From NCBI GenBank assembly GCA_965218205.1, contig OZ244590.1, forward strand, positions 915,271 through 979,270: a DNA stretch of 64,000 nucleotides. Reading direction: 5' to 3'. A model generated the notes under the pieces. The model was not told the origin of the DNA. It ran no database searches and saw nothing but the letters and a program-made list of their open reading frames with translations. Shown piece by piece: positions 1 through 64,000 of this stretch (its first letter is position 1; every line of letters starts with the position of its first letter). The position numbers and the translations under genes were made by a program. This DNA is from Spirochaetia bacterium (GTDB lineage: Bacteria > Spirochaetota > Spirochaetia > WTKD01 > G963693115).

Positions 1-69
1 TTATCGTATAATTTAATTACGCGAAGTGTATCCAATGCTTTTAATCGAATAAATATAGCAATTAGGTAG
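1..69 (+). CDS. flgB: 3' end of flagellar basal-body rod protein FlgB (partial, runs off window start)
   Basis: Frame 1 is open from nt 1 to TAG at 67-69 (...YNLITRSVSNAFNRINIAIR*), 5 nt before flgC. The position matches the spirochaete flgB-flgC-fliE order. The fragment is too short for a motif call. Confidence 0.45.
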   Translation, partial: LSYNLITRSVSNAFNRINIAIR

Positions 70-74
70 GCCTT

Positions 75-536
75 ATGGGAATGTTTACTAGCATAAATAT
101 AGCATCGTCTGGGCTAAGTGCCCAGCGTTTACGTGAATCGGTTATAAGTAATAATATAGCCAATGTAAATTCTACTCGTACTACACAAGGTGGGCCGTAT
201 AGACGTAGCAGGGTAGTTTTTGCTCCTATTACTGATGGTCCAGAATGGAAATCTCGTATTGTTCCTAAGATGCTTGATCCAGGTACAGGAAAAGGGGTAA
301 GAGTGGCTGCTATTGAAAAAGATTACGACAATCAATTACGATTGAAGTATGATCCTACTCATCCAGATGCTATCATATCTGGTCCACGAAAAGGCTATGT
401 TGAGATGCCAAATGTAAACATAGTAGAAGAGTTTACTGATCTTGTTTCTGCTTCTCGTGCATATCAAGCAAATGTCGAAGTGATAAATAGTGCTACTTCA
501 ATGTTTGAGATGGCATTGAATATTGGGGTTGCTTAG
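75..536 (+). CDS. flgC: flagellar basal-body rod protein FlgC
   Basis: 153 aa. N-terminal rod motif SGLSAQRLR...ISNNIANVNSTRT and C-terminal VEEFTDLVSASRAYQANVEV are typical of FlgC. Operon context agrees. Confidence 0.9.
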   Translation: MGMFTSINIASSGLSAQRLRESVISNNIANVNSTRTTQGGPYRRSRVVFAPITDGPEWKSRIVPKMLDPGTGKGVRVAAIEKDYDNQLRLKYDPTHPDAIISGPRKGYVEMPNVNIVEEFTDLVSASRAYQANVEVINSATSMFEMALNIGVA

Positions 537-618
537 TATATACTAATTATAGTGTATAATAGTTAGAATGAATGTAAAAATATAGGTTTTATTGTAGACT
601 ATAACAACGGGAGGATAT

Positions 619-978
619 ATGAATACAATACTTATACAAGCTAAAGGAGTACCTGCTCCTATAGATTCTATAATAACAAATAAGCTCGCATTACAAAAAA
701 CGCATCCTGCACATTTCTCAAGTGCAACAGATAGTGGCAAAGAGCTGTCAGAAAATGATTCAAGCAGTTTTAAGAATATTTTACTCAAAGGAATTGATAA
801 GGCATCAGAATTAGAGCACTATGCAGTAGACATTGCACAGCAATCTCAATTAGATCCCTCAATAGATGAACATGATGTGAGTATAGCAGCAGCAAAAGCG
901 AGTATGGCAGTACAATTAACGCGTAGTATTGTTGATAGAGCTTTAGAAGCATACAGAAGTATTATAGCATTACGATAA
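619..978 (+). CDS. fliE: flagellar hook-basal body complex protein FliE
   Basis: 119 aa, lies between flgC and fliF. SD GGGAGG lies upstream of the ATG. The C-terminal helical segment (...MAVQLTRSIVDRALEAYRSII) is FliE-like. Confidence 0.8.
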   Translation: MNTILIQAKGVPAPIDSIITNKLALQKTHPAHFSSATDSGKELSENDSSSFKNILLKGIDKASELEHYAVDIAQQSQLDPSIDEHDVSIAAAKASMAVQLTRSIVDRALEAYRSIIALR

Positions 979-1147
979 AGAAGACAATGCATTCTCTTTC
1001 CTTTCTATAGTACTATCTATTTTGTGTGTATAGTATCGTTGTATAAAATAGGAAAGAGTATGTTTTACTAATTGTTAGCATTAGTGGGACTTGTCATTAT
1101 TTCTTTTTTTTAGTAATATAATTCTTGAGGGGCATTAAAAGGGGACT

Positions 1148-2854
1148 ATGCTAAATTTCTTTAAAAAATTTTTTACGTCCATAGTAACATTATGGTCAAA
1201 AATATCTGTATTACAAAAAATAATAGCAACTGCATTTTTTGGTATTGTAATAATTTTTGTTATATTTATTTCTGTATACAGTGTTCGTGATACGGATGTA
1301 TATCTGTTTACTAACGGTATTAGTGATTCTGTTCAATTACAGAAAATAACATTTAGGCTTGATCAGGAAGCTGTGCCATATACTGTTGATAGTAATAATC
1401 GTATTAAAGTAAAAGATGTTGGTACTGCACGATATTTAAGAAATATTATTGTTCGAGAAAATCTTTTGCCTTCAGATACTGATCCTTGGGAATTATTTGA
1501 TATTACTCGTTGGACACAAACAGATTTTGAAAGAAATATTAATTTACAACGATCTCTTACAAAACAAATTAAGCAACATATTGAATCGCTTGATGATATT
1601 GATAATGCTGAAGTAACACTGGTTATTCCTGAAGATACTTTATTTGAAAGCGATAGGAATCCACCATCAGCATCAGTAATACTTACCATTAAGCCTAGTT
1701 CTACCATTAGAGAAGAACGAAAGAAGCTAGAAGGTATTGAGCAGTTGATACTCTTTGCTATTGAAGGATTAACAGAAGACAATTTAACTATCAGTGATTC
1801 AAGCGGAGTAGTCTTAAATAATTTTGAAGATTTTGCTGCTTTTGATGATCTTGAGCTTACAAAGCGACAGCTGGATATAAAGGCAGGTATAGAAAAGGAA
1901 TATAAAGAAGCTATATATGATGCATTATCGGGAATATACACTCCTGATAGAGTGAAGATAGTAAACATTAATGTTGATATGGATTTTGCAAAAAAATCTC
2001 AAGAGACAACAGAAAATTTTCCTATAGTTGTTCGTAAAGATAATCCTGAAACTCCATATGATGAATCGGAAGTTGTTCTCAGTATTGTACGAGCACAGCA
2101 AACGGCTAATCAAACATATAAAGGAAGTGGTTTTAATCCTGAAGGTCCGCCTGGAGTAGAAGGGCAGGTCCCTCCTAGTTATAAAGATTTAGATGGCTTA
2201 GTGGCTGAATGGACACATGATACTGATACTTTTAATAATGAGATAAATCAGCGCAAAATAGTAGAGGAGAAACGTCCTGAGATTACTCGTATCACTGCTA
2301 GTGTTGCACTTGATGGTATCTGGTATACAGAATATGATGATAATGGAAAGAGAGTGATCACTTCAAATGGTTCAATACAAAGACAGTATGAAGCGTTAGA
2401 AGATTCTCAGATACGTCAAGCAAAGTTACTTGTAGAGGCAGCGGTAGGATATTCTACTGATAGAGAAGATATTGTAAATGTTGAAAATATTCAGTTTGAT
2501 AGAACTGCTCTGTTTGCTATTGAAGATGCAAAAATTCGTGCTCAGATGAGACTGTATCGTATATTGCGCATAAGTGGTTTTGTAGTGTTGGGCTTATTTA
2601 TTGCGTTTATTATATTTAGAATCATTTCTCAGATTGTTGAAAGCTATCGATTAAGAAAAGAAGAAGAGTTAGCAAATAGATACAGAAGACTGAGGGAAGA
2701 ACAAATTTCATCATTTCAAGTTGGTGAAGAACCTGAGTCCGAAGTAGATATTTTAAGAAAAGAAATTACAAATAAAATTAAACAGTCGCCTGATGAAGTA
2801 GTAAAATTAGTTCGTTTATGGGTTGATGGGCCTGTTTCTATAACATTGGAGTAG
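1148..2854 (+). CDS. fliF: flagellar MS-ring protein FliF
   Basis: 568 aa with an N-terminal TM, a large periplasmic ring region, a second TM near residue 480 and a charged C-terminal tail. It lies immediately upstream of fliG. Confidence 0.9.
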   Translation: MLNFFKKFFTSIVTLWSKISVLQKIIATAFFGIVIIFVIFISVYSVRDTDVYLFTNGISDSVQLQKITFRLDQEAVPYTVDSNNRIKVKDVGTARYLRNIIVRENLLPSDTDPWELFDITRWTQTDFERNINLQRSLTKQIKQHIESLDDIDNAEVTLVIPEDTLFESDRNPPSASVILTIKPSSTIREERKKLEGIEQLILFAIEGLTEDNLTISDSSGVVLNNFEDFAAFDDLELTKRQLDIKAGIEKEYKEAIYDALSGIYTPDRVKIVNINVDMDFAKKSQETTENFPIVVRKDNPETPYDESEVVLSIVRAQQTANQTYKGSGFNPEGPPGVEGQVPPSYKDLDGLVAEWTHDTDTFNNEINQRKIVEEKRPEITRITASVALDGIWYTEYDDNGKRVITSNGSIQRQYEALEDSQIRQAKLLVEAAVGYSTDREDIVNVENIQFDRTALFAIEDAKIRAQMRLYRILRISGFVVLGLFIAFIIFRIISQIVESYRLRKEEELANRYRRLREEQISSFQVGEEPESEVDILRKEITNKIKQSPDEVVKLVRLWVDGPVSITLE

Positions 2855-2856
2855 CT

Positions 2857-3939
2857 ATGGATACATTTGATAACGATGCTCAGTTTGATATGGACTCGGA
2901 TATTTTTGTTTCATCTGATGAGAAAAAAATAGAAATTAGTGAAGAAAAAGATATTTCTGGGAAACAGAAAGCTGCTATACTCATGGTATCTCTTGGGAAT
3001 GAAATAGCAAGTGATTTGTTTAAGAAGCTGTCAGCAAAAGAAGTAGAGAGTTTAGTGCTTGAAATTTCTCAGCTAGGAAAATTTAGTAATGATGTAAAAT
3101 TAAGCGTATTAAAGGAATTTAATGATATTCTTAGTGCTAATGAGTATATAAATATTGGAGGCGTTGATTATGCCCGATCTATACTTGAAACATCGTTAGG
3201 GACTTTACGTGCATCCGAGATTATAAATCGGATTATTTATTCTAAAAAAGGCCCTTTTGATCTTCTCAGAAAAGCAGATGTTCCACAAATACAAAGTTTA
3301 ATTCAAAAAGAAATGCCTCAAACTATAGCTTTATTGTTATCGTACTTAGAGCCTAAAAAAGCATCAGAAGTACTGGCAGGACTACCTCCGCAGCAGCAAG
3401 CGGAAGTAGCAAAGCGTATTGCCACTATCCGACAGATTAGCCCTGATATGATAAGGGATGTTGATAGAGTGTTAGAACAAAAGATTATGGCAATGTCTGG
3501 AAGTGATGTGTTAGTTGCTGGTGGTATTGATACAGCGGTCGAAATTCTTAACGTTGTTGAGCGGGGTGTTGAAAAAAATATTATAGAGACTATTGAAGAT
3601 ACAGACCCTGAGCTTGCCGAAGAAATCAAAAAGCGTATGTTTATATTTGATGATATAGTATTGCTGGATGATAGATCAATTCAGCGTGTTATTCAAGAAA
3701 TTGATAATTCGGAGTTGGCAAAAGCATTAAAAGGTACTAATGAACGTGTGAAAGAAAAATTGTTCTCAAATATGTCTAGTAGAGCAGGTGAGCTTATAAA
3801 AGAAGAAATAGAATATATGGGGCCAGTGAGATTACGAGAAGTTGAGGAAGTGCAACAAAAGATAGTTACGATTATCAGACGTCTTGAAGATCAAGGTGAA
3901 GTAGTTATCTCCAGAGGAGAACAAGAAACATTTGTTTAG
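2857..3939 (+). CDS. fliG: flagellar motor switch protein FliG
   Basis: 360 aa. Conserved FliG middle and C-terminal segments are present (...MPQTIALLLSYLEP..., ...IEYMGPVRLREVEEVQQKIV...). Confidence 0.93.
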   Translation: MDTFDNDAQFDMDSDIFVSSDEKKIEISEEKDISGKQKAAILMVSLGNEIASDLFKKLSAKEVESLVLEISQLGKFSNDVKLSVLKEFNDILSANEYINIGGVDYARSILETSLGTLRASEIINRIIYSKKGPFDLLRKADVPQIQSLIQKEMPQTIALLLSYLEPKKASEVLAGLPPQQQAEVAKRIATIRQISPDMIRDVDRVLEQKIMAMSGSDVLVAGGIDTAVEILNVVERGVEKNIIETIEDTDPELAEEIKKRMFIFDDIVLLDDRSIQRVIQEIDNSELAKALKGTNERVKEKLFSNMSSRAGELIKEEIEYMGPVRLREVEEVQQKIVTIIRRLEDQGEVVISRGEQETFV

Positions 3940-3963
3940 TTTCGGTAAGTATAGGGAGGTTTC

Positions 3964-4887
3964 GTGAAGTTAAAAAAATTATTACGTGCAGAAGAACTTT
4001 CTTCAAGGCAAACTAAGATTATTAGATTAGATTATTCTCATGTTGAAGGAGTAGATATTCCTACAAATTCTACTTTGTCTTCAGATGAAGATAGTAAGAA
4101 ACAAAAGGTAATAGAAGCAGCTAAAAAAGAAGCAAAATTATTGGTAGATAATGCAAAAGAAGAAGTTCAAAAAATAAAGGATGTTGCTCACAAAAACTAT
4201 GAGTTAGAAGTTACTGCAATAAAGCAAGAATATGAAGAAAAAGGACAGGTATTACAGAATGAGTTTAATCAAAAACAGGATGCACTTGCACAAGAGTATG
4301 AAATAAAATATAAGCAACTGCAGCAGGAACAAGAAGCTATAGATATCCATTTAGAGCAGTCTAAGGAAGAAATTCGACAGAAAGTATTTCAAGAAATTGT
4401 TGAAACGGTAACAAAAGAAACACAGAAACGTATAAGAGGGGAGTATGTACAGTTGATGAAGCAGGTACATGCTATACTTGATCAAGCTATTGAAAAACGA
4501 AGGGAGCTTATTAAAGAGTTTGAGCATGAAGTTTCAGATCTCATAGTACTTATTGTTCAGAAAATTGTGAAAGTGATGAGTGAAAAAGATAGAAGCATTG
4601 TAATTAAAAATATACATCAGTCTTTGTCTTTGTTGAAAGATAGGGAGCATTTCCTTGTTCGTGTGAATACTATTGATTTAGATGCAGTACGTGATGAAGT
4701 AAATTCAATGAAAAAAGTACTGAAAATTAAAGGAGTAATCACTGTAGTCGAAGATAGCACAATTGATCCAGGAGGCTGTGTTATTGAAACAGAGCTTGGT
4801 GAAGTTGATGCAAGAATCTCTACTCAGTTGCTTGAGATGACTAATAAAATTCGTGAAGTAAGTCCTATTAAACATGCAAAATTCTAG
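3964..4887 (+). CDS. fliH: flagellar export apparatus protein FliH
   Basis: 307 aa, GTG start preceded by GGGAGG. Long charged coiled coil, then a FliH-type C-terminal domain (...GGCVIETELGEVDARISTQL...). The 3' end overlaps the fliI start. Confidence 0.75.
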   Translation: MKLKKLLRAEELSSRQTKIIRLDYSHVEGVDIPTNSTLSSDEDSKKQKVIEAAKKEAKLLVDNAKEEVQKIKDVAHKNYELEVTAIKQEYEEKGQVLQNEFNQKQDALAQEYEIKYKQLQQEQEAIDIHLEQSKEEIRQKVFQEIVETVTKETQKRIRGEYVQLMKQVHAILDQAIEKRRELIKEFEHEVSDLIVLIVQKIVKVMSEKDRSIVIKNIHQSLSLLKDREHFLVRVNTIDLDAVRDEVNSMKKVLKIKGVITVVEDSTIDPGGCVIETELGEVDARISTQLLEMTNKIREVSPIKHAKF

Positions 4888-6193
4888 TTTTAAAAATACT
4901 TTTCTAAGATCTATTGCACAATCTATTGAATATTTTTCTCCTGTTCATGTGTATGGTCATGTTGTTTCGGTGGAAGGAAACTCTATTATAGTGAAAAATA
5001 TACAAGCTACTATAGGAGATATTTGTATTGTTGGGAATGGTATTTTAGCTGAAACTATAGCTATGAGAGAGAATGAAGTGGTAGTAGTTCCTTTTAGCAA
5101 AGTAGAAAAAATTAATATTGGGGATAAGGTATGGGTGCAAAAAACATATGGTACTGCTATAAGTGATGCATTGATAGGGAGAACTGTAAATGCATTAGGA
5201 AATGCCATTGATGGAAAAGGAAGCATTGCTCATATTGATGATTGTGTATCTAACACGTATATTCCTAGTGTATTGGAACGACCTTTAATTGATGAGCAAT
5301 TATGTACTGGAGTGAAAGCTATTGATAGTTTTATCCCGATAGGAAAAGGGCAGCGGATAGGGATATTTTCTGGCAGTGGTGTTGGTAAAACAACATTGTT
5401 AGGAATGATGATACGTAACTCCTCAGCTGATGTAAATATAGTATGTTTAGTAGGGGAACGCGGAAGGGAGGTAAAAGAGCTTATTCAGTATACTTTGGGA
5501 GAGAGAGGATTGGAGAAAGCTATTATTGTGAATGCGTCTTCGCATGAATCAGCACCAATGAGAATTAGAGCTGTCAACTATGCACTATCAATAGCTGAAT
5601 ATTTTAGAGATAAAGGGAAAGATGTTGCTTTTTATTTAGATTCTGTTACACGATTAGTACATGCACAAAGAGAGATTGGGCTTATGCGAGGGGAATTGCC
5701 TGCTTCACGTGGGTATCCTCCTTCAATATTTCCTCTTCTTGCTAGTACCTTTGAGCGCTGTGGCACCTCTTCTTTTGGGTCTATTACAGGTATATTTACT
5801 ATTTTGGTAGAAGGAGGAGATGCTGATGAGCCTGTTTCTGATGTTGTAAGAGGGCTTATTGATGGACATATACACTTACAAAGAGAGCTTGCAGAGAGAA
5901 ATCATTATCCTGCTATCCATATAGCAAGTTCGTTGAGTAGAGTAGCAAATGATATAGTGAGTAGTGATCATAAGGAAGCAGCACATAAAATACGAAAATA
6001 TTTAGGGATATATGAGCAATCTAAGGATATTATAAATGCTGGAGTATACGAAAAAGGATCTAATACTGCATTGGATAATTTTCTTGATGTTATGGATGTA
6101 TTTAACGCGTTTGTGCAACAATCTATTGATGAAAGTGTTGATTGTTCCGAAATTCAGAATGAATGTGTAGCTTTGGCAAAGCATTTGGGGTAA
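4874..6193 (+). CDS. fliI: flagellum-specific ATP synthase FliI
   Basis: 439 aa. Walker A GSGVGKTTLLG, Walker B region FYLDSVTR, F1/T3SS ATPase fold. Confidence 0.95.
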   Translation: MQNSSFKNTFLRSIAQSIEYFSPVHVYGHVVSVEGNSIIVKNIQATIGDICIVGNGILAETIAMRENEVVVVPFSKVEKINIGDKVWVQKTYGTAISDALIGRTVNALGNAIDGKGSIAHIDDCVSNTYIPSVLERPLIDEQLCTGVKAIDSFIPIGKGQRIGIFSGSGVGKTTLLGMMIRNSSADVNIVCLVGERGREVKELIQYTLGERGLEKAIIVNASSHESAPMRIRAVNYALSIAEYFRDKGKDVAFYLDSVTRLVHAQREIGLMRGELPASRGYPPSIFPLLASTFERCGTSSFGSITGIFTILVEGGDADEPVSDVVRGLIDGHIHLQRELAERNHYPAIHIASSLSRVANDIVSSDHKEAAHKIRKYLGIYEQSKDIINAGVYEKGSNTALDNFLDVMDVFNAFVQQSIDESVDCSEIQNECVALAKHLG

Positions 6194-6199
6194 TACTAT

Positions 6200-6664
6200 A
6201 TGAAAAGAAGTAAGTTTGTTTTGAACGGAATTATGACTATTCGTAAATATAAAGAGCTTATTGCAAGAAAGTCATTGATTGAAGCAAGACAGCCCTTAGT
6301 AAAAGTTGATGAAAAAATACAAATGCTAGAGCAACAAAAACGGAAAATGTTGCATAGTACTGCTCCATTATATGATGCAGACAATGGAGGGAAGGAGAAA
6401 ATACAGGAAGCAAGGCAAGATTCTGATGCCTCTCAGTTACTATATAATTTGGCGTCTCTATCAAGTTATAGTAATGCTATTGTTCTATTACACGAAAAGA
6501 GACAATCTATAAAAAAAGAGATAGAGCCATTTCAAAAACAGTATGGTATTGCTAAAAATAAGTTAGAGACAATGCAAATTTTGTATCGAAATTTTAAGAG
6601 TAAGGAAACGAAAAAAATAAATAAGGAAAAAATAGCTGAATTGCAGGAGATCATGCTATGCTAA
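6200..6664 (+). CDS. fliJ: flagellar export chaperone FliJ-like protein
   Basis: 154 aa, helical and charged, directly after fliI. The call rests on size, composition and synteny only. Confidence 0.6.
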   Translation: MKRSKFVLNGIMTIRKYKELIARKSLIEARQPLVKVDEKIQMLEQQKRKMLHSTAPLYDADNGGKEKIQEARQDSDASQLLYNLASLSSYSNAIVLLHEKRQSIKKEIEPFQKQYGIAKNKLETMQILYRNFKSKETKKINKEKIAELQEIMLC

Positions 6665-7260
6665 AAAAAGTAAGTATTATTTTAGTTTTGTTGCTCATTT
6701 TTAGTGTGTTGTTAGGCAGTCTTCTTTATTGGTTAGAGTTAGTGAATGTCTTACCGTCTAGGGTATTTATCAATTTTTTTGACAATATAACAAATGAAAG
6801 TACTCCTACACTTGAAATTGAATCTGTGAGTGATACTCTATTGCTTGAAAAAATTAGGTTAGAGAAGCAATATGAAGCCATACAAACACAACAGCAAAAT
6901 CTTGTTGATTTTGAACAAACGCTTTTACAAAGAGAGCAAGAAATAGTGAAAAAAGAAGAGATAATACGCGTGCGTGAAAAAGAGTTAGATAATCAAGAAT
7001 TAAGTCTAAACCAGCGTGCAAAAACAATCGACAATAAAACTGAGGGAGTGCGGTATAATACACAAGCTCTTTTAAATATGCCTCCGCGTTCTGCTGTTAG
7101 AATATTGGAAGGATATGAAGATCAACAGTTAATTGATACTCTGTTAATTGCAGATCAAATAGCAAATGAAAATAATACCCAATCATTGGTGCCATTTTGG
7201 TTGTCACTGATGGACCCTGTGAAAGTTGCTGAGATACAAGCAAAAATAACATATAGATAA
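6658..7260 (+). CDS. spirochaete FlbB-like flagellar protein (N-terminal TM, MgtE-N-like C-terminal region)
   Basis: 200 aa with an N-terminal TM and a coiled coil. The C-terminal segment PPRSAVRILEGYEDQQLIDTLL resembles the MgtE-N/PDP-type domain. It occupies the slot after fliJ, as in Borrelia. Confidence 0.55.
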   Translation: MLKKVSIILVLLLIFSVLLGSLLYWLELVNVLPSRVFINFFDNITNESTPTLEIESVSDTLLLEKIRLEKQYEAIQTQQQNLVDFEQTLLQREQEIVKKEEIIRVREKELDNQELSLNQRAKTIDNKTEGVRYNTQALLNMPPRSAVRILEGYEDQQLIDTLLIADQIANENNTQSLVPFWLSLMDPVKVAEIQAKITYR

Positions 7261-7262
7261 GG

Positions 7263-8741
7263 ATGTCTATGATTCAAACTATATCATTGCAGAACAATAA
7301 TGGAATATTGTTTGCACATGAAAGCAATACTTATTCTGCTAATACACTGTTAGATGGAAAAGGAAGTGATGTATATTCTGCAGGTTCACCTCTTGAAAAT
7401 ACCTATCAATCATTTCAAAAAGAGCTTATGAACACTGCAGATAAGAAAAATACCTATCAATATTCTAGCAAACAACAAGAAAAGCAAAGTACTGTTCAGC
7501 AAAATACAGATAAGTCGTATAAAGAAGCTCATTCTTCTTATGAAGATAATACCCCCATATATAAAAAAGTGCATAAAAAGATACATACAAAGACTGCAGA
7601 GAAACAAAAAGATACTGATAGTGTTTCTAAGCAAAAAGTACATGAAGGAGCAACGAAGGAGAAAGAAGAGAGTGTGGGCTTTGTAGAACAGGCATTTCTT
7701 TCTCATGTATTACAAGAAAAAAAGTTGTCCGTACATGCATCAACACACGGATCTGATGAAGAAAGCACAGAGAAGATGAAACCAAAACATAGAAGCACTC
7801 TACAATTATCTAAGCATGATAATGAAAAAGAATCTTCTATTGTATTTGATATGCTTTCTAAATATCATAAAAAATACGATAAAAAAACTGATGGTTCTGC
7901 TGATAATTTTACAACAAAAGAAGCAACAGCACAGAAAGGAGCAATATCTCAAGAAAATCTGCCTTCATCTTTTGTGTCTCAGAAAGAACAAATACAAGAT
8001 ACTATTGAAACTCTTATAAAAGAAAGTAATCTTAGCAAAGAAAAAAATAATGCTTCCTTACATCAAACAGAAGAAGCTTCTTCTGTTGAAAAAACAGAAA
8101 AAGAAACTTCTCTTTTTTCACAGTTACAGCATACAATAAAAAATAATTATCATAAAAAAAAGTATAAACAGTCGCTTAGTGCTGATAACAAAAATGTATT
8201 TTCTCATGAAAATGCAAGTGCCTCTTCCCAAGAATATGCTATGCTTCATCAACAGATATCCTTAGAAACTCAAGGTATGTCAATTCCTCGTAAAGTATCT
8301 CTGTTACATAATGCACAAAATCAGTTACAAAATTTTATTCAAAATGATTTTATGAAACAAGCACGCTTGCTTATACATCCTAATGCTTCAGGAGAGATTA
8401 AAATTGCATTACAACCACGTGAATTAGGTGATGTTAAGTATACTATAAAACTTGATAAAAATAGTATTAGTGCTAAAGTGGTGGTAGAAAGCGATGCAGT
8501 GAAAGAGTTGGTATTAAAAAGTATTGAACAGCTGTCTAAACAATTTTTACAAGAAGGGTATGAAATTGGTAATTTTACTGTTTCAGTTGATTCTAAAAAT
8601 ACCGAAAATAATACAAACGATAAGGATGAATTGCCAAAGCAGTTACAACAAGACAAAGAAATAGATTTGCTTGGATATGTAGCTGATGCTTTTGAAGGAG
8701 CATATGTGGGAGTTTCAGACCGTATCAATTTAATTGCATAG
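7263..8741 (+). CDS. fliK: flagellar hook-length control protein FliK-like
   Basis: 492 aa. Low-complexity K/E/S/Q-rich N-terminal part and a FliK C-terminal domain (...[39 protein letters not shown]...). It lies immediately upstream of flgD-flgE. Confidence 0.7.
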
Positions 8742-8749
8742 GAGTTACA

Positions 8750-9211
8750 ATGAATATAAGCCAATTACAAGTTGCACAATCAAGTGTAGCTTCAGTGTCA
8801 AACAATACTGAAGCAACAGCACAACAAAGAACAGATCAATCAAGGGATATTATTCAAAATCAGCAAGTGTTAGGAAAAGATGATTTTTTGCAATTATTGG
8901 TAACACAATTAAAATATCAAGATCCAAGCAAGCCTATGGAAGATACTGCATTTATATCGCAAATGGCTGAATTTTCTGCACTTGAGCAAATGACAAATAT
9001 GAGTAAAGGATTTGAAAATCTTGCAGGTAATCTTAATAGTGCTTTTGTTTTATCTCTTATAGGAAAAGATGTTGAAATTACTAATAATACTAATGTGGTG
9101 TCAGGAAAAGTAAATGAGGTTACATTGGGCTCTAGCCCTCAAGTGAATGTTGAAGGATCATACTATGCTATAGACAATATAAGCCGAGTAGGCAACATGG
9201 AGGTACAATAA
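8750..9211 (+). CDS. flgD: flagellar hook assembly (capping) protein FlgD
   Basis: 153 aa with the FlgD signature [22 protein letters not shown]. Confidence 0.85.
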
Positions 9212-9212
9212 T

Positions 9213-10622
9213 ATGATGAGGTCTCTTTATTCAGGAGTTTCTGGTTTACAGAATCATCAAACAAAAATGGATGTAATTGGAAATAATATATCGAATGTGA
9301 ATACAATAGGATTTAAGAAAGGTCGTGTTACATTTCAGGATATTTTTTCGCAATATCTTGATAGTCCTTCTGCTCCAAATCAACGTTTAGGAGGAGTTAA
9401 TCCAAAGCAAGTGGGGCTTGGTATGTCAATAGCTTCTATTGACACGTTATTTACCGAAGGTTCATTACAAACAACGGGAGTAAAAGGAGATCTTGCAATT
9501 ACTGGAAACGGTTTTTTTATTTTACGTTCTGGTGAAGAAGAGTTATTTACTCGAGCAGGTGCTTTTGATGTTGACTCAGAAGGGCGTTTAGTAAACCCTG
9601 CAAATGGTATGAGGGTACAAGGATGGAATGCTCAAAGAATTGATACTGATTATGTAATAAATACGACTGGTTCAATTGAAGATGTGCAAATTCCAATTCA
9701 AGCAAAAGATCCAGCAAACGCTACTACGCAAGTATTATTGCGTTCTAACTTAAATAAGAACACTCAGATTATTCCTCCTGGTTCTGACGCTACCACTATT
9801 GCAGAAAATACTTGGGTAGTAGAAGAAACTATTTATGATGCTTTTGGAGTAGGTCATTTATTACAGATGAGTTTTACAAGAGATGACACTACAGTAAATC
9901 AATGGAATGTTGATGTTGTGATAAATCCAAATAATGAAAATAATCTTCCTATTCTTCCTGCATTAGCAATAGGAGGACAGGCTTTGCCTGCCAATAATTT
10001 TCAGGTTACTTTTGATAACCAAGGGGTAATACAATCAGTAGGGGAAGATGCAGCAGGCCCTCTTGATCTTTTAGATAGATTAGAGGTAGCGGTTACATTT
10101 GCTGTTCCAGACGCAAACCCTGTTCCTGATGCAACTGGAGCTTTGATTACACAAACACAGCAATTTAATATTGATTTAGGAAATGCTGGACAATTTGTGG
10201 ATAGTGTTACTCAGTTTGCCTCTGAAAGTTCTACAAAAATATATTCACAAGATGGATATACTATGGGATATCTTCAAGATTTTTCTATAGATCAGTTAGG
10301 GAATGTTGTTGGAAAATTTAGCAATGATCAGAGACGAGTGCTAGCTAAGATTGCTCTTGCTTCATTTGCAAATCCAGAAGGGCTAGAAAAAACTGGTGAT
10401 ACAAATTTTACTGTAACGAGTAACAGCGGTTTAGCAAATATAGGTGAGCCTGCAACTGTAGATAGAGGATTTATCCAAGCAGGAAAACTTGAAATGAGTA
10501 ATGTAGATATTGCAGAAGAATTTACTGATATGATAGTAACACAACGTGGGTTTCAAGCTAATAGTAGAACTATCCGTACTTCTGATCAAATGATACAAGA
10601 ATTGCTGACATTGAAACAATAA
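9213..10622 (+). CDS. flgE: flagellar hook protein FlgE
   Basis: 469 aa. N-terminus MMRSLYSGVSGLQNHQTKMDVIGNNISNVNTIGFK and C-terminus DIAEEFTDMIVTQRGFQANSRTIRTSDQMIQELL are canonical hook-protein termini. Confidence 0.93.
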   Translation: MMRSLYSGVSGLQNHQTKMDVIGNNISNVNTIGFKKGRVTFQDIFSQYLDSPSAPNQRLGGVNPKQVGLGMSIASIDTLFTEGSLQTTGVKGDLAITGNGFFILRSGEEELFTRAGAFDVDSEGRLVNPANGMRVQGWNAQRIDTDYVINTTGSIEDVQIPIQAKDPANATTQVLLRSNLNKNTQIIPPGSDATTIAENTWVVEETIYDAFGVGHLLQMSFTRDDTTVNQWNVDVVINPNNENNLPILPALAIGGQALPANNFQVTFDNQGVIQSVGEDAAGPLDLLDRLEVAVTFAVPDANPVPDATGALITQTQQFNIDLGNAGQFVDSVTQFASESSTKIYSQDGYTMGYLQDFSIDQLGNVVGKFSNDQRRVLAKIALASFANPEGLEKTGDTNFTVTSNSGLANIGEPATVDRGFIQAGKLEMSNVDIAEEFTDMIVTQRGFQANSRTIRTSDQMIQELLTLKQ

Positions 10623-10702
10623 ATTTTTTAGTGCATATATTGTATGATGTATGTTTGAGAAAGTAAAAATAACATTTTTTATAGTGAAATATGTAATAAA
10701 AT

Positions 10703-10921
10703 ATGGTGTTAGTTACAAAATTGAATAATTCTTATTATTATCTTAATCCTCATCTCATTGAAACTGTGGAATCAAAGCCAGATACCACCATAACGTTAGT
10801 ATCAAATAAAAGTTTGGTTATAAAAGAAAGTCCTCAAGCGTTAATTCACAAAATTAAAGAATATAGACGATCTATTGGTATAGAAATAAGTGAGGATGAA
10901 GGGAAAGAGGTGCTTGAATGA
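10703..10921 (+). CDS. flbD: flagellar FlbD family protein
   Basis: 72 aa (MVLVTKLNNSYYYLNPHLIETVESKPDTTITL...), a FlbD-like small protein in the slot between flgE and motA. ATGA overlap with motA. Confidence 0.7.
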   Translation: MVLVTKLNNSYYYLNPHLIETVESKPDTTITLVSNKSLVIKESPQALIHKIKEYRRSIGIEISEDEGKEVLE

Positions 10922-11706
10922 GATTAAATATACTTACTGTAGTGGGCTTATTGTCGGTGTGGGGGGTAATAATAGTTGGTATATTATTTGCCGGAGTAGG
11001 AATTTTTCCTTTTATAAGTATGTCTTCTCTTTTTATTATTTTTGGAGGCATTATAACAACACTGATGATAGCTGCTCCAAAAGGATTTATACGTAATATA
11101 TATGTATATCTTCGTATATGTCTGTCAAATACAGATTTTAATAAAATTGAAACTATTGATTTACTGGTAAACCTTTCTAACAAAGCAAGAAGAGATGGAT
11201 TACTTGCTCTTGAAGATAATTTAGCTGATATAGAAAATCAGCATATGCGTAAAGGAATACAAATGGTTATTGATGGAACTGATCCTACTATTATTAAACG
11301 TACTCTTTTAATAGAGCAAGATGAGGTTCATTCTCGACATGAAAAAGTACAGAATACATTTGTGTTTTTAGAAAAAATTTCTCCTGCACTTGGTCTGATT
11401 GGAACTGTTATTGGTCTTGTTGCACTCTTAGGTAATATTGGAGGAGATCCTGCTTCTATTGGTTTGGGTATGCAAACTGCTCTTGTTACTACATTGTACG
11501 GATCTTTGCTTGCAAATGTATTTTTTGCTCCTATTCGTAACAGATTAATAGAACATGATATAGAAGAATTTCTTGTTTACGATATAATTTTAGAAGGGGT
11601 GCTTGGAATACAAGCTGGAGATAACCCTCGTATATTGAAAGATAGATTGCATGCTTTTCTTAGCAATGAAGAAAAGGAAAAAGTATACATAGATGAGGAG
11701 CGATAA
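10918..11706 (+). CDS. motA: flagellar motor stator protein MotA
   Basis: 262 aa, four TM segments. Conserved C-terminal MotA/TolQ/ExbB channel region (...ALVTTLYGSLLANVFFAPI...). Confidence 0.9.
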   Translation: MRLNILTVVGLLSVWGVIIVGILFAGVGIFPFISMSSLFIIFGGIITTLMIAAPKGFIRNIYVYLRICLSNTDFNKIETIDLLVNLSNKARRDGLLALEDNLADIENQHMRKGIQMVIDGTDPTIIKRTLLIEQDEVHSRHEKVQNTFVFLEKISPALGLIGTVIGLVALLGNIGGDPASIGLGMQTALVTTLYGSLLANVFFAPIRNRLIEHDIEEFLVYDIILEGVLGIQAGDNPRILKDRLHAFLSNEEKEKVYIDEER

Positions 11707-11709
11707 TAT

Positions 11710-12453
11710 ATGCCTCAATTAACACAAGAAACTGTACAAAGAAAAAGACAAACAAAAAGAGCTAGTGTTGAAGCTCCATTATGGATGGTAACGTTTGGAG
11801 ATATGACAACATTATTGCTTACCTTTTTTATTATTCTTCTCACTGCAGCAAAAATTGATGGACATGAATTAAAGATAATTCTCTCTAATTTTCCAGGGTT
11901 AGATAGGTTGCTTACAGGAACTACCCTTGTAGAAGGTCCTCTTACGAGTCAAAGTATACTATTGGAATCTTCAGTGTCAAATGTTATTGAAACTGCCCTT
12001 AATGCAGTAGAAAAGGATCTTACAGGATTTTTTGAAGATTTTGATCAAGATACAGTACAGTTATCAAGCAATGAGAGAGGTTTAGTAATATCTCTTGCTT
12101 CTGATTATTTCTTTGAGCGTTATTCAGCAAAAGTTAATGTACTAAACTATGGAGATTTGTTGAGAAAAATAGCCCAAGTGTTACAAAATTTTGCCCAAGA
12201 AGGAGGGCTTTTTAGAGTGGAAGGACATGCCGATGAAACTAATTTTCCACTTGGATTACAGTTTGATGATGTATGGGAATTATCGTCTGCGAGAGCTGTA
12301 TCTATTATACAGATTTTAGAAAAATATTTGGTCCCATTAGGAAATGCCCATGTGTCAGGCTATGGAAACACAAAACCATTTATTAATCAAGAAAATGATA
12401 GTATATTTAATAGAAGAGTAGATATTATTCTTCTTAATGAAGGAAACTTATAA
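11710..12453 (+). CDS. motB: flagellar motor stator protein MotB (OmpA-like C-terminus)
   Basis: 247 aa. N-terminal plug/TM segment (WMVTFGDMTTLLLTFFIIL) and an OmpA-like peptidoglycan-binding end (VEGHADE...NWELSSARA...RRVDIIL). Confidence 0.88.
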   Translation: MPQLTQETVQRKRQTKRASVEAPLWMVTFGDMTTLLLTFFIILLTAAKIDGHELKIILSNFPGLDRLLTGTTLVEGPLTSQSILLESSVSNVIETALNAVEKDLTGFFEDFDQDTVQLSSNERGLVISLASDYFFERYSAKVNVLNYGDLLRKIAQVLQNFAQEGGLFRVEGHADETNFPLGLQFDDVWELSSARAVSIIQILEKYLVPLGNAHVSGYGNTKPFINQENDSIFNRRVDIILLNEGNL

Positions 12454-12477
12454 TTGTTATAATGTGAGGGGTATAAT

Positions 12478-13032
12478 ATGGCTGAAGAACAAAAAGTAAC
12501 GAATGTGCCTACAGTAGGCGAAGAAGATGAAAAAAACAAAAAAGGAGGAGTGTATAAGTTTATATTGATTGTATTACGATATTTGCTTATTCTTCTTATT
12601 TTATCTATTTTTATTGTCACCATTACTGTATTAACGGTGAGAACCCTCCAAGATCAGTATAGAATAACTAATAATGCTACATCATTTAATATGGATCTTA
12701 CTCAAAATATTCCTGAAGAGCTGGCTTGGTTTCAGCAATTAGGGGAAATTCGAGGTAATTTACGTGATAACGTCAATAAAAAAGTATTCATTACAGATAT
12801 TTTTTTAGGATACCCTATTGATGATCAATTAGCTGCACAGGAATTATTGAGAAAAAATGTACAGATTCGTGAACGTGTAACACTATATTTTTCTTCAAGA
12901 TATAGTAATGAAGTTGAAGGCAACACCAATTTTGTGAAAATGAAAATTGAACTTAAAGAGTTGATAAATAGAATACTCAATAATAAGATTCGTGAGGTAG
13001 CATTTAATAATTTCCAAATTGTATCGTTTTAA
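12478..13032 (+). CDS. fliL: flagellar basal body-associated protein FliL
   Basis: 184 aa, single N-terminal TM after a charged leader. It lies between motB and fliM. Confidence 0.75.
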   Translation: MAEEQKVTNVPTVGEEDEKNKKGGVYKFILIVLRYLLILLILSIFIVTITVLTVRTLQDQYRITNNATSFNMDLTQNIPEELAWFQQLGEIRGNLRDNVNKKVFITDIFLGYPIDDQLAAQELLRKNVQIRERVTLYFSSRYSNEVEGNTNFVKMKIELKELINRILNNKIREVAFNNFQIVSF

Positions 13033-13081
13033 TATTGATTAAAAATCTCTTTGATGTTATACTAGTGTCAAGGGGGGATTT

Positions 13082-14143
13082 TTGACAGAAATATTATCTC
13101 GTAGCGAAGTAGATCAGCTTTTATCTTCAATTGAAGAAATAGACTCTGCACTTGAGAAGGAAAAACAGACTTCTCAGGCCACTGACTCTATTATTCAAAA
13201 GAGAATACAGCTCTATGATTTTCGTCACCCTGATCGTTTCTCAAAAGAACAGTTACGCACTATTGAAATAATGCATGAGACATTTGCTCGATTAGTAACT
13301 AATAACTTTAGTACTCAACTTCGAACGCTTGTTTCTGTACAAATTGCCTCAGTAAGTCAGATTACCTATGAAGAATTTGTAAAAACAGTTGCTAACCCCA
13401 CTTTGTTTGCAGTCATTGATATGCGCCCTTTTTCTGGTTCGGCTATGATTGAGATTACTCCTTCTATTACCTTTACTATTATGGAGATATTATTTGGTGG
13501 TGAGGGAGGCTCACTGTTTAATAGAGAATTAACAGAGATTGAACAAGCAGTGGCTGAAAATATTATAGAGGGCATGCTGGAGTATTTTAGGGAAACATGG
13601 AAAAAAATTATCAACCTTCGCCCGCATTTACTCAATATTGAAACAAACCCAAATCTTGTACAAGTGGTGCCTCCTAATGAAATGATGCTTCTTATCATAT
13701 GTAATTGTAAAATCAATAATATTGATGGGCTTATCAATATTGCTATCCCTTATATTACTATAGAACCTATTGTGTCTAAATTATCAGCTCAAACATGGTA
13801 CGCAGTAGATATTTCTGGTGATCATGATGAGCAAGTAAAAGAAACATTGATGACTACCATGACAGAAGTAGAAATGGATATTACAGCAGTGATAGGAAAA
13901 GTGAATCTTAATATAGATGAAATTTTATCTTTGAAAAAAGGGGATGTTGTAATGTTAGATGCTGCTAAATACACTGATCCTATTTCTCTCTTTGTTGGTG
14001 ATATTGAAAGATTTCGTGTTATTCCTGGAAAAAAAGCTAATCGTTTAGCTGTTAAAATTATTGATAATTTGAAAGAATCTGATAAATATGAAGATACTAC
14101 ATATCCTTATCAAGGAAAAAATAAATTGGAGGACATAGAGTGA
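13082..14143 (+). CDS. fliM: flagellar motor switch protein FliM
   Basis: 353 aa. TTG start 4 nt after a G6 SD. N-terminal CheY-P-binding-type peptide LSRSEVDQLL, FliM middle domain and a SpoA-like C-terminus. Confidence 0.9.
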   Translation: MTEILSRSEVDQLLSSIEEIDSALEKEKQTSQATDSIIQKRIQLYDFRHPDRFSKEQLRTIEIMHETFARLVTNNFSTQLRTLVSVQIASVSQITYEEFVKTVANPTLFAVIDMRPFSGSAMIEITPSITFTIMEILFGGEGGSLFNRELTEIEQAVAENIIEGMLEYFRETWKKIINLRPHLLNIETNPNLVQVVPPNEMMLLIICNCKINNIDGLINIAIPYITIEPIVSKLSAQTWYAVDISGDHDEQVKETLMTTMTEVEMDITAVIGKVNLNIDEILSLKKGDVVMLDAAKYTDPISLFVGDIERFRVIPGKKANRLAVKIIDNLKESDKYEDTTYPYQGKNKLEDIE

Positions 14144-15255
14144 GTGAAAAAATATCTTTATCTCAAGAAGAAATGAATTCATTATTTGGTGATTCATCTA
14201 CTGCTGGTAGTACTCGGAACGAAGTGAGTTCTGGGGAATTTTCAATATTAAAAGAAGCTATTACTTCTTCTGTGTCTAATGTAAAAGGTACTCTTTCTAG
14301 TAAACTTGATGAAGAAGTAGAATGTTCTGTGTCTGAACCAGAGATAATAAATGGTTTACAAATTTCTGAGAAACAGGAAAGTTATGTGGTTGATAGCAAC
14401 TTTACCAATAATGGTAGCTGTATGCATTATTTTGTATATCCTTCTGAAGTTGCGTTTAACCTTGCAAAGAAATATTCGGGATTAGATGATATTACTAATT
14501 CTCTTGATGAAGTACGTCCTCATATTTATGAGGTTACTGAACTAGTATTACAAGATATAGCGAGTGAACTAAACAGAGGGTTTCAAGCTCACTTAAATGA
14601 AGTTCGTTATACAAGCGATATACATGAAATTGATCCTAATTCACGCTATATTCGTTTTACATGGACAGTAGGAAATGTTCATTTTTATGAATTTTTTCAT
14701 ATAACAGTGTTAAATTTATTACAGCCTACTCATGCCAAAGAAGATACATCAGGTACTAATGGTAAATTAAATGATGAAAATAATGTATCTGATACTATTG
14801 AAGATATTTCTTCTTTGTTTAATTCTGATACTGATGATTCTGATACTACTTTTTCTTCATTTTTAGGAAACTCTTCGGACGGAAACTCTGAATCTATAGC
14901 TTCACTTGGTGAAGAGCTATTAAAGGATAGCCAGAGTGTATCAAATGTTTCTTTACCTGATTTAGGGGAAAGTACTGCACCAACAAGTACTGTAAAGCAA
15001 GAGATGGATATTTTATTTGGGGTGAGTATGGAACTCACCGTAGAGCTAGGGAACGCTCGTATGCGATTAGAGGAAATATTAGAATTGAATAGAGGTTCTA
15101 TTATTGAGCTAAGAAAACTTGCTGGAGAACCACTTGATATAAAGATAAATAATAAACTTATTGCAAAAGGAGAAGTGGTTGTTATTGATGAGAATTTTGG
15201 AGTAAGGATTATTGAAATAATATCACCGAAAGACAGGATGAAAGAAATGAATTAA
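14140..15255 (+). CDS. fliN: flagellar motor switch protein FliN/FliY family (long form)
   Basis: 371 aa. GTG start overlaps the fliM stop. The N-terminus carries LSQEEMNSLF. The C-terminal SpoA/FliN domain is ...ELTVELGNARMRLEEILELNRGSIIEL...KGEVVVIDENFGVRIIEI. An acidic S/D/T-rich linker sits between them. Confidence 0.85.
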   Translation: MSEKISLSQEEMNSLFGDSSTAGSTRNEVSSGEFSILKEAITSSVSNVKGTLSSKLDEEVECSVSEPEIINGLQISEKQESYVVDSNFTNNGSCMHYFVYPSEVAFNLAKKYSGLDDITNSLDEVRPHIYEVTELVLQDIASELNRGFQAHLNEVRYTSDIHEIDPNSRYIRFTWTVGNVHFYEFFHITVLNLLQPTHAKEDTSGTNGKLNDENNVSDTIEDISSLFNSDTDDSDTTFSSFLGNSSDGNSESIASLGEELLKDSQSVSNVSLPDLGESTAPTSTVKQEMDILFGVSMELTVELGNARMRLEEILELNRGSIIELRKLAGEPLDIKINNKLIAKGEVVVIDENFGVRIIEIISPKDRMKEMN

Positions 15256-15331
15256 TAATTGTGAAAGGGAGGGGACAATTTCTTTTAATACATTTACTAC
15301 ATTTTTATTTTTTCTCAGCTTTTTTACCTCT

Positions 15332-15955
15332 GTGTTGCTTTCTCAAGAAGTAGTAGAAGAAAGTATAGAGAGCGAAAATAATCAAGAGCTAAATTCTTCG
15401 CAAATAATAGAAACAGAAAATCAGTTGACGTTTGGAACTCCTGAAGAAACTGAAGAAATATCAGTCTCTTCAATAGGATTTTTAGATATGCTTCGTATTT
15501 TTTTTATTCTCGCTATTATTATTGCGATAGCGTATTGTATTATTTGGGTATTAAAAAGAATTCAAAATAAATCGTTAGTCAATTCGGGAAGTATTGAAAT
15601 TCTTTCAACACAGTCTTTACAGCAAGGAAATATGCTGTATATTGTAAAAACTGGAACATCGTATTTTTTACTAGGAGCTACATCACAATCTATTTCAACT
15701 ATTAAAGAATTTTCAAAAAAAGAAGAAAAGGATGAGTTATTATTATCTTTATCAGTCAATGAGGCTCAATCATCAACAGAAACAAAGACTTTCTTCTCAA
15801 TACTAAAGAAGGCTTTTACACATATCATAAACAATGATAAAAATCAGAAAAGAATAAAAAAAGATATACATTCTGGTACTAATGGTTCTGTTGCAAACGC
15901 ACTTGATTCTCTTCAAAAAAATGCTAAGAGAGGAGAAACATTAAATGGCAAATAA
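15332..15955 (+). CDS. fliO: flagellar biosynthesis protein FliO/FliZ-like
   Basis: 207 aa from the track's GTG, with one TM (FFILAIIIAIAYCIIWVL), directly upstream of fliP. The real start is probably upstream at ATT 15278, which follows a strong SD (see findings). Confidence 0.6.
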   Translation: MLLSQEVVEESIESENNQELNSSQIIETENQLTFGTPEETEEISVSSIGFLDMLRIFFILAIIIAIAYCIIWVLKRIQNKSLVNSGSIEILSTQSLQQGNMLYIVKTGTSYFLLGATSQSISTIKEFSKKEEKDELLLSLSVNEAQSSTETKTFFSILKKAFTHIINNDKNQKRIKKDIHSGTNGSVANALDSLQKNAKRGETLNGK

Positions 15956-16754
15956 AAGATATTTCTTTCTCTTGTTGTTTTTTATTTTTGTGATACCTTC
16001 TCTTTTTTCACAGGATGCAGTAGAATTATCAGAACAAACATTACAAGAATCGCAGCTAGAAGGACTTACTATCCCTTTTATAAACTTAAATGTTCGAGGT
16101 GCTCAAGATGGTGGAGAAGTAGCTCTCTCAGTGCAGCTTATCTTGTTGCTTGCGGTACTGTCTTTGTCTCCTGCCATTTTGATTCTTATGACCTCTTTTT
16201 TGCGTATAGTTATTGTGCTTTCTTTTATTCAACAAGCGTTAGGAACACAGCAGATTCCTCCTCGTCAAATACTTATTGGTTTAGCTATTTTTCTTACACT
16301 TTTTATCATGTGGCCTGTAATGCAAGAAATAAATGAAAAAGCAATACAACCTTTATCGGAAGGTTCTCTCAGTTTTTCGGAAGCATATCCAGAATTTATA
16401 TCTCCACTACGAGTGTTTATGTATAGACAAATGCAAAATGATCCCAACAATATACGATTGTTTATGAGGATGTCAGGTTTAGATGCTCCACAGACTTTGG
16501 CTGATGTTCCTAGTTATGTGTTAGTTCCTGCTTTTGTATTGCATGAGTTAGTTATTGCATTTAAGATGAGTATCCTGCTGTTTATTCCTTTTGTCATTAT
16601 TGACATTGTAGTGGCATCTGTGACAATGTCTATGGGGATGATATTGTTGCCTCCTATTCTTGTCTCTCTTCCGATTAAGTTGGCATTATTTGTGCTGGTA
16701 AATGGGTGGGAGCTAATTATGCAACAACTAATTTTTAGTTTTGGAGGACGCTGA
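15945..16754 (+). CDS. fliP: flagellar type III export pore protein FliP
   Basis: 269 aa with a signal sequence plus multi-TM. Conserved FliP blocks are present (...SFLRIVIVLSFIQQALGTQQIPP..., ...AFKMSILLFIPFVIIDIVVASV...). Confidence 0.93.
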   Translation: MANKRYFFLLLFFIFVIPSLFSQDAVELSEQTLQESQLEGLTIPFINLNVRGAQDGGEVALSVQLILLLAVLSLSPAILILMTSFLRIVIVLSFIQQALGTQQIPPRQILIGLAIFLTLFIMWPVMQEINEKAIQPLSEGSLSFSEAYPEFISPLRVFMYRQMQNDPNNIRLFMRMSGLDAPQTLADVPSYVLVPAFVLHELVIAFKMSILLFIPFVIIDIVVASVTMSMGMILLPPILVSLPIKLALFVLVNGWELIMQQLIFSFGGR

Positions 16755-17017
16755 TGGATTTAGGACAATTTTTATCTATATTACAATCAAGTTTGATAGA
16801 AATTCTTATTCTCTCTGGTCCAGTGTTGCTGGTATCGGTAGTATTAGGGTTAATTATTTCTATACTGCAAGCTATAACATCTATTCAAGAACAAACATTG
16901 ACATTTGTGCCAAAGATATTGGGTATCTTAATACTGTTATTATTTCTTGGCCCATTTTTTGCTAATCGTATGTTAAACTTTACTTCAGAATTATGGGGAC
17001 AATTAATACGAGTATAA
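16754..17017 (+). CDS. fliQ: flagellar export protein FliQ
   Basis: 87 aa, two TM segments. ATGA-type overlap with the fliP stop. Confidence 0.9.
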   Translation: MDLGQFLSILQSSLIEILILSGPVLLVSVVLGLIISILQAITSIQEQTLTFVPKILGILILLLFLGPFFANRMLNFTSELWGQLIRV

Positions 17018-17045
17018 GCGTGAGAATAAAAGGTGCATAGGTAGT

Positions 17046-17825
17046 ATGTTAAATATTGTAAGTGATCAAATAACTCTTATTATTCTCTTTAGTATTAGAG
17101 TACTTGTAATACTCTCTTTTGTTCCAGTACTCTCTGGAGAACAATCTCCTGTTTTTATTCGCATAGTACTGGCATTTCTTACGGTATTTTCACTGCAGCA
17201 ATTTATTCCTGCTGATCTTATGCAAGTGCCTCAAACGGCATATGCATTTCTTTTTATGATTTTTGGAGAAGCCCTTATTGGTGCACTTATTGGCTTTTTT
17301 GTACGTCTTGTATTTCTTATGTTAAGCATACTGTCAGAGTTTTTTACAACACAGATGGGGCTTCGTGCAGCACAGATTGTAAATCCAATTACTCAAACAG
17401 AAACAGTTATCATTCAGCAGTTTATATCGTTTTTGGTACTCATTGTATTTTTATCATCTTTTACTTTACAGAAAATATTTTTCTATGGAATTCTTCAAAG
17501 TTTTTATACATTAAGTGCAGAAAAGATTTTTGCTATGGGACAAGAATCGTTTCTTTTTATTTTTGCTGCCTTTTTTACGGTGTTTCAGCGTTCTTTTTTA
17601 ATTGCTTTTCCTATTTTTGCTGCATTATTTTTAGTAAATATTGGGCTTGGTCTTGTTGGGAAAGTAGCCCCACAGATGAATGTACTTATTCTTGGAATAC
17701 CTATTCAGATTGCAGTTGGTTTTATAATGTTAATTATTTTTATTCCCAATATAGTGCATGGTATAGAAATAGTATTTGATTGGACTTTTGAACATTTACG
17801 ACTTTTGGTAGGAGTAAGAAGGTAG
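17046..17825 (+). CDS. fliR: flagellar export protein FliR
   Basis: 259 aa polytopic membrane protein between fliQ and flhB. Confidence 0.88.
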   Translation: MLNIVSDQITLIILFSIRVLVILSFVPVLSGEQSPVFIRIVLAFLTVFSLQQFIPADLMQVPQTAYAFLFMIFGEALIGALIGFFVRLVFLMLSILSEFFTTQMGLRAAQIVNPITQTETVIIQQFISFLVLIVFLSSFTLQKIFFYGILQSFYTLSAEKIFAMGQESFLFIFAAFFTVFQRSFLIAFPIFAALFLVNIGLGLVGKVAPQMNVLILGIPIQIAVGFIMLIIFIPNIVHGIEIVFDWTFEHLRLLVGVRR

Positions 17826-18976
17826 TGAAAAAAGTAGACATATACACTGATAATCATTCTTTTCTTGGCTCGTATGTTGATACATTGCATATACATTTAC
17901 AGTGGTTTGCAGCAGAAGATGAAGGGAGAAGTTTTGATCCTACTCAACAAAAAATTCGTGAAGCAAGAAAAGAAGGAAGAGTTGCTAAGTCAAATGAAAT
18001 TCCTTCTGCCTTAGTCTTATTAGCTGGGCTAGGTATTTTATGGGGGTTTAGTTCGTATTATGCTACTACTTTGCAAGATATATTTCGTTTCTATGTACAA
18101 AAAACAGGTAATGCTTCTTCTGTTGTTGTAACTACAGAAATTGCACAGTCGATACAGTATGTGTTTCGTCTTTTGTTGCCGATAGCTTTTGCTGTATTTT
18201 GTATAGCAATTTTTGGTAACATTATTCAGTTTGGTGTACTGTTTAGTGTCAAAGCTATAAATCCAAAATGGTCAAAAATAAATTTTAATCTTTCAAAATG
18301 GATAGAAAAATCTATTTCTAAGCAAGGATGGTATGTTTTAGGAACTTCTTTGTTTAAGATTGCTTTAATTTCTTTTATTGTGTTTCTTAATGTTAGAATG
18401 CATTTTAGTAATTTTATTGGCTTTAGCTCAAATTCTTTTCAAAATAATGTAATATATATTTCGCAGCTTATTGCACAGATTATTATTCAAAGTGGTATTG
18501 CTCTGCTTATATTAGGAATTTTAGATTTTCGTTTTCAGTCTTATATGTTTAAGGATCAGCTAAAAATGACAAAAGAAGAATTGAAGAAAGAATTTAAAGA
18601 AACAGAAGGAGATCCAGAGATAAAAAAAAGAATAAAGAGTCGTATGCAAGAATATTTAAGCAGAAATATGCCAGAGCAACTGAGTCAATCAGATGTAGTA
18701 ATTACTAACCCTACTCATTTTGCTGTAGCGTTGAAATATGATATGAATACTATGGAAGCTCCACAAGTAATGGCAAAAGGGGTAGACAGTATAGCAAGAA
18801 GAATACGGATACTTGCTGCAGAGTACGATGTCCCTATTATTGAAAATAAGCCTCTTGCACGAGCATTGTATGCTGACCTTGAAATAGGTGATGTTATTCC
18901 TGAAAAGTATTTTCGTGCTGTAGTATTGGTGTTTAGAGAGGTATATACATTAAAGGGAGTACAAATTAATGAATAG
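17825..18976 (+). CDS. flhB: flagellar export switch protein FlhB
   Basis: 383 aa. GTG start overlaps the fliR stop. N-terminal LQWFAAEDEGRSFDPTQQKIREARKEGRVAKS and the autocleavage motif NPTH (VVITNPTHFAVAL). Confidence 0.9.
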   Translation: MKKVDIYTDNHSFLGSYVDTLHIHLQWFAAEDEGRSFDPTQQKIREARKEGRVAKSNEIPSALVLLAGLGILWGFSSYYATTLQDIFRFYVQKTGNASSVVVTTEIAQSIQYVFRLLLPIAFAVFCIAIFGNIIQFGVLFSVKAINPKWSKINFNLSKWIEKSISKQGWYVLGTSLFKIALISFIVFLNVRMHFSNFIGFSSNSFQNNVIYISQLIAQIIIQSGIALLILGILDFRFQSYMFKDQLKMTKEELKKEFKETEGDPEIKKRIKSRMQEYLSRNMPEQLSQSDVVITNPTHFAVALKYDMNTMEAPQVMAKGVDSIARRIRILAAEYDVPIIENKPLARALYADLEIGDVIPEKYFRAVVLVFREVYTLKGVQINE

Positions 18977-21086
18977 AATATTACAATGGATACAGAGTAA
19001 TTTCTTTAAAAAAATAGGAGACTATGGTTTTGTAGCAGGAATTCTTATTGTCATGATGATGATTATTCCTTTGCCTACTGTTCTACTTGATTTTTTTATG
19101 ATATTAAATTTATTGCTAAGTATTATCATTATTCTTAATATACTCAATATTACCTCGCCTTTAGCTATCTCATCGTTTCCTACATTGTTGCTTTTTTCTA
19201 CTGTATTTTCTTTGGCATTGAATGTGTCATCTACGCGTCTTATTTTATCGCAAGGAGAATTGTTTGATGGAAAAATTGTACGGGCTTTTGGTACCTTTGT
19301 TGTCGGAACAAGTAGTATTGAAGGCTTAGTTATAGGTCCAATTATCTTTATTATTATTATGATTGTACAGTTCATTGTTATTACTCGGGGAGCCTCTCGG
19401 GTTGCCGAAGTTTCTGCACGCTTTACTCTTGATTCTATGCCTGGAAAGCAGATGGCAATAGAGGCTGAGTTTAACTCTGGTGCTATAAGTGAAGAGGAGC
19501 TTATTCAAAAAAGAAAGGATTTACAAAGAGAAAGTGATTTTTATGGATCAATGGATGGAGCGTCTAAGTTTATTTCTGGAAATATTATAGCGGGGTTTAT
19601 CATTACCTTTATAAACATAGCTGGTGGGCTAATTGTTGGGGTTTTAGTACGTGGTGAACAAATTAGTACTGCAGCAGTAAACTATATACAATTAACTATT
19701 GGGGACGGTTTAGTTTCTCAATTACCAGCGTTACTCATATCAACAGCATCAGGGGTTATTGTTACAAAGGTAGCTTCTTCGGGCAGTATTAGTGAAGAAG
19801 TATACAAAGATCTTACCAGTGATACAAAGCTATATTATGTAGCAGGTGCATTGCTTGCTTTTCTTGCATTTCTGCCAGGATTTCCTTGGTATATATTGCT
19901 CCCCCTTGCTGCAGTTCTTATTTTTGCTGCGTATCTTTCAGGAAGAAACAAAAGAAAAGTAGGAGAGAAACAATCTGAGCAAGCTAGCCAAGAAGTAGCA
20001 AGTACAGGACATGTAGAACAACCAAAGTTAGAACCACTAGATCCTATTGCTTTAGAAATTGGATATGATATTGTTCCGCTTGTTCAGGATGATACTGGTA
20101 CTGCAGAACTTTTGAATAGAATTACAAGTATTCGAAGAGAGGTAGGAGTAAAACTTGGGTTTGTCATACCGCTTATTCGTATTGTTGATAATTATCTCTT
20201 AAAACCAAATGAGTATTCTATAAAGTTTAGTGGTATCGAATACGCTCGTGCTACTATTTTTGTAAATAAATTGTTGGCTATTCAAACAGAGAAAGTGTCC
20301 CAAGATACAGAGAATACTCTTATGGGAGAATTAGGAAAAGATCCTGCTTTTGGGTTGCCTGCATATTGGATAGCAGCGGAAGATAAGGCAGAAGCAGAAC
20401 GTTTAGGGTATATGATAGCTGATCCAAACTCGGTTATTTCAACACATATTGCTACTGTTATTGAGACGAATGCCTCTGATCTTTTGAGTAGGCAAGATGT
20501 ATCGAATATGCTTGATGATTTTAAGGAGAGGTATCCTGCTATTGTAAACGATGTAACACAGCATTTATCTATTGGTCAGTTACACCGTGTGTTGCAAAGG
20601 CTGTTAGAAGAAAAAATTTCAATTCGAAATTTGCGTTCAATTTTGGAAACTCTCAGTGATTATGGTGTCTTAACGAAAGATATTTCTTTTCTTGTTGAAA
20701 AAGCACGTCAGTCATTAGCACGTCAAATAACAGCTCAGTATAGTGATAACAATAGTTTTTTATATGTATATTCACTTGATCCAGATATTGAAAGAATATT
20801 GTCTGACACAGAAGAAGGCGGAGGTGCTTTAATGATAGAACCTCAACTACGAACTAAAATAATACAAGCTATTGCAAATGCTTTTTCTTCGGGTTCTCAA
20901 TATAATGGAAGCTCCCCTGTACTAGTAACAAGTGAGTTAGTAAGACCAGTTATATATAAGCTGTTAGCTATGACAGTGAATAGTAAACAATATGTGGTGC
21001 CTGTGTTATCTGTGCTAGAAATTACCAGTAGCTCTCAGGTACAAACATTAGGAGCAATATCATTACAAGAAAAAGAGCTTGTATAA
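18969..21086 (+). CDS. flhA: flagellar export gate protein FlhA
   Basis: 705 aa. FHIPEP-family N-terminal membrane domain (...RFTLDSMPGKQMAIEAEF..., ...IGDGLVSQLPALLISTASG...) and a large cytoplasmic domain. Confidence 0.95.
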   Translation: MNRILQWIQSNFFKKIGDYGFVAGILIVMMMIIPLPTVLLDFFMILNLLLSIIIILNILNITSPLAISSFPTLLLFSTVFSLALNVSSTRLILSQGELFDGKIVRAFGTFVVGTSSIEGLVIGPIIFIIIMIVQFIVITRGASRVAEVSARFTLDSMPGKQMAIEAEFNSGAISEEELIQKRKDLQRESDFYGSMDGASKFISGNIIAGFIITFINIAGGLIVGVLVRGEQISTAAVNYIQLTIGDGLVSQLPALLISTASGVIVTKVASSGSISEEVYKDLTSDTKLYYVAGALLAFLAFLPGFPWYILLPLAAVLIFAAYLSGRNKRKVGEKQSEQASQEVASTGHVEQPKLEPLDPIALEIGYDIVPLVQDDTGTAELLNRITSIRREVGVKLGFVIPLIRIVDNYLLKPNEYSIKFSGIEYARATIFVNKLLAIQTEKVSQDTENTLMGELGKDPAFGLPAYWIAAEDKAEAERLGYMIADPNSVISTHIATVIETNASDLLSRQDVSNMLDDFKERYPAIVNDVTQHLSIGQLHRVLQRLLEEKISIRNLRSILETLSDYGVLTKDISFLVEKARQSLARQITAQYSDNNSFLYVYSLDPDIERILSDTEEGGGALMIEPQLRTKIIQAIANAFSSGSQYNGSSPVLVTSELVRPVIYKLLAMTVNSKQYVVPVLSVLEITSSSQVQTLGAISLQEKELV

Positions 21087-21128
21087 ATTTTGAATACTTT
21101 AATGTATAGAAAAAAATAAGGAGGATAT

Positions 21129-22307
21129 ATGTCACGTATAATAGATAGTGAAGATGATTTTATTTTTGAGGAAACTTTTCCTCAATCATCTAATATTAAA
21201 ACAAAAATTAAGGAGATGTATGGAGAAAAGGCAAAAATACTGAGAGTAGAGAAAAAAAATAGAGGGTTTTTACGATTTTTTCTGTCTCCCTCTGTAAAGG
21301 TTACTGGTAGTATTAGCAAAAAGGAAGATAGAGCACGAGTTGAAACAAATCTTTTGTTAGGGAAAGTAAAGCAGATGCATGATAGAGAAGCAGCTCCTAG
21401 TACTCTTTCTAAAGAAGATACAGCTTTCTCTTTTGATATAAAAGATTTGAAAGGATTGCATAGTAGTTTGCAATTTTTAGAAAAAAAGGGATTTTTAACT
21501 TCTGTTTTAGAACACTTTCAAGAGAAAATGATGTCTACATTTGCTATTCCTCAGCTTCAAGATTCTGATTTTATGCACGATCAATTAAAGTATTATTTGC
21601 ATAAAAATATCCCTCTATTAGAAGAAGCTAATTTTAATGTAGATAGCACAAGAGTTGTGGCTTGTATAGGCCCTACAGGAATGGGTAAATCATTTTCACT
21701 TATGAAGCTTGCAGTACAGCTATTTAAGTCTATTCAAAAAGGGGTATATGGTTCTATTGATATTATTACACTTGACTTCTTTAAGGTAGGAGCTTCTGAA
21801 CAAATTGAAAATTTTGTCAATATGATACATAGAAAATTTCCTGAACTCAAAGATACTATTAATTTTCTTAAAATGAATGAATCTTCTGTATTTCATTCTC
21901 ATCTGCGCAAAAAAAGGAGATCGAATGTTCTGCTAATAGATACTGGAGGAAAATCAATACGCAATAGTAATGATGTTATGTTCTATAAAGATTTTCTTGA
22001 TTATGATTCTGTTGTCAATAAGCATAACTTAAAAAAAGCCTTAAAGGATAATTTAGAGCTTTATTTAGTGTTGTCTGCAAATATATCTGCCATTGATTTA
22101 CGCAATATTATTGATGTATATTCTGCATATCCTATTAAAGGAATTATTGCTACAAAATTTGATGAAACCTCTACTTTAGGTTCTTTTTTAAGTGTTTGTA
22201 TTGAAAAAAATATTCCTTTAGCGTATATAAGTTATGGCCATGAATTTTCAAACTATTTTGATGCTGCAAGTATTGAGAAATGTTTTCAATACTTGGGCAT
22301 AGAGTAG
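21129..22307 (+). CDS. flhF: flagellar biosynthesis GTPase FlhF (divergent)
   Basis: 392 aa. SRP-type GTPase motifs GPTGMGKSFS (G1) and IDTGGKS (G3). It lies after flhA. Confidence 0.8.
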   Translation: MSRIIDSEDDFIFEETFPQSSNIKTKIKEMYGEKAKILRVEKKNRGFLRFFLSPSVKVTGSISKKEDRARVETNLLLGKVKQMHDREAAPSTLSKEDTAFSFDIKDLKGLHSSLQFLEKKGFLTSVLEHFQEKMMSTFAIPQLQDSDFMHDQLKYYLHKNIPLLEEANFNVDSTRVVACIGPTGMGKSFSLMKLAVQLFKSIQKGVYGSIDIITLDFFKVGASEQIENFVNMIHRKFPELKDTINFLKMNESSVFHSHLRKKRRSNVLLIDTGGKSIRNSNDVMFYKDFLDYDSVVNKHNLKKALKDNLELYLVLSANISAIDLRNIIDVYSAYPIKGIIATKFDETSTLGSFLSVCIEKNIPLAYISYGHEFSNYFDAASIEKCFQYLGIE

Positions 22308-22349
22308 TATTTATACTATTGTTAAATATTATAGAAAGGAACAAACTAT

Positions 22350-23204
22350 ATGGAACAACAGCTTGAAAAATTAAGAGAAGAATTTGATAAAAATATCATG
22401 AACAATACTCGTATTATCACCATTGCCAGTGGGAAAGGAGGGGTTGGAAAATCTAATATTGCTACTAATCTTGCTGTTGAAGGGGCAAGTAGTGGAAAAG
22501 ATGTTATCTTATTTGATGCTGATTTAGGACTTTCCAATGTAAATATATTATTAAAGGTACTCCCTCAGTATAATCTCATAGACGTGACACGAAAACATAG
22601 AAAAATGAAAGATGTATTAGCAGATTCTGGATACGGATTTAAGTTTCTAAGCGGGACTATGGGGTTTTCTGGATTAGCAAATATTACTGACGCAATGTTA
22701 GATTATTTTGTAAAAGAAATGATGACATTATCGTTTGCTCATATTATTATTGTGGACACAAGTGCAGGTATAGGGAGAAATGTTACTACTTTTCTTGAAG
22801 TATCTGATGATATGTTGATAGTAACTACCCCAGAACCTACTGCTATGGCAGATGCATATGGTATGATGAAAGTGCTGGCTGTTGATATTAATATTAAGAA
22901 TATAAACATTCATCTGTTGGTAAATAAAGTAAAAGGACATCAGGAAGGAAAAGAAGTTGCTGACAAAATTATACAGGCAAGTGAGAACATTTTAGGATTA
23001 AAAGTAAAATATTTAGGGTCTATATTGGATGATTCTGCTGTAAATAAAGCGGTTATGCATCAGGTGCCATTTGTAGTGTTTAATCCTAAATCAAAGGCAG
23101 CCATGAACTTAAAAGCTGTTGCTCATAGGCTGATACGTCAAGAGATAAAGAATAAAAGAGGATTATGGGGTTTACTAGAAAGGTTTATTGGAGGTTCATC
23201 GTAA
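22350..23204 (+). CDS. flhG: MinD/ParA-type ATPase FlhG (YlxH/FleN)
   Basis: 284 aa. Deviant Walker A SGKGGVGKSNIA. It lies after flhF. Confidence 0.85.
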   Translation: MEQQLEKLREEFDKNIMNNTRIITIASGKGGVGKSNIATNLAVEGASSGKDVILFDADLGLSNVNILLKVLPQYNLIDVTRKHRKMKDVLADSGYGFKFLSGTMGFSGLANITDAMLDYFVKEMMTLSFAHIIIVDTSAGIGRNVTTFLEVSDDMLIVTTPEPTAMADAYGMMKVLAVDINIKNINIHLLVNKVKGHQEGKEVADKIIQASENILGLKVKYLGSILDDSAVNKAVMHQVPFVVFNPKSKAAMNLKAVAHRLIRQEIKNKRGLWGLLERFIGGSS

Positions 23205-23760
23205 TAGTCGTATGGAAGAATTGCGTATCCCACTTTTTTTTGCTATTTTCTGTTTTCTCATTTCATTTTTACTTAGCTTATTTTCAGGGATAGGTTTTTT
23301 ATCTCTACTATTACGGGCTTCTCTGTTTTTTTTACTTGGGTTTGTATTTTTATTGTTTGTAATAAAGTTTTTATTGCTTTTAGTACCTGAATTTGAAAAT
23401 GTGTTTATCGCTGTATCTAATGGTGATGAAGAGAGTGAGTTTACAGATAATGAAGAGACTGATACTGTAAATGAAGAAGACGATGAAGACGCTGATATGT
23501 TACAAAAAGACACAGAAGTAAACGATATGTCATATCATATTCAAGAAGAAGGAGATAGAGAGCAAGACAAAGAAACTATGGAACATCGGCAACTTGATAG
23601 AATTATTTCTACCCAAAATGAAAAATTGGAGTATAATAGTAATAGTGATGATTTTGATGAAACTCGTGCTGACATAATGTTAGAAGGGATTAAAAAAGAA
23701 GCCATTGAAAATAAAGATAAAATGGCAAAATCTATAAGTCATTTTTTGAAAAAAGAATAG
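23188..23760 (+). CDS. hypothetical membrane protein with acidic C-terminal tail
   Basis: 190 aa. Two or three N-terminal TM segments, then a D/E-rich tail. It lies between flhG and fliA. An alternative ATG at 23212 would avoid overlap with flhG. No recognisable family. Confidence 0.45.
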   Translation: MEVHRNSRMEELRIPLFFAIFCFLISFLLSLFSGIGFLSLLLRASLFFLLGFVFLLFVIKFLLLLVPEFENVFIAVSNGDEESEFTDNEETDTVNEEDDEDADMLQKDTEVNDMSYHIQEEGDREQDKETMEHRQLDRIISTQNEKLEYNSNSDDFDETRADIMLEGIKKEAIENKDKMAKSISHFLKKE

Positions 23761-23769
23761 GATAGAAAT

Positions 23770-24546
23770 GTGGACGATAAAGAAATAGAACTATGGAAAC
23801 AATTTAAAGAAACTGGCGATATAGAAATTCGCAATATTCTCGTTGAACAATATGCTCCGCTTGTTAAATATGTTGCAGGTAAGATGTTTCAAAAAATGCC
23901 AAAGAATGTTGAGTTTGACGATTTATTAAGTGCTGGTACATTTGGCTTATTTGATGCTATTGAAAAGTTTGATGTCACTATGAATGTGCTATTTAAGACC
24001 TATGCTATAGCAAGAATACAAGGAGCTATTAGAGATGATCTGCGAACTCATGATCCTTTACCAAGAACTATTAGGCAAAAAATTCGTGAGCTTGATGAGG
24101 TAACCCAATTACTTCAGGATAAATTAGAAAGACAGCCAACTGAAGATGAAATTTTAGAAGCTATGGGAATTCAGAAAGAGCAGTACGATAAGATTATGTC
24201 GTATGTTAGTCAAGCATATATTTTATCCTTAAATGATGTTCTTTTTACTAATAATGATGGTGAACAGATTACTTATTTTGATCAGGTAGGAACAAATATA
24301 GAAGATGCACCTGAATTTGCCTTTGCAGAAAAAGATATTATCCGTGTATTAAAATTAGCAATTCAAGAACTTCCAGAGCGAGAACTAAAAGTGCTAGTGT
24401 TGTATTATTTTGAAGAGCTAACGCTTAAAGAAATAGGAAAAGTGTTAAATGTTACAGAGTCTCGTGTATCTCAATTACATGGGCGTGCTATCAATAAACT
24501 CAAAACGAAATTATATAGTTATAAAAAAGGAGTATTTGAAAAATAA
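23770..24546 (+). CDS. fliA: flagellar RNA polymerase sigma factor FliA (sigma-28/WhiG family)
   Basis: 258 aa, GTG start. Sigma-70 region 2 (...LSAGTFGLFDAIEKFD...FKTYAIARIQGAIRDDLR) and region 4 HTH (LTLKEIGKVLNVTESRVSQLHGRAINKL). Confidence 0.88.
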   Translation: MDDKEIELWKQFKETGDIEIRNILVEQYAPLVKYVAGKMFQKMPKNVEFDDLLSAGTFGLFDAIEKFDVTMNVLFKTYAIARIQGAIRDDLRTHDPLPRTIRQKIRELDEVTQLLQDKLERQPTEDEILEAMGIQKEQYDKIMSYVSQAYILSLNDVLFTNNDGEQITYFDQVGTNIEDAPEFAFAEKDIIRVLKLAIQELPERELKVLVLYYFEELTLKEIGKVLNVTESRVSQLHGRAINKLKTKLYSYKKGVFEK

Positions 24547-24551
24547 AAGGT

Positions 24552-26486
24552 ATGGTAGATTATAAAAATTTTGTATATAAACTAAAAAATAAGCTACCTA
24601 AAAAAATAAGCGAAGAGCCTATACTGCGTATTCAAACTGGATCTATTGAAGAGATACAAGAAAAGGCAAGTAGCTATTTTAATATGCCTATTGAAAACCT
24701 TAATTTTGAAATTGAATCTATTACAAACTCTGCTAATACAAAACAGTATTCAGTAATTACTTATCCTAAAGTTAATTATTTGAGGCAGGAATTTTTTGGT
24801 ACTAATGTTGATAATAAAGATGGAATGGCTATTGTTCGCTTTGATGAATCAGGAAACATACTCCTATTAGTTGCACCAGCAGTAGGAGAAGGAAAGAATA
24901 TTACAGTTGATAGTGCAATGGATAAAGTGTATCAACGTATACCCGCTACAATTTCAATAGATGTTTCTCTCATTAAAAAAATTGTTCTTGCTGCAAAAAA
25001 TAGATGGTCATTTATAGCTACCTATCCTTATGATGTAAATAATGATGTAAAGTATAGTGTATCTTTTTCTGAAGATGAGATGATTGCTTTTTTATATATG
25101 ATTCCTCCTGGTGTGAATGGGGCAGATCCTGCAAGAAAAAAAATGAGAAATATTCTTCAGACAGAAGGGGTGAGGTATGGCATTGATGATAATATGCTTA
25201 CTCAATTAGAATATATGCCATGTTATAATGAAGCTATTGCTGTGGCGTATGGAAAAGAGGTGCATCATGGAGAAGATGCATGGATAAAGATCACATCTTC
25301 TTCTGATAAAAAGGAAGCACAAAAGAGGTATGATTTAGCACATACCTTAACTTTAGTAAAGCAAGGTGATATAATAGCCGAAAAAGTACCCTTAACATAT
25401 GGATCAGAAGGCTATACAGTGACTAACAATGAAATTTTTCCTGAACCAGGGAATGATATTGTTATAGCTTCTGGAAAAAATGCACAATTAAGTCCAGATG
25501 GAAATTCTGTGATAGCACTTAAAGATGGTGCAGTAAAGCTTATTCAAGGAAAGAAAGTAAGTGTAGAAGATTTATTAGTTATAGATTCTAGTCTCTCTTT
25601 GGAGATTGGTAATATTAATTTTCCGGGTTCGGTGCTTATTAAAGGAGATATTCCAGATGATTTTGAAATAACGGTAGGAGGGAGCTTACAAGTATACGGT
25701 GGTATTTCAAATTCTAATATACATGTAGATGGTAATCTTACCGTAGGGCATGGAATTAAAGGACGTGGAAGTGCTCAAATATATGTTGGTGGAAGTATGT
25801 TTGCAAAATTTATTGAAAGTGCTAACCTTAGTATAGATAAGGATTGTTTTGTTGAACAATCTATTATTTCATCACAAATATTAGTGAAAGGGAGAATAGT
25901 AGTGGTAAGTGGTCGTGGGAAAGTGATGAGCAGTACGCTTACTGCAGGGATGGATATTTTTGTTCGTTCTATTGGTTCTGAATTAGGAGAAAGCAGTATA
26001 CTAGAGATTAAATCAATGCCTAAGCTACGAAAGTTATATGAACAGCTTATTTTTACTAAGAGAGAAAAAATAAAAGAGCTAAATAGTTTGAAGCATTTTT
26101 TAGGAGAAGAAGATTATGCACTCATAAGAAAATTTTCCTCAATAGATAGTAACAAAAATAAAGATGATGGCTTGTATATGAAATATGAAGCGGTAAAAAA
26201 AACAGTGAGGAGTATACAGAATATACAGCGAGAACTAAAAGGTATTGTGCAAAAACTAAAAGTTCTCAATGGGTATCTTATAAAAGAAAAATCTATAGCT
26301 CATTTACATGTTATTCAGGATATTAAGGAAGGCACTGTCATCTCTATTGATAATGCGAGAATAACCACTAAAAATGATCTGCAACAAGTTGCCTTTTATT
26401 TGAATGATGAAAAAATTTCTGTACGTGATTATAATATAAAAAGTGATACCGCTAAACTTGAACAGGTGCTAAACAGTGTTAAGTAG
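24552..26486 (+). CDS. FapA-like (DUF342) flagellar-associated protein
   Basis: 644 aa. Central beta-helix-like repeats (GNINFPGSVLIKGDIPDDFEITVGGSLQVYGGISNSNIHVDGNLTVGHGI...) followed by a coiled coil, which is the DUF342 pattern. Confidence 0.7.
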   Translation: MVDYKNFVYKLKNKLPKKISEEPILRIQTGSIEEIQEKASSYFNMPIENLNFEIESITNSANTKQYSVITYPKVNYLRQEFFGTNVDNKDGMAIVRFDESGNILLLVAPAVGEGKNITVDSAMDKVYQRIPATISIDVSLIKKIVLAAKNRWSFIATYPYDVNNDVKYSVSFSEDEMIAFLYMIPPGVNGADPARKKMRNILQTEGVRYGIDDNMLTQLEYMPCYNEAIAVAYGKEVHHGEDAWIKITSSSDKKEAQKRYDLAHTLTLVKQGDIIAEKVPLTYGSEGYTVTNNEIFPEPGNDIVIASGKNAQLSPDGNSVIALKDGAVKLIQGKKVSVEDLLVIDSSLSLEIGNINFPGSVLIKGDIPDDFEITVGGSLQVYGGISNSNIHVDGNLTVGHGIKGRGSAQIYVGGSMFAKFIESANLSIDKDCFVEQSIISSQILVKGRIVVVSGRGKVMSSTLTAGMDIFVRSIGSELGESSILEIKSMPKLRKLYEQLIFTKREKIKELNSLKHFLGEEDYALIRKFSSIDSNKNKDDGLYMKYEAVKKTVRSIQNIQRELKGIVQKLKVLNGYLIKEKSIAHLHVIQDIKEGTVISIDNARITTKNDLQQVAFYLNDEKISVRDYNIKSDTAKLEQVLNSVK

Positions 26487-26778
26487 TGATGTTATTCAAA
26501 ATAATGTATCTTCTCTCTATACTGTCGCGTCTGAAGTTGACAAACTAAAGAAAGAAGGAGTAAGAAATCAGGAAGCATCTCAAAAAAAAATTGATGAGAT
26601 TGCTAGCAAACAAGTAACATCAGTGACTGCTACCGATCAAGATTCTGATGCTCAGAAAGTGCTTGATGATGAGGAAGAAAAACAGAAAAAATCGACTGAG
26701 CATAAAAATATATCTCATGAAAAAAGAGAGATAATGAAAGACACAAGTAAAGGTGTTGTTGTGGATATTACGTGTTAG
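26476..26778 (+). CDS. hypothetical small charged protein
   Basis: 100 aa. GTG start overlaps the stop of the preceding gene. K/E/D-rich, no motif recognised. Confidence 0.35.
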   Translation: MLSSDVIQNNVSSLYTVASEVDKLKKEGVRNQEASQKKIDEIASKQVTSVTATDQDSDAQKVLDDEEEKQKKSTEHKNISHEKREIMKDTSKGVVVDITC

Positions 26779-27280
26779 TGTTATGTCATGGTTGAGCATC
26801 TTTGTTATTATTTGTTTTTCAATTCTCATTAATATTGTAATATCATCATTTTTGATAGCACGATCCCATCATTCAAAAAAAATAGTATCGGAGGTGGAAC
26901 AAACATTATCAGATCTCATTAAGAATATTAATCAAGCTACATACGAACAAATAACCCTCGCAGAAGAGAGTATAAAAAAACTGCGTCATGAAAATAAACA
27001 AGGAAAAGAAGTACATGCAAAACTTGCATTTTTAAGTGAAGAGAAATATCAAGTATTATTACATGTTCTCAAAACTATTGAAAGAAAAAAAGCACACACT
27101 GTAATCACTCCTACTGGTAATAATGGTATGTCTAAAGAGAGGATGATAATAGCGAAAAAAAAATCGCAGCAAGCATCTTTGCGTACACAGAATACACAAA
27201 AAAACCATGATAATCAAACATTGCAAGACATTAATTATAGCTCATTATCATGTGATGAAATTGATTTACTCAAGCTATAG
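26753..27280 (+). CDS. hypothetical membrane-anchored coiled-coil protein
   Basis: 175 aa from GTG 26753. ATG 26783 is an equally plausible start (MSWLSIFVIICFSILINIV...). One N-terminal TM. The 3' end overlaps the convergent methyltransferase gene by 11 nt. Confidence 0.4.
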   Translation: MLLWILRVSVMSWLSIFVIICFSILINIVISSFLIARSHHSKKIVSEVEQTLSDLIKNINQATYEQITLAEESIKKLRHENKQGKEVHAKLAFLSEEKYQVLLHVLKTIERKKAHTVITPTGNNGMSKERMIIAKKKSQQASLRTQNTQKNHDNQTLQDINYSSLSCDEIDLLKL

Positions 27281-28883
27281 AGTATGATCTGAAAGTTCCA
27301 TTTTCTGTTTCCTCTATCCCTAAATAGTTATATAATACTTCTTTGTTAAAAATAGTTTCTTTATGTAACACTTCATGATATATTGGTAAATATTCTAAAT
27401 TTTTTCGCAGTACTTTGTTAGTCTTAAATAATGATGAATATAGCCAGTTCATAAAATCAGAACTCAAATAATCTGCTAAAATTGAGTGTTTGATTGGAAC
27501 ATACATGTTAGGAATTACTAAATTTGCACTATTTAATAAAAAATGTCCTTGTGTATCATGTGCAAAAATTAATTTTGATGAAATAAAACGATATACCAAT
27601 TTACTGTTAGCGGTATACAAGTTTCTGTCTGCCACTTGTTGATATAATGATACATTCTTAGGGATAAATAATTTTGGATCTTCAATGCATTTATTATGAA
27701 TATCTTTGCCACATAAAATTGGCATATATCCCTCTTTTTCTTTTTTACTAAAAAATTTGGAATTATTACCAGTTACTATCCCTAAACCCCAACGAGCATT
27801 ATTAGCTAATGTTATATGCTTGAAGGATAATAAATATTCAATGGTATTTTGTTCCTCTTGTGTTACATCAATATTGAAAATATGTTCCCAATTTCTTTTA
27901 AATGAATGTTGTAGTCGAGTATGAGAGATTGTATCATTATATTTTGAACAACAAACTATATTATTTGATGTGCTTTTTTTATTTTTTAGAAATAGTCCAA
28001 CAGAAGAAGCCATCAATCCTTTAAACGGTTTTTTATAATCTACTAAACTAAGTATTTCTTTCTCTACTATTTTTGTTCTAATGTCAGCAAAAGCACTCAC
28101 AGAAAAACAAGAATCTGGTAATAGTAACCCAATAAAGCCATTTTCTTTGGTGCATAAAATAGACAATGCTATAAAAAAAGCCGAGCTATCCATACTTTTA
28201 CCTGTTTGAAAAGTACGAGAAAAATTATATTTTATATTTTTTGAATATTTTTTTCCCCATGGTGGATTGGTCATTATCACATTGTATGTTTCAGTTTTTC
28301 CTAGATAATACTGCTCTAAAGTATCAATATGTTTTAAGTGTGCATAACGTCCTGTGCGTTCAAAGATACGTTTTTTTGCTATGTTCAGAGCTGTTTTGTC
28401 GGTATCAAAACCATAAATATTTTCAGGTTCAAACCCAGCTTCAATAGCCCCTAATAAAAAATTTCCTGTGCCACAACAAGGATCACAAAAAGTCATACTA
28501 TCATTAATATCATCTGTTATTTTTTCAAAAAAGTCCTTAATGATATTCTCGGGAGTGTAAAATATTCCTTCTTTATTTCGATAAGAGTTTGATAATCCCT
28601 TTTCATATAGAGAACTTAGTTGCTCAGTTGCGTATTTTTTTTCTGCAATACTCTTAATTAATTCATCATGATTATGTGTATCTAATAGTAATTTATTGGC
28701 ACGAGAATGTAATTTTTCTTTGCCTAAGATATTATTTTGAAAATGAGAAAAGGATGTATAACTTACCAAACCTTTTCCTGTAGAGTGTAAATATCCACAT
28801 TTTACCCAATTTCTGACAGTTGCTAAGGAAACACTAAATTTCTCTGTAATCCAATCATAAGAGACATGCTCAGTATGTATCAT
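27270..28883 (-). CDS. HTH-fused N6-adenine DNA methyltransferase (gamma class, Eco57I/TaqI-like with TaqI-type C-terminal specificity domain); no nuclease partner
   Basis: 537 aa. N-terminal excisionase/MerR-type HTH (FSVSLATVRNWVKCGYL), SAM motif I DPCCGTGNFLLGA, catalytic motif IV TNPPWG and a TaqI_C-like GIVTGNNSKFF. Confidence 0.85.
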   Translation of the reverse strand: MIHTEHVSYDWITEKFSVSLATVRNWVKCGYLHSTGKGLVSYTSFSHFQNNILGKEKLHSRANKLLLDTHNHDELIKSIAEKKYATEQLSSLYEKGLSNSYRNKEGIFYTPENIIKDFFEKITDDINDSMTFCDPCCGTGNFLLGAIEAGFEPENIYGFDTDKTALNIAKKRIFERTGRYAHLKHIDTLEQYYLGKTETYNVIMTNPPWGKKYSKNIKYNFSRTFQTGKSMDSSAFFIALSILCTKENGFIGLLLPDSCFSVSAFADIRTKIVEKEILSLVDYKKPFKGLMASSVGLFLKNKKSTSNNIVCCSKYNDTISHTRLQHSFKRNWEHIFNIDVTQEEQNTIEYLLSFKHITLANNARWGLGIVTGNNSKFFSKKEKEGYMPILCGKDIHNKCIEDPKLFIPKNVSLYQQVADRNLYTANSKLVYRFISSKLIFAHDTQGHFLLNSANLVIPNMYVPIKHSILADYLSSDFMNWLYSSLFKTNKVLRKNLEYLPIYHEVLHKETIFNKEVLYNYLGIEETENGTFRSYSIA

Positions 28884-29084
28884 TGTATTCCTTTTCCATT
28901 TTTTTAGTATATCTAATTTGAGAGTTTTTATTTTGATATGAGATGCTCTTGCTTTTTTGTTGCTCTATCTTTTAGAATAGCTTTTTTTCTTTTATCTGAT
29001 ATTTTATCGGATCAAATATTTTACTTAAGCAGTGCTTAAAATTGAGAATAAAAGGCTATTTTTTAAAAAATAGACATTTTACTA

Positions 29085-29113
29085 TTGCATTTTTTTTTTT
29101 TTCATTGTATGAT
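29085..29113 (+). promoter_or_regulatory. predicted sigma-70 promoter of lipoprotein paralog 1: TTGCAT-17 nt-TATGAT, spacer mostly a T13 tract (29090-29102)
   Basis: The hexamers and 17-nt spacing were read directly. The promoter is about 50 nt upstream of SD AAAGGAG and ATG 29166. Confidence 0.55.
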
Positions 29114-29165
29114 ATAGTCATATTTGTAAAAAATTCAAGTGTTAATCTTGAAAAAGGAGCGAAAT

Positions 29166-31955
29166 ATGAAAAAAAATCATACATGGTTCATTATTTATAT
29201 TATTTTTAGTATTTTTGTTATTTTGATAAGTGCTTGTGAAGCTAATACTTCAACTAGCTCTGTAGCGGGGGATGATGTACTACCCTCTGCGGATGCCTTT
29301 GTAGAAGTAAAAAATATTATTAGTAATACTACCGACAGAAGTATTATATTGAAATGGACAGCTCCGACGCTTAGCGCTAGCCATAAAAAGAAAGACGGCA
29401 CAGCACTTACAAAGGCAGATATATCCTACAAAGTATATCGGGTAGAAAAGGGAGCAAGGAGCAGAATAATAGCGAATATTATGGCTTTAGATAAGTCACC
29501 CATACAAGTAAAAAAAGGAATAATAACCACGAATATCAATAATCTTAAGCCTACTACCACTTATGAAGTAGTAGTACAAGCAGTCAATTCTACTGACCCT
29601 ACAAAAGCCTCTACAGGAATAAAGATAGAAGTAACGACCCTTGCAACTAATCACGCAACAGCACCAGCAGAAGCAAGTAATGTTACGGGAAATCCAACCG
29701 ATATAAGTGCAAGTATATCATGGCAAGCTCCAACGCTTAACACTAGCCATAAAAAGAAAGACGGCACAGCACTCACAAAGGCAGATATATCCTACAAAGT
29801 ATATCGGGTAGAAAAAGGAAGCGATGCCCGAACAGTAGCAGAGATTAAGACAGCAGATAATAAAGCGATAACAGTAAAAGGAACAACAAGAATAAGTATA
29901 ACTAATCTTACACATACTACCACCTATGAAATAGTAGTACAAGCAGTCAATTCTACTGATACTACAAAAGCCTCTAACGGCATACGAATAGAAGTAACTA
30001 CTCTTGCTACTAATCAAGCAACAGCACCAGCAGACGCAAGCAATGTTAGAGGAAGCTCAGCCGATGACAGTGTAGAGGTATCATGGCAAGCCCCAACGCT
30101 TGATACTAGCCACAAGAAAGCAGATGGAGGAAGGCTTACCAGTGCAGATATATCGTACAAAGTATATCGGGTAGCAAAGGGAGACAATGCCCGCACAATA
30201 GCAGAGATTAAAACAGCAGACACGAACCCGCTAGCAGTAGCAAAGGGAACAACAAGAACAACTATAAGTAACCTTGCAGGTAGTACAACATATGAGATAG
30301 TAATACAATCAGTCAATGCAACCGATACTACAAAAGTCTCTACAGGAATAAGAAAAGAAGTAACTACCCTTGCCACTATTAGCATGAGAGCAAAGGAGCA
30401 AGGAAAGAGTACTACAGTTTCTACTCTATCAGCAACCGCACAAGGAAAAGACGGAACAACAGAAATTACTCCTATTGTAATGGAAGTAACGCCCAGTAGT
30501 GTAGTAAGCGGAGGTACATTTTCAATCAGCCCCAACCTTACAGAAAATACAGGCATTTCATTTAATACCAGCAACGGCACAATATCAGGGGTAGCGAAGT
30601 ATATACAGGATGAAACTAATTATACAATAACATTTACAACACAAGACGGCAGAACAGTACAGACCTCTATTGATGTTACTATAGTGGGGAAGCATAGTCC
30701 AAAAAATCAATACGAGCTAGTTAAATTAATAAATGGAATAATGGACACCGATAAAGACGGAGAGGCAGACGATAAAATTGACCCCGACTTAAACATTATT
30801 GATACAAGTAATATTACAGATATGGGGAATCTGTTTTCTGAAAGCACAAAATTACACCGTTTCAATGGAGATATATCAAAATGGAATGTAAGCAATGTAA
30901 CGGATATGCAACTAATGTTTCACGGAGCAACCGCCTTTAATGGAGATATATCAAATTGGAATGTAGGCAAAGTCAGAACTATGAAAGCAATGTTTTATAA
31001 AGCAACCGCCTTTAATAGTGATATATCAAACTGGAATGTAAGCAGTGTAACGGATATGTACGGAATGTTTAGAGAAGCAACCGCCTTTAATAAAGATATA
31101 TCAAACTGGAATGTAAGCAGTGTAACGGATATGTACGGAATGTTTAGCGGAGCAACCGCCTTTAATAGTGATATATCAAACTGGAAAGTAGGGAAAGTTA
31201 CTACTATGGAGTCTATGTTTCAAGGAGCAACCGCCTTTAATAGTGATATATCAAACTGGAATGTAGGCAAAGTAAAAACCATGAAAGGAATGTTTGCAGG
31301 AGCAACCTCGTTTAATAGAGGTATATCAAACTGGAATGTAAGCAGTGTAACGGATATGAGCGGAATGTTTACAGGAGCAACCGCATTTAATGGGGATATA
31401 TCAAACTGGAAAGTAGGTAATGTAACGGATATGAACAATATGTTTCACGGAGCAACCGCATTTAATGGGGATATATCAAACTGGAAAGTAGGCAACGTAA
31501 CGGATATGCACCGTATGTTTAGAGAAGCAACCGCCTTTAATAAAGATATTTCAAACTGGAATGTAGGCAGTGTAACGGATATGAACCGTATGTTTACAAG
31601 AGCAGCCGCCTTTAATAAAAATATTTCAAACTGGAATGTAAGTAACGTAACGGATATGAGTTATATGTTTAGCAGAGCAACCGCCTTTAATAGTGATATA
31701 TCAAACTGGAATGTAGGGGAAGTTACAAATATGTACGGAATGTTTAGCTATGCGACCGCCTTTAATAGTGATATATCAAACTGGAATGTAGGGAAAGTAA
31801 CGGATATGAGTTTTATGTTTTTGTATGCTCCTGCCTTTAAGAGAAATTTAGATAAATGGGGTAGCCATATAGGAGGTAGAACAGTGAAAAAGACCAACAT
31901 GTTTGCAAGAAGTGGAGTAACGACACCGCCCTCATGGTACTCAAGTAAAAAGTAA
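29166..31955 (+). CDS. surface lipoprotein paralog 1: 3 FN3-like units + Ig-like unit + 13 DUF285-type repeats
   Basis: 929 aa from the SD-supported ATG 29166 (AAAGGAG-6 nt-ATG). Lipobox ...FVILISAC. Repeats are SW(T/Q)AP...SHKK..G...SYKVYRV...TYE.VV and FN.DISNW.V..VTDM..MF. Confidence 0.85.
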   Translation: MKKNHTWFIIYIIFSIFVILISACEANTSTSSVAGDDVLPSADAFVEVKNIISNTTDRSIILKWTAPTLSASHKKKDGTALTKADISYKVYRVEKGARSRIIANIMALDKSPIQVKKGIITTNINNLKPTTTYEVVVQAVNSTDPTKASTGIKIEVTTLATNHATAPAEASNVTGNPTDISASISWQAPTLNTSHKKKDGTALTKADISYKVYRVEKGSDARTVAEIKTADNKAITVKGTTRISITNLTHTTTYEIVVQAVNSTDTTKASNGIRIEVTTLATNQATAPADASNVRGSSADDSVEVSWQAPTLDTSHKKADGGRLTSADISYKVYRVAKGDNARTIAEIKTADTNPLAVAKGTTRTTISNLAGSTTYEIVIQSVNATDTTKVSTGIRKEVTTLATISMRAKEQGKSTTVSTLSATAQGKDGTTEITPIVMEVTPSSVVSGGTFSISPNLTENTGISFNTSNGTISGVAKYIQDETNYTITFTTQDGRTVQTSIDVTIVGKHSPKNQYELVKLINGIMDTDKDGEADDKIDPDLNIIDTSNITDMGNLFSESTKLHRFNGDISKWNVSNVTDMQLMFHGATAFNGDISNWNVGKVRTMKAMFYKATAFNSDISNWNVSSVTDMYGMFREATAFNKDISNWNVSSVTDMYGMFSGATAFNSDISNWKVGKVTTMESMFQGATAFNSDISNWNVGKVKTMKGMFAGATSFNRGISNWNVSSVTDMSGMFTGATAFNGDISNWKVGNVTDMNNMFHGATAFNGDISNWKVGNVTDMHRMFREATAFNKDISNWNVGSVTDMNRMFTRAAAFNKNISNWNVSNVTDMSYMFSRATAFNSDISNWNVGEVTNMYGMFSYATAFNSDISNWNVGKVTDMSFMFLYAPAFKRNLDKWGSHIGGRTVKKTNMFARSGVTTPPSWYSSKK
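30860..31860 (+). repeat. array of about 13 tandem 75-nt (25-aa) DUF285-type coding repeats (approximate bounds)
   Basis: FN(G/S/K)DISNW(N/K)V(S/G).VTDM..MF recurs with a 25-aa period. Confidence 0.8.
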
Positions 31956-32173
31956 GGAATAGTAAACTTGTGTAGGGATGAGAAATATAAAATCTTTCAT
32001 AGTATCAATGTAAGATGTTTATTATTCTTATTCTTTTAATCATCCCTACACTTTAGTAAGTTTATATAAGACAGGAAAACTGTTATTACTATTATAAATT
32101 GAGTATATTTGAGAAAGGAGTTTTGCTATCTCATGTATGGATTTTTGGAGGCACGCAAGATGGTAAAAGTACA
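31956..32173 (+). repeat. 218-nt post-gene module, copy 1 (near-identical to 44485-44702)
   Basis: Aligned by eye with only a handful of substitutions. Contains the 12-bp inverted repeat 31970-31981 / 32040-32051. Confidence 0.85.
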
Positions 32174-32279
32174 TGGCTTTGAACATTGCGACCAGTAAAC
32201 CTCCATTCAAATATTTTACTTAAGCAGTGCTTAAAATTGAGAATAAAAGGCTATTTTTTAAAAAATAGACGTTTTACTA

Positions 32280-32308
32280 TTGCATTTTTTTTTTTTTCAT
32301 TGTATAAT
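32280..32308 (+). promoter_or_regulatory. predicted sigma-70 promoter of lipoprotein paralog 2: TTGCAT-17 nt-TATAAT with T13 tract (32285-32297) in the spacer
   Basis: Same module as 29085-29113 at a constant offset of 3195 nt. The -10 hexamer is a perfect TATAAT. Confidence 0.55.
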
Positions 32309-32360
32309 ATAGTCATATTTGTAAAAAATTCAAGTGTTAATCTTGAAAAAGGAGCGAAAT

Positions 32361-35300
32361 ATGAAAAAAAATCATACATGGTTCATTATTTATATTATTT
32401 TTAGTATTTTTGTTATTTTGATAAGTGCTTGTGAAGCTAATACTTCAACTAGCTCTGTAGCGGGGGATGATGTACTACCCTCTGCGGATGCCTTTGTAGA
32501 AGTAAAAAATATTATTAGTAATACTACCGACAGAAGTATTATATTGAAATGGACAGCTCCGACGCTTAGCGCTAGCCATAAAAAGAAAGATGGCACATCA
32601 CTCACAAAGGCAGATATATCCTACAAAGTATATCGGGTAGAAAAGGGAGCAAAGAGCAGAATAATAGCGAATATTATGGCTTTAGATAAGTCACCCATAC
32701 AAGTAAAAAAAGGAATAATAACCACGAATATCAATAATCTTAAGCCTACTACCACTTATGAAGTAGTAGTACAAGCAGTCAATTCTACTGACCCTACAAA
32801 AGCCTCTACAGGAATAAAGATAGAAGTAACGACCCTTGCAACTAATCACGCAACAGCACCAGCAGAAGCAAGTAATGTTACAGGAAATCCAACCGATATA
32901 AGTGCAAGTATATCATGGCAAGCTCCAACGCTTAACACTAGCCATAAAAAGAAAGACGGCACAGCACTCACGAAGGCAGAGGTATCTTACAAAGTATACC
33001 GAGTAGCAAAGGGAAGCGATGCCCGAACAGTAGCAGAGATTAAAGAAGCAGATACGAACCCGCAGGAAGTAGCAAAAGGAACAACAAGTATAACTATAAA
33101 TAGTCTTACTCCTACTGCTACCTATGAAGTAGTAGTACAAGCAGTCAATTCTACTGATACTACAAAAGTCTCTACAGGAATAAAGATAGAAGTAACGACC
33201 CTTGCAACTAATCAAGCAACCGCACCCGCAGACGCAAGCAATGTTAGAGGAAGCTCATCCGATGACAGTGTAGAGGTATCATGGCAAGCCCCAACGCTTG
33301 ATACTAGCCACAAGAAAGCAAACGGAGAAACACTCACAACAGCAGATGTATCGTACAAAGTGTATCGTGTTGCAAAGGGAGACAGCCCTCGCACAATAGC
33401 AGAGATTAAAACAGCAGACTCAAGCCCGCTAGAAGTAACAAAGAATACCACAAGCAAGACTATAACTAACCTTACAGGCAGTACTACATACGAGATAGTA
33501 ATAGTAGCGGTAAATAGTACTGATACAACAAAAGTCTCTACAGGAGTGAGAGCAGAAGTGACTACCACGAACCCCGCAAATGCCCCTGCAGAAGTAAGCA
33601 GTGTTACCGCAGGCAGTACAACGGCTAGCAGTACAACACTATCGTGGACAGCCCCAACGCTTGATACTAGCCACAAGAAAGCAGATGGAGGAAGGCTTAC
33701 CAGTGCAGATATATCGTACAAAGTGTATAGAGTAGCAAAAGGAGACAGCCCCCGAACAATAGCAGAAATTAAAACAGCAGACTCAAACCCGCTAGAAGTA
33801 GCAAAGAATACCACAAGAAAAACGATAATTAACCTTACAGGCAGTACAACATATGAGATAGTAATAGTAGCGGTAAATAGTACTGATACCACAAAAGTCT
33901 CTATAGGAGTGAAAAAAGAAGTAACTACTTCAAACCCAGCGAATGCCCCCACAGAAGTAAGCAATATTACCGCAAGCAATACAACGGCTAGCAGTACAAC
34001 GCTATCGTGGACAGCCCCAGCCCTTACTAATAATCACAAGAAAGCAAACGGAAAAAGACTCACAACGGCAGATGTGTCTTACAAAGTATACCGAGTAGCA
34101 AAGGGAAGCGATGAGCGAACAATAGCCCAGATTAAAACAGCAGACCCGACTCCGCTAGCAGTAGCAAAGGGAACGACAAGAACAACTATAACAAAACTTA
34201 ATTATAATACCGCCTATGAGATAGTAATAGTAGCGGTAAATAGTACTGATACAACAAAAGAGTCCACAGGAGTGAAAAAAGAAGTAACTACTAATTATAT
34301 ACCTAATATAGCCACCGCCCCAACAGACGTAAGCAATATTACCGCAGGAAGCACTACCGCCTCAAGTACAACACTATCGTGGACAGCCCCAACGCTTGAT
34401 AATAGTCACAAGAAAGCAGATGGAGGAAGGCTTACCAGTGCAGATGTATCGTATAAAGTGTATCGGGTAGCAAAAGGAGACAGCCCTCGCACAATAGCCC
34501 AGATAAAATCAGCAGACACAAGCCCGTTAGAAGTAGCAAAGAATACCACAAGAAAAACGATAACTAACCTTACAGGCAGTACAACATACGAGATAGTAAT
34601 AGTAGCGGTAAATTCCACCGATACCACAAAAGTCTCTACAGGCATACGAAAAGAAGTGACTACTGTAAACCCCGCAAATGCCCCCACAGAAGTAAGTACT
34701 ATTGTAGCAGGTAGTACAACCGACTCAAGTACAACGCTATCGTGGACAGCCCCCGCCCTTACTAATAATCACAAGAAGGCAAACGGGCAAAGACTTACAA
34801 CGGCAGATGTATCTTACAAAGTATATCGAGTAGCAAAAGGAAGCGATGAGCGAACAGTAGCCCAGATTAAAACAGCAGACACGACACCGCTAGAAGTAGC
34901 AAAGAATACCACAAGAAAAACGATAACTAACCTTACAGGCAGTACGACATACGAGATAGTAATAGTAGCGGTAAATAGTACTGATACCACAAAAGTCTCT
35001 ACAGGAGTGAGAGCAGAAGTGACTACCACGAACCCCGCAAATGCCCCTGCAGAAGTAAGCAATATTGTAGCAGGCAGTACAACGGCTAGCAGTACAACAC
35101 TATCGTGGACAGCCCCCGCCCTTACTACTAGCCACAAGAAAGCAGATGGGGGAAGACTTACCAGTGCAGATGTATCGTATAAAGTCTATAGGGTAGCAAA
35201 GGGAAGCGATGAGCGAACAATAGCCCAGATAAAATCAGCGGACACGACTCCGTTAGAAGTAGCAAAGAATACCACAAGAAAAACGATAAGTAGTCTAACA

Positions 35301-38255
35301 GGCAGTACGACATACGAGATAGTAATAGTAGCGGTAAATAGTACTGATACCACAAAAGTCTCTACAGGAGTGAAAAAAGAAGTTACTACCACGAACCCTG
35401 CAAATGCTCCAACAGAAGTAAGCAATATCACCGCAGGCAGTACAACGGCTAGCAGTACAACGCTATCGTGGACAGCCCCTGCCCTTACTACGAGCCACAA
35501 GAAAGCAGACGGAGGAAGACTCACAACGGCAGATGTATCTTACAAAGTGTATCGGGTAGCAAAAGGAGACAGCCCTCGCACAATAGCAGAGATTAAAACA
35601 GCAGACTCAAGCCCGTTAGAAGTAGCAAAGAATACAACAAGCAAGACTATAACAAACCTTACAGGAAGTACGACATATGAGATTGTAATAGTAGCGGTAA
35701 ATTCCACCGATACCACAAAAGTCTCTACAGGAGTGAAAAAAGAAGTTACTACCACGAACCCCGCAAATGCCCCAACAGAAGTAAGCAATATCACCGCAGG
35801 AAGCACTACCGACTCAAGTACAACGCTATCGTGGACTGCCCCCGCCCTTACTAATAATCACAAGAAAGCAGACGGAGGAAGACTCACAACGGCAGATGTA
35901 TCGTACAAAGTGTATTGGGTAGCAAAAGGAGACAGCCCCCGCACAATAGCAGAGATTAAAACAGCGGACACGACTCCGCTTGCAGTAGCAAAGAATACAA
36001 CAAGCAAGACTATAAGTAACCTTACAGGAAGTACAACCTATGAAATAGTAGTACAAGCAGTCAATTCTACTGATGCTACAAAAGTCTCTACAGGCATACG
36101 AATAGAAGTAACTACTACAAACCACGCAAATGCTCCCGCTGAAGTAAGCAATATTGTAGCAGGCAGTACAACGGCTAGCAGTACAACACTATCGTGGACA
36201 GCCCCAACGCTTGATACTAGCCACAAGAAAGCAGATGGAGGAAGGCTTACCAGTGCAGATGTATCGTACAAAGTGTATCGATTAGCAAAAGGAGACAGCC
36301 CCCGAACAATAGCACAGATAAAATCAGCAGACACGACTCCGCTAGCAGTAGCAAAGAATACCACAAGAAAAACGATAAGTAATCTAACAGGCAGTACAAC
36401 ATATGAGATAGTAATAGTAGCGGTAAATAGTACTGATACGACCAAAGTATCTACAGGAATAAGAAAAGAGGTTACTACTTTATCGTCTGCAAATGCTCCC
36501 GCAGAGGCACGCAGTGTTACGGCAGGAAGCACCACCGCTAGCAGTACAACAATTTCATGGACTGCTCCAAATCTTACAAGCAGTCACAAGCAAGCAAACG
36601 GACAAAATCTTACCAGTGCAGATGTATCGTACAAAGTGTATCGAGTAGCAAAGGGAAGCGATGATCGAACAGTAGCACAAATAAAATCAGTAGATACAAC
36701 CCCGCTTGCAGTAGCAAAAGGAACAACAAGCAAAAGTATAAGTAATCTTACTGGAAGTACTACCTATGAAATAGTAGTCCAATCAGTGAATGCAACGGAC
36801 ACTACAAAAGTATCTACAGGCATACGAATAGAAGTAACTACCTCAAACCCTGCAAATGCTCCCGCAAATCCCCGCAGTGTTACGGCAGGAAGCCCTACCG
36901 ATGACAGTGTAAGGGTATCATGGCAAGCCCCTACACTTGATACTAGTTACAAGAAAGCAAACGGGCAAAGACTTACAACGGCAGATGTATCTTACAAAGT
37001 ATATCGGGTAGCAAAAGGAGATAATGCCCGAAGTGTAGCACAGATAAAATCAGCAGACACGACACCGCTAGAAGTAGCAAAGAATACCACAAGAAAAACG
37101 ATAAGTAATCTAACAGGCAGTACAACATATGAGATTGTAATAGCAGCGGTAAATAGTACTGATACAACAAAAATATCTACAGGCATACGAATAGAAATAA
37201 CTACCACGAACCCCGCAAATGCTCCCGCAGAAGTAAGCAATATTGTAAGTAGTACTATTGTAGAAAGAAATCCTTACAATATTGGCACAACACTTATATG
37301 GACAGCCCCAACGCTTGATACTAGCCACAAAAAAGCAAACGGACAAAATCTTACCAGTGCAGATGTATCGTACAAAGTGTATCGGGTAGCAAAAGGAGAC
37401 CGCCCCCGAACAGTAGCACAGATAAAATTAGCAGACACAAGACCGCTATTAGTAGCAAAGAGTACAACCCGTGTAACTATGCATAATGTTATGTTATATG
37501 GAACATATGAGATTGTAGTGGTAGCGGTAAATAGTACTGATACAAAAAAAGTCTCTACAGGAATAAGAAAAGAGCTTACTGTAGAGAGTAACGCCACAGC
37601 CCCGCCAGATGCCCGCAGAGTGATAAGTTTTACGGGACACCCATCAAATAAAGCGGTAACAATATCATGGATAACGTCAACTCCTACTAATAGCCATAAG
37701 ATACCAGACGGCACGAAACTAGCGAAAACAGATATAGGTTACTATGTATATTATTTAGAAAAGAAAGGCAGCCCGAAAACAGTACAACAAATTAAAGAGG
37801 GAGATCCAACCCCTAAAATAGTATTCAATGCTACACAGGTAGTTATTTCTAATCTTAAGCCTTCTACCACCTATGAAGTAGTAGTACAGGCAGTCAATCA
37901 AACCGATACTACAAAAGTCTCTACAGGCATACGAATAGAAGCTACTACTTTAGTAACGCTTAATAATTTAGTGTTCAAAGTAAACGGAGAGGAAACTGTT
38001 TATCAATGGATAGATTACCCTGAAACTGCAAATATTATAGTAGAACAAACCCCGTTTACAAGAGGTACATATTCAATAAGCCCCAACCTCACGGCAGACA
38101 CTGGACTCTCTTTTGATACAAAAACAGGCAGGATATACGGACAACCCACTAAAACGATTAAAGGCTTTCAGGCCCGAAAACAGTACACAGTAACCTTTAC
38201 TGGAAACGATGGACGAACGGCACAGGGTAAAATACTCTTAAAAGTAAGAAGGTAA
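32361..38255 (+). CDS. giant surface lipoprotein paralog 2: 15 FN3-like units + C-terminal Ig-like unit, no DUF285 module
   Basis: 1964 aa from ATG 32361, with the same SD and lipobox as paralog 1. I counted 15 SW(T/Q)AP/SWITS motifs. The protein ends with ...YSISPNLTADTGLSFDTKTGRIYGQPT...KILLKVRR*. Confidence 0.85.
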   Translation: MKKNHTWFIIYIIFSIFVILISACEANTSTSSVAGDDVLPSADAFVEVKNIISNTTDRSIILKWTAPTLSASHKKKDGTSLTKADISYKVYRVEKGAKSRIIANIMALDKSPIQVKKGIITTNINNLKPTTTYEVVVQAVNSTDPTKASTGIKIEVTTLATNHATAPAEASNVTGNPTDISASISWQAPTLNTSHKKKDGTALTKAEVSYKVYRVAKGSDARTVAEIKEADTNPQEVAKGTTSITINSLTPTATYEVVVQAVNSTDTTKVSTGIKIEVTTLATNQATAPADASNVRGSSSDDSVEVSWQAPTLDTSHKKANGETLTTADVSYKVYRVAKGDSPRTIAEIKTADSSPLEVTKNTTSKTITNLTGSTTYEIVIVAVNSTDTTKVSTGVRAEVTTTNPANAPAEVSSVTAGSTTASSTTLSWTAPTLDTSHKKADGGRLTSADISYKVYRVAKGDSPRTIAEIKTADSNPLEVAKNTTRKTIINLTGSTTYEIVIVAVNSTDTTKVSIGVKKEVTTSNPANAPTEVSNITASNTTASSTTLSWTAPALTNNHKKANGKRLTTADVSYKVYRVAKGSDERTIAQIKTADPTPLAVAKGTTRTTITKLNYNTAYEIVIVAVNSTDTTKESTGVKKEVTTNYIPNIATAPTDVSNITAGSTTASSTTLSWTAPTLDNSHKKADGGRLTSADVSYKVYRVAKGDSPRTIAQIKSADTSPLEVAKNTTRKTITNLTGSTTYEIVIVAVNSTDTTKVSTGIRKEVTTVNPANAPTEVSTIVAGSTTDSSTTLSWTAPALTNNHKKANGQRLTTADVSYKVYRVAKGSDERTVAQIKTADTTPLEVAKNTTRKTITNLTGSTTYEIVIVAVNSTDTTKVSTGVRAEVTTTNPANAPAEVSNIVAGSTTASSTTLSWTAPALTTSHKKADGGRLTSADVSYKVYRVAKGSDERTIAQIKSADTTPLEVAKNTTRKTISSLTGSTTYEIVIVAVNSTDTTKVSTGVKKEVTTTNPANAPTEVSNITAGSTTASSTTLSWTAPALTTSHKKADGGRLTTADVSYKVYRVAKGDSPRTIAEIKTADSSPLEVAKNTTSKTITNLTGSTTYEIVIVAVNSTDTTKVSTGVKKEVTTTNPANAPTEVSNITAGSTTDSSTTLSWTAPALTNNHKKADGGRLTTADVSYKVYWVAKGDSPRTIAEIKTADTTPLAVAKNTTSKTISNLTGSTTYEIVVQAVNSTDATKVSTGIRIEVTTTNHANAPAEVSNIVAGSTTASSTTLSWTAPTLDTSHKKADGGRLTSADVSYKVYRLAKGDSPRTIAQIKSADTTPLAVAKNTTRKTISNLTGSTTYEIVIVAVNSTDTTKVSTGIRKEVTTLSSANAPAEARSVTAGSTTASSTTISWTAPNLTSSHKQANGQNLTSADVSYKVYRVAKGSDDRTVAQIKSVDTTPLAVAKGTTSKSISNLTGSTTYEIVVQSVNATDTTKVSTGIRIEVTTSNPANAPANPRSVTAGSPTDDSVRVSWQAPTLDTSYKKANGQRLTTADVSYKVYRVAKGDNARSVAQIKSADTTPLEVAKNTTRKTISNLTGSTTYEIVIAAVNSTDTTKISTGIRIEITTTNPANAPAEVSNIVSSTIVERNPYNIGTTLIWTAPTLDTSHKKANGQNLTSADVSYKVYRVAKGDRPRTVAQIKLADTRPLLVAKSTTRVTMHNVMLYGTYEIVVVAVNSTDTKKVSTGIRKELTVESNATAPPDARRVISFTGHPSNKAVTISWITSTPTNSHKIPDGTKLAKTDIGYYVYYLEKKGSPKTVQQIKEGDPTPKIVFNATQVVISNLKPSTTYEVVVQAVNQTDTTKVSTGIRIEATTLVTLNNLVFKVNGEETVYQWIDYPETANIIVEQTPFTRGTYSISPNLTADTGLSFDTKTGRIYGQPTKTIKGFQARKQYTVTFTGNDGRTAQGKILLKVRR
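32500..37950 (+). repeat. tandem array of 15 coding repeats of about 363 nt (FN3-like units; approximate bounds)
   Basis: The anchor AATGC(C/T) recurs at 34677, 35040, 35403, 35766, 36129, 36492, 36855 and 37218, exactly 363 nt apart. A 102-nt exact repeat links 33609-33710 and 36159-36260. Confidence 0.9.
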
Positions 38256-38286
38256 CATTACAATGTATTGTGTATAATATAACATA

Positions 38287-38365
38287 GTGTAGGGATGGTA
38301 GAATTTTTATATTTATCTCCATGTGGATACTGATATTAAGTATAGCTTTTTTATCATCCCTGCAC
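38287..38365. repeat. inverted-repeat module after paralog 2 (arms GTGTAGGGATG / CATCCCTGCAC, 57-nt loop)
   Basis: The arms match those at 31970/32040 and 44499/44569, with one A-to-G change that keeps G-U pairing. The loop sequence is unrelated but has the same length class. Confidence 0.6.
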
Positions 38366-38399
38366 TATAGAAAAGAATAATTTTTGAAGGGAGACAGTT

Positions 38400-40928
38400 A
38401 TGAAATTATTAAAAGTATCATATATAGTTTTTATCGTTCTTGTGTTTACATTATTCACTTGTGAAGACATCAAAGTAGGAAGTAGCAATGTTAGTAACCC
38501 CGCCACCGCACCGCCAGAGGCAAGCACTGTTACAGGAAGCCCCACCGATGAAAGTGTAAGGGTATCGTGGACAGCCCCAGCCCTTACTACTAGTCACAAG
38601 AAAGCAGACGGACAAGCACTCACAACGGCAGATATATCGTACAAAGTGTATCGTGTAGCAAAGGGAAGCAAAGCCCGATATATAGGAGAAATTAAAAAAG
38701 CAGACCCGAACCCGCTAGCAGTAGCAAAGGGAACAACAAGTATACGTATAACTAATCTTAAGCCTACTACTACCTATGAAGTAGTAGTACAAGCAATCAA
38801 TGCCACCGACCCCACAAAAATCTCTATAGGAATAAGAGCAGAAGTAACTACCCTTGCTACTAATCACGCAAATGCCCCAACAGAAGTAAGCAATATCACC
38901 GCAGGCAGTACCACCGCTAGCAGTACAACGCTATCGTGGACAGCCCCAGCCCTTACTACTAATCACAAGAAAGCAGACGGACAAGCACTCACAACGGCAG
39001 ATATATCGTACAAAGTGTATCGTGTAGCAAAAGGAGACAATGAGCGAAGTGTAGCAGAAATTAAAACAGCAGACACGACCCCGCTTGAAGTAACAAAGGG
39101 AACAACAAGCAAAACGATAAGTAGTCTAACAGGCAGTACAACATATGAGATAGTAATAGTAGCAGTCAATTCTACCGATACGACAAAAGCCTCTACAGGC
39201 GTACGAATAGAAGTAACTACCCTTGCAAATAATCAAGCAACAGCACCGCCAGACGCCCGTATTGTTACAGGAAGGCCAGCCGATGACAGTGCATTAATAA
39301 GATGGCTACCCCCAAAATTTACAAGCGATCATAAGAAAGCAGATGGAACACAACTAACAAAGGCAGATATATCGTACAAAGTGTATCGTGTTGCAAAGGG
39401 AAGCGATGATCGAACAATAACACAGATTAAAACAGCGGATACGACCCCGCTTGAAGTAGCAAAAGGAACAACAAGAATAAATATAACTAATCTTAAGCCT
39501 ACTACCACCTATGAAATAGTAGTACAAGCAGTCAATTCTACCGATACCACAAAAGTCTCTACAGGTGTACGAATAGAAGTAACTACCACGAACCCCGCCA
39601 CCGCACCCGCAGAAGTAAGCACTGTTACAGGAAGCCCTACCGATGAGAGTGTAAGGGTATCGTGGATAGCCCCAGCCCTTACTACTAGTCACAGGAAAGC
39701 AAACGGACAAGCACTCACAACGGCAGATGTGTCCTATAAAATATATCGTGTTGCAAAGGGAAGCGATGAGCGAACAATAACACAGATTAAAACAGCAGAC
39801 ACGACACCGCTTGAAGTAGCAAAGGGAACAACAAGCAAAACGATAAGTAGTCTAACAGGCAGTACAACATATGAGATAGTAATAGTAGCAGTCAATTCCA
39901 CCGATACCACAAAAGTCTCTACAGGAGTAAGAGCAGAAGTGACTACCCTTGCCACTATTAGCATGAGAGCAAAGCAACAAGGAAGCAGTACTACAGTTAC
40001 TACTTTGTCAGCAACAGCACAAGGAAAAGACGGAACGACAGAAATTACTCCTATTGTTATTGAAGTAACGCCCAATAGTGTAGTAAGCGGGGGTACATTT
40101 TCAATAAGCCCGAACCTAACAGAAAATACAGGCATTTCTTTCAATACCAGAAACGGCACATTATCAGGGGTAACAAAATACGCCCAGAGTGAAACTACTT
40201 ATACAATAACCTTTACAGCAACAGACGGCAGAACAGCACGGACTACTATTGATATTACTGTAGTGCATAAATATAGTCCGAAAAATAGAGCCGATTTAAT
40301 TACATTGATACAGGATATAATGGACACCGATGACAACGGGAAAATAGATGATATTGACCCCGACTTAAACATTATTGATACAAGTAATATTACAGATATG
40401 ACCCAATTATTTAGCACGAGAACAAAATTACATGTATTTAATGGGGATATATCAAAGTGGAATGTAAGTAATGTAACTACTATGTTTGCAATGTTTGCCA
40501 GTAATACCGCTTTTAATGGGGATATATCAGACTGGAATGTAGGCAAAGTAACGGATATGGACGGAATGTTTAGCAGAGCCTCTGCATTTAATGGGGATAT
40601 ATCAAACTGGAATGTAAGCAAAGTAATAGTTATGGACAGGATGTTTTTGAATGCAACCGCATTTAATAGGGATATATCAGACTGGAATGTAAGCAAAGTA
40701 ACGGATATGAGTTGGATGTTTAATAACGCCTCTGCATTTAATAAGGATATATCAGACTGGAATGTAGAAAGTGTGACCAATATGTTTGCCATGTTTAATA
40801 ATGCAACTGCATTTAATAAAGATTTAGAAGCATGGGGGGAACATATAGGGAAAAATGTAGTTATGTCCTTCATGTTTGATGATAGTGCAGTAACTACACC
40901 GCCTACATGGTACAGAAGTACAGAGTAA
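38400..40928 (+). CDS. surface lipoprotein paralog 3: 4 FN3-like units + Ig-like unit + about 5 DUF285-type repeats
   Basis: 842 aa. SD GAAGGGAG upstream. A distinct signal peptide MKLLKVSYIVFIVLVFTLFTC (lipobox). The downstream modules are the same as in paralogs 1 and 4. Confidence 0.85.
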   Translation: MKLLKVSYIVFIVLVFTLFTCEDIKVGSSNVSNPATAPPEASTVTGSPTDESVRVSWTAPALTTSHKKADGQALTTADISYKVYRVAKGSKARYIGEIKKADPNPLAVAKGTTSIRITNLKPTTTYEVVVQAINATDPTKISIGIRAEVTTLATNHANAPTEVSNITAGSTTASSTTLSWTAPALTTNHKKADGQALTTADISYKVYRVAKGDNERSVAEIKTADTTPLEVTKGTTSKTISSLTGSTTYEIVIVAVNSTDTTKASTGVRIEVTTLANNQATAPPDARIVTGRPADDSALIRWLPPKFTSDHKKADGTQLTKADISYKVYRVAKGSDDRTITQIKTADTTPLEVAKGTTRINITNLKPTTTYEIVVQAVNSTDTTKVSTGVRIEVTTTNPATAPAEVSTVTGSPTDESVRVSWIAPALTTSHRKANGQALTTADVSYKIYRVAKGSDERTITQIKTADTTPLEVAKGTTSKTISSLTGSTTYEIVIVAVNSTDTTKVSTGVRAEVTTLATISMRAKQQGSSTTVTTLSATAQGKDGTTEITPIVIEVTPNSVVSGGTFSISPNLTENTGISFNTRNGTLSGVTKYAQSETTYTITFTATDGRTARTTIDITVVHKYSPKNRADLITLIQDIMDTDDNGKIDDIDPDLNIIDTSNITDMTQLFSTRTKLHVFNGDISKWNVSNVTTMFAMFASNTAFNGDISDWNVGKVTDMDGMFSRASAFNGDISNWNVSKVIVMDRMFLNATAFNRDISDWNVSKVTDMSWMFNNASAFNKDISDWNVESVTNMFAMFNNATAFNKDLEAWGEHIGKNVVMSFMFDDSAVTTPPTWYRSTE

Positions 40929-41016
40929 AGAATAGTAACATTGTGTAGGGATGAGAAATATAAAATCTTTAGCAGTGCTTAAAATTGAGAATAAAGGCTA
41001 TTTTTTAAAAAAATAA

Positions 41017-41035
41017 GTTTTTTTTTATTGTATAA
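41017..41035 (+). promoter_or_regulatory. degenerate copy of the paralog promoter module: T9 tract (41017-41025) and TATAAT (41030-41035); the TTGCAT -35 element is deleted
   Basis: Alignment with 32260-32310 shows loss of the segment carrying TTGCAT and a shorter T run. Confidence 0.45.
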
Positions 41036-41088
41036 TATAGCTATATTTATGAAAAATTCAAGTGTTAATCTTGAAAAAGGAGCGATAT

Positions 41089-44000
41089 ATGAAAAAAAAT
41101 CATATATGGTTTGTTGCTGTATGTATTTTTGTTATTTTTATAAGTGCTTGTGAAGCTAATACTTCAAATAGCTCTAGTAGTGAGGATGATGTACTGTCTT
41201 CTGCAACGGCTCCTGCAGACGCAAGTAATGTTATAGGAAGCCCCACCGATACAAGTGCAAGAATATCGTGGACAGCCCCAATGCTTACAAGCAGTCACAA
41301 GAAAGCAGATGGAACAAAACTAACAACAGCAGATGTATCGTACAAAGTATATCGTGTAGTAAAGGGAGCAAAGAGCCGAACAATAGCAGAGATTAAAACA
41401 GCAGATACGACACCGCTAGCAGTAGCAAAAGGAACAACAAGCACAAATATAACTAATCTTACGAGAAGTACCACATATGAGATAGTAATAGTAGCAGTCA
41501 ATGCCGCCGCCCCTACAAAAGCCTCTACAGGCATACGAATAGAAGTAACGACCCTTGCAACTAATCAGGCAACAGCTCCCGCAGACGCAAGTAATGTTAC
41601 AGGAAGCCCCACCGATACAAGTGCAAGAATATCGTGGACAGCCCCAGCACTTACTACTAGTCACAAGAAAGCAAACGGACAAGCACTCACAACGGCAGAT
41701 GTATCGTACAAAGTATATCATGTAGCAAAAGGAAGCGATGAGCGAACAATAGAACAGATTAAAACAGCAGACACGACACCGCTAGCAGTAGCAAAAGGAA
41801 CAACAAGCACAAATATAACTAATCTTACGAGAAGTACCACATATGAGATAGTAATAGTAGCAGTCAATGCCACCGATACCACAAAAGTCTCTACAGGAGT
41901 AAGAATAGAAATAACTACCCTTGCAAATAGTCACGCAACCGCACCGCCAGATACCCCCGTCTATGTTGCGGGAGGAAGTATTACCGATACCAGTATAAGA
42001 ATAATATGGCAAGCCCCCACGCTTGATAATAGTCACAGGAAAGCAAACGGCAAAGCACTCACAACGGCAGAGGTATCTTACAAAGTATATCATGTAGCAA
42101 AAGGAAGCAATGAGCGAACAATAGAACAGATTAAAACAGCAGACACGACACCGCTAGAAGTAGCCTCAATAGCAGTAGCAAAGAGAACAATAAGAGCAAG
42201 TATAAATAATCTTACGAGAAGTACCACCTATGAAATAGTAGTACAAGCAGTCAATGCCACCGATACTACAAAAGTCTCTACAGGCATACGAGTAGAAGCC
42301 TCCACTCTTGCAAATAATAACGCAACTGCACCGCCAGATGCCCGAAGTGTTACGGCAGGCAGTACCACCGCTAGCAATACAATAATTTCATGGCAAGCCC
42401 CTACACTTGATACTAGTTACAAGAAAGCAAACGGACAAGTACTCACAAAGGAATATATATACTACAAAGTATATAGAGCAGTAAAAGGAAGCGATGACCG
42501 AACCATAGCCCAGATTAAAGAAGCAGACACGACACCGCTTGAAGTAGCCCCGCTTGAAGTAGCAAATGGAACAATAAGCAAAAGTATAAATAATCTTACT
42601 GGAAATACCACCTATGAAATAGTAGTACAAGCAGTCAATGTCACCGACCCTACAAAAGCCTCTACAGGCATACGAATAGAAGTAGCTACCACAAACCCCG
42701 CCACTGCACCGCCAGAGGTAAGCAGTATTACAGGCAGCCCAACCGATATAAGTGCAAGGGTATCATGGACAGCCCCAATGCTTACTAATGATCACAAGAA
42801 AGCGAACGGAGGAAGACTCACAACGGCAGAGGTATCTTACAAAGTATATCATGTAGCAAAGGGAAGCGATGAGCGAACAATAGCTCAGATTAAAGAAGCA
42901 GACACGACCCCGATAGAAGTAGCAAAAGGAACAACAAGCACAAATATAACTAATCTTACACCTAATACCACCTATGAAATAGTAGTACAAGCAGTCAATG
43001 CCACCGACCCCACAAAAGCCTCTACAGGCATACGAATAGAAGGCCCCACGCTTGCAAATAATCAAGCCACTGCACCAACAGAGCCCCGTGTTGTTACAGG
43101 AAGATCGACCGATGACAGTGCATTAATAAGATGGCTACCCTCAAGGCTTACTAATAATCACAAGAAAGCAAACGGACAAGCACTCACAAAGGCAGATGTA
43201 TCTTACAAAGTGTATCGTGTAGTAAAAGGAAGCGATGAGAGAACAACAGCCCAGATTAAAGAAGCTGACACGACACCGCTTGAAGTAGCAAAAGGAACAA
43301 CAAGGATAACTATACATAATCTTACTGGAAGTACTACCTATGAAATAGTAGTACAAGCAGTCAATGCCACCGATACCACAAAAGTCTCTACAGGCATACG
43401 AATAGAAGTAACTACCCTTGCCACTATTAGCATGAAAGCAAAGCAACAAGGAAGCAGTACTACATTTACTACTTTATTTACAACAGCACAAGGAAAAAAT
43501 GGCACAACTACCATTACTCCTATTGTAATGGAAGTCACGCCCAGTGATGTAGTAAGCGAGGGTACATTTTCAATAAGCCCGAACCTAACGGAAAATACAG
43601 GCATTTCTTTCAATACCAGCAATGGCACAATATCAGGGATAGCGAAATATATACAGAGTGAAACTACTTATACAATAACCTTTACAGCAACAGACAGCAG
43701 AACAGTACAGACTACTATTGATATTATTGTAGTAGGTAAATATATCCCTAAAAATAGAACCGAGTTAATTAGAACGATTAAAACAATAATCGACACGAAT
43801 AAAGACGGCACTATTGACAACAAGGATGACCTAGACGCAGACTTAAACAATATCGATACAAGTAGTATTACTAGTATGCGGTACTTGTTTGCAAAATCCA
43901 TAACAAAGTTACACCAATTTAGTGGGGATATATCAAAATGGGATGTAAGTAATGTAACTGATATGTACGGGATGTTCCAAGACGCTACTGCATTTAATAG

Positions 44001-44484
44001 TGATATATCAAAATGGGATGTAAGCAAAGTAACAAGTATGAGCTGGATGTTTAGAGGAGCGACTGCATTTAATAGCGATATATCAGACTGGCACGTAAGC
44101 AAAGTAACCGATATGCTCGCAATGTTTGGGAAAGCTACCGCCTTTAATAGTGATATATCAGACTGGAAAGTAGGGAAAGTTACCGATATGAGCGGGATGT
44201 TTGAAGGAGCAACTGCCTTTAATAGTGATATATCAGACTGGAAAGTAGGGAAAGTTACCAATATGAGTTTTATGTTTGAAGGAGCAATTGCATTTAATAG
44301 TGATATATCTACATGGGATGTAAGCAAAGTAACGAATATGAGCGATATGTTCAAGGAGGCAAGTAGTTTTAATAGAGATTTAGAAGCATGGGGGGAACAT
44401 ATCGGGGAAAGTGTTACTATGGACGGAATGTTTGAAAACTCTAAAGTAACTACACCGCCTACATGGTATAAAAGCACAGAGTAA
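41089..44484 (+). CDS. surface lipoprotein paralog 4: 6 FN3-like units + Ig-like unit + about 6 DUF285-type repeats
   Basis: 1131 aa from the SD-supported ATG 41089. Lipobox ...FVIFISAC. The repeat motifs are as in the other paralogs. Confidence 0.85.
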   Translation: MKKNHIWFVAVCIFVIFISACEANTSNSSSSEDDVLSSATAPADASNVIGSPTDTSARISWTAPMLTSSHKKADGTKLTTADVSYKVYRVVKGAKSRTIAEIKTADTTPLAVAKGTTSTNITNLTRSTTYEIVIVAVNAAAPTKASTGIRIEVTTLATNQATAPADASNVTGSPTDTSARISWTAPALTTSHKKANGQALTTADVSYKVYHVAKGSDERTIEQIKTADTTPLAVAKGTTSTNITNLTRSTTYEIVIVAVNATDTTKVSTGVRIEITTLANSHATAPPDTPVYVAGGSITDTSIRIIWQAPTLDNSHRKANGKALTTAEVSYKVYHVAKGSNERTIEQIKTADTTPLEVASIAVAKRTIRASINNLTRSTTYEIVVQAVNATDTTKVSTGIRVEASTLANNNATAPPDARSVTAGSTTASNTIISWQAPTLDTSYKKANGQVLTKEYIYYKVYRAVKGSDDRTIAQIKEADTTPLEVAPLEVANGTISKSINNLTGNTTYEIVVQAVNVTDPTKASTGIRIEVATTNPATAPPEVSSITGSPTDISARVSWTAPMLTNDHKKANGGRLTTAEVSYKVYHVAKGSDERTIAQIKEADTTPIEVAKGTTSTNITNLTPNTTYEIVVQAVNATDPTKASTGIRIEGPTLANNQATAPTEPRVVTGRSTDDSALIRWLPSRLTNNHKKANGQALTKADVSYKVYRVVKGSDERTTAQIKEADTTPLEVAKGTTRITIHNLTGSTTYEIVVQAVNATDTTKVSTGIRIEVTTLATISMKAKQQGSSTTFTTLFTTAQGKNGTTTITPIVMEVTPSDVVSEGTFSISPNLTENTGISFNTSNGTISGIAKYIQSETTYTITFTATDSRTVQTTIDIIVVGKYIPKNRTELIRTIKTIIDTNKDGTIDNKDDLDADLNNIDTSSITSMRYLFAKSITKLHQFSGDISKWDVSNVTDMYGMFQDATAFNSDISKWDVSKVTSMSWMFRGATAFNSDISDWHVSKVTDMLAMFGKATAFNSDISDWKVGKVTDMSGMFEGATAFNSDISDWKVGKVTNMSFMFEGAIAFNSDISTWDVSKVTNMSDMFKEASSFNRDLEAWGEHIGESVTMDGMFENSKVTTPPTWYKSTE

Positions 44485-44702
44485 AGAATAGTAACATTGT
44501 GTAGGGATGAGAAATATAAAATCTTTCATAGTATCAATGTAATATGTTTATTATTCTTATTCTTTCAATCATCCCTACACTTTAGTAAGTTTATATAAGA
44601 CAGGAAAACTGTTATTACTATTATAAATTGAGTATATTTGAGAAAGGAGTTTTGCTATCTCATGTATGGATTTTTGGAGGCACACAAGATGGTAAAAGTA
44701 CA
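44485..44702 (+). repeat. 218-nt post-gene module, copy 2 (near-identical to 31956-32173)
   Basis: Contains the inverted repeat 44499-44510 / 44569-44580 with a 58-nt loop. It lies between the convergent paralog 4 and PBP genes. Confidence 0.85.
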
Positions 44703-44722
44703 GGTAACTTCAAAGAGCTATG

Positions 44723-46561
44723 CTACTCAAAATAGAGATGTAGTATTTTATTATTTTCAATACTCGTGTTAGGTGCAGGTTCTTGATGTACCACTGTTCC
44801 GTTTCCATGTAATTGTAGTTGTATATCCGTATTTATAAACAAAGACCATATTTCTCGTTTGCTTTTTCCTCTATAGTTTTCATATACAGATCCTAAGCGT
44901 ATGTTTGTTTTTTCTTTTCGTTGTCTATATGCTACCGTCTGTACTTTTTCTGTTGCTTCTGTATTTTCAAGGTATCCCAGATAAGGAAGAATAAACTTAA
45001 GCATTTTACGTATCATGGGAGCAGTAGTACGTCCCCCATATATTTCTCCTGAAGTTGGATTATGGATAGCCGCATAAATAATAAGCTCAGGATCTTGTGT
45101 TGGAATGATACTGAGTGTTGAAGCTATAAAATTATCTTCTGAGTATTGTTTTTGTGCAATATCAAATACCTGAGCAGTGCCTGTTTTTGCTGATATATCT
45201 ATGCCGTCTATTTTTAGTCTATGGGCAGTACCTCCAGAACTTGTAGCATTGTTCATCATACGAAGCACTGTTTGTGCAGTCTCAGCCTTTAATACTTGTC
45301 TTTTTTCTTTTTTTTGAAAAGAGTATAGTACATCTCCTTCTGAGGATATAATTTTTTTTATTACTTGAGGAGTAAGCAAATACCCATTATTTACAAGAGT
45401 AGTGGCGGCTGTCACTAACTGCAATGCTGTTACTGCTATTTCTTGTCCTAGTGCAATGGTTGGCTTTGAACGTTGCGACCAGTATTTTGTATCTTTCAGT
45501 ATTCCGTAATTTTCACCAGGAAGCTGTATTCCTGTTTTTTGTCCAAATCCAAATGCAGTGAGATATGTATGGAATGTATTGTTTGTTATTGTTTCACTTG
45601 CACGGGCTATTCCTACATTGCTTGAAAATTTTATAATCTCTGATGTTGTAATGACTCCCGGATACCAAATATCTTGAATGGTATATCCATATTTTTGACT
45701 AATATAGGGAGCGCTGGCATCAAAGCGTGAATAAGGGGTGATTGCACCATAATCAAGTAAACTCGCAATGGCAAATATCTTAAAGACGCTTCCTGGTTCA
45801 TAATTAAATCGTATCAGTTTGTTGCTCAGTTGTTCTTGTGAATATTTATAGTATGTATTGAGATCAAAATTAGGGAGAGAAGCAAAAGCAAGTATTTCCC
45901 CTGTTTTTCCGTTCATGAGTATTGTATTTATAAATGATGCCTTGCTTTCAATAAGTGTTTCTTTTACAATTTCTTCTATGCTACTTTGTAAGATAGAGTC
46001 AATAGTAAGATAGAGAGAATTTCCTAATGGTGTTTCTTGTGTTGCTTGTAATTCTGTATCAAAACTTGCCTCTATACCATCTAAGCCCTTTCCTTCTTCT
46101 CCATAATACCCAATAAGATGTGCGAGCGACTCTTTTCCTGGATATTTTCTCCATGTCATTTCTGATAATTGCACTCCGTTTAATTTTCCTTCTTTCTTGA
46201 GAGCAGTAATAGTAGTATATTCATTGCTAGTAATGTGTTTTTTTATGTTGACATATTTGTTAGGCTGTATTAGTTTTTGCTGTATTTCTTCAAGAGGAAT
46301 ATGCAATACCTCCGAAAGAGTTTCTTGTATTTCTTCTGGATTATCTGTATCAATTAGCCGTAGTCCAACGCTTTTGCTTTTTACTTGCATAGCAAGAATA
46401 TTGCCATTTCTATCAAAGATAGGACCTCGTTCCATATACAGTGGTTGCTGTTCTTTATTGTTTTGGGGAGCATTTTTTGTGAGAGATACCATTTTTAAGG
46501 CAGTTATTATTGGGAGCATGAGAAATAAAGAGAAAATTACTATCCAGACAAGATATTTCAT
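44723..46561 (-). CDS. class B penicillin-binding protein (PBP2/FtsI-type transpeptidase)
   Basis: 612 aa with an N-terminal TM. Active-site motifs SVFK (SxxK), SSN (SxN) and KTGTA (KTG). Confidence 0.9.
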   Translation of the reverse strand: MKYLVWIVIFSLFLMLPIITALKMVSLTKNAPQNNKEQQPLYMERGPIFDRNGNILAMQVKSKSVGLRLIDTDNPEEIQETLSEVLHIPLEEIQQKLIQPNKYVNIKKHITSNEYTTITALKKEGKLNGVQLSEMTWRKYPGKESLAHLIGYYGEEGKGLDGIEASFDTELQATQETPLGNSLYLTIDSILQSSIEEIVKETLIESKASFINTILMNGKTGEILAFASLPNFDLNTYYKYSQEQLSNKLIRFNYEPGSVFKIFAIASLLDYGAITPYSRFDASAPYISQKYGYTIQDIWYPGVITTSEIIKFSSNVGIARASETITNNTFHTYLTAFGFGQKTGIQLPGENYGILKDTKYWSQRSKPTIALGQEIAVTALQLVTAATTLVNNGYLLTPQVIKKIISSEGDVLYSFQKKEKRQVLKAETAQTVLRMMNNATSSGGTAHRLKIDGIDISAKTGTAQVFDIAQKQYSEDNFIASTLSIIPTQDPELIIYAAIHNPTSGEIYGGRTTAPMIRKMLKFILPYLGYLENTEATEKVQTVAYRQRKEKTNIRLGSVYENYRGKSKREIWSLFINTDIQLQLHGNGTVVHQEPAPNTSIENNKILHLYFE

Positions 46562-46660
46562 CTCCTTAAAATATCGACAATAGTAAAACAGTACTCAATA
46601 ATTATATTGATTGTGTCGAAAATATCGGTAGTATACAATAAAAAAAGAATAAAAATAATT

Positions 46661-47878
46661 ATGAAAGCTCAAAAAGTATCAAAAAATAAGTCGATAGAAA
46701 CTTCTCTTTATTATTATGGTGTTGCTACCGCAGAATATGATGTCTTTGATAATGATATTCAAGATACCGTAAATTCCTATTTTCATAACAATAATGAGCG
46801 TATGGAAACTGATACATATCGTGCTCAAGCCAATCATGTAGCTTCTAAAAAAAACACTGCTCTTAAAAAGAATATATTTTCTGTTGTGCGTATGTGGAAA
46901 CAGATAATGAGCCTTGCTACAAGAATGTCTGTTTTTCTTACAAGAATACCAGTAACAGTATTATGGTTTATTTTGTTAAGTTTTATGTCTTTATATCTTG
47001 GAATGAGTACAATAAATACTATTCATGGTGGGTTTGGTTATATGTCGAGCGAAAAAGTATACAACGGTATTACTACAGTAATGATAAACCCTCTCTCTTC
47101 CCATGAAGGATCACAAAATCAAGAGGCTTTCGATACTGCTCTGTTACAAGAGCTTAGTATGGATTCCTATGTCTTGCAGAGTGGAGATACATTGCTTGCA
47201 TTAGCTATAGAATTTGGTCGTAATGTAGATACGCTTGTAAGTGTAAATGCCATCCAAGATGCTACCTCCATACAAATTGGTCAAAAAATCTTTGTTCCCA
47301 CCCAAGATGGCATTATTCACAAAATTAAAAGGAACGAAACGCTGGGCTCTATTGCTAAAACATATAATGTAAATGAAAATGCCATTGTAGATATAAACAA
47401 TCTTCAAAATGAGACTCTTACTATTGGAAAACAATTATTTATCCCCGATGCAAAGATGAACTGGTTTGATCTAGGGCTTGTTTTAGGGACAGTATTTCAG
47501 TTGCCTACAAGAGGAAGATTGACTTCTGGATATGGCTACAGGGTAAGTCCTATCACTGGGAGACGCCATTTTCATGGAGCTATTGATATTGCTAATAGAA
47601 TTGGAACTCCTATCGTTGCTGCAGCAACAGGGGTAGTAAGTGCATCTGGGACTAATGTAGTATATGGGAAACATATAGAGATTGCACATCCTAATGGATA
47701 CAAAACATTGTATACTCATTTACATGATATGAAGGTACGCAGAGGACAGAGGGTAAGTCGTGGTGCTGTTATTGGATCTATGGGAAACACAGGGCATAGT
47801 ACAGGCCCTCATTTACATTTTGCTATCTTTAAGAATGGAAAGCATGAAAATCCGCTTCTCTATGTTCGCTTTCGCTAG
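46661..47878 (+). CDS. LysM-domain M23 family metallopeptidase
   Basis: Two LysM repeats (YVLQSGDTLLALAIEF..., HKIKRNETLGSIAKTY...). M23 motifs HFHGAIDIA and HSTGPHLHFAI. The start is uncertain: ATG 46661 is chosen over the track's TTG 46607. Confidence 0.8.
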   Translation: MKAQKVSKNKSIETSLYYYGVATAEYDVFDNDIQDTVNSYFHNNNERMETDTYRAQANHVASKKNTALKKNIFSVVRMWKQIMSLATRMSVFLTRIPVTVLWFILLSFMSLYLGMSTINTIHGGFGYMSSEKVYNGITTVMINPLSSHEGSQNQEAFDTALLQELSMDSYVLQSGDTLLALAIEFGRNVDTLVSVNAIQDATSIQIGQKIFVPTQDGIIHKIKRNETLGSIAKTYNVNENAIVDINNLQNETLTIGKQLFIPDAKMNWFDLGLVLGTVFQLPTRGRLTSGYGYRVSPITGRRHFHGAIDIANRIGTPIVAAATGVVSASGTNVVYGKHIEIAHPNGYKTLYTHLHDMKVRRGQRVSRGAVIGSMGNTGHSTGPHLHFAIFKNGKHENPLLYVRFR

Positions 47879-47964
47879 TTGCACCATAGTGCTTGCTATA
47901 GTATAACTACTATAGTGTAATTATAGTTACGTTGTTATTCTCTTCTATTTCAACAATATCTCGT

Positions 47965-48591
47965 TCACCGTATTGAAAAACTTTTTCGATGAATACTACT
48001 CATGCCATGTTGTCGTATTGCTTGTTTGTGTTTTGCGGTAGGGTATCCTTTGTGGATATTCATATGGTATAGTGGATATGCTTGGTGTAAAAGCTCCATA
48101 AGTTCATCACGGGCTACTTTTGCAAGTATGGACGCTGCTTGAATTTCAGGTACTTTAGTATCACCTTTGACAATAGCTTGACACTGTACTGGTATCTGTG
48201 GGCAGAATTTTCCGTCTACTAACACTCGTATATTGTCTTTATCTTGTTGCTGGTTGTTTGTATAAAAGGACTGTAGCGGATGGGAATGAGTAGTATGTAT
48301 ACAGTGCTGTATGTACATAGTACATTGTGTATAGGCTCGTTGCATAGCTAAAAGGCTTGCGTGATGAATATTGATAGTATCAATTTCGTGAGGATATGCC
48401 CAGCCAAAGCCCCAGTATGCATGCTTCTTTATGACTATTGAGGCATTTTTTCGTTGTATTGCAGAGATTCTTTTTGAATCTTGTAATATACTATAAGAAG
48501 TGAAGTTGCTGTAGCTAAAACTTACACATGCAGCTGCAACAGGGCCGCATAAAGCACCTCTACCAGCTTCATCTATTCCAAATATAACCAT
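47965..48591 (-). CDS. rnhB: ribonuclease HII
   Basis: 208 aa. N-terminal catalytic motif GIDEAGRGALCGPV and a C-terminal RNase HII pattern. Confidence 0.9.
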   Translation of the reverse strand: MVIFGIDEAGRGALCGPVAAACVSFSYSNFTSYSILQDSKRISAIQRKNASIVIKKHAYWGFGWAYPHEIDTINIHHASLLAMQRAYTQCTMYIQHCIHTTHSHPLQSFYTNNQQQDKDNIRVLVDGKFCPQIPVQCQAIVKGDTKVPEIQAASILAKVARDELMELLHQAYPLYHMNIHKGYPTAKHKQAIRQHGMSSIHRKSFSIR

Positions 48592-48636
48592 TTATTCACA
48601 TTATATGGTAAAACAACGGGAAGGGTATATAATAAA

Positions 48637-51426
48637 GTGTTTTTAAAACGTATAGAACTGTTTGGTTTTAAGTCTTTTGCAGAAAAATGTACTATTGACT
48701 TTTCAGAAGATATTTCAGTAATTGTTGGTCCGAACGGCTGTGGTAAAAGTAATGTCGTTGATGCTATTCGTTGGGTCCTAGGAGCTCAGAATGCTAAAGC
48801 TATGCGAGCAGACAAGATGGCTTCGGTTATTTTTAATGGAAACAAAGACAGAGCGCCTCTGAGTGTAGCACAAGTAACATTAGTGGTATCTAATACCGAT
48901 AATGTGTTGCCTTTAGAGTTTAGTGAAGTAGCAATTAAGCGGAGAGTGTATCGAAACGGAAACAGTGAATATTACATAAACGATACACAAGTCAGTTTGA
49001 AAGAATTGAGGGCTGTATTTTATGATACTGGCATTTCGGTATCAGAATACTTAGTGCTTGAACAAGGGAAAATTGATCAAATTTTGTTAGCAAAGCCAGA
49101 AGATCGCCGTAAAATTCTTGAAGAAGCTGCTGGCATTTCTAAATTTAGAATAAGCAGTCAAGAAGGCATGCAGCGTCTTGAGAAAGTAGAAACAAATATC
49201 ACACAGCTTGAACAGGTATTTCATGAGGTAGTACAACGCTATGATACCTTAAAAGTACAGGTAGAAAAGGCAAAGCGTCACAAGCATCTAAAAGAGAGTG
49301 TTTTTCTCTGTAATGTTGCTATGTCATGTAAACAATATCATAGTTTAGAAAAAGAGTCAAGTAATATTGCAATAGGGATGCAAAAGAAACAACAGAAAAA
49401 GCAAGAAGCAGAGAAAGTACTGCAGTCACTCATTGAAAATGATGAGCAGATTGGCACTGAACTTAAAAAGCAAGAGAAAACAATCATTTCGCATCAGAAT
49501 GTTCTTATGGAAATGCAGGCAGAAAAGAGGGTACTACAGGGGCATATTAATTCTCTTGAAAAAAACAAAGAAGATCATAAAGTTCGTATTATTCATTTTG
49601 AACAACAAATGCAGCTGCAACAAAATCGTATTAAAGATATGCATGCTTCCTTAGAAGCATATCAGAAAGAAGTAAAGGAACAAGAGCGTTCTGTAAACAG
49701 CACAAAAAAGCAAATTGAACAATTACAGCAAAGGGAGAGTGATGCAAAAAACAGAATAGAATCACTAAAAGTAAAAAAAGAAACGCTCATACAAAAAGAA
49801 GCCGAAAGCAGAGATGCCATTGCAAAGTTACAAAAAGAGCTTCGTAAAGTGGTAGACACCTTAGCAGAAGAGTTAGACAAACACACAAGAGTAGGGCATT
49901 CTCTTTCTGTGCAAGATAAGAAACAGCAGGAGTTACAAGTGCAACTACAGCGTCTTGTACATAAAGCACAGGTCCTTACAGAAAAGATTTCTGACAGCTC
50001 TCTTGTTAAGGAAAACATGAACACAGCAGTGTTTTTAGAAGAGATGCGTGCCGTGTACGAACAAACAAAAAAAACACATGATGATTTTCTAGCATTCTGT
50101 TCTGTTCTGCCAAACTTTCTCTATGATTTTGTGAAAGAGGAGGGAGTGCTTTCCCGTAAGCACACTATTGATGACAGTATTCACAGAGAGCAGAGCAATC
50201 TCGCACAGAATGCTGATGAACAGCGTCTCATCAATGAAAGTTTGATAAAGCTCGACTCTGAGCGTGCATCTCTCGTAGAGACCATTCAGGATTGCAAAGT
50301 GAAACTGGGAACATACACGCAAGCACAAAAATATTCTCACGAGCAAATACAGAGAAGCAGCTTAGATATTAAGCAAGGAGATTCTCTCTTACAATCTATA
50401 CGAGGTCAGCATACAAGAGAAAAAGAATTGTTAGAGTCACTCTTAGTAGAAAAAGATACCTACAAAGAAAAGATTCAGAACATTACCGAAACAGAGAAGC
50501 AAACAAACAAGCAAATAGAAATAGTGCAATCTAAGATAGGCAGTCAAAGTGAGCATTTAATTGCGTTTAAGAATAAAATATCAAAACAAGAGGAGCTTAT
50601 TAGTTCCCTTCGTGATATGGTATATGATACTCAATCTAAAAAGGATAGGGTAGACATGAAGATGCAGTTATTAAAGGAAAATTTTTATTCTGCACATGGA
50701 GTACAGCTACACTCATATTTGGCAAAAGGCGAAAATATAGCTGGTATCAAAAAAGAACGTCAGCAATTAACAAAGGAGATTGAGCAGTACAAATCGGAGT
50801 TGCAAAAGCTAGGTTCTGTAAATTTGCTTGCTGCCGAAGAGTTTAGTGAAGTAGAGGAAAGAAGAAATTTTTTAGAAAAACAGCTTGATGACTTGAAAAA
50901 ATCGCAAGAGCATTTACAAACAGTGTTATCTGATATTCACATTGAATCTGAAAAAAAATTGAAAAAAGCGTATAATGAAGTAAGGAAAGAATTTTCGTCT
51001 TTATTTAGTAAAGTTATGGGGGGAGGAAAAGCAGATATTGTGTTTAGTGATGAAGCAAATATTCTTCAATCAGGATTAGAGATTATTGCTCAGCCAGGTA
51101 ACAAGAAAACGCAGATGTTATCTCAGCTATCAGGAGGGGAGCGGGCTATGACTGCCATTATTCTTATATTTGCTTTGTATACGGTAAAGCCCGCTCCTTT
51201 TTGTGTGCTAGACGAAATTGACGCTCCTTTGGACGATAGTAATATTGATAGGCTTGTTATGCTCTTAAAAAACTATGTGCAGAAGATTCAGTTTCTTATC
51301 ATCTCTCATAATAAACGAACTATTGTTCATGCAAAAAATATCATTGGCGTTACTATGGAAGAGATGGGAGTGAGCAGTTTAATACATGTAAGGGTAGATG
51401 ACGAAAAGAAAGATAAAAAGAAATAG
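48637..51426 (+). CDS. smc: chromosome segregation protein SMC
   Basis: 929 aa, GTG start (MFLKRIELFGFKSF). Walker A GPNGCGKSN, long coiled coils, signature LSGGE and Walker B FCVLDEIDAPLD. Confidence 0.9.
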   Translation: MFLKRIELFGFKSFAEKCTIDFSEDISVIVGPNGCGKSNVVDAIRWVLGAQNAKAMRADKMASVIFNGNKDRAPLSVAQVTLVVSNTDNVLPLEFSEVAIKRRVYRNGNSEYYINDTQVSLKELRAVFYDTGISVSEYLVLEQGKIDQILLAKPEDRRKILEEAAGISKFRISSQEGMQRLEKVETNITQLEQVFHEVVQRYDTLKVQVEKAKRHKHLKESVFLCNVAMSCKQYHSLEKESSNIAIGMQKKQQKKQEAEKVLQSLIENDEQIGTELKKQEKTIISHQNVLMEMQAEKRVLQGHINSLEKNKEDHKVRIIHFEQQMQLQQNRIKDMHASLEAYQKEVKEQERSVNSTKKQIEQLQQRESDAKNRIESLKVKKETLIQKEAESRDAIAKLQKELRKVVDTLAEELDKHTRVGHSLSVQDKKQQELQVQLQRLVHKAQVLTEKISDSSLVKENMNTAVFLEEMRAVYEQTKKTHDDFLAFCSVLPNFLYDFVKEEGVLSRKHTIDDSIHREQSNLAQNADEQRLINESLIKLDSERASLVETIQDCKVKLGTYTQAQKYSHEQIQRSSLDIKQGDSLLQSIRGQHTREKELLESLLVEKDTYKEKIQNITETEKQTNKQIEIVQSKIGSQSEHLIAFKNKISKQEELISSLRDMVYDTQSKKDRVDMKMQLLKENFYSAHGVQLHSYLAKGENIAGIKKERQQLTKEIEQYKSELQKLGSVNLLAAEEFSEVEERRNFLEKQLDDLKKSQEHLQTVLSDIHIESEKKLKKAYNEVRKEFSSLFSKVMGGGKADIVFSDEANILQSGLEIIAQPGNKKTQMLSQLSGGERAMTAIILIFALYTVKPAPFCVLDEIDAPLDDSNIDRLVMLLKNYVQKIQFLIISHNKRTIVHAKNIIGVTMEEMGVSSLIHVRVDDEKKDKKK

Positions 51427-51437
51427 GAGGGGTTCTA

Positions 51438-51830
51438 TTGCACTTTATAAGACATACTAAAAATTTTCATATAAGAGAAATTACTATTATGTGTACGCTC
51501 GTTGTGTTGTTCTTTTCATGTTCAAATGATGAAACACTTTCTACTAAGGAGAGCAGTGGCAATGCACCCATTTCTGAGCAGTCTGAGCAGCAGAAAGAAT
51601 ATACTGCTGTTCCTAATACCACAGACTTAGAGCCACGCTATTATGTTCCTTCTGACTATGATATTCTCAATGCTCCTCCTGCCAGTGTTATTGAGTACTT
51701 ACAACAGCATAGGAAGGATGTAGATACTATCCTTAAAGAATTGGATATAGATGTCGAAGAAGAAATAGGGAAGTACTTACAAGAAGAATATGAGTCTACA
51801 AAAGACGAGATATTTTCTCGTGTTCCCTAA
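51438..51830 (+). CDS. hypothetical lipoprotein
   Basis: 130 aa. TTG start 7 nt after GGAGG. Lipobox-like ...VVLFFSCSN. No family recognised. Confidence 0.5.
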   Translation: MHFIRHTKNFHIREITIMCTLVVLFFSCSNDETLSTKESSGNAPISEQSEQQKEYTAVPNTTDLEPRYYVPSDYDILNAPPASVIEYLQQHRKDVDTILKELDIDVEEEIGKYLQEEYESTKDEIFSRVP

Positions 51831-51882
51831 TATTACAGCATATACTATAATGCTATGTTTGTGTTAAATAGCGTATTATTCT

Positions 51883-53274
51883 ATGAGAAAGTGTTATTGT
51901 ATTAGTGTTATAATATATACACTACTATCTGCTACTGTGTATGCAGAGATACTCAATGTAGGAATAGAAAGAGTTTCGGCTCCCATGTTTTCAAAAATTT
52001 CTATCACCTTAAAAGGCGATGCTTGGATTCTTGATGCAGGCAAGTCTCAATTTAGTAGCACCAATACAGGAAGCACATCCATTATATCTCTGTTAGAAAT
52101 TGAAGAAAAAGAGCAGAGTACACGTTTTGTAGTGTTGCGTACAGAGATGGCAACAGACACGCTTGTTTTTTCTCGCAATGATCTACAGACAGGACAGCAG
52201 TATACCTACAGCATTATAATACAGTGGCTAGATATTGATGCTGATATTTTTTCTGATATGGGTATCAATGCTTACACAACAGGAGAAAGTACAGGTACAA
52301 ATGAAAGCAACGATAATGAGCGTGTAAAAAGCCCTTATACTCCTTATACAAAGAATGTCTACAAGAATACGCAAAGTGCAAGCACGCCTGATAATAGCAT
52401 ACAGGGTACAGAGCCATCATCACAAGATTCACAAGAATCAGTGCAGGAGGTAGCATTATTTTCGGATGCCACTATTACAGTAAGCTATGTTTCTTTTGTG
52501 GAGTCATTACTAGATAGACAACAGGGTACACAGCCGAACATACAGCCAAATACACAAAGCAGTACTAGGAGAGAGCAAGGCATCATACTGGGAGACAGCA
52601 CTGAGAGTGCTAATGCACAGAGTAACAGCACAGACAGTAACAGCCATATGACTACGCAAGAGCAGGAGCTTGTATCAGAACAAGCACAGGAGCAAGCTAC
52701 TGTGCAACAAGACACCGTGCGTACACAAGCAGAACAGTCTGCTATAGAGTCTGCTACAGAGAATAGGGCGACATCTGTACAGCAAGACAATACACAACAG
52801 CAAGACATTCAGCAGACCAGCTCAGCTACGGACGAGATTGCCTTATCCATTGATAGCCGTGAGCAATCAATACAGCAAGACAGAGCCGACAGTCAAAACA
52901 ATAGTCAAAACAAAAGTCAAGACAGCACTATGAGTACGAGTACTGATGCTAGCACCAGCAGTATGAGTTTGCAAGATCTACAGACACAGATGAAAGCACT
53001 GTGGAACAAGGGCAACAAGCAAGAGGCAGAAGCATTGGTAGTATCGTGGGTACAGAGCAATAAAAACTATAGTAACAAAAAATACAGCGAAGAAGCAGAA
53101 GCCTACTATATGCTTGCCACTATGTACGAAAACACTGCCACTGAGATAGCTGATATTAGGAAAGCCATAGATTTTTATACTATCATACATACGCAATATA
53201 TTCTCAGTCAGTACTATGAACTAGCACAGCAACACATAGAAAAATTACAAAATACCTATATATTTATTCGATAG
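51883..53274 (+). CDS. hypothetical secreted protein with Q/S/T-rich low-complexity centre and TPR-like C-terminus
   Basis: 463 aa with an N-terminal signal peptide (...LLSATVYAEI). The long Q-rich region reads ...QEQATVQQDTVRTQAEQSAI.... The helical C-terminal end reads ...EAEAYYMLATMYEN.... Confidence 0.5.
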   Translation: MRKCYCISVIIYTLLSATVYAEILNVGIERVSAPMFSKISITLKGDAWILDAGKSQFSSTNTGSTSIISLLEIEEKEQSTRFVVLRTEMATDTLVFSRNDLQTGQQYTYSIIIQWLDIDADIFSDMGINAYTTGESTGTNESNDNERVKSPYTPYTKNVYKNTQSASTPDNSIQGTEPSSQDSQESVQEVALFSDATITVSYVSFVESLLDRQQGTQPNIQPNTQSSTRREQGIILGDSTESANAQSNSTDSNSHMTTQEQELVSEQAQEQATVQQDTVRTQAEQSAIESATENRATSVQQDNTQQQDIQQTSSATDEIALSIDSREQSIQQDRADSQNNSQNKSQDSTMSTSTDASTSSMSLQDLQTQMKALWNKGNKQEAEALVVSWVQSNKNYSNKKYSEEAEAYYMLATMYENTATEIADIRKAIDFYTIIHTQYILSQYYELAQQHIEKLQNTYIFIR

Positions 53275-53354
53275 AGTGTGGGGTAAGACTTCTGTTTAAG
53301 AAAAAAAAGAAATATTTCATACTCTCTATTGATTCTGGTGGCTTTGGCTCTCTC

Positions 53355-54368
53355 TTGCCAGTGCTTATACTAGAAAAACTACAAGAAGAGTTGCGTATGC
53401 AAGGCTCTTCAAAGTCATTGACTCAGTGCTTTGACATGATTGTCGGAACTGGCTCAGGCTCAATTACCGCAGCAACGCTTTTTTGTATGGACGATGCAAA
53501 AGGACAATTACGCGGAAAAGAATCAAAAATATACAATACTGTCCATGCCATGAGCGAGCATTATTTTGATCCTCTGGAGCATTATTTTTTTAGAAACACT
53601 CAGAACATTGAAGCCACTCTTTCAATAAAGCAACGCTACTTAACGCACGAGCTAGCAAAGATATTTGCACAGAAAGGATTGCTTGCTATGCTCAGTGCGT
53701 CCCTCTGTGTGCCAGTACTGGACAGTACTACCTACAGTACCTGCATGCTTTCAGGCGATACAAACTATACACTATCACTGTATGATGCCTTAGTGCTTGC
53801 AAACCAGTATTTCTTTGTCCCCGAAAGCTATGCCTTTCATAGCACCGAACAACACATACACATACCACAAGGAGCAAAGCAGGAACATGAGGGAAATGCC
53901 ACTCTCAAGTCCTCACAGCTTATCAATGCTTCATTGACTGCACGTAATCCCACATTACTGGCATATCATTATGCACAGAAAGAGCAAGCCATAAACACGC
54001 AGTACTATGTACTATCCTTAGGCACAGGAATGTTTCCTCCAATATACCCCGTGTTTGATATAGAACAGCATATGTCATATCTCAGTATTCAATCGCACAA
54101 TGCTATGCTACAGCAGAATATACAATCTATCCCTAACATACAGTACTATCGTATTGATGGCACTGTATCAGCAGAACAAGTAGCACAAAAAGGCAGTACT
54201 TACGAAAGCAGTCAACAAAAAGATATATACAACATAAGCAATATTTCCCCGTTGGAAAAGAAAGAATATATGCTACAGGTGTTTGAGAAAACAGGCATCC
54301 GTCTTGTTCACAAAGCCATCCCCATACTCAGAGATTTTGTCAATACACTCATGAGGGAGAGAGGGTAG
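53355..54368 (+). CDS. patatin-like protein with degenerate catalytic motifs; true 5' end upstream of the track start and lacking a canonical start codon (possible pseudogene/pseudoenzyme)
   Basis: The frame is open from 53220. The upstream in-frame sequence encodes KKKKKYFILSIDSGGFGSL, a patatin glycine-rich box. GTGSGS replaces GxSxG and LINASL...NPT replaces DGG...NP. Confidence 0.55.
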   Translation: MPVLILEKLQEELRMQGSSKSLTQCFDMIVGTGSGSITAATLFCMDDAKGQLRGKESKIYNTVHAMSEHYFDPLEHYFFRNTQNIEATLSIKQRYLTHELAKIFAQKGLLAMLSASLCVPVLDSTTYSTCMLSGDTNYTLSLYDALVLANQYFFVPESYAFHSTEQHIHIPQGAKQEHEGNATLKSSQLINASLTARNPTLLAYHYAQKEQAINTQYYVLSLGTGMFPPIYPVFDIEQHMSYLSIQSHNAMLQQNIQSIPNIQYYRIDGTVSAEQVAQKGSTYESSQQKDIYNISNISPLEKKEYMLQVFEKTGIRLVHKAIPILRDFVNTLMRERG

Positions 54369-56688
54369 GTGTTTGTTGCTGGTTATTGTCGATAGCTTCT
54401 TTGAACTTTGCTTGGATTTTTTCTAAATCTTGATTTGCTTGATTGAGTATTTTATCACTAGTGTTTTTTATAAGTTTTGTAATAGCTTCTTGAGCTCTCT
54501 TAATAAAAGTTTGTTCTTCTAAAAGATAATCTTTCATTTTTTCATTAATCTGGTTCATTCCGTATCGTATTTTTAATGCTGATGTAAAATTTACTATTTC
54601 TTGTGGAGATATTTTATGATATATTGAATAGAATATCTTATATATCATGTCACGTATCATAGGCGTAAACTTACCATTTTTTGTTACGTGATAGTCAATA
54701 GTATGAGCATTATTGTAGTGAGTTTGTATAGATTCATTATAATCGCTTTTTAAACTATCATCTATAAATTTATTATTTCTACCTCTAACTTTTTCCCAAT
54801 GTTCTTGGTTTGTAATATAAGCGAAAACTGGTATGTCAAAGAATTCTTCTTCAGGTTTTATCATTGCACAAAGCTTTTTGAAATGATAATCATTGAAGTC
54901 GTTTATAAAATAACTATAAAATTTATCAAGTGTAGCATTATCTTTGCTTTCTTTTATTATGGATTTCAAGTTATTCATTTGAGATGAATCATTTTCATGA
55001 GGCAGATGAATATATGTATTTCTAATAGTATCTGTAATAGTAGGTATAATACTACTTATATCTATATCTTGTATAGTGTCATTTTCTGATAAAAAAGTTT
55101 CTATAATCTCAAAAGAGTGTAATAATTCCCTAGCGTTTTTTATTTTACCTTTTTCTATATCAGATACACACTGTTTGATTTCATTTTGAATCTGCAGCTT
55201 TAATTTTTTACTGTCTGATTCTACTAGTGCTTTTTGTAAATTTCTAAATATTGTTGATTCTCTTTCTTGTTGTTCTTGCACCTTTTTAAAGATACTCTGT
55301 AATTCCTCAGAATCAGATGGGAGATATTTATGTAATATGATCATATCATACCAATTAAAATCATGTATAATATGTGATTCATAATAAAAAAGTGATTTTT
55401 TATTTTCAGATCCATAAAGAAAAGCATTGATATTTTCAATCCAATTATCCTTAGTCATCTCACCATCTTTTTCTTTGAGAAAAAGAAAAAAATACACACA
55501 AATAATATGCCCAAATTCTGTAATATTTCCTTTGTAAATATGAGGCAATGAATCATATCTCTGTTCTAAGAATTCAGTCATTCCTTCTGGAAATTGCTTT
55601 AAGAAATGAGGAAAATCAACAATGGCTTGTCGTAGACTTCTAAGGTTATTAGCTCCAATTTTGTCATATATTTCAAAAATTAGTTTTTTGTATTCTTTGA
55701 ATATGCTCTTTGTTTTTTCATCATCAACTAACTCAGTAAATGACATAAAAGCATCATCTCTTTTAGCCTTTAACTTAAAAGTTGCTCCAATAATTTTTTC
55801 TTTGTATTTTTTTGCATGTTCTTCTTCTATACTCTCAAATAGCTTTTCTTCATGGGAAAGCAGTACTACTTTTTGCTTTTGATGTTCAACAAAACTGTTA
55901 ATGTACCCAAATAGCTCTTGATGAGGAATATGACAACGCTCAATATCATCAAAAATCATTATCTTACTGTTCTGTTTATTTTTACCAAATTTCCTTTTCA
56001 TCTTTTTTATCGCTTTAGAAAAATCTTTATTAAACACATTATCATTAATAAAAGGGATAATTCTCATTGTCCCTAGTGTAACATCTGCTATGATACTTCC
56101 TGTATTTTCTTCTTGAAAAAATGGACGCAACATCTTCTGAAAAATTTCGGCATCTATCTCTGTAGTATCCTTCATTCCGTAAAGGCTAATATACAGAAAT
56201 GGATCAATTTTCTCTTGCTTTATCTTCTTTTCTTCTTGCTCTGTTCGGCTTCTAAATTGAATTTTCACTGCCATCTTTTTTTGTTTCGTATCATACTTTA
56301 TACTTTTGAGTAAGTTGCCTATGAAGAGTAAGCCACCTGCTATAAGGAGTAAGTTGTTTATATGGAATAAATCACCTATAAAGAGTAAACCATCTGTTAT
56401 AAGGAGTAAGCTACTTATAATTATAGAGAGTAAGCTGATTATCAAGAGTCTTTCTATAAAGACTGTTTGTTTTTTTGATTTCATCAACTTTTCTTCTTTT
56501 TCTTGTTCTGCTAGCTTTTTTTCATACTCCCTCATAACTTTTTCCATAAAAAAAGTCTTCCCACAGCCCCACTCACCAGAGAGCATGACTGCGTAAAGAG
56601 GAGCTTCTAATTGAAAGTAATGATCTGTGAGATATTTTGATATATGAATGTTTTTATCTTCATCTTTGTTTTCGTTTTCATCACTCAT
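54349..56688 (-). CDS. KAP-family P-loop NTPase with membrane hairpin inserted in the NTPase domain (Tmn-like single-gene defence candidate)
   Basis: 779 aa from ATG 56688. Walker A GEWGCGKTF, two TM segments (LLLITDGLLFIGDLF / LLLIAGGLLFIGNLL) and Walker B IMIFDDIERC. The track start 56739 lies inside the tRNA and is rejected. Confidence 0.8.
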   Translation of the reverse strand: MSDENENKDEDKNIHISKYLTDHYFQLEAPLYAVMLSGEWGCGKTFFMEKVMREYEKKLAEQEKEEKLMKSKKQTVFIERLLIISLLSIIISSLLLITDGLLFIGDLFHINNLLLIAGGLLFIGNLLKSIKYDTKQKKMAVKIQFRSRTEQEEKKIKQEKIDPFLYISLYGMKDTTEIDAEIFQKMLRPFFQEENTGSIIADVTLGTMRIIPFINDNVFNKDFSKAIKKMKRKFGKNKQNSKIMIFDDIERCHIPHQELFGYINSFVEHQKQKVVLLSHEEKLFESIEEEHAKKYKEKIIGATFKLKAKRDDAFMSFTELVDDEKTKSIFKEYKKLIFEIYDKIGANNLRSLRQAIVDFPHFLKQFPEGMTEFLEQRYDSLPHIYKGNITEFGHIICVYFFLFLKEKDGEMTKDNWIENINAFLYGSENKKSLFYYESHIIHDFNWYDMIILHKYLPSDSEELQSIFKKVQEQQERESTIFRNLQKALVESDSKKLKLQIQNEIKQCVSDIEKGKIKNARELLHSFEIIETFLSENDTIQDIDISSIIPTITDTIRNTYIHLPHENDSSQMNNLKSIIKESKDNATLDKFYSYFINDFNDYHFKKLCAMIKPEEEFFDIPVFAYITNQEHWEKVRGRNNKFIDDSLKSDYNESIQTHYNNAHTIDYHVTKNGKFTPMIRDMIYKIFYSIYHKISPQEIVNFTSALKIRYGMNQINEKMKDYLLEEQTFIKRAQEAITKLIKNTSDKILNQANQDLEKIQAKFKEAIDNNQQQTPTLSPS

Positions 56689-56709
56689 ATGCGAACTAAT
56701 ATGAAAATA

Positions 56710-56782
56710 CTCCCCCGGCTGGACTCGAACCAACGACATGGTGGTTAACAGCCACCCGCTCTACCAACTGAGCTACAGGGGA
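56710..56782 (-). tRNA. tRNA-Asn (anticodon GTT), CCA not encoded
   Basis: The reverse complement folds as a cloverleaf: acceptor TCCCCTG/CGGGGGA, D arm GCTC-AGTTGGTA-GAGC, anticodon arm GGTGG-CTGTTAA-CCACC, variable ATGTC, T arm GTTGG-TTCGAGT-CCAGC, discriminator G. 73 nt. Confidence 0.9.
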
Positions 56783-56854
56783 ATATTGTATATATCATAA
56801 CAAAGAGATAATTATATGTCAAGCCCACTGTAACGAAAATGCGGATTAAAGGAC

Positions 56855-56875
56855 TAAGTGCGACAGCAAAGGCTT
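56855..56875 (+). repeat. left copy of imperfect direct repeat TAAGTGCGACAGCAAAGGCTT bounding the MTase/DUF262-HNH cassette
   Basis: 19/21 identity with 59145-59165. The similarity extends to about 26/31 leftwards. After a 7-nt indel it continues through GATAAAAA. Confidence 0.6.
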
Positions 56876-57039
56876 CAGCAAGGATAAAAAAAAATGATTA
56901 TAGTATATACTATTATTATATATAGGTATGTGAGAAAGATTTAATAAATATGGTGCTAAAACTACTGAAGTAGTTAGCTTTATGAAAGTAGTCTTTCTAG
57001 TGTTTATAAATAGCCAATATAAAGGTAGTAAAAAATGTA

Positions 57040-58044
57040 ATGGGTACTAAGCAAACATTATTTAAAGCACATAAAACAAAAGATGATGAATATTATACTC
57101 TCTATGAAGATATTTCATCAGAAGTAACTCAATATAAAAATCAACTGAAAGGAAAAAGAATAATTTGCCCTTGTGATTGGGATCAAAGCCACGATGAAAT
57201 TCTTGTATATAAAAGTGAATATGAAGTAACAGGAACTGACTTATTTAGTGAAAAAGGAAGTATCAAAGAAATTGATATAAAAAAAACAAAAGAATGTATT
57301 ACTCTTGATTTAGATTTAGTAAAGTGTAATTTTGTAAAGTTTTTAATAGCTCACGCAGAAGATTATGAAATACAATCTATATCTGTCAGTGGGTATGATC
57401 CTAAAGAACCAAAAGGAGTACGATTCCAAGATATAGATTATTCTAAGTATGATTTAGTAATAACTAATCCTCCTTTCAGTCAATTTAGAGAATTTATAGA
57501 TACAATGTTTAAGAATAATCTAAAATTTCTTGTTATTTGCCCTATAACAGCTCTGACATATAAAGAGGTTTTCCAATATATTAAGAATAATCAATTATGG
57601 TTAGGATATGCCTCTCAGCTATCTGGGTTTAGATTAGCTGATGGAACTACTATATATTCAAAAGATAAAGAAGGCTCTGTACCAAGAGCATGTAAATGGT
57701 GTACTAATTTAGATGTATCATACAGGCATGACAAATTGATACTAACAGAAAAATATAGTCCCGAAAAATATCCTAATTATTATAATTATGATGGTATTGA
57801 AGTATCAGAAACAAGAAAAATTCCTTATGATTTTAATGGTAGTATGGGAGTTCCTGTAACTTTTTTAAGTAAGTATAATCCTGAACAGTTTGAGATAATA
57901 GACAAAGGAGTACAAGCAGAAAAGACAAAAAGATTTAAGGGTGATAAAGCAACTTTATGGACAGAAAAAGATGGGAAACCAGATAAAGCACCTTTTGAAA
58001 GAATACTGATAAGAAACAAAGAGGTGGAAAAAGATGAAGATTAA
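57040..58044 (+). CDS. EcoRI-methylase-family adenine-specific DNA methyltransferase
   Basis: 334 aa. Family-typical N-terminus KTKDDEYYTLYEDI...YKNQLKGKRIICPCD and catalytic block DLVITNPPFSQFREFIDTMF...KFLVICPITALTYKEVFQYIKNNQLWLGY. Confidence 0.8.
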   Translation: MGTKQTLFKAHKTKDDEYYTLYEDISSEVTQYKNQLKGKRIICPCDWDQSHDEILVYKSEYEVTGTDLFSEKGSIKEIDIKKTKECITLDLDLVKCNFVKFLIAHAEDYEIQSISVSGYDPKEPKGVRFQDIDYSKYDLVITNPPFSQFREFIDTMFKNNLKFLVICPITALTYKEVFQYIKNNQLWLGYASQLSGFRLADGTTIYSKDKEGSVPRACKWCTNLDVSYRHDKLILTEKYSPEKYPNYYNYDGIEVSETRKIPYDFNGSMGVPVTFLSKYNPEQFEIIDKGVQAEKTKRFKGDKATLWTEKDGKPDKAPFERILIRNKEVEKDED

Positions 58045-58720
58045 AGAACTCTACGAACAAGTAAGAGATGGAAAAATTATTAGTGATATAGATCTACAAA
58101 GAGAAATAGTATATAACATAGAAAAACAAGAATTAGTAATTGATAGCATAGTGAAAGGAATACCATTACCTGCATTTTATTTTTGGGAAAACAATGAGAA
58201 AATATTAGAAGTATTAGATGGAAAACAAAGAATAGAAGCAATAAAAAAATTTTTTCAAAATGATATACAATATCAAGGAAAATTATGGAGACAAGTAGAA
58301 CAAGAAACTCAGAAAAAGATACATGAAACAGAATTGGCTATAATTATATGTACAGGAAATGAAAAACTTAAAAGAGAAATCTTTAAGAGAATTAACACTT
58401 TAGGCGTACCTTTATCAAAATATGAAGTCTTAAATGGATTATATCATGGTGAATATTTAAGAGGACTTTCATCTTTTGTAAGTAATGAAAAATCTGTTAG
58501 AAAAATATTAAAAATAAATAAAAGAGGTAAAAATCAAATTACTATTCTCAAATTGTTAATGCGATTAGATGATAAGAAGCAACAAGATATTGAAGATTAT
58601 GTAAAAGAAAATCAAAATAATTCTTTTGCAGAAGATCAGAAAAAAATAACAAAATATATAAAATTTATAGCAGACATATTTGAAAATGGAAAATTATTAG
58701 ATATATATATTTTGATTTAG
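58034..58720 (+). CDS. DUF262 (ParB-like/GmrSD N-terminal type) domain protein, 5' part of a frameshifted DUF262-HNH nuclease gene
   Basis: 228 aa. DUF262 hallmarks DLQREIVY...IDSIVKGIPLPAFYFW...LDGKQRIEAI. The start overlaps the MTase stop by 11 nt. The ORF ends 8 nt after the (AT)5 tract. Confidence 0.8.
   Translation: MKIKELYEQVRDGKIISDIDLQREIVYNIEKQELVIDSIVKGIPLPAFYFWENNEKILEVLDGKQRIEAIKKFFQNDIQYQGKLWRQVEQETQKKIHETELAIIICTGNEKLKREIFKRINTLGVPLSKYEVLNGLYHGEYLRGLSSFVSNEKSVRKILKINKRGKNQITILKLLMRLDDKKQQDIEDYVKENQNNSFAEDQKKITKYIKFIADIFENGKLLDIYILI
58701..58710. repeat. (AT)5 dinucleotide repeat at the frameshift point of the DUF262-HNH gene
   Basis: Read directly: ...TTAG ATATATATAT TTTGATTTAG.... 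Removing one AT unit fuses the two reading frames. Confidence 0.9.
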
Positions 58721-59121
58721 CTAAAAACTATATTAAAGATAAAGCTATATGGGAAGATAAAAAATCTGAAATCAACAAAAAGATAAAAGAATACCTAAAA
58801 AGTGATACCGCAAAATTAACAGACAAAAGAAAAGAAATTGAAGATATTATCAATGCTATAGTAAACAACATAAGTGTAGATACTAAACGATTATTTTCAC
58901 AAAATGATAAAGAAACGCTTTTAGCAGAAAAAACATCATCAAAAGATAAAAAATATTCTTGTGAAATGTGTAAAAAAGAATTTTATGCAGAAGAGTTACA
59001 AGTAGATCATATAGAAGCATGGAGTATAGGAGGAAGAACAGAGCTATCAAATGCACAACTGTTATGTCAACCTTGCAATAGTAAAAAAAATAATAAAACT
59101 CTTGTGATAAATAAAAATTAG
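58711..59121 (+). pseudogene. 3' part of the DUF262-HNH gene in the -1 frame (HNH endonuclease domain), no own start codon
   Basis: My translation: FDLAKNYIKDKAIWEDKK...KYSCEMCKKEFYAEELQVDHIEAWSIGGRTELSNAQLLCQPCNSKKNNK...*. It shows the classic CxxC...DH...N...CxxCN HNH pattern. The frame is open from 58684. Confidence 0.75.
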
Positions 59122-59144
59122 AGCATTACTACAAATTTAAGTAA

Positions 59145-59165
59145 TAAGTGCGACATAAAAGGCTT
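59145..59165 (+). repeat. right copy of imperfect direct repeat TAAGTGCGACATAAAAGGCTT
   Basis: See 56855-56875. It lies 24 nt after the HNH stop codon. Confidence 0.6.
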
Positions 59166-59263
59166 GATAAAAACAAAAATTTTTAACTTTGTTGGGGCAA
59201 CAATGTATATAATTCCCCTTTTTCACTAGACAAATATGAGTATATTATATACAATCAAATATA

Positions 59264-59653
59264 ATGAGTGAAAACAATATACATGCCAATGCCAGTACAG
59301 AAGAATCCCAAGAAAACGCTGCTCCCTCAGACGCTCTGTCAACAACCGAGTATCGCGAAAAAATGATAGAAGCATTAAAGCAAGTAATTGATCCTGAAAT
59401 ACACATAAATATTGTTGATCTTGGACTAGTGTATAGAGTAGAAATTTCTGAAGACCTAAAGCAAGTTGAAGTTGAGTTTACTCTCACTACTCCCGGTTGT
59501 CCACTTGCCGATGAAATTGAACAAAGCATAAACGATGCTTGTCATACAGTAATGCCTCACGCAGAGGTAACATCGACATTAGTATGGACTCCAATGTGGA
59601 ACGCTGACTTTATGAGCGAAGACGCTCGATTAGAACTGGGCTTTCCCATTTAA
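59264..59653 (+). CDS. DUF59 / SufT-like Fe-S cluster assembly protein
   Basis: 129 aa. DUF59 signature ...LKQVIDPEIHINIVDLGLVY...TLTTPGCPLAD.... First gene of the suf cluster. Confidence 0.8.
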   Translation: MSENNIHANASTEESQENAAPSDALSTTEYREKMIEALKQVIDPEIHINIVDLGLVYRVEISEDLKQVEVEFTLTTPGCPLADEIEQSINDACHTVMPHAEVTSTLVWTPMWNADFMSEDARLELGFPI

Positions 59654-59745
59654 GCATACGGATAAGTACACATTCAAGCGTAGGTACTTGTCGTAAAATT
59701 ATAACAGTAAAAGCTATACAATGAAGCTGATAAAAAGGAGTGTTT

Positions 59746-60492
59746 ATGAAAGTTGATGTAAAAAATTTATCTGTATCAATTGAAGGAAAGAAAATTCTCA
59801 ATGATGTAAGTATGAGTTTTGAAGAAGGACAACTTACTATTGTTATGGGTCCTAACGGGTCAGGAAAATCTACCGTATCAAATGTTATTATGGGGCATCC
59901 CAGTTATGATGTAGACAGTGGCGAAGTTATTGTCGAAGGAGAAAATATCCTTGAGCTAGAACCACACGAAAGGGCACGTAAAGGCATCTTTATGTCTTTT
60001 CAATATCCAGTAGAAATTCCCGGACTCACAGTAGGACGGTTTCTTCGTAGATCGTATGAAGTATTGCATGGTGAAGTACCGAAAAATTTTGTAGCGTTGT
60101 TACGAAAAGAAGTCGAAGAACTAGGACTAAGCCAAGACTTTATCAATAGATATCTCAATGAGGGATTTTCGGGAGGAGAGAAAAAACGTATGGAAGTATT
60201 ACAGCTTAAAATACTAAAACCGCGTTTTGCTATTTTGGATGAAATTGACTCAGGGCTTGACATAGATGCCATACGCATCATTGCAGGAGCAATCAATGAC
60301 ATACGAAGGGAGAACCCTGCATTTTCTCTTATGCTTGTAACCCATTACAGACGTATTGTAGATGAACTTGAAAATTCCAATAAAGTATATGTACTCAGTA
60401 AAGGAAAAATCGTAAGCGTTGGGGAATTGAGCATACTTGATAAACTAGAAGGACAAGGATACCGTTGGTTAGAAGAAGGAGGTGTACAATGA
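59746..60492 (+). CDS. sufC: Fe-S cluster assembly ATPase SufC
   Basis: Start ATG 59746, 5 nt after AAGGAG. Walker [10 protein letters not shown], signature FSGGEKKR, Walker [12 protein letters not shown]. Confidence 0.93.
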
Positions 60493-61913
60493 GTGCAGAA
60501 AATCAAGCACAGATACAAGAAAATACCGAGCATCTTGTAAACGATTATAAATACGGCTTTCACTATGAAGATCATTCTGTATTTAAGACAGCAAAGGGAC
60601 TCAGTCCCGAAGTAGTGCGTGCAATATCTGAACACAAAAAAGAACCGCAATGGATGCTAGAATTTCGTCTGCGTTCATTGGAAGAATTTAATAAAAAAGA
60701 AATGATAGACTGGGGAGCTGATTTATCACAATTAAACTTTGATGATATTTATTACTATGCAAAACCAACACAAGAAAAGTCAAAAACTTGGGAAGATCTG
60801 CCTGCCGAAATTAAAGAGACCTACGATAGAATCGGAGTGCCAGAAGCAGAGAAAAAATTTCTCGCAGGCGTAGGCGCTCAGTACGACTCTGAAATTGTCT
60901 ATAAAAGTCTCTCAAAGGACCTTGAGGAAAAAGGAGTCATTTTTTGTGACCCTGAGACAGCAGTACAGGAGCATACAGAGTTATTGCAAAAGTATTTTGG
61001 TACTATCATTCCATACAATGACAACAAGTTTGCAGCACTTAATTCTGCCGTATGGAGTGGAGGGAGCTTTGTGTACATACCCCCAGGAGTGAAAGTGGAT
61101 ATTCCCCTGCAAGCATACTTTAGAATCAACACCGAAAACTTTGGGCAGTTTGAAAGAACTCTTATTATTGCAGATAAAGATAGCTTTGTACATTATGTAG
61201 AAGGATGTACCGCTCCTGTATATACCACCGATTCTCTGCACAGTGCGGTAGTAGAAATTATTGCACTGCCAGGTGCACGCGTACGATATAGTACCATACA
61301 AAACTGGTCAGGTGATGTGTATAATCTTGTTACAAAAAGAGGCGTAGCGTATGAAAATGCTACAGTAGAATGGGTAGACGGTAACATAGGCAGTCAGCGA
61401 ACCATGAAGTATCCCTCAGTATACTTAAAGGGAGAAGGTGCACATGGAGAAGTGCTTTCTATTGCTTTTGCAGGAAAAGGGCAAGAGCAAGACACTGGAG
61501 GCAAAATAGTGCATGCAGCCAATAATACATCAAGTCGCATTACATCAAAATCTATAAGCAAGGATGGGGGCATAGCTACCTATCGAGGACACATCAAAGT
61601 TGATCCAGAAGTAAAAAATGCAAAAATAAATGTCGTCTGCGATGCCCTGTTGATTGATGGTGACTCTGCCACAAATACATATCCATATATGGATATATTA
61701 AGCCCCCATGTATCAGTAGAACACGAAGCACGAGTAAGTAAAATTAGTGCAGATCAGCTTTTTTATCTTATGAGTCGTGGCTTTGATGAAGATGAAGCAG
61801 CAGCAATGATAGTAAACGGCTTTCTTGATCCGCTTGTAAAAGAACTTCCTATGGAATATGCAGTGGAGCTAAATAGACTTATAGAACTTGAAATGGAAGG
61901 ATCGGTAGGATAA
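60489..61913 (+). CDS. sufB: Fe-S cluster assembly protein SufB
   Basis: 474 aa from ATG 60489, with an ATGA overlap onto the sufC stop. Highly conserved SufB blocks are present (...[23 protein letters not shown]..., ...[21 protein letters not shown]...). Confidence 0.95.
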
Positions 61914-63097
61914 TGACAGTAGAAGAACATATAACAAACAGTACCTCACTAAAAGATAAGGCACAGCAACGCTATACTACAAGTGCTTGGCCAACCTTAC
62001 GAGATGAAGAGTGGAGGCGAAGTGACCCCTCTGCTATGCCTGTTGCATTGTTGGAACAATACAAAGATAATACAGACCTCACTGCAAGTATTCAAGAGAA
62101 CATCATGGCTACGATTGCTTCTCATCCCGAAAAAGATATGTTTCAAGTGCAAAGTATAGCTGATCTACACAGTAGCGAAGAAGCCTTGAACGTGATGGGC
62201 ATTGCTTTGGAGCATACACAGGATAAATTTGATCTATGGCGAATGAAGCACTTACAAGCAGGTATACTCATACATGTTCCTGACGGAGTAACGCTAAAAC
62301 ATCCTCTGGACTTTGTTCTGTCAGGAGACACTACAGAAACAATATATGCTCCCTTGTTTATTGTTGTGGTAGGCAAGCACAGTAGTATCAGCACTTCTCT
62401 TGTCATAGAGGGGGACGGAGTATTTTTGCCTGCATATATTAGCTCTGTTAATGCTTATGCAGAATATCATTGCTGTGAATTTCAACGTAGCAGTTTAGAT
62501 TCCATTACTATGGCATCTCATTTTACTGTAGCCCAAGACAATAGCAATGTTCAAAAAACAAGTGTTCAGTTTGGAGGCATGATAGCAAACAGTAAAAGCT
62601 ATGTTCGTATTGAAGGCAGTCGTGCAAATATCAATATGAATGGATGTTATTTTGCAAACCAAGATCAGCTTATTGATATACGAACCTATCAAAGTCATAT
62701 TGCACAAAACTCCTATAGTTGTGTCATATATAATGGGGTTGCGGTGGATGAGTCGCATACTGTATATAGAGGGCTTATTGATGTTGATCATCATGCAGAA
62801 GAAACAGATGCCTATTTGACAAACAAAAATTTATTACTGAGTGAAGATGCACGGATGGACTCTATTCCCTGTCTTAATATCAATACAAATGAAGTTCGGT
62901 GTAGTCATGGATCTACTACTGGATCGCTTAATGAAGATCATATATTTTATTTACAAAGCAGGGGTATGTCACAGCAAGAAGCACAAGATTTACTTGTGGA
63001 ATCTTTTATGGAATCTGTGTTAGACACTACATTTTCTCCTCTTAATGAAAGTATTCTGCAATCTTTAAGTGATAAGATGAATAATACCGATAACTAA
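61913..63097 (+). CDS. sufD: Fe-S cluster assembly protein SufD
   Basis: 394 aa. SufB/D-family C-terminal beta-helix (...EVRCSHGSTTGSLNEDHIFYLQSRGMSQQEA...). ATGA-type overlap with sufB. Confidence 0.88.
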   Translation: MTVEEHITNSTSLKDKAQQRYTTSAWPTLRDEEWRRSDPSAMPVALLEQYKDNTDLTASIQENIMATIASHPEKDMFQVQSIADLHSSEEALNVMGIALEHTQDKFDLWRMKHLQAGILIHVPDGVTLKHPLDFVLSGDTTETIYAPLFIVVVGKHSSISTSLVIEGDGVFLPAYISSVNAYAEYHCCEFQRSSLDSITMASHFTVAQDNSNVQKTSVQFGGMIANSKSYVRIEGSRANINMNGCYFANQDQLIDIRTYQSHIAQNSYSCVIYNGVAVDESHTVYRGLIDVDHHAEETDAYLTNKNLLLSEDARMDSIPCLNINTNEVRCSHGSTTGSLNEDHIFYLQSRGMSQQEAQDLLVESFMESVLDTTFSPLNESILQSLSDKMNNTDN

Positions 63098-63098
63098 T

Positions 63099-63398
63099 AT
63101 GGGATGGGTAAAAGCATGTAACGAAGGTGATTTTAAGTATAGCTATTGTTTTAGACATAGGAGAAAAGAAATCGCCTTATTTAAGTTAGATGACGGTATC
63201 TATGCCACTGATAACTCCTGTACTCATGAATATTCTCCATTATGTGAGGGAGTTATTATGGATGGGAGAGTATACTGTCCTAGTCATGGTTCGCGCTTTG
63301 ATATTAAAACAGGGCAGGTAATTGATTTGCCCGCAACTGTAAACCTTAAAACATACAAGGTAAAAGTAGAAGATGGAGAGATTTTTGTTAAATTGTAG
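63099..63398 (+). CDS. Rieske [2Fe-2S] domain ferredoxin
   Basis: 99 aa with Rieske ligand boxes CTHEYSPL and CPSHGSRF. Confidence 0.85.
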   Translation: MGWVKACNEGDFKYSYCFRHRRKEIALFKLDDGIYATDNSCTHEYSPLCEGVIMDGRVYCPSHGSRFDIKTGQVIDLPATVNLKTYKVKVEDGEIFVKL

Positions 63399-63501
63399 CA
63401 CTATTGTTTGACAATAATTGCTAATATATAGAGAAAATAGCATATTTTGTATAGTAAGTAAGAAAAATAAAGGTATTAGGATAAAAAAAGTAAAAAAAAA
63501 C

Positions 63502-63530
63502 TTGACTTTTTTTGGTTTTATAGCTATATT
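63502..63530 (+). promoter_or_regulatory. predicted sigma-70 promoter TTGACT-17 nt-TATATT upstream of the small Cys-rich ORF
   Basis: The hexamers and spacing were read directly. The promoter is about 55 nt upstream of ATG 63586. Confidence 0.5.
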
Positions 63531-63585
63531 AATAGGTGAAAGGAACTAGCTATTAGTAGGCTAAAAATAAATAAAGGAGGAAAGT

Positions 63586-63705
63586 ATGAATTTATTTACA
63601 GGACTAAAGAGTTTATTCATTCGTAAAGAAATGTCAGATTCACGCGATTGTATGAACTGCAACAGAAATGAACATGCTTGCATGTGTTATTTAGATGATT
63701 ACTAA
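63586..63705 (+). CDS. 39-aa Cys-rich small protein (MNLFTGLKSLFIRKEMSDSRDCMNCNRNEHACMCYLDDY)
   Basis: Not in the ORF track because it is under 60 aa. A strong SD AAAGGAGG lies 6 nt before the ATG. It has its own promoter and an intrinsic terminator directly after the stop. Confidence 0.5.
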   Translation: MNLFTGLKSLFIRKEMSDSRDCMNCNRNEHACMCYLDDY

Positions 63706-63708
63706 AGT

Positions 63709-63742
63709 AAGGAAGTCGGGTATATCCTAGACTTCCTTTTTT
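63709..63742 (+). terminator. rho-independent terminator (9-bp stem AAGGAAGTC/GACTTCCTT, 12-nt loop, T-run)
   Basis: The hairpin at 63709-63717 / 63730-63738 runs into TTTTTT. Confidence 0.7.
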
Positions 63743-63943
63743 ATGTTTCCTTGCTTTTTTTCTCTTTGTTGTATTTAATACTTGAATTTTCAACATAATT
63801 CCAAGTAATGATAATTTGACACGATGCAAGTATATTAGTATACTACTGTAGTAGGGATTGTTCTTAAGGATAGCTGTGCTTTTTTTATTATATAGTGTTC
63901 AGCATATTTCTTAAGTAGATTATAAATATATAAGGAGTTAAAA

Positions 63944-64000
63944 ATGTCTAATCAGCCTTCTAATAATATTACCCCCCCCTCTAAAGAAGAGATAAAGAAA
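63944..64000 (+). CDS. 5' end of an unknown ORF (truncated by window end) containing a C8 tract
   Basis: ATG 63944 lies 7 nt after TAAGGAG. It reads MSNQPSNNITPPSKEEIKK.... The C8 run is at 63972-63979. Confidence 0.35.
   Translation, partial: MSNQPSNNITPPSKEEIKK

What the first reader, a model, noticed from the sequence alone, without database searches (positions are those of the whole stretch)
29012..44702. Four tandem paralogs of a modular FN3 / Ig-like / DUF285 lipoprotein family that share exact nucleotide cassettes (candidate variable surface-protein locus)
Seen: four co-directional genes (29166-31955, 32361-38255, 38400-40928, 41089-44484) each open with a lipoprotein signal ending in a lipobox Cys (..ILISAC, ..IFISAC, ..TLFTC). 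They then carry 3, 15, 4 and 6 copies of a ~121-aa FN3-like unit (SW(T/Q)AP.L..SHKKA(D/N)G...SYKVYRV.KG...TYE(I/V)V(I/V).AVN.TD). Paralogs 1, 3 and 4 add one Ig-like unit (FSISPNLTENTGISFNT.NGT.SG) and about 13, 5 and 6 copies of a 25-aa FN.DIS.W.V..VT.M..MF unit. Paralogs 1 and 2 are near-identical over about 770 nt at a constant offset of 3195 nt (29012-29780 vs 32207-32975). That stretch covers the promoter, signal peptide and first FN3 units, after which the two diverge. A 74-nt run is identical between paralog 1 (30090-30163) and an internal unit of paralog 2 (33651-33724). Established: the 25-aa unit matches the DUF285 (PF03382) repeat first described in Mycoplasma lipoproteins, and FN3 arrays commonly form adhesin stalks. 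Inference: different unit counts plus patchy identity point to unequal crossing-over and gene conversion. This would be a contingency locus for surface variation, wedged between core flagellar and cell-wall genes.
Basis: partly seen in the sequence, partly recalled or inferred. Interest (0 to 1): 0.7.

Follow-up and report, generated by a model that had tools for sequence, protein, structure and literature searches.

The report
Strain-specific island of modular surface lipoproteins
Four neighbouring genes in an uncultured spirochaete encode lipoproteins built from a fibronectin-like stalk of varying length and a repeat-built head. They form a 15.7-kb insertion that the closest known relative lacks, which makes this a recombining accessory surface-protein family rather than a proven switching locus.

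Summary
Four co-directional genes encode a lipobox signal peptide followed by 3, 15, 4 and 6 FN3 units of about 121 aa. Paralogs 1, 3 and 4 end in DUF285/PARCEL arrays of 25-aa repeats.

New findings:
- The whole block (28945-44709) is absent from a Spirochaetia MAG whose flanks are about 95% identical. It is also absent from two more distant relatives, so it is a derived, strain-specific insertion.
- It has no mobility gene and no tRNA at its ends.
- It belongs to a family of at least 19 members called on the same 2.36-Mb contig.
- Class-A genes share a conserved 5' module in which a T-tract fills the gap between a -35-like and a -10-like element. The two T13 tracts are the longest homopolymers in the window.
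- FN3 units are mosaic (permutation test z about 17) but old and under purifying selection (dS about 0.63, dN/dS about 0.41).

Verdict: this is an evolutionarily plastic family of adhesin-like lipoproteins shaped by duplication and gene conversion. T-tract promoter switching of the Vlp type is plausible but untested. Cassette-type programmed variation is not supported. It is a new member of a known kind, of moderate interest.

The parts
28945..44709 (.). 15.7-kb island holding all four lipoprotein genes. It is absent from the closest relative, L001.
   Evidence: In L001 (reverse-complemented), positions 1-9970 match window 18983-28944 at 95.8%, and 9984-19706 match window 44710-54451 at 94.7%. 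Only 13 nt lie between the two matches. Outgroups L009 and L010 have fapA, two small ORFs and the PBP gene with no island.
29012..29165 (+). Class-A 5' module, copy 1. It holds a perfect 18-nt palindrome CTATTTTTTAAAAAATAG (29056-29073), a -35-like TTGCAT (29085-29090), a T13 tract (29090-29102), a -10-like TATGAT (29108-29113) and an AAGGAG ribosome-binding site (about 29154).
   Evidence: The spacing between the two hexamers is 17 nt.
29166..31955 (+). Paralog 1 (929 aa). Signal peptide with lipobox 29166-29237; 3 FN3 units 29295-30386; He_PIG about 30429-30683; PARCEL/DUF285 array 30861-31910 (13-14 repeats).
31956..32206 (+). 3' module, copy 1, with a long hairpin (31970-32051; 12-bp arms GTGTAGGGATGA / TCATCCCTACAC). 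It is homologous to 44485-44709.
   Evidence: (fold z = -4.1).
32207..32360 (+). Class-A 5' module, copy 2. T13 tract 32285-32297; -10-like TATAAT 32303-32308.
32361..38255 (+). Paralog 2 (1964 aa). The signal peptide is identical to P1's. 15 FN3 units 32490-37970; C-terminal He_PIG about 38049-38231; no DUF285 head.
38287..38365 (+). Diverged copy of the 3' hairpin, between P2 and P3.
   Evidence: (fold z = -5.3).
38400..40928 (+). Paralog 3 (842 aa). Class-B signal peptide 38400-38462; 4 FN3 units 38508-39965; He_PIG about 40005-40262; PARCEL array 40437-40886 (5-6 repeats).
40929..41088 (+). P3-P4 junction. It holds only the left hairpin arm (40943-40953), fused to a class-A 5' module that has lost its -35 region. 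T9 tract 41018-41026; TATAAT retained.
41089..44484 (+). Paralog 4 (1131 aa). Signal peptide 41089-41151; 6 FN3 units 41209-43434; He_PIG about 43483-43719; PARCEL array 43918-44442 (6-7 repeats).
44485..44709 (+). 3' module, copy 2, with the hairpin at 44499-44580. Its end coincides with the right edge of the island.
40199..40873 (-). Antisense open frame (224 aa) across the P3 PARCEL array. It encodes its own 25-aa amphipathic repeat. A 269-aa counterpart lies at 43668-44477 over the P4 array.
   Evidence: This matches the dyad symmetry described for PARCEL coding DNA (PMC2996958).

Best explanation
The block is a recently gained, strain-specific accessory island. It holds four members of a large, lineage-restricted multigene family of modular lipoproteins in an uncultured Spirochaetia bacterium.

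Architecture. Each protein has a lipoprotein signal peptide and a Ser/Thr-rich tether. Next comes a stalk of 3 to 15 FN3 domains, each about 121 aa and carrying one inserted helix. An He_PIG Ig-like domain follows. P1, P3 and P4 end in a head made of 25-residue DUF285/PARCEL repeats (named 'BspA family' by NCBI), which is predicted with high confidence to be a regular repeat fold. P2 has the stalk but no head.

Inferred function. These are cell-envelope, probably surface-exposed, ligand-binding or adhesin-like proteins. The stalk length would set how far the head projects.

Shown by sequence comparison. The family diversifies on an evolutionary time scale in four ways. Whole [5' module - gene - 3' hairpin] units are duplicated. 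FN3 units expand within arrays. Patchy gene conversion occurs between units and between genes, including recent homogenisation of the promoter, signal peptide and first unit of P1 and P2. Heads are re-assorted onto different stalks and signal peptides.

Inferred expression control. Class-A genes each appear to have their own sigma-70-type promoter, in which a T-tract forms most of the spacer. With T13 the spacing is the optimal 17 nt. Slipped-strand changes in tract length would therefore tune or switch individual genes, as in the Mycoplasma hyorhinis Vlp system. P4 has lost its -35 element and the terminator hairpin upstream of it, so it is probably co-transcribed with P3.
For: Domains:
- Pfam fn3 and DUF285 hits and NCBIfam PARCEL hits.
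- He_PIG scores above the Pfam cut-off in all four proteins.
- The FN3 unit model has pLDDT 94, and Foldseek matches many solved FN3 domains at probability 1.0.
- The head model has pLDDT above 90 over the repeat region.

Island status:
- The block is absent from L001, whose flanks are 95.8% and 94.7% identical.
- It is absent from L009 (PBP 81% identical) and L010 (PBP 64% identical), where fapA, two small ORFs and the PBP gene are contiguous. By parsimony the insertion is derived.

Family:
- Besides the four genes here, at least 15 further members are called on the same 2,360,799-bp contig.
- Tandem clusters of two or more family genes lie between housekeeping genes in a related metagenome assembly. 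Other members there sit singly or away from such clusters.
- The full-length 121-aa unit is rare.
- DUF285 heads, by contrast, are widespread (2636 hits).

Recombination:
- Sawyer-type permutation test: SSCF z = 16.7 and 18.5, with 0 of 500 permutations reaching the observed value.
- P1u3 is 97-100% identical to P2u3 for about 80 nt. It is then 100% identical to P2u4 for 75 nt.
- dS between P1 and P2 rises from 0.024 to 0.22 to 0.40 across units 1 to 3.
- The P3-type head is 84% identical in P0009, which has 2 FN3 units and a class-A signal peptide. It is 81% identical in the two-headed P0005.

Promoter:
- The two T13 tracts are the longest homopolymers in the 64-kb window. A Markov estimate expects 0.011 T runs of that length.
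- The 5' module recurs in L006 and L007. The hexamer spacing is 17 nt in four copies. It is 19 nt in a T15 copy and 15 nt in a T8 copy. Most of the spacing difference comes from T-run length, though the spacer flanks also differ between copies.

Literature: Vlp phase variation works through a promoter poly(A) tract, and Vlp size variation through in-frame repeats (PMC10502178). PARCEL lipoproteins, their dyad symmetry and intragenomic shuffling are described in PMC2996958.
Against: - There are no expression, lipidation or localisation data. In a diderm spirochaete a lipoprotein can be periplasmic.
- The -35 element is weak (TTGCAT, 3 of 6 matches to consensus), and the promoter scan did not call it.
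- P1 and P2 carry the same T13, so there is no ON/OFF contrast within this genome.
- The tract lengths in L006 and L007 come from an assembly at about 8.8x coverage that I take to be long-read from its contig names. Homopolymer lengths there may be errors, and one L006 copy shows a broken signal-peptide frame.
- Only one close comparator genome exists. The island's absence there could be a deletion or a population-consensus effect.
- FN3 units are old and under purifying selection (dS 0.63, dN/dS 0.41). Size variation by slippage should therefore be slow.
- The best Foldseek match for the head is an LRR protein, but it is not significant (E=0.29). No PDB sequence homolog exists. A ligand-binding role is therefore inferred only from family context.
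Confidence: 0.6

Rival explanations
1. This is a true contingency locus. Frequent unequal crossing-over and cassette-like gene conversion among the four genes would change unit number and composition within a clonal population, giving antigenic or size variation on the time scale of an infection or bloom.
For: FN3 units are mosaic. Exact shared runs of 40-100 nt, and 202 nt for P1u1/P2u1, exceed the minimal length usually needed for RecA-dependent exchange (that threshold is from established knowledge). A 15-nt in-frame duplication, PLEVAPLEVA, sits in P4u4. The 5' 840 nt were homogenised recently.
Against: Repeat units are only 73% identical on average, and adjacent units are 55-88% identical. 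Median dS is 0.63 and dN/dS is 0.41, with no pair above 1. All four genes are complete, each with its own signal peptide, so there are no silent cassettes and no single expression site. No recombinase or invertase is present. No within-population data exist.
Confidence: 0.15
2. This is a static accessory family with no programmed switching. The T-tract would be a structural promoter element (a rigid, AT-rich spacer or UP-like tract). All variation would be ordinary slow evolution of a gene family.
For: P1 and P2 have identical T13 tracts. One copy in L006 has an interrupted tract but keeps the 17-nt spacing, which suggests that spacing rather than mutability is what is conserved. From my own knowledge, not checked here: T-rich promoter regions are a known feature of Borrelia outer-surface lipoprotein genes.
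Against: Two copies in related loci have 19-nt and 15-nt spacing, and most of that difference comes from T-run length. Runs of 13 or more are among the most slippage-prone sequences known (established knowledge). They are strongly over-represented here (expected 0.011, observed 2).
Confidence: 0.3
3. The island was acquired horizontally as, or on, a mobile element from another organism.
For: The block is an indel relative to close relatives. Its G+C is higher than the flanks (38-45% against about 33%). PARCEL ORFs are associated with mobile elements in some taxa (PMC2996958).
Against: There is no integrase, transposase or relaxase, and no flanking direct repeats. No tRNA lies at the ends, since the only tRNA is at 56709-56783. 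The G+C excess sits at codon position 2 (0.45-0.52 against about 0.24-0.40 in eight flanking genes), which reflects a Thr/Ala/Ser-rich composition. GC3 is only modestly raised (0.30 against 0.19-0.36). The same FN3 subtype, signal peptides and 5'/3' modules occur in many other genes of the same genome and lineage. This points to an intragenomic source.
Confidence: 0.08
4. The block is an assembly artefact, in which repeats were mis-joined or duplicated by the assembler.
For: The region is highly repetitive. P1 and P2 share about 840 nt at 99% identity.
Against: All four ORFs are intact over 2.5-5.9 kb. Units differ enough (73% mean identity) to be placed uniquely. Comparable tandem clusters occur in an independent assembly. 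The P1/P2 copies differ at 8 positions and then diverge progressively.
Confidence: 0.03

Closest known systems
PARCEL / DUF285 (PF03382, TIGR02167) surface lipoproteins of Mollicutes, which NCBI names 'BspA family leucine-rich repeat surface protein'
   Same: Both have tandem 25-residue FN.DIS.W.V..VT.M..MF repeats in variable number at the C-terminus of lipoproteins. Both form multigene families with different repeat counts per paralog. The coding DNA has dyad symmetry, here seen as antisense open frames of 224 and 269 aa. Both show signs of intragenomic shuffling.
   Different: The host is an uncultured diderm spirochaete. The PARCEL head sits on a long FN3 stalk plus an He_PIG domain. No mobile-element association was found. 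One paralog (P2) has the stalk only.
Vlp system of Mycoplasma hyorhinis, and the related Vmm and Vmc systems
   Same: Both have several tandem lipoprotein genes with a highly conserved 5' region covering promoter, leader and signal peptide. Both have a homopolymer (or dinucleotide) tract placed in the promoter. Both have in-frame repeats that differ in number between genes (PMC10502178).
   Different: Switching has not been shown here. The repeats are 363-nt folded FN3 domains at 73% identity, not short near-identical periodic units. The tract is poly(T) on the coding strand. Only class-A genes carry the module.
Bacterial FN3/Ig-stalk adhesins in general (a long stalk carrying a distal binding domain)
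   Same: An array of beta-sandwich domains acts as a spacer between the membrane anchor and a terminal binding module. FN3 fold: pLDDT 94, Foldseek probability 1.0.
   Different: The anchor is an N-terminal lipid rather than sortase/LPXTG, an autotransporter or a T1SS retention module. The unit is a lineage-restricted 121-aa FN3 variant with an inserted helix.
Treponema pallidum tpr genes, which have homopolymeric G tracts upstream (from my own knowledge, not checked here)
   Same: Both are spirochaete multigene families of envelope proteins with a homopolymer near the promoter, where tract length is proposed to modulate transcription.
   Different: The protein family is unrelated, the tract is poly(G), and the organism is a host-restricted pathogen.

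Membership tests
DUF285 / PARCEL repeat proteins (PF03382, TIGR02167) | Tandem 25-residue repeats that match the family HMMs above their cut-offs | tested here: met
   PF03382 scores 473.7, 193 and 235 bits against a cut-off of 25 for P1, P3 and P4. TIGR02167 matches 13, 5 and 6 stretches. P2 has no hit and is not a member.
DUF285 / PARCEL repeat proteins (PF03382, TIGR02167) | Dyad symmetry of the coding DNA, so that the antisense strand also encodes a periodic amphipathic repeat | tested here: met
   Antisense ORFs of 224 aa (P3) and 269 aa (P4) encode 25-aa repeats of the form SDISLLNA..NI..ISVTLLTFQ. For P1 no antisense ORF of at least 80 aa was listed over the array.
DUF285 / PARCEL repeat proteins (PF03382, TIGR02167) | Association with mobile elements (reported only for some taxa; not obligatory) | tested here: not met
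   No mobility gene lies in or next to the island and no tRNA lies at its ends.
Fibronectin type III domain | Match to PF00041 above the cut-off and a seven-strand beta-sandwich fold | tested here: met
   PF00041 scores 51 to 244 bits against a cut-off of 25. The AlphaFold2 model has pLDDT 94.2. Foldseek gives probability 1.0, E about 1e-5 and TM 0.6-0.8 to EphA8, contactin, DCC and fibronectin FN3 domains.
He_PIG putative Ig domain (PF05345) | HMM match above the gathering score | tested here: met
   Scores are 26.7 (P1), 27.0 (P2), 26.5 (P3) and 26.5 (P4) bits against a cut-off of 24. This is a marginal pass. The structure model of this part had low confidence.
Bacterial lipoproteins (Lgt/LspA substrates) | A basic N-terminal region, a hydrophobic region and a lipobox ending in Cys | tested here: met
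   The lipoboxes are ..LISAC..FISAC and ..LFTC at residues 21-24, read directly from the sequence. LFTC is not canonical for E. coli but is acceptable for spirochaetes (my own knowledge). No dedicated predictor was available.
Bacterial lipoproteins (Lgt/LspA substrates) | Actual lipidation and membrane or surface localisation | not testable with these tools
   This needs Triton X-114 partitioning, palmitate labelling or globomycin treatment, and protease shaving.
SSR-switched variable lipoprotein families (Vlp type) | A conserved 5' cassette (promoter, leader, signal peptide) shared by several tandem genes | tested here: met
   P1 and P2 are 99% identical over 29012 to about 29850. The module is also present upstream of P4 and of four genes in L006 and L007.
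SSR-switched variable lipoprotein families (Vlp type) | A homopolymer located between the -35 and -10 elements, with length that differs between ON and OFF states | tested here: inconclusive
   The position requirement is met: TTGCAT, 17 nt that include the T13 tract, then TATAAT. Spacings of 17, 19 and 15 nt occur among copies, mostly through T-run length. However, the promoter is only inferred, no clonal ON/OFF comparison exists, and the related assemblies are low-coverage and apparently long-read.
SSR-switched variable lipoprotein families (Vlp type) | Near-identical short in-frame repeats that give high-frequency size variation | tested here: not met
   The units are 363 nt long, with 73% mean identity and a median dS of 0.63.
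Cassette-recombination antigenic variation (vlsE or vmp type) | Promoterless silent cassettes together with a single expression site | tested here: not met
   All four genes are full-length, each with its own start codon, ribosome-binding site and signal peptide.
BspA / LRR_5 leucine-rich repeat proteins (Tannerella BspA, Treponema LrrA) | A match to LRR-family HMMs, or an LRR fold | tested here: inconclusive
   No LRR Pfam family appears among the hits. The best structural match is the Nogo receptor LRR, at E=0.29, probability 0.80 and TM 0.26. The 'BspA family' label is NCBI's name for DUF285 proteins.

The most novel reading that the evidence does not exclude
An uncultured spirochaete lineage runs a Vlp-like combinatorial surface system. 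Dozens of modular lipoprotein genes would each be switched on or off independently by slippage of a promoter-spacer T-tract. Stalk length (3 to 15 FN3 domains) and head type would be re-assorted by recombination. A population would then display a shifting mixture of adhesin heads at different heights above the outer membrane, with long headless stalks such as P2 acting as shields. This would be convergent with the mycoplasma systems and would be built around a head fold (DUF285) that has no solved structure.
Probability: 0.25. Interest if true: 0.6.

Novelty: new member of a known kind. Interest (0 to 1): 0.42.

Why it matters
DUF285/PARCEL proteins are abundant in many microbes, yet none has a solved structure or a defined ligand. 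Here they appear in a new setting, on FN3 stalks in a spirochaete, within a family large enough to take up a visible share of a 2.36-Mb genome. The family differs between genomes that are about 95% identical. If the T-tract promoter does switch, this would be an independent, non-mycoplasma example of homopolymer-driven combinatorial lipoprotein expression. It would also give a tractable way to study how stalk length and head identity shape surface interactions. If it does not switch, the locus is still a clean example of concerted evolution and module shuffling in a surface-protein family, and a warning for pangenome analyses that such islands come and go between near-identical strains.

Tried and rejected
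- Exact-protein look-ups of P3 and P0001 found no contig on record.
- A metagenome scan for the class-A 5' module with a variable T gap returned 9 loci. None has a T-tract or any homology to the module, so all are chance matches.
- A search for a donor locus of the island among the fetched loci (L001, L005-L010) found nothing above about 88% identity outside the flanks.
- The class-B upstream region (P3) was aligned with two other class-B genes and is not conserved. The T-tract module is therefore specific to class A.
- Foldseek of the head against the PDB gave no significant hit. phmmer against PDB sequences gave none.
- The He_PIG part of the head model has low confidence because the alignment lacked it.
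- Rfam and tRNA scans found nothing in or at the edges of the island.
- Literature searches for the assembly accessions, and for FN3 plus DUF285 lipoproteins in Spirochaetia, found no description.
- The paper by Wise et al. 2006 on the Vmc system (PMC1483001) is not held.
- Blanket diversifying selection on FN3 units is rejected, because dN/dS is below 1 for all 378 pairs.
- Foreign origin inferred from G+C is rejected, because the excess lies at codon position 2.

Full report
OBSERVATION. The four ORFs are at the stated places. Their translations show lipoprotein-type signal peptides ending in ..LISAC (P1 and P2, which are identical)..LFTC (P3) and ..FISAC (P4). A motif scan gives 3, 15, 4 and 6 FN3-like units with a period of 120-128 aa. 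Pfam finds fn3 in all four proteins. It finds DUF285 in P1, P3 and P4 at E=1.5e-144, 1.4e-57 and 1.2e-70, and not in P2. NCBIfam's PARCEL repeat model TIGR02167 matches 13, 5 and 6 stretches.

The claimed nucleotide identities hold. 29012-29780 and 32207-32975 match at 761 of 769 positions, and the 74-nt run is exact.
- P2 also ends in an Ig-like He_PIG domain. All four proteins pass the Pfam cut-off, narrowly (26.5-27 bits against 24).
- P1/P2 homology extends to 30368 at 92.6% over 1360 nt.
- A DNA methyltransferase gene separates the flagellar operon from the block.

ANATOMY. Each class-A gene (P1, P2, P4) is preceded by a conserved 5' module. In order, it contains:
- a perfect 18-nt palindrome, CTATTTTTTAAAAAATAG;
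- a -35-like element, TATTGCA;
- a T-tract;
- TTGTATAAT (TATGAT in P1);
- an AAGGAG ribosome-binding site and the signal peptide.

With T13, the distance between TTGCAT and TATAAT is 17 nt. The two T13 tracts are the longest homopolymers in the 64-kb window. A Markov estimate expects 0.011 T runs of that length.

The genes with PARCEL heads are followed by a 3' module. It contains a hairpin with 12-bp arms (GTGTAGGGATGA...TCATCCCTACAC) whose fold z-scores range from -2.2 to -4.1. A diverged copy of the hairpin follows P2 (z = -5.3). The same hairpin follows family members in other loci (L005, L006).

The P3-P4 junction is a deletion joint. Only the left hairpin arm remains, and it is fused to a 5' module that has lost its -35 region and carries T9. 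P4 is therefore probably co-transcribed with P3; this is an inference. P3 has a different (class-B) signal peptide, and its upstream region is not conserved with other class-B genes.

CONTEXT AND COMPARATIVE GENOMICS. Upstream lie flhA, flhF, a MinD/FlhG-like gene, fliA and fapA. Downstream lie a class-B PBP, an M23/LysM peptidase, RNase HII and SMC.

A scan of species-representative genomes found one close relative, the Spirochaetia MAG contig CBDDCA010000002.1 (L001). Its flanks align at 95.8% and 94.7% nucleotide identity, but window 28945-44709 is replaced there by 13 nt. Two more distant relatives were also examined, with PBPs 81% and 64% identical (L009, and L010 from GCA_014845345.1). 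In both, fapA, two small ORFs and the PBP gene are contiguous. They have neither the methyltransferase nor the lipoprotein block.

By parsimony, the block is a derived insertion in the window's lineage. The island ends coincide with the start of a 5' module and the end of a 3' module. There is no integrase or transposase, no flanking direct repeat and no tRNA at the ends. The raised G+C of the block lies mainly at codon position 2, reflecting its Thr/Ala/Ser-rich composition. GC3 is only slightly raised. An intragenomic origin from a paralogous locus is the most economical reading, although no donor was found among the loci I could fetch.

THE FAMILY. Besides the four genes here, homology searches found at least 15 further members on the same 2,360,799-bp contig. 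They also found tandem clusters of two or more family genes between housekeeping genes in a related assembly, with other members placed singly (sample ERZ25073769). There are three signal-peptide classes.

A profile of the 121-aa unit was searched against 1.84 billion cluster representatives. Weaker hits match only the generic FN3 core. The PARCEL head is the opposite case. It gives 2636 hits across Mollicutes, Bacteroidota, algae and other groups, mostly unnamed or labelled 'BspA family leucine-rich repeat surface protein'.

Modules re-assort. The P3-type head is 84% identical in P0009, which has a class-A signal peptide and 2 FN3 units. It is 81% identical in the second head of the two-headed P0005.

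EVOLUTIONARY DYNAMICS. The 28 units average 73% nucleotide identity. The nearest neighbours of most P2 units are other P2 units (up to 89%), and those of most P4 units are other P4 units. This is the signature of within-array expansion and homogenisation.

A Sawyer-type permutation of polymorphic sites gives SSCF z = 16.7 for all units and 18.5 without P1. None of 500 permutations reached the observed value.

P1u3 is an explicit mosaic. It is 97-100% identical to P2u3 for about 80 nt. It is then 100% identical to P2u4 for 75 nt, in columns where units average 76.6% identity. Synonymous divergence between P1 and P2 rises from 0.024 in unit 1 to 0.22 in unit 2 and 0.40 in unit 3. This indicates a recent conversion tract of about 840 nt laid over an older duplication.

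The units are nonetheless old and constrained. Median dS is 0.63, median dN/dS is 0.41, and no pair has dN/dS above 1. This argues against near-identical hypermutable repeats and against blanket diversifying selection.

STRUCTURE. The FN3 unit model (pLDDT 94.2) is a beta-sandwich with one inserted helix. It matches many solved FN3 domains at Foldseek probability 1.0.

The head model has pLDDT above 90 across the PARCEL region, with one short bridge every 25 residues. It has no significant structural match; the best is the Nogo receptor LRR at E=0.29. It also has no PDB sequence homolog. The antisense strand of the P3 and P4 arrays is open for 224 and 269 aa and encodes its own 25-aa repeat. 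This is the dyad symmetry that gave PARCELs their name (PMC2996958).

MECHANISM. The following are shown:
- the domain architecture;
- island status relative to three other genomes;
- family size;
- the recombination signatures;
- the promoter-like geometry.

The following are inferred:
- The proteins are envelope, probably surface, binding proteins whose stalk length sets the reach of the head.
- Class-A genes have individual promoters whose strength depends on T-tract length.

Across seven copies of the module, the spacing is 17 nt in four. It is 19 nt in a T15 copy and 15 nt in a T8 copy. P4 lacks the -35 element. This is what an SSR switch would produce. However, the non-window copies come from an assembly at about 8.8x coverage that I take to be long-read from its contig names. 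Homopolymer lengths are unreliable in such assemblies, and one copy there has a broken signal-peptide frame. I put promoter switching at about 0.35, the adhesin-like surface role at about 0.5, and the evolutionary account at 0.8 or higher.

COMPARISON WITH KNOWN SYSTEMS. The closest family is the PARCEL/DUF285 lipoproteins of Mollicutes (PMC2996958). P1, P3 and P4 meet its defining features.

In how it may work, the locus most resembles the Vlp system of M. hyorhinis. That system has tandem lipoprotein genes, a conserved 5' region, a promoter homopolymer and in-frame repeats (PMC10502178). The resemblance fails on one defining feature, short near-identical repeats, and the switching feature is untested. 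It is not a cassette system of the vlsE or vmp type, because it has no silent cassettes. A literature search found no description of FN3 plus DUF285 lipoprotein families in Spirochaetia.

VERDICT. The block is a new member of a known kind: a PARCEL surface-lipoprotein multigene family, here with a lineage-specific FN3 stalk. It is notable for being a clean strain-specific insertion and for a candidate T-tract promoter switch. Interest is moderate.

Noticed in passing
window 27270-28883 (- strand): This N6-adenine DNA methyltransferase gene (N6_Mtase plus TaqI_C domains) is itself an insertion. It is present in L001 but absent from outgroups L009 and L010, where fapA, two small ORFs and the PBP gene are contiguous. 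The fapA-PBP gap therefore looks like a repeated insertion site.
   Followed up: partly
window 54349-58720, with tRNA-Asn at 56709-56783: Homology to L001 drops from about 95% to patchy 82-88% after about 54451. This second variable region holds a KAP-family P-loop NTPase, an EcoRI-like adenine methylase and a GmrSD-N nuclease-like ORF next to the only tRNA. It is probably a defence island.
   Followed up: no
window 51883-53274 and 53355-54368: A 463-aa ORF has no Pfam hit and lies in a stretch of locally raised G+C (0.415). It is followed by a weak patatin-like ORF (22.5 bits, below the cut-off).
   Followed up: no
window 29056-29073 and 32251-32268; degenerate copy at about 40998: A perfect 18-nt palindrome, CTATTTTTTAAAAAATAG, lies about 12 nt upstream of the -35-like element. 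It is conserved in the L006 and L007 copies of the module. It could be an operator for a dimeric regulator or an UP-like element.
   Followed up: partly
window 32102-32200 and 44631-44709: A short conserved stretch in the 3' module has an AAGGAG motif followed by ATGTATGGATTTTTGGAGGCAC.. (MYGFLEA.KMVKV..). It is open for 21 aa after P1 and for 36 aa after P4, where it runs into the PBP gene's 3' end on the other strand. It may be a mini-ORF or just conserved non-coding sequence.
   Followed up: no
window 42331-42705 (P4 unit 4) and 41947-42330 (P4 unit 3): There are in-frame micro-duplications inside FN3 units: PLEVAPLEVA (a 15-nt tandem duplication) and an inserted SIAVA. These are small slippage events in the loop that follows the inserted helix.
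   Followed up: no
L007 about 2680-2700, upstream of the gene at 2796: A T16 tract lies about 100 nt upstream of a different DUF285 family gene that has another signal-peptide type. Homopolymers near promoters may be a wider habit of this family.
   Followed up: no
L006 2333-2606 and 9074-9640: Family members here look degraded. One class-A 5' module is followed by a signal-peptide frame with no lipobox, which is either a frameshift or a long-read homopolymer error. There is also a 188-aa FN3 fragment gene.
   Followed up: no
window 63972-63979: A C8 homopolymer is the only G/C run of 7 or more in the window.
   Followed up: no
L005 10001-13474 (P0005): This family member has two heads: FN3 x2, He_PIG, PARCEL, then He_PIG, FN3, He_PIG, PARCEL. 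It looks like a fusion of two genes of the kind that sit in tandem in the window.
   Followed up: partly

Follow-up and report, generated by a model that had tools for sequence, protein, structure and literature searches.

The segment described here lies in a window of 64,000 nucleotides, the whole stretch of Spirochaetia DNA that was analysed, and very probably represents a BanLI-type two-gene restriction-modification (R-M) cassette whose nuclease gene is frameshifted and whose delivery was probably linked to an insertion sequence (IS) of the IS30 family. Its two genes, an EcoRI-family adenine methyltransferase and a DUF262 protein, are bracketed by imperfect direct repeats beside a tRNA-Asn gene. 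The outcome is chiefly a correction, in that the apparent att sites are common IS30 relics. The features on which the argument rests are given below in window coordinates.

54349-56688, minus strand: KAP-family P-loop NTPase, PADLOC defence candidate PDC-S49 (PF07693 E 9e-17; PDC-S49 E 8e-68)
56709-56783, minus strand: tRNA-Asn (GTT) (ARAGORN; Rfam tRNA 66 bits)
56822-56794: tRNA-Asn promoter-like site TTGACA-17-TATGAT (promoter scan, 11/12 matches)
56830-59219, no strand assigned: strain-specific segment of 2,391 bp, absent from the same-genus genome G001
56840-56893, plus strand: left IS30-family solo IRR relic (47/53 identical to the intact IRR; nhmmer E 5e-14)
57040-58044, plus strand: EcoRI-family N6-adenine DNA methyltransferase, 334 aa, intact (PF13651 E 3e-68)
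58034-58720, plus strand: N-terminal part of the nuclease (DUF262), 228 aa (GmrSD_N E 2e-17)
58701-58710, plus strand: (AT)5 tract, the point of frame loss (translations; alignment with intact relatives)
58711-59121, plus strand: remainder of the nuclease (C-terminal), read in the -1 frame, with a helical linker and HNH (..VDHIEAWS..N..N..) (PF01844 on the read-through)
59132-59187, plus strand: right IS30-family solo IRR relic, more decayed (26/31 identical to IRR; nhmmer E 3e-6)
59227-59255: suf promoter-like site TAGACA-17-TACAAT (promoter scan)
59264-59653, plus strand: suf operon gene 1 (DUF59/SufT-like, by eye), the conserved right flank (ORF list)

Much of the layout had been described in an earlier, sequence-only reading of the window, and this part stands: exactly two co-oriented genes lie between the 21-nt repeats (the methylase at 57040-58044 and the DUF262 gene at 58034-58720), the DUF262 gene shares its first 11 nt, from the ATG on, with the 3' end of the methylase gene, and the ORF list holds no integrase or transposase inside the cassette. 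The same reading had proposed to compare the interval from tRNA-Asn to suf in related genomes, in search of an empty site with a single repeat copy. An empty site was found in the sister genome, on contig G001:C2, where the counterparts of window positions 56829 and 59220 are contiguous (gtcaagcccac followed at once by ttttcactagac), and it carries no copy of the repeat. The flanks are 87-100% identical to G001 on the left and 96% identical from 59220 onward, and the cassette nuclease has no copy elsewhere in that genome. The segment has a GC content of about 27%, in a genome of 35%, and is wedged into the 13 nt that separate the divergent promoters of tRNA-Asn and suf. The comparison covers one close relative, G001, and is compatible with insertion here as well as with deletion there.

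Across the tRNA-Asn gene and outside the cassette lies the KAP NTPase, which is also present in G001 in a far more diverged form (74-79% nucleotide identity, as opposed to 90-96% for the flanks). Proximity to a tRNA was considered as a trait of the whole family and rejected: a tRNA lies within 1.1 kb at 0/60 related loci, and within about 1.3 kb at 2/60.

The two 21-mers, TAAGTGCGACAGCAAAGGCTT (56855-56875) and TAAGTGCGACATAAAAGGCTT (59145-59165), match at 19 of 21 positions as first reported, and the weaker similarity noted around them extends the match to 26/31; none of the shuffles of the window gave 3 matches. Across the genome, 29 copies of the 21-mer were found at up to 4 mismatches and 64-77 as profile hits with nhmmer; 62/64 copies fall outside ORFs of at least 150 aa, and most are solo and intergenic. 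The 21-mer corresponds to the internal portion of an IS30-family right terminal inverted repeat together with the last transposase codons, and it reads as the reverse complement of the codons ..EAFSVAFS.. plus the inner inverted repeat. An intact element from G001 measures 1,081 bp and encodes a 321-aa transposase (NF033563 E 9e-71, 239 bits versus a cut-off of 80), between terminal inverted repeats of 26 bp; target duplications of 3 bp (AAT, GTA and CCA) flank 3/3 copies. At least nine intact 1.08-kb elements are present in the sister genome, in which nine pairs of inverted ends lie 1,049 bp apart. Four further genomes from the family lack the element.

Both relics share the same orientation and each contains one 21-mer. 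The left relic comprises the terminal inverted repeat and, in reverse complement, some 13 codons from the end of the transposase gene; the lost IS interior would have been to its right. In the right relic, the bases after GCGACA match the IRR (GAAAAGGCTT) and not the IRL (AAGGAGCAAA). A search of Rfam at a permissive threshold over 56600-59400 returned the tRNA only and no RNA family for the repeats.

The cassette probably arrived by IS30-linked transposition, for instance within a composite transposon that went on to lose its IS copies by decay, and landed between the divergent tRNA-Asn and suf promoters without disrupting either. One argument for this delivery comes from a second strain-specific R-M cassette (G000:447824-450831, in the genome of the window), where a D12 methylase is accompanied by a 255-aa ORF and an IS1595 copy. 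An IS30-type terminal repeat forms the left edge of this cassette, and another copy lies in direct orientation near the right edge; as this cassette is likewise absent from the sister genome and similarly bracketed, IS30-linked delivery is likely, though unproven. A further relic pair, at G000:1545913/1546922, was compared with G001, and the comparison was swamped by a multicopy surface-protein family.

The alternative that survives best is that the IS30 relics took no part in the transfer, having been inserted and decayed independently, and that the cassette came by another route, such as transformation followed by recombination through the conserved flanks. We regard this as somewhat unlikely. 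The relics are abundant, at about 1 per 30-37 kb, and neighbouring pairs less than 3 kb apart are about as frequent genome-wide (about 8) as expected (about 7). In addition, the cassette is not bordered by any full IS, the segment extends on its left 10 nt beyond the IRR terminus, and no IRL remnant was found after the right relic, where the best score of 14 is not significant against shuffles (11.5 +/- 1.5, maximum 17); a possible 2-bp duplication (CT) is all that flanks the segment. Against independent insertion, the segment encloses both relics, which stop 10 nt and about 30-54 nt short of its two ends, and the chance that a random 2.4-kb segment holds two or more relics is about 0.002-0.003. 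The same architecture recurs at the second, independent strain-specific R-M cassette, and the ends of a genus-specific IS, one missing from the 4 other family genomes, would be unexpected on a cassette that came from outside the genus.

The arrangement of an IS30 end, a restriction cassette and a second IS30 end in direct orientation may also be a real mobile unit, not a pair of decayed composite transposons, moved by the IS30 transposase in trans or by its end-targeting, with use of right ends in the same orientation. The IS30 transposase targets its own ends, and IS30 elements are not known to move by right ends in the same orientation. This bolder proposal is speculative and improbable. If it were true, restriction cassettes of this spirochaete lineage would have been moved by the IS30 transposase. 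Bracketing by IS30 ends, common to two restriction cassettes, is in any case a clue to the way in which they are mobilised in this lineage.

The methyltransferase of the cassette is intact. Its assignment to the EcoRI family was borne out by PF13651 (EcoRI_methylase, E 3e-68, positions 2-345 of 345) and by the PADLOC model MTase_II (E 5e-66), and the motifs DDEYYT and NPPF are present. Homologues are of equal length and 60-73% identical, and in their alignment the protein deviates at only 2/85 near-invariant positions; a PDB sequence search with it gave no match.

The partner protein begins with a ParB-like DUF262 domain (DGKQR) and a helical region, recognised by GmrSD_N (PF03235) with E 2e-17 on the N-terminal part and 6e-16 on the frame-repaired read-through. 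Continuation into an HNH domain after a frameshift, as had been noticed, was verified: the next frame (58696-59121) runs into it, and the read-through matches PF01844 (E 6e-14), HNH_5 (PF14279, E 3e-12) and PADLOC REase_II (positions 38-372 of 372, E 1e-23). No DUF1524 domain was matched in the read-through even at E values up to 1, and the PDB sequence search with the nuclease returned weak HNH matches only. The nuclease is predicted to combine a ParB-like DUF262 domain that binds nucleotides with a helical region that binds DNA and an HNH active site, and its translation would be coupled to that of the methylase.

Intact homologues of the nuclease are single ORFs of 350-361 aa and read ..LDIYF.. 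across the tract in one frame. At 67/70 other loci the run does not exceed (AT)2; it reaches (AT)4 at 2/70 and is longer at none. As read from the assembly, the nuclease gene is interrupted by a two-base (AT) expansion that the intact relatives do not have. Only a 228-aa fragment devoid of the HNH domain, ending at a premature stop past the frame change, would be made, and restriction is therefore probably off in this genome, with the methylase left as an orphan that may still shape the methylome. The nuclease deviates at 6/146 near-invariant positions, more than 59/60 homologues do; set beside the 2/85 of the methylase, this difference is not significant and no more than suggestive of relaxed constraint. 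Programmed -1 frameshifting was considered and discarded, since the sequence around the break lacks a slippery heptamer of the form X XXY YYZ and all relatives are single ORFs.

It is unlikely, to a greater degree than independent relic insertion, that the break is something other than decay, namely ON/OFF phase variation of the (AT)n tract or an assembly error, with a nuclease that is functional in at least some cells. The break does fall exactly within a dinucleotide run, and both halves of the nuclease are otherwise well kept, with the catalytic DH..N..N and the DGKQR motif present. Phase variation is opposed by the tract itself, since five AT units make a short run for such a switch and the run is not kept in the family, where (AT)4 is reached in only 2/70 loci and never exceeded. 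An assembly error is opposed by the long ORFs that remain intact around the break and by the other pseudogenes, which have multi-base indels and not homopolymer noise. The six deviations are a weak sign of relaxation that speaks against both, and loss of the nuclease by decay remains the preferred reading.

Evidence that the two genes form a functional pair comes from relatives. The methylase lies directly upstream of the nuclease on the same strand in 71/71 loci, drawn from 71 species genomes of more than eight phyla (Patescibacteria, Clostridia, Bacteroidales, Spirochaetia, Actinomycetota, Fibrobacter, Planctomycetes, Pelagibacteraceae and Gammaproteobacteria are spanned), and the two ORFs mostly overlap or abut. 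No third conserved gene was found at these loci. Even the plasmid relatives from Enterococcus and Yimella, with a nuclease only 28% identical, keep the same methylase pairing. The identities of methylase and nuclease co-vary across loci (r = 0.92), and no pair of loci combines nuclease identity above 85% with methylase identity below 65%. In this clade, these values do not support a methylase that exchanges its recognition cassettes beside an unchanging nuclease. The sequence-only reading had offered an unconventional R-M pair as one explanation; the pairing was upheld, while the unconventional character was not, given that PADLOC models both genes as Type II and that BanLI provides a published and partly tested precedent (PMC3990576, PMC13091528). 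The gene pair thus belongs to a very widespread R-M family, already called Type II by defence-annotation tools.

By this reading the methylase of intact relatives would mark a short site and the nuclease would cut DNA that lacks the mark. Constant pairing with a methylase implies cutting that is blocked by methylation rather than dependent on modification; for this pair and its close relatives, both the methylation site and the block of cleavage by methylation are assumptions made by analogy. The invariant DGKQR nucleotide-binding motif suggests a dependence on NTP, which is not a Type II trait.

A very unlikely alternative holds that the nuclease is a GmrSD-like Type IV enzyme and the methylase an unrelated or co-travelling orphan rather than its protective partner. 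In its favour, the N-terminal domain matches GmrSD_N, the NTP-binding motif DGxQR is conserved, and the AlphaFold model of an intact homologue with 68% identity (pLDDT 85) has its best matches in BrxU, itself a Type IV enzyme, ParB CTPases and the Gme HNH nuclease. Such an enzyme is hard to reconcile with a nuclease that stands without the methylase in 0/71 loci, its ORF mostly overlapping or abutting that of the methylase, or with the co-divergence of the two proteins. The C-terminal nuclease is moreover a classical HNH (PF01844) and not DUF1524, the PADLOC match to a Type II REase covers the whole length, and methylation by M.BanLI raised transformation by a small (1.8-fold) but measurable factor (PMC3990576).

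Next to nothing remains of the view that site-specific integration next to the tRNA left the 21-mers behind as attL/attR-type sites or target-site duplications, a view which is recommended by two copies that bracket exactly both genes inside a strain-specific segment, and which fails on the very search for further copies that had been named as its refuting test (64-77 in the genome, a common intergenic repeat), on the nature of the repeat, which is an IS30 element's IRR with the 3' end of its transposase gene, on the lack of an integrase, on the position of the cassette at the promoter (5') side of tRNA-Asn and not at its 3' end, on the 0/60 related modules with a tRNA within 1.1 kb, and on the sister's empty site, where no repeat copy is present, so that the 21-mers are neither att sites nor target duplications.

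Among known systems, the closest by description is BanLI, an R-M system of Bifidobacterium animalis subsp. lactis listed in REBASE as Type II/IIS, in which the EcoRI-like M.BanLI gives RTC(6mA)AGG (PMC3990576, PMC13091528). M.BanLI was aligned to M.EcoRI and the R.BanLI gene was annotated as a DUF262 protein; R.BanLI lowered plating efficiency about 10-fold, restriction by BanLI was weak, and methylation was seen on one strand only (PMC3990576, PMC13091528). A search of the literature on a DUF262 Type II enzyme retrieved only BanLI-related statements. Both systems place an EcoRI-like N6-adenine methyltransferase beside the gene of a nuclease, in BanLI a ~43-kDa "DUF262 domain-containing protein", and both consist of two genes with a single methylase, catalogued as Type II; they differ in that the nuclease of the present genome is frameshifted. 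This likeness is drawn from published descriptions of M.BanLI and R.BanLI. As a separate observation, the plasmid relatives of BanLI-like size are only about 28% identical to the cassette nuclease.

GmrSD, BrxU and SspE share with the cassette family the N-terminal ParB/Srx-fold DUF262 domain with DGxQR, the helical middle and a C-terminal His-Me finger nuclease. They differ in carrying DUF1524, whereas the cassette family has a compact classical HNH (PF01844), and in their length of ~560-600 aa compared with ~360 aa for the cassette-type nuclease, which is always accompanied by a methyltransferase. The BanLI-type family would join a GmrSD-like ParB nucleotide switch to a nuclease that is putatively protected by methylation rather than modification-dependent. 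The HNH Type II enzymes KpnI, Hpy99I and PacI have no ParB-like nucleotide-binding domain and no need of NTP. What they do have in common with the cassette is a beta-beta-alpha-metal nuclease and a separate cognate methyltransferase (PMC2699513).

With regard to mobility, the composite-transposon model for the cassette is drawn from two loci in one genome, and Tn6330 offers a counterpart. Tn6330 (ISApl1-mcr-1-ISApl1) is an IS30-family composite transposon that sheds its IS copies. Its cargo is bracketed by IS30-family ends in the same orientation, and loss of the IS bodies leaves right-end remnants and an immobilised cassette. Unlike Tn6330, the present cassette has no full IS copy, its edges and target duplication are unclean, and its cargo is a restriction system. 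Mobile R-M units flanked by repeats or IS elements have been described by Kobayashi and colleagues (reviewed in PMC2993543). Such units are likewise strain-specific, intergenic and repeat-flanked, and lose the nuclease to leave an orphan methylase; nothing essential differs from the locus described here. The cassette may thus serve as a tidy example of the R-M life cycle, from a probable IS-linked arrival at a harmless intergenic site, through the loss of the nuclease, to the survival of the methylase as an orphan.

The cassette between tRNA-Asn and suf is confirmed in the gene content proposed by the sequence-only reading. The two 21-mers, at 56855-56875 and 59145-59165, are real, differ at two positions within a similarity that extends to 26/31, and enclose two co-oriented genes. 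The first encodes a 334-aa EcoRI-family methylase, matched end to end by the Pfam model, and the second, starting 11 nt inside the methylase gene, a DUF262 protein, after whose stop at 58720 an HNH domain is encoded in the neighbouring frame.

Genes of the cassette and the adjoining tRNA (window positions)
56709-56783, minus strand: tRNA-Asn
57040-58044, plus strand: methylase gene (Pfam EcoRI_methylase, E 3e-68)
58034-58720, plus strand: nuclease gene, DUF262 part (GmrSD N-terminal domain, E 2e-17)
58696-59121, plus strand: open frame with the HNH domain

Public data hold more than 500 relatives of the read-through nuclease (up to 68% identical), which are single ORFs of 350-361 aa with both domains in each; for the methylase, relatives equal to it in length reach 73% identity. 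By scanning one genome per species, 71 nuclease loci from at least nine phyla were collected; in all 71 a co-oriented methylase homologue immediately precedes the nuclease, frequently overlapping it, and clustering of all flanking ORFs found neither a third conserved gene nor a conserved recombinase. The same arrangement is seen in relatives with only 28% identity on Enterococcus and Yimella plasmids, where the product of the upstream gene is an ‘adenine-specific methyltransferase EcoRI family protein’. The nuclease is never seen without the methylase, whose family is much the larger of the two; a restriction enzyme and the methylase that protects against it would be expected to show such an asymmetry. 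In the window’s clade both proteins co-diverge (r = 0.92), and a conserved nuclease beside a swapped methylase is nowhere seen; judging by the related loci checked, a neighbouring tRNA is not typical of the family. PADLOC models both products as Type II (MTase_II, E 5e-66; REase_II over the whole nuclease, E 1e-23), which together with the invariable pairing supports the restriction-modification reading. PADLOC also shows a resemblance of the DUF262 part to NsnA of Menshen (PMC12065111), and the predicted structure of an intact nuclease homologue (pLDDT 85) shows likeness to BrxU, ParB CTPases and a small HNH nuclease. The cassette is a decayed member of a known, widespread and poorly studied restriction family. 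Distant nuclease versions (26%–32% identical) occur in other genera of the same bacterial family at G004:C1:360804-362108, with a methylase-like match just upstream, and at G002:C1:115808-116782. On the small Enterococcus dispar plasmid NZ_CP116586.1, the optrA resistance gene is inserted between the EcoRI-family methylase and its DUF262 partner.

A same-genus sister genome (G001) aligns collinearly with the window to the left and right of the cassette and joins 56829 directly to 59220 (gtcaagcccac followed by ttttcactagac). The missing segment comprises 2,391 bp, including both repeats, and the nuclease has no copy anywhere in G001. Since this empty site carries no repeat copy, att sites and target-site duplications, as which the 21-mers had been read, are ruled out. 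The segment has a GC content of about 27%, against 35% for the host genome (G000), and occupies a 13-nt gap between two promoter-like sites without disrupting either; a possible 2-bp duplication (CT) at its edges is too short to weigh. Beside it, a KAP-family NTPase gene (54349-56688) is hit by the PADLOC model of defence candidate PDC-S49 (E 8e-68) and is 74%–79% identical to its G001 counterpart, compared with 90%–96% in the flanks; apparently it is a defence gene that evolves fast.

The 21-mer is not cassette-specific either: allowing up to four mismatches, 29 occurrences were found in the 2.36 Mb of G000, and a profile built from them gave 77 matches, 64 of them at E ≤ 0.01. All except two of these 64 lie outside ORFs of at least 150 aa, which cover 86% of G000. 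Common to the copies is the core TTCAAGGAYTAAWTGCGACA, after which the sequence continues in one of two ways. This core occurs 58 times in G001, with nine inverted pairs exactly 1,049 bp apart; four other genomes of the family lack it. One such unit (L082) contains a 321-aa ORF that scores 239 bits (cut-off 80; E 9e-71) against the IS30-family transposase model of NCBIfam. The element, here IS-A, measures 1,081 bp and ends in inverted repeats of 26 bp; target duplications of 3 bp flank 3/3 copies. Its transposase ends in ..LTPAEAFSVAFSP*, and the repeat family is the reverse complement of these codons plus the right inverted repeat (IRR). By this sequence correspondence, the 21-mers are part of an IS30-family right end, and both flanking relics are of IRR type and point in the same direction.

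Relics and promoter-like sites around the cassette
56840-56893: left relic, 47/53 identical to the IS30 right end
59132-59165, weaker to 59187: right relic, 26/31 identical to the IS30 right end
TTGACA-17-TATGAT, minus strand: promoter-like site of tRNA-Asn
TAGACA-17-TACAAT: promoter-like site of suf

Apart from solo ends, G000 holds one full IS-A copy, a pseudogene (G000:C1:190843-191909) that has lost 57 nt and gained several insertions, one of them 13 nt long; with at least nine intact copies in G001, the element is dying here and active in the sister. IS30 ends in G001 also stand in tandem, or separated from full copies by a few hundred bases (G001:C5:222052/222081, C6:312540/313040), which fits the IS30 habit of inserting beside its own ends. 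A second IS30-family element, IS-B (324-aa transposase, C-terminus ..FGTSVRLLI*), is intact at three places.

Intact IS-B copies in G000
322559-323533
324626-325600
403637-404611

Within the KAP gene (56241-56268, minus strand), about 28 nt, ctgttcggcttctaaattgaattttca, are almost identical to the 3' end of the IS-B transposase gene and read antisense as ..KIQFRSRTEQ.. in the KAP ORF; nothing in G001 matches the surrounding 56230-56546. At G000:C1:322559-325600, a Type I specificity (HsdS) gene whose two halves are nearly the same lies between two inverted IS-B copies, its 3' end running into an IS-B end, with a solo IS30 end on either side of the locus. Three FlaA homologues exceed the threshold in G000 and none in 14 control genomes, which fits a spirochaete.

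The cassette may have been carried as a composite transposon by two IS30 copies in direct orientation that later lost their bodies; one copy’s inner right end and the other’s outer right end would survive. Loss of IS bodies leaving right ends is known for Tn6330 with ISApl1, and the same pattern is proposed for these relics. IS30-linked delivery and independent insertion of the two relics seem to us evenly matched. Independent insertion is favoured by the lack of a full IS or a detectable left-end (IRL) remnant at the cassette and by a left segment edge 10 nt outside the repeat terminus. Against it, two relics would fall in a random 2.4-kb segment with a probability of about 0.002-0.003, and a second strain-specific restriction segment has the same relic layout. 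This segment (G000:C1:447824-450831, bracketed span from 447811; GC 29%), absent from G001, contains a D12-class N6-adenine methylase (PF02086), a 255-aa ORF that overlaps it and matches no Pfam family, and an IS1595 copy. It starts exactly at an IS30-type terminal repeat, with another in the same orientation about 30–60 nt from the other edge.

As for the frame break, the window has (AT)5 where intact relatives encode ..LDIYF(N/D)LA.. without a change of frame, which indicates a two-base gain in the AT run. Of 70 other loci, 67 have at most (AT)2 here and none exceeds (AT)4, so that the tract is not a conserved switch, and no slippery heptamer for ribosomal frameshifting stands at the break. 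The DGKQR nucleotide-binding motif and HNH residues, invariant across the nuclease family, are kept in the window’s copy; near-invariant positions deviate at 6/146 in the nuclease and 2/85 in the methylase, a weak hint of relaxation in the former. On these comparisons, real inactivation of the nuclease is the likely explanation, leaving to assembly error and phase variation jointly a clearly smaller share. The methylase, intact in appearance, is probably an active orphan.

[quoted passage not shown] The BanLI methylase modifies RTC(6mA)AGG on one strand, and its 43.5-kDa nuclease, cloned in E. coli, restricted P1vir about tenfold (PMC3990576).
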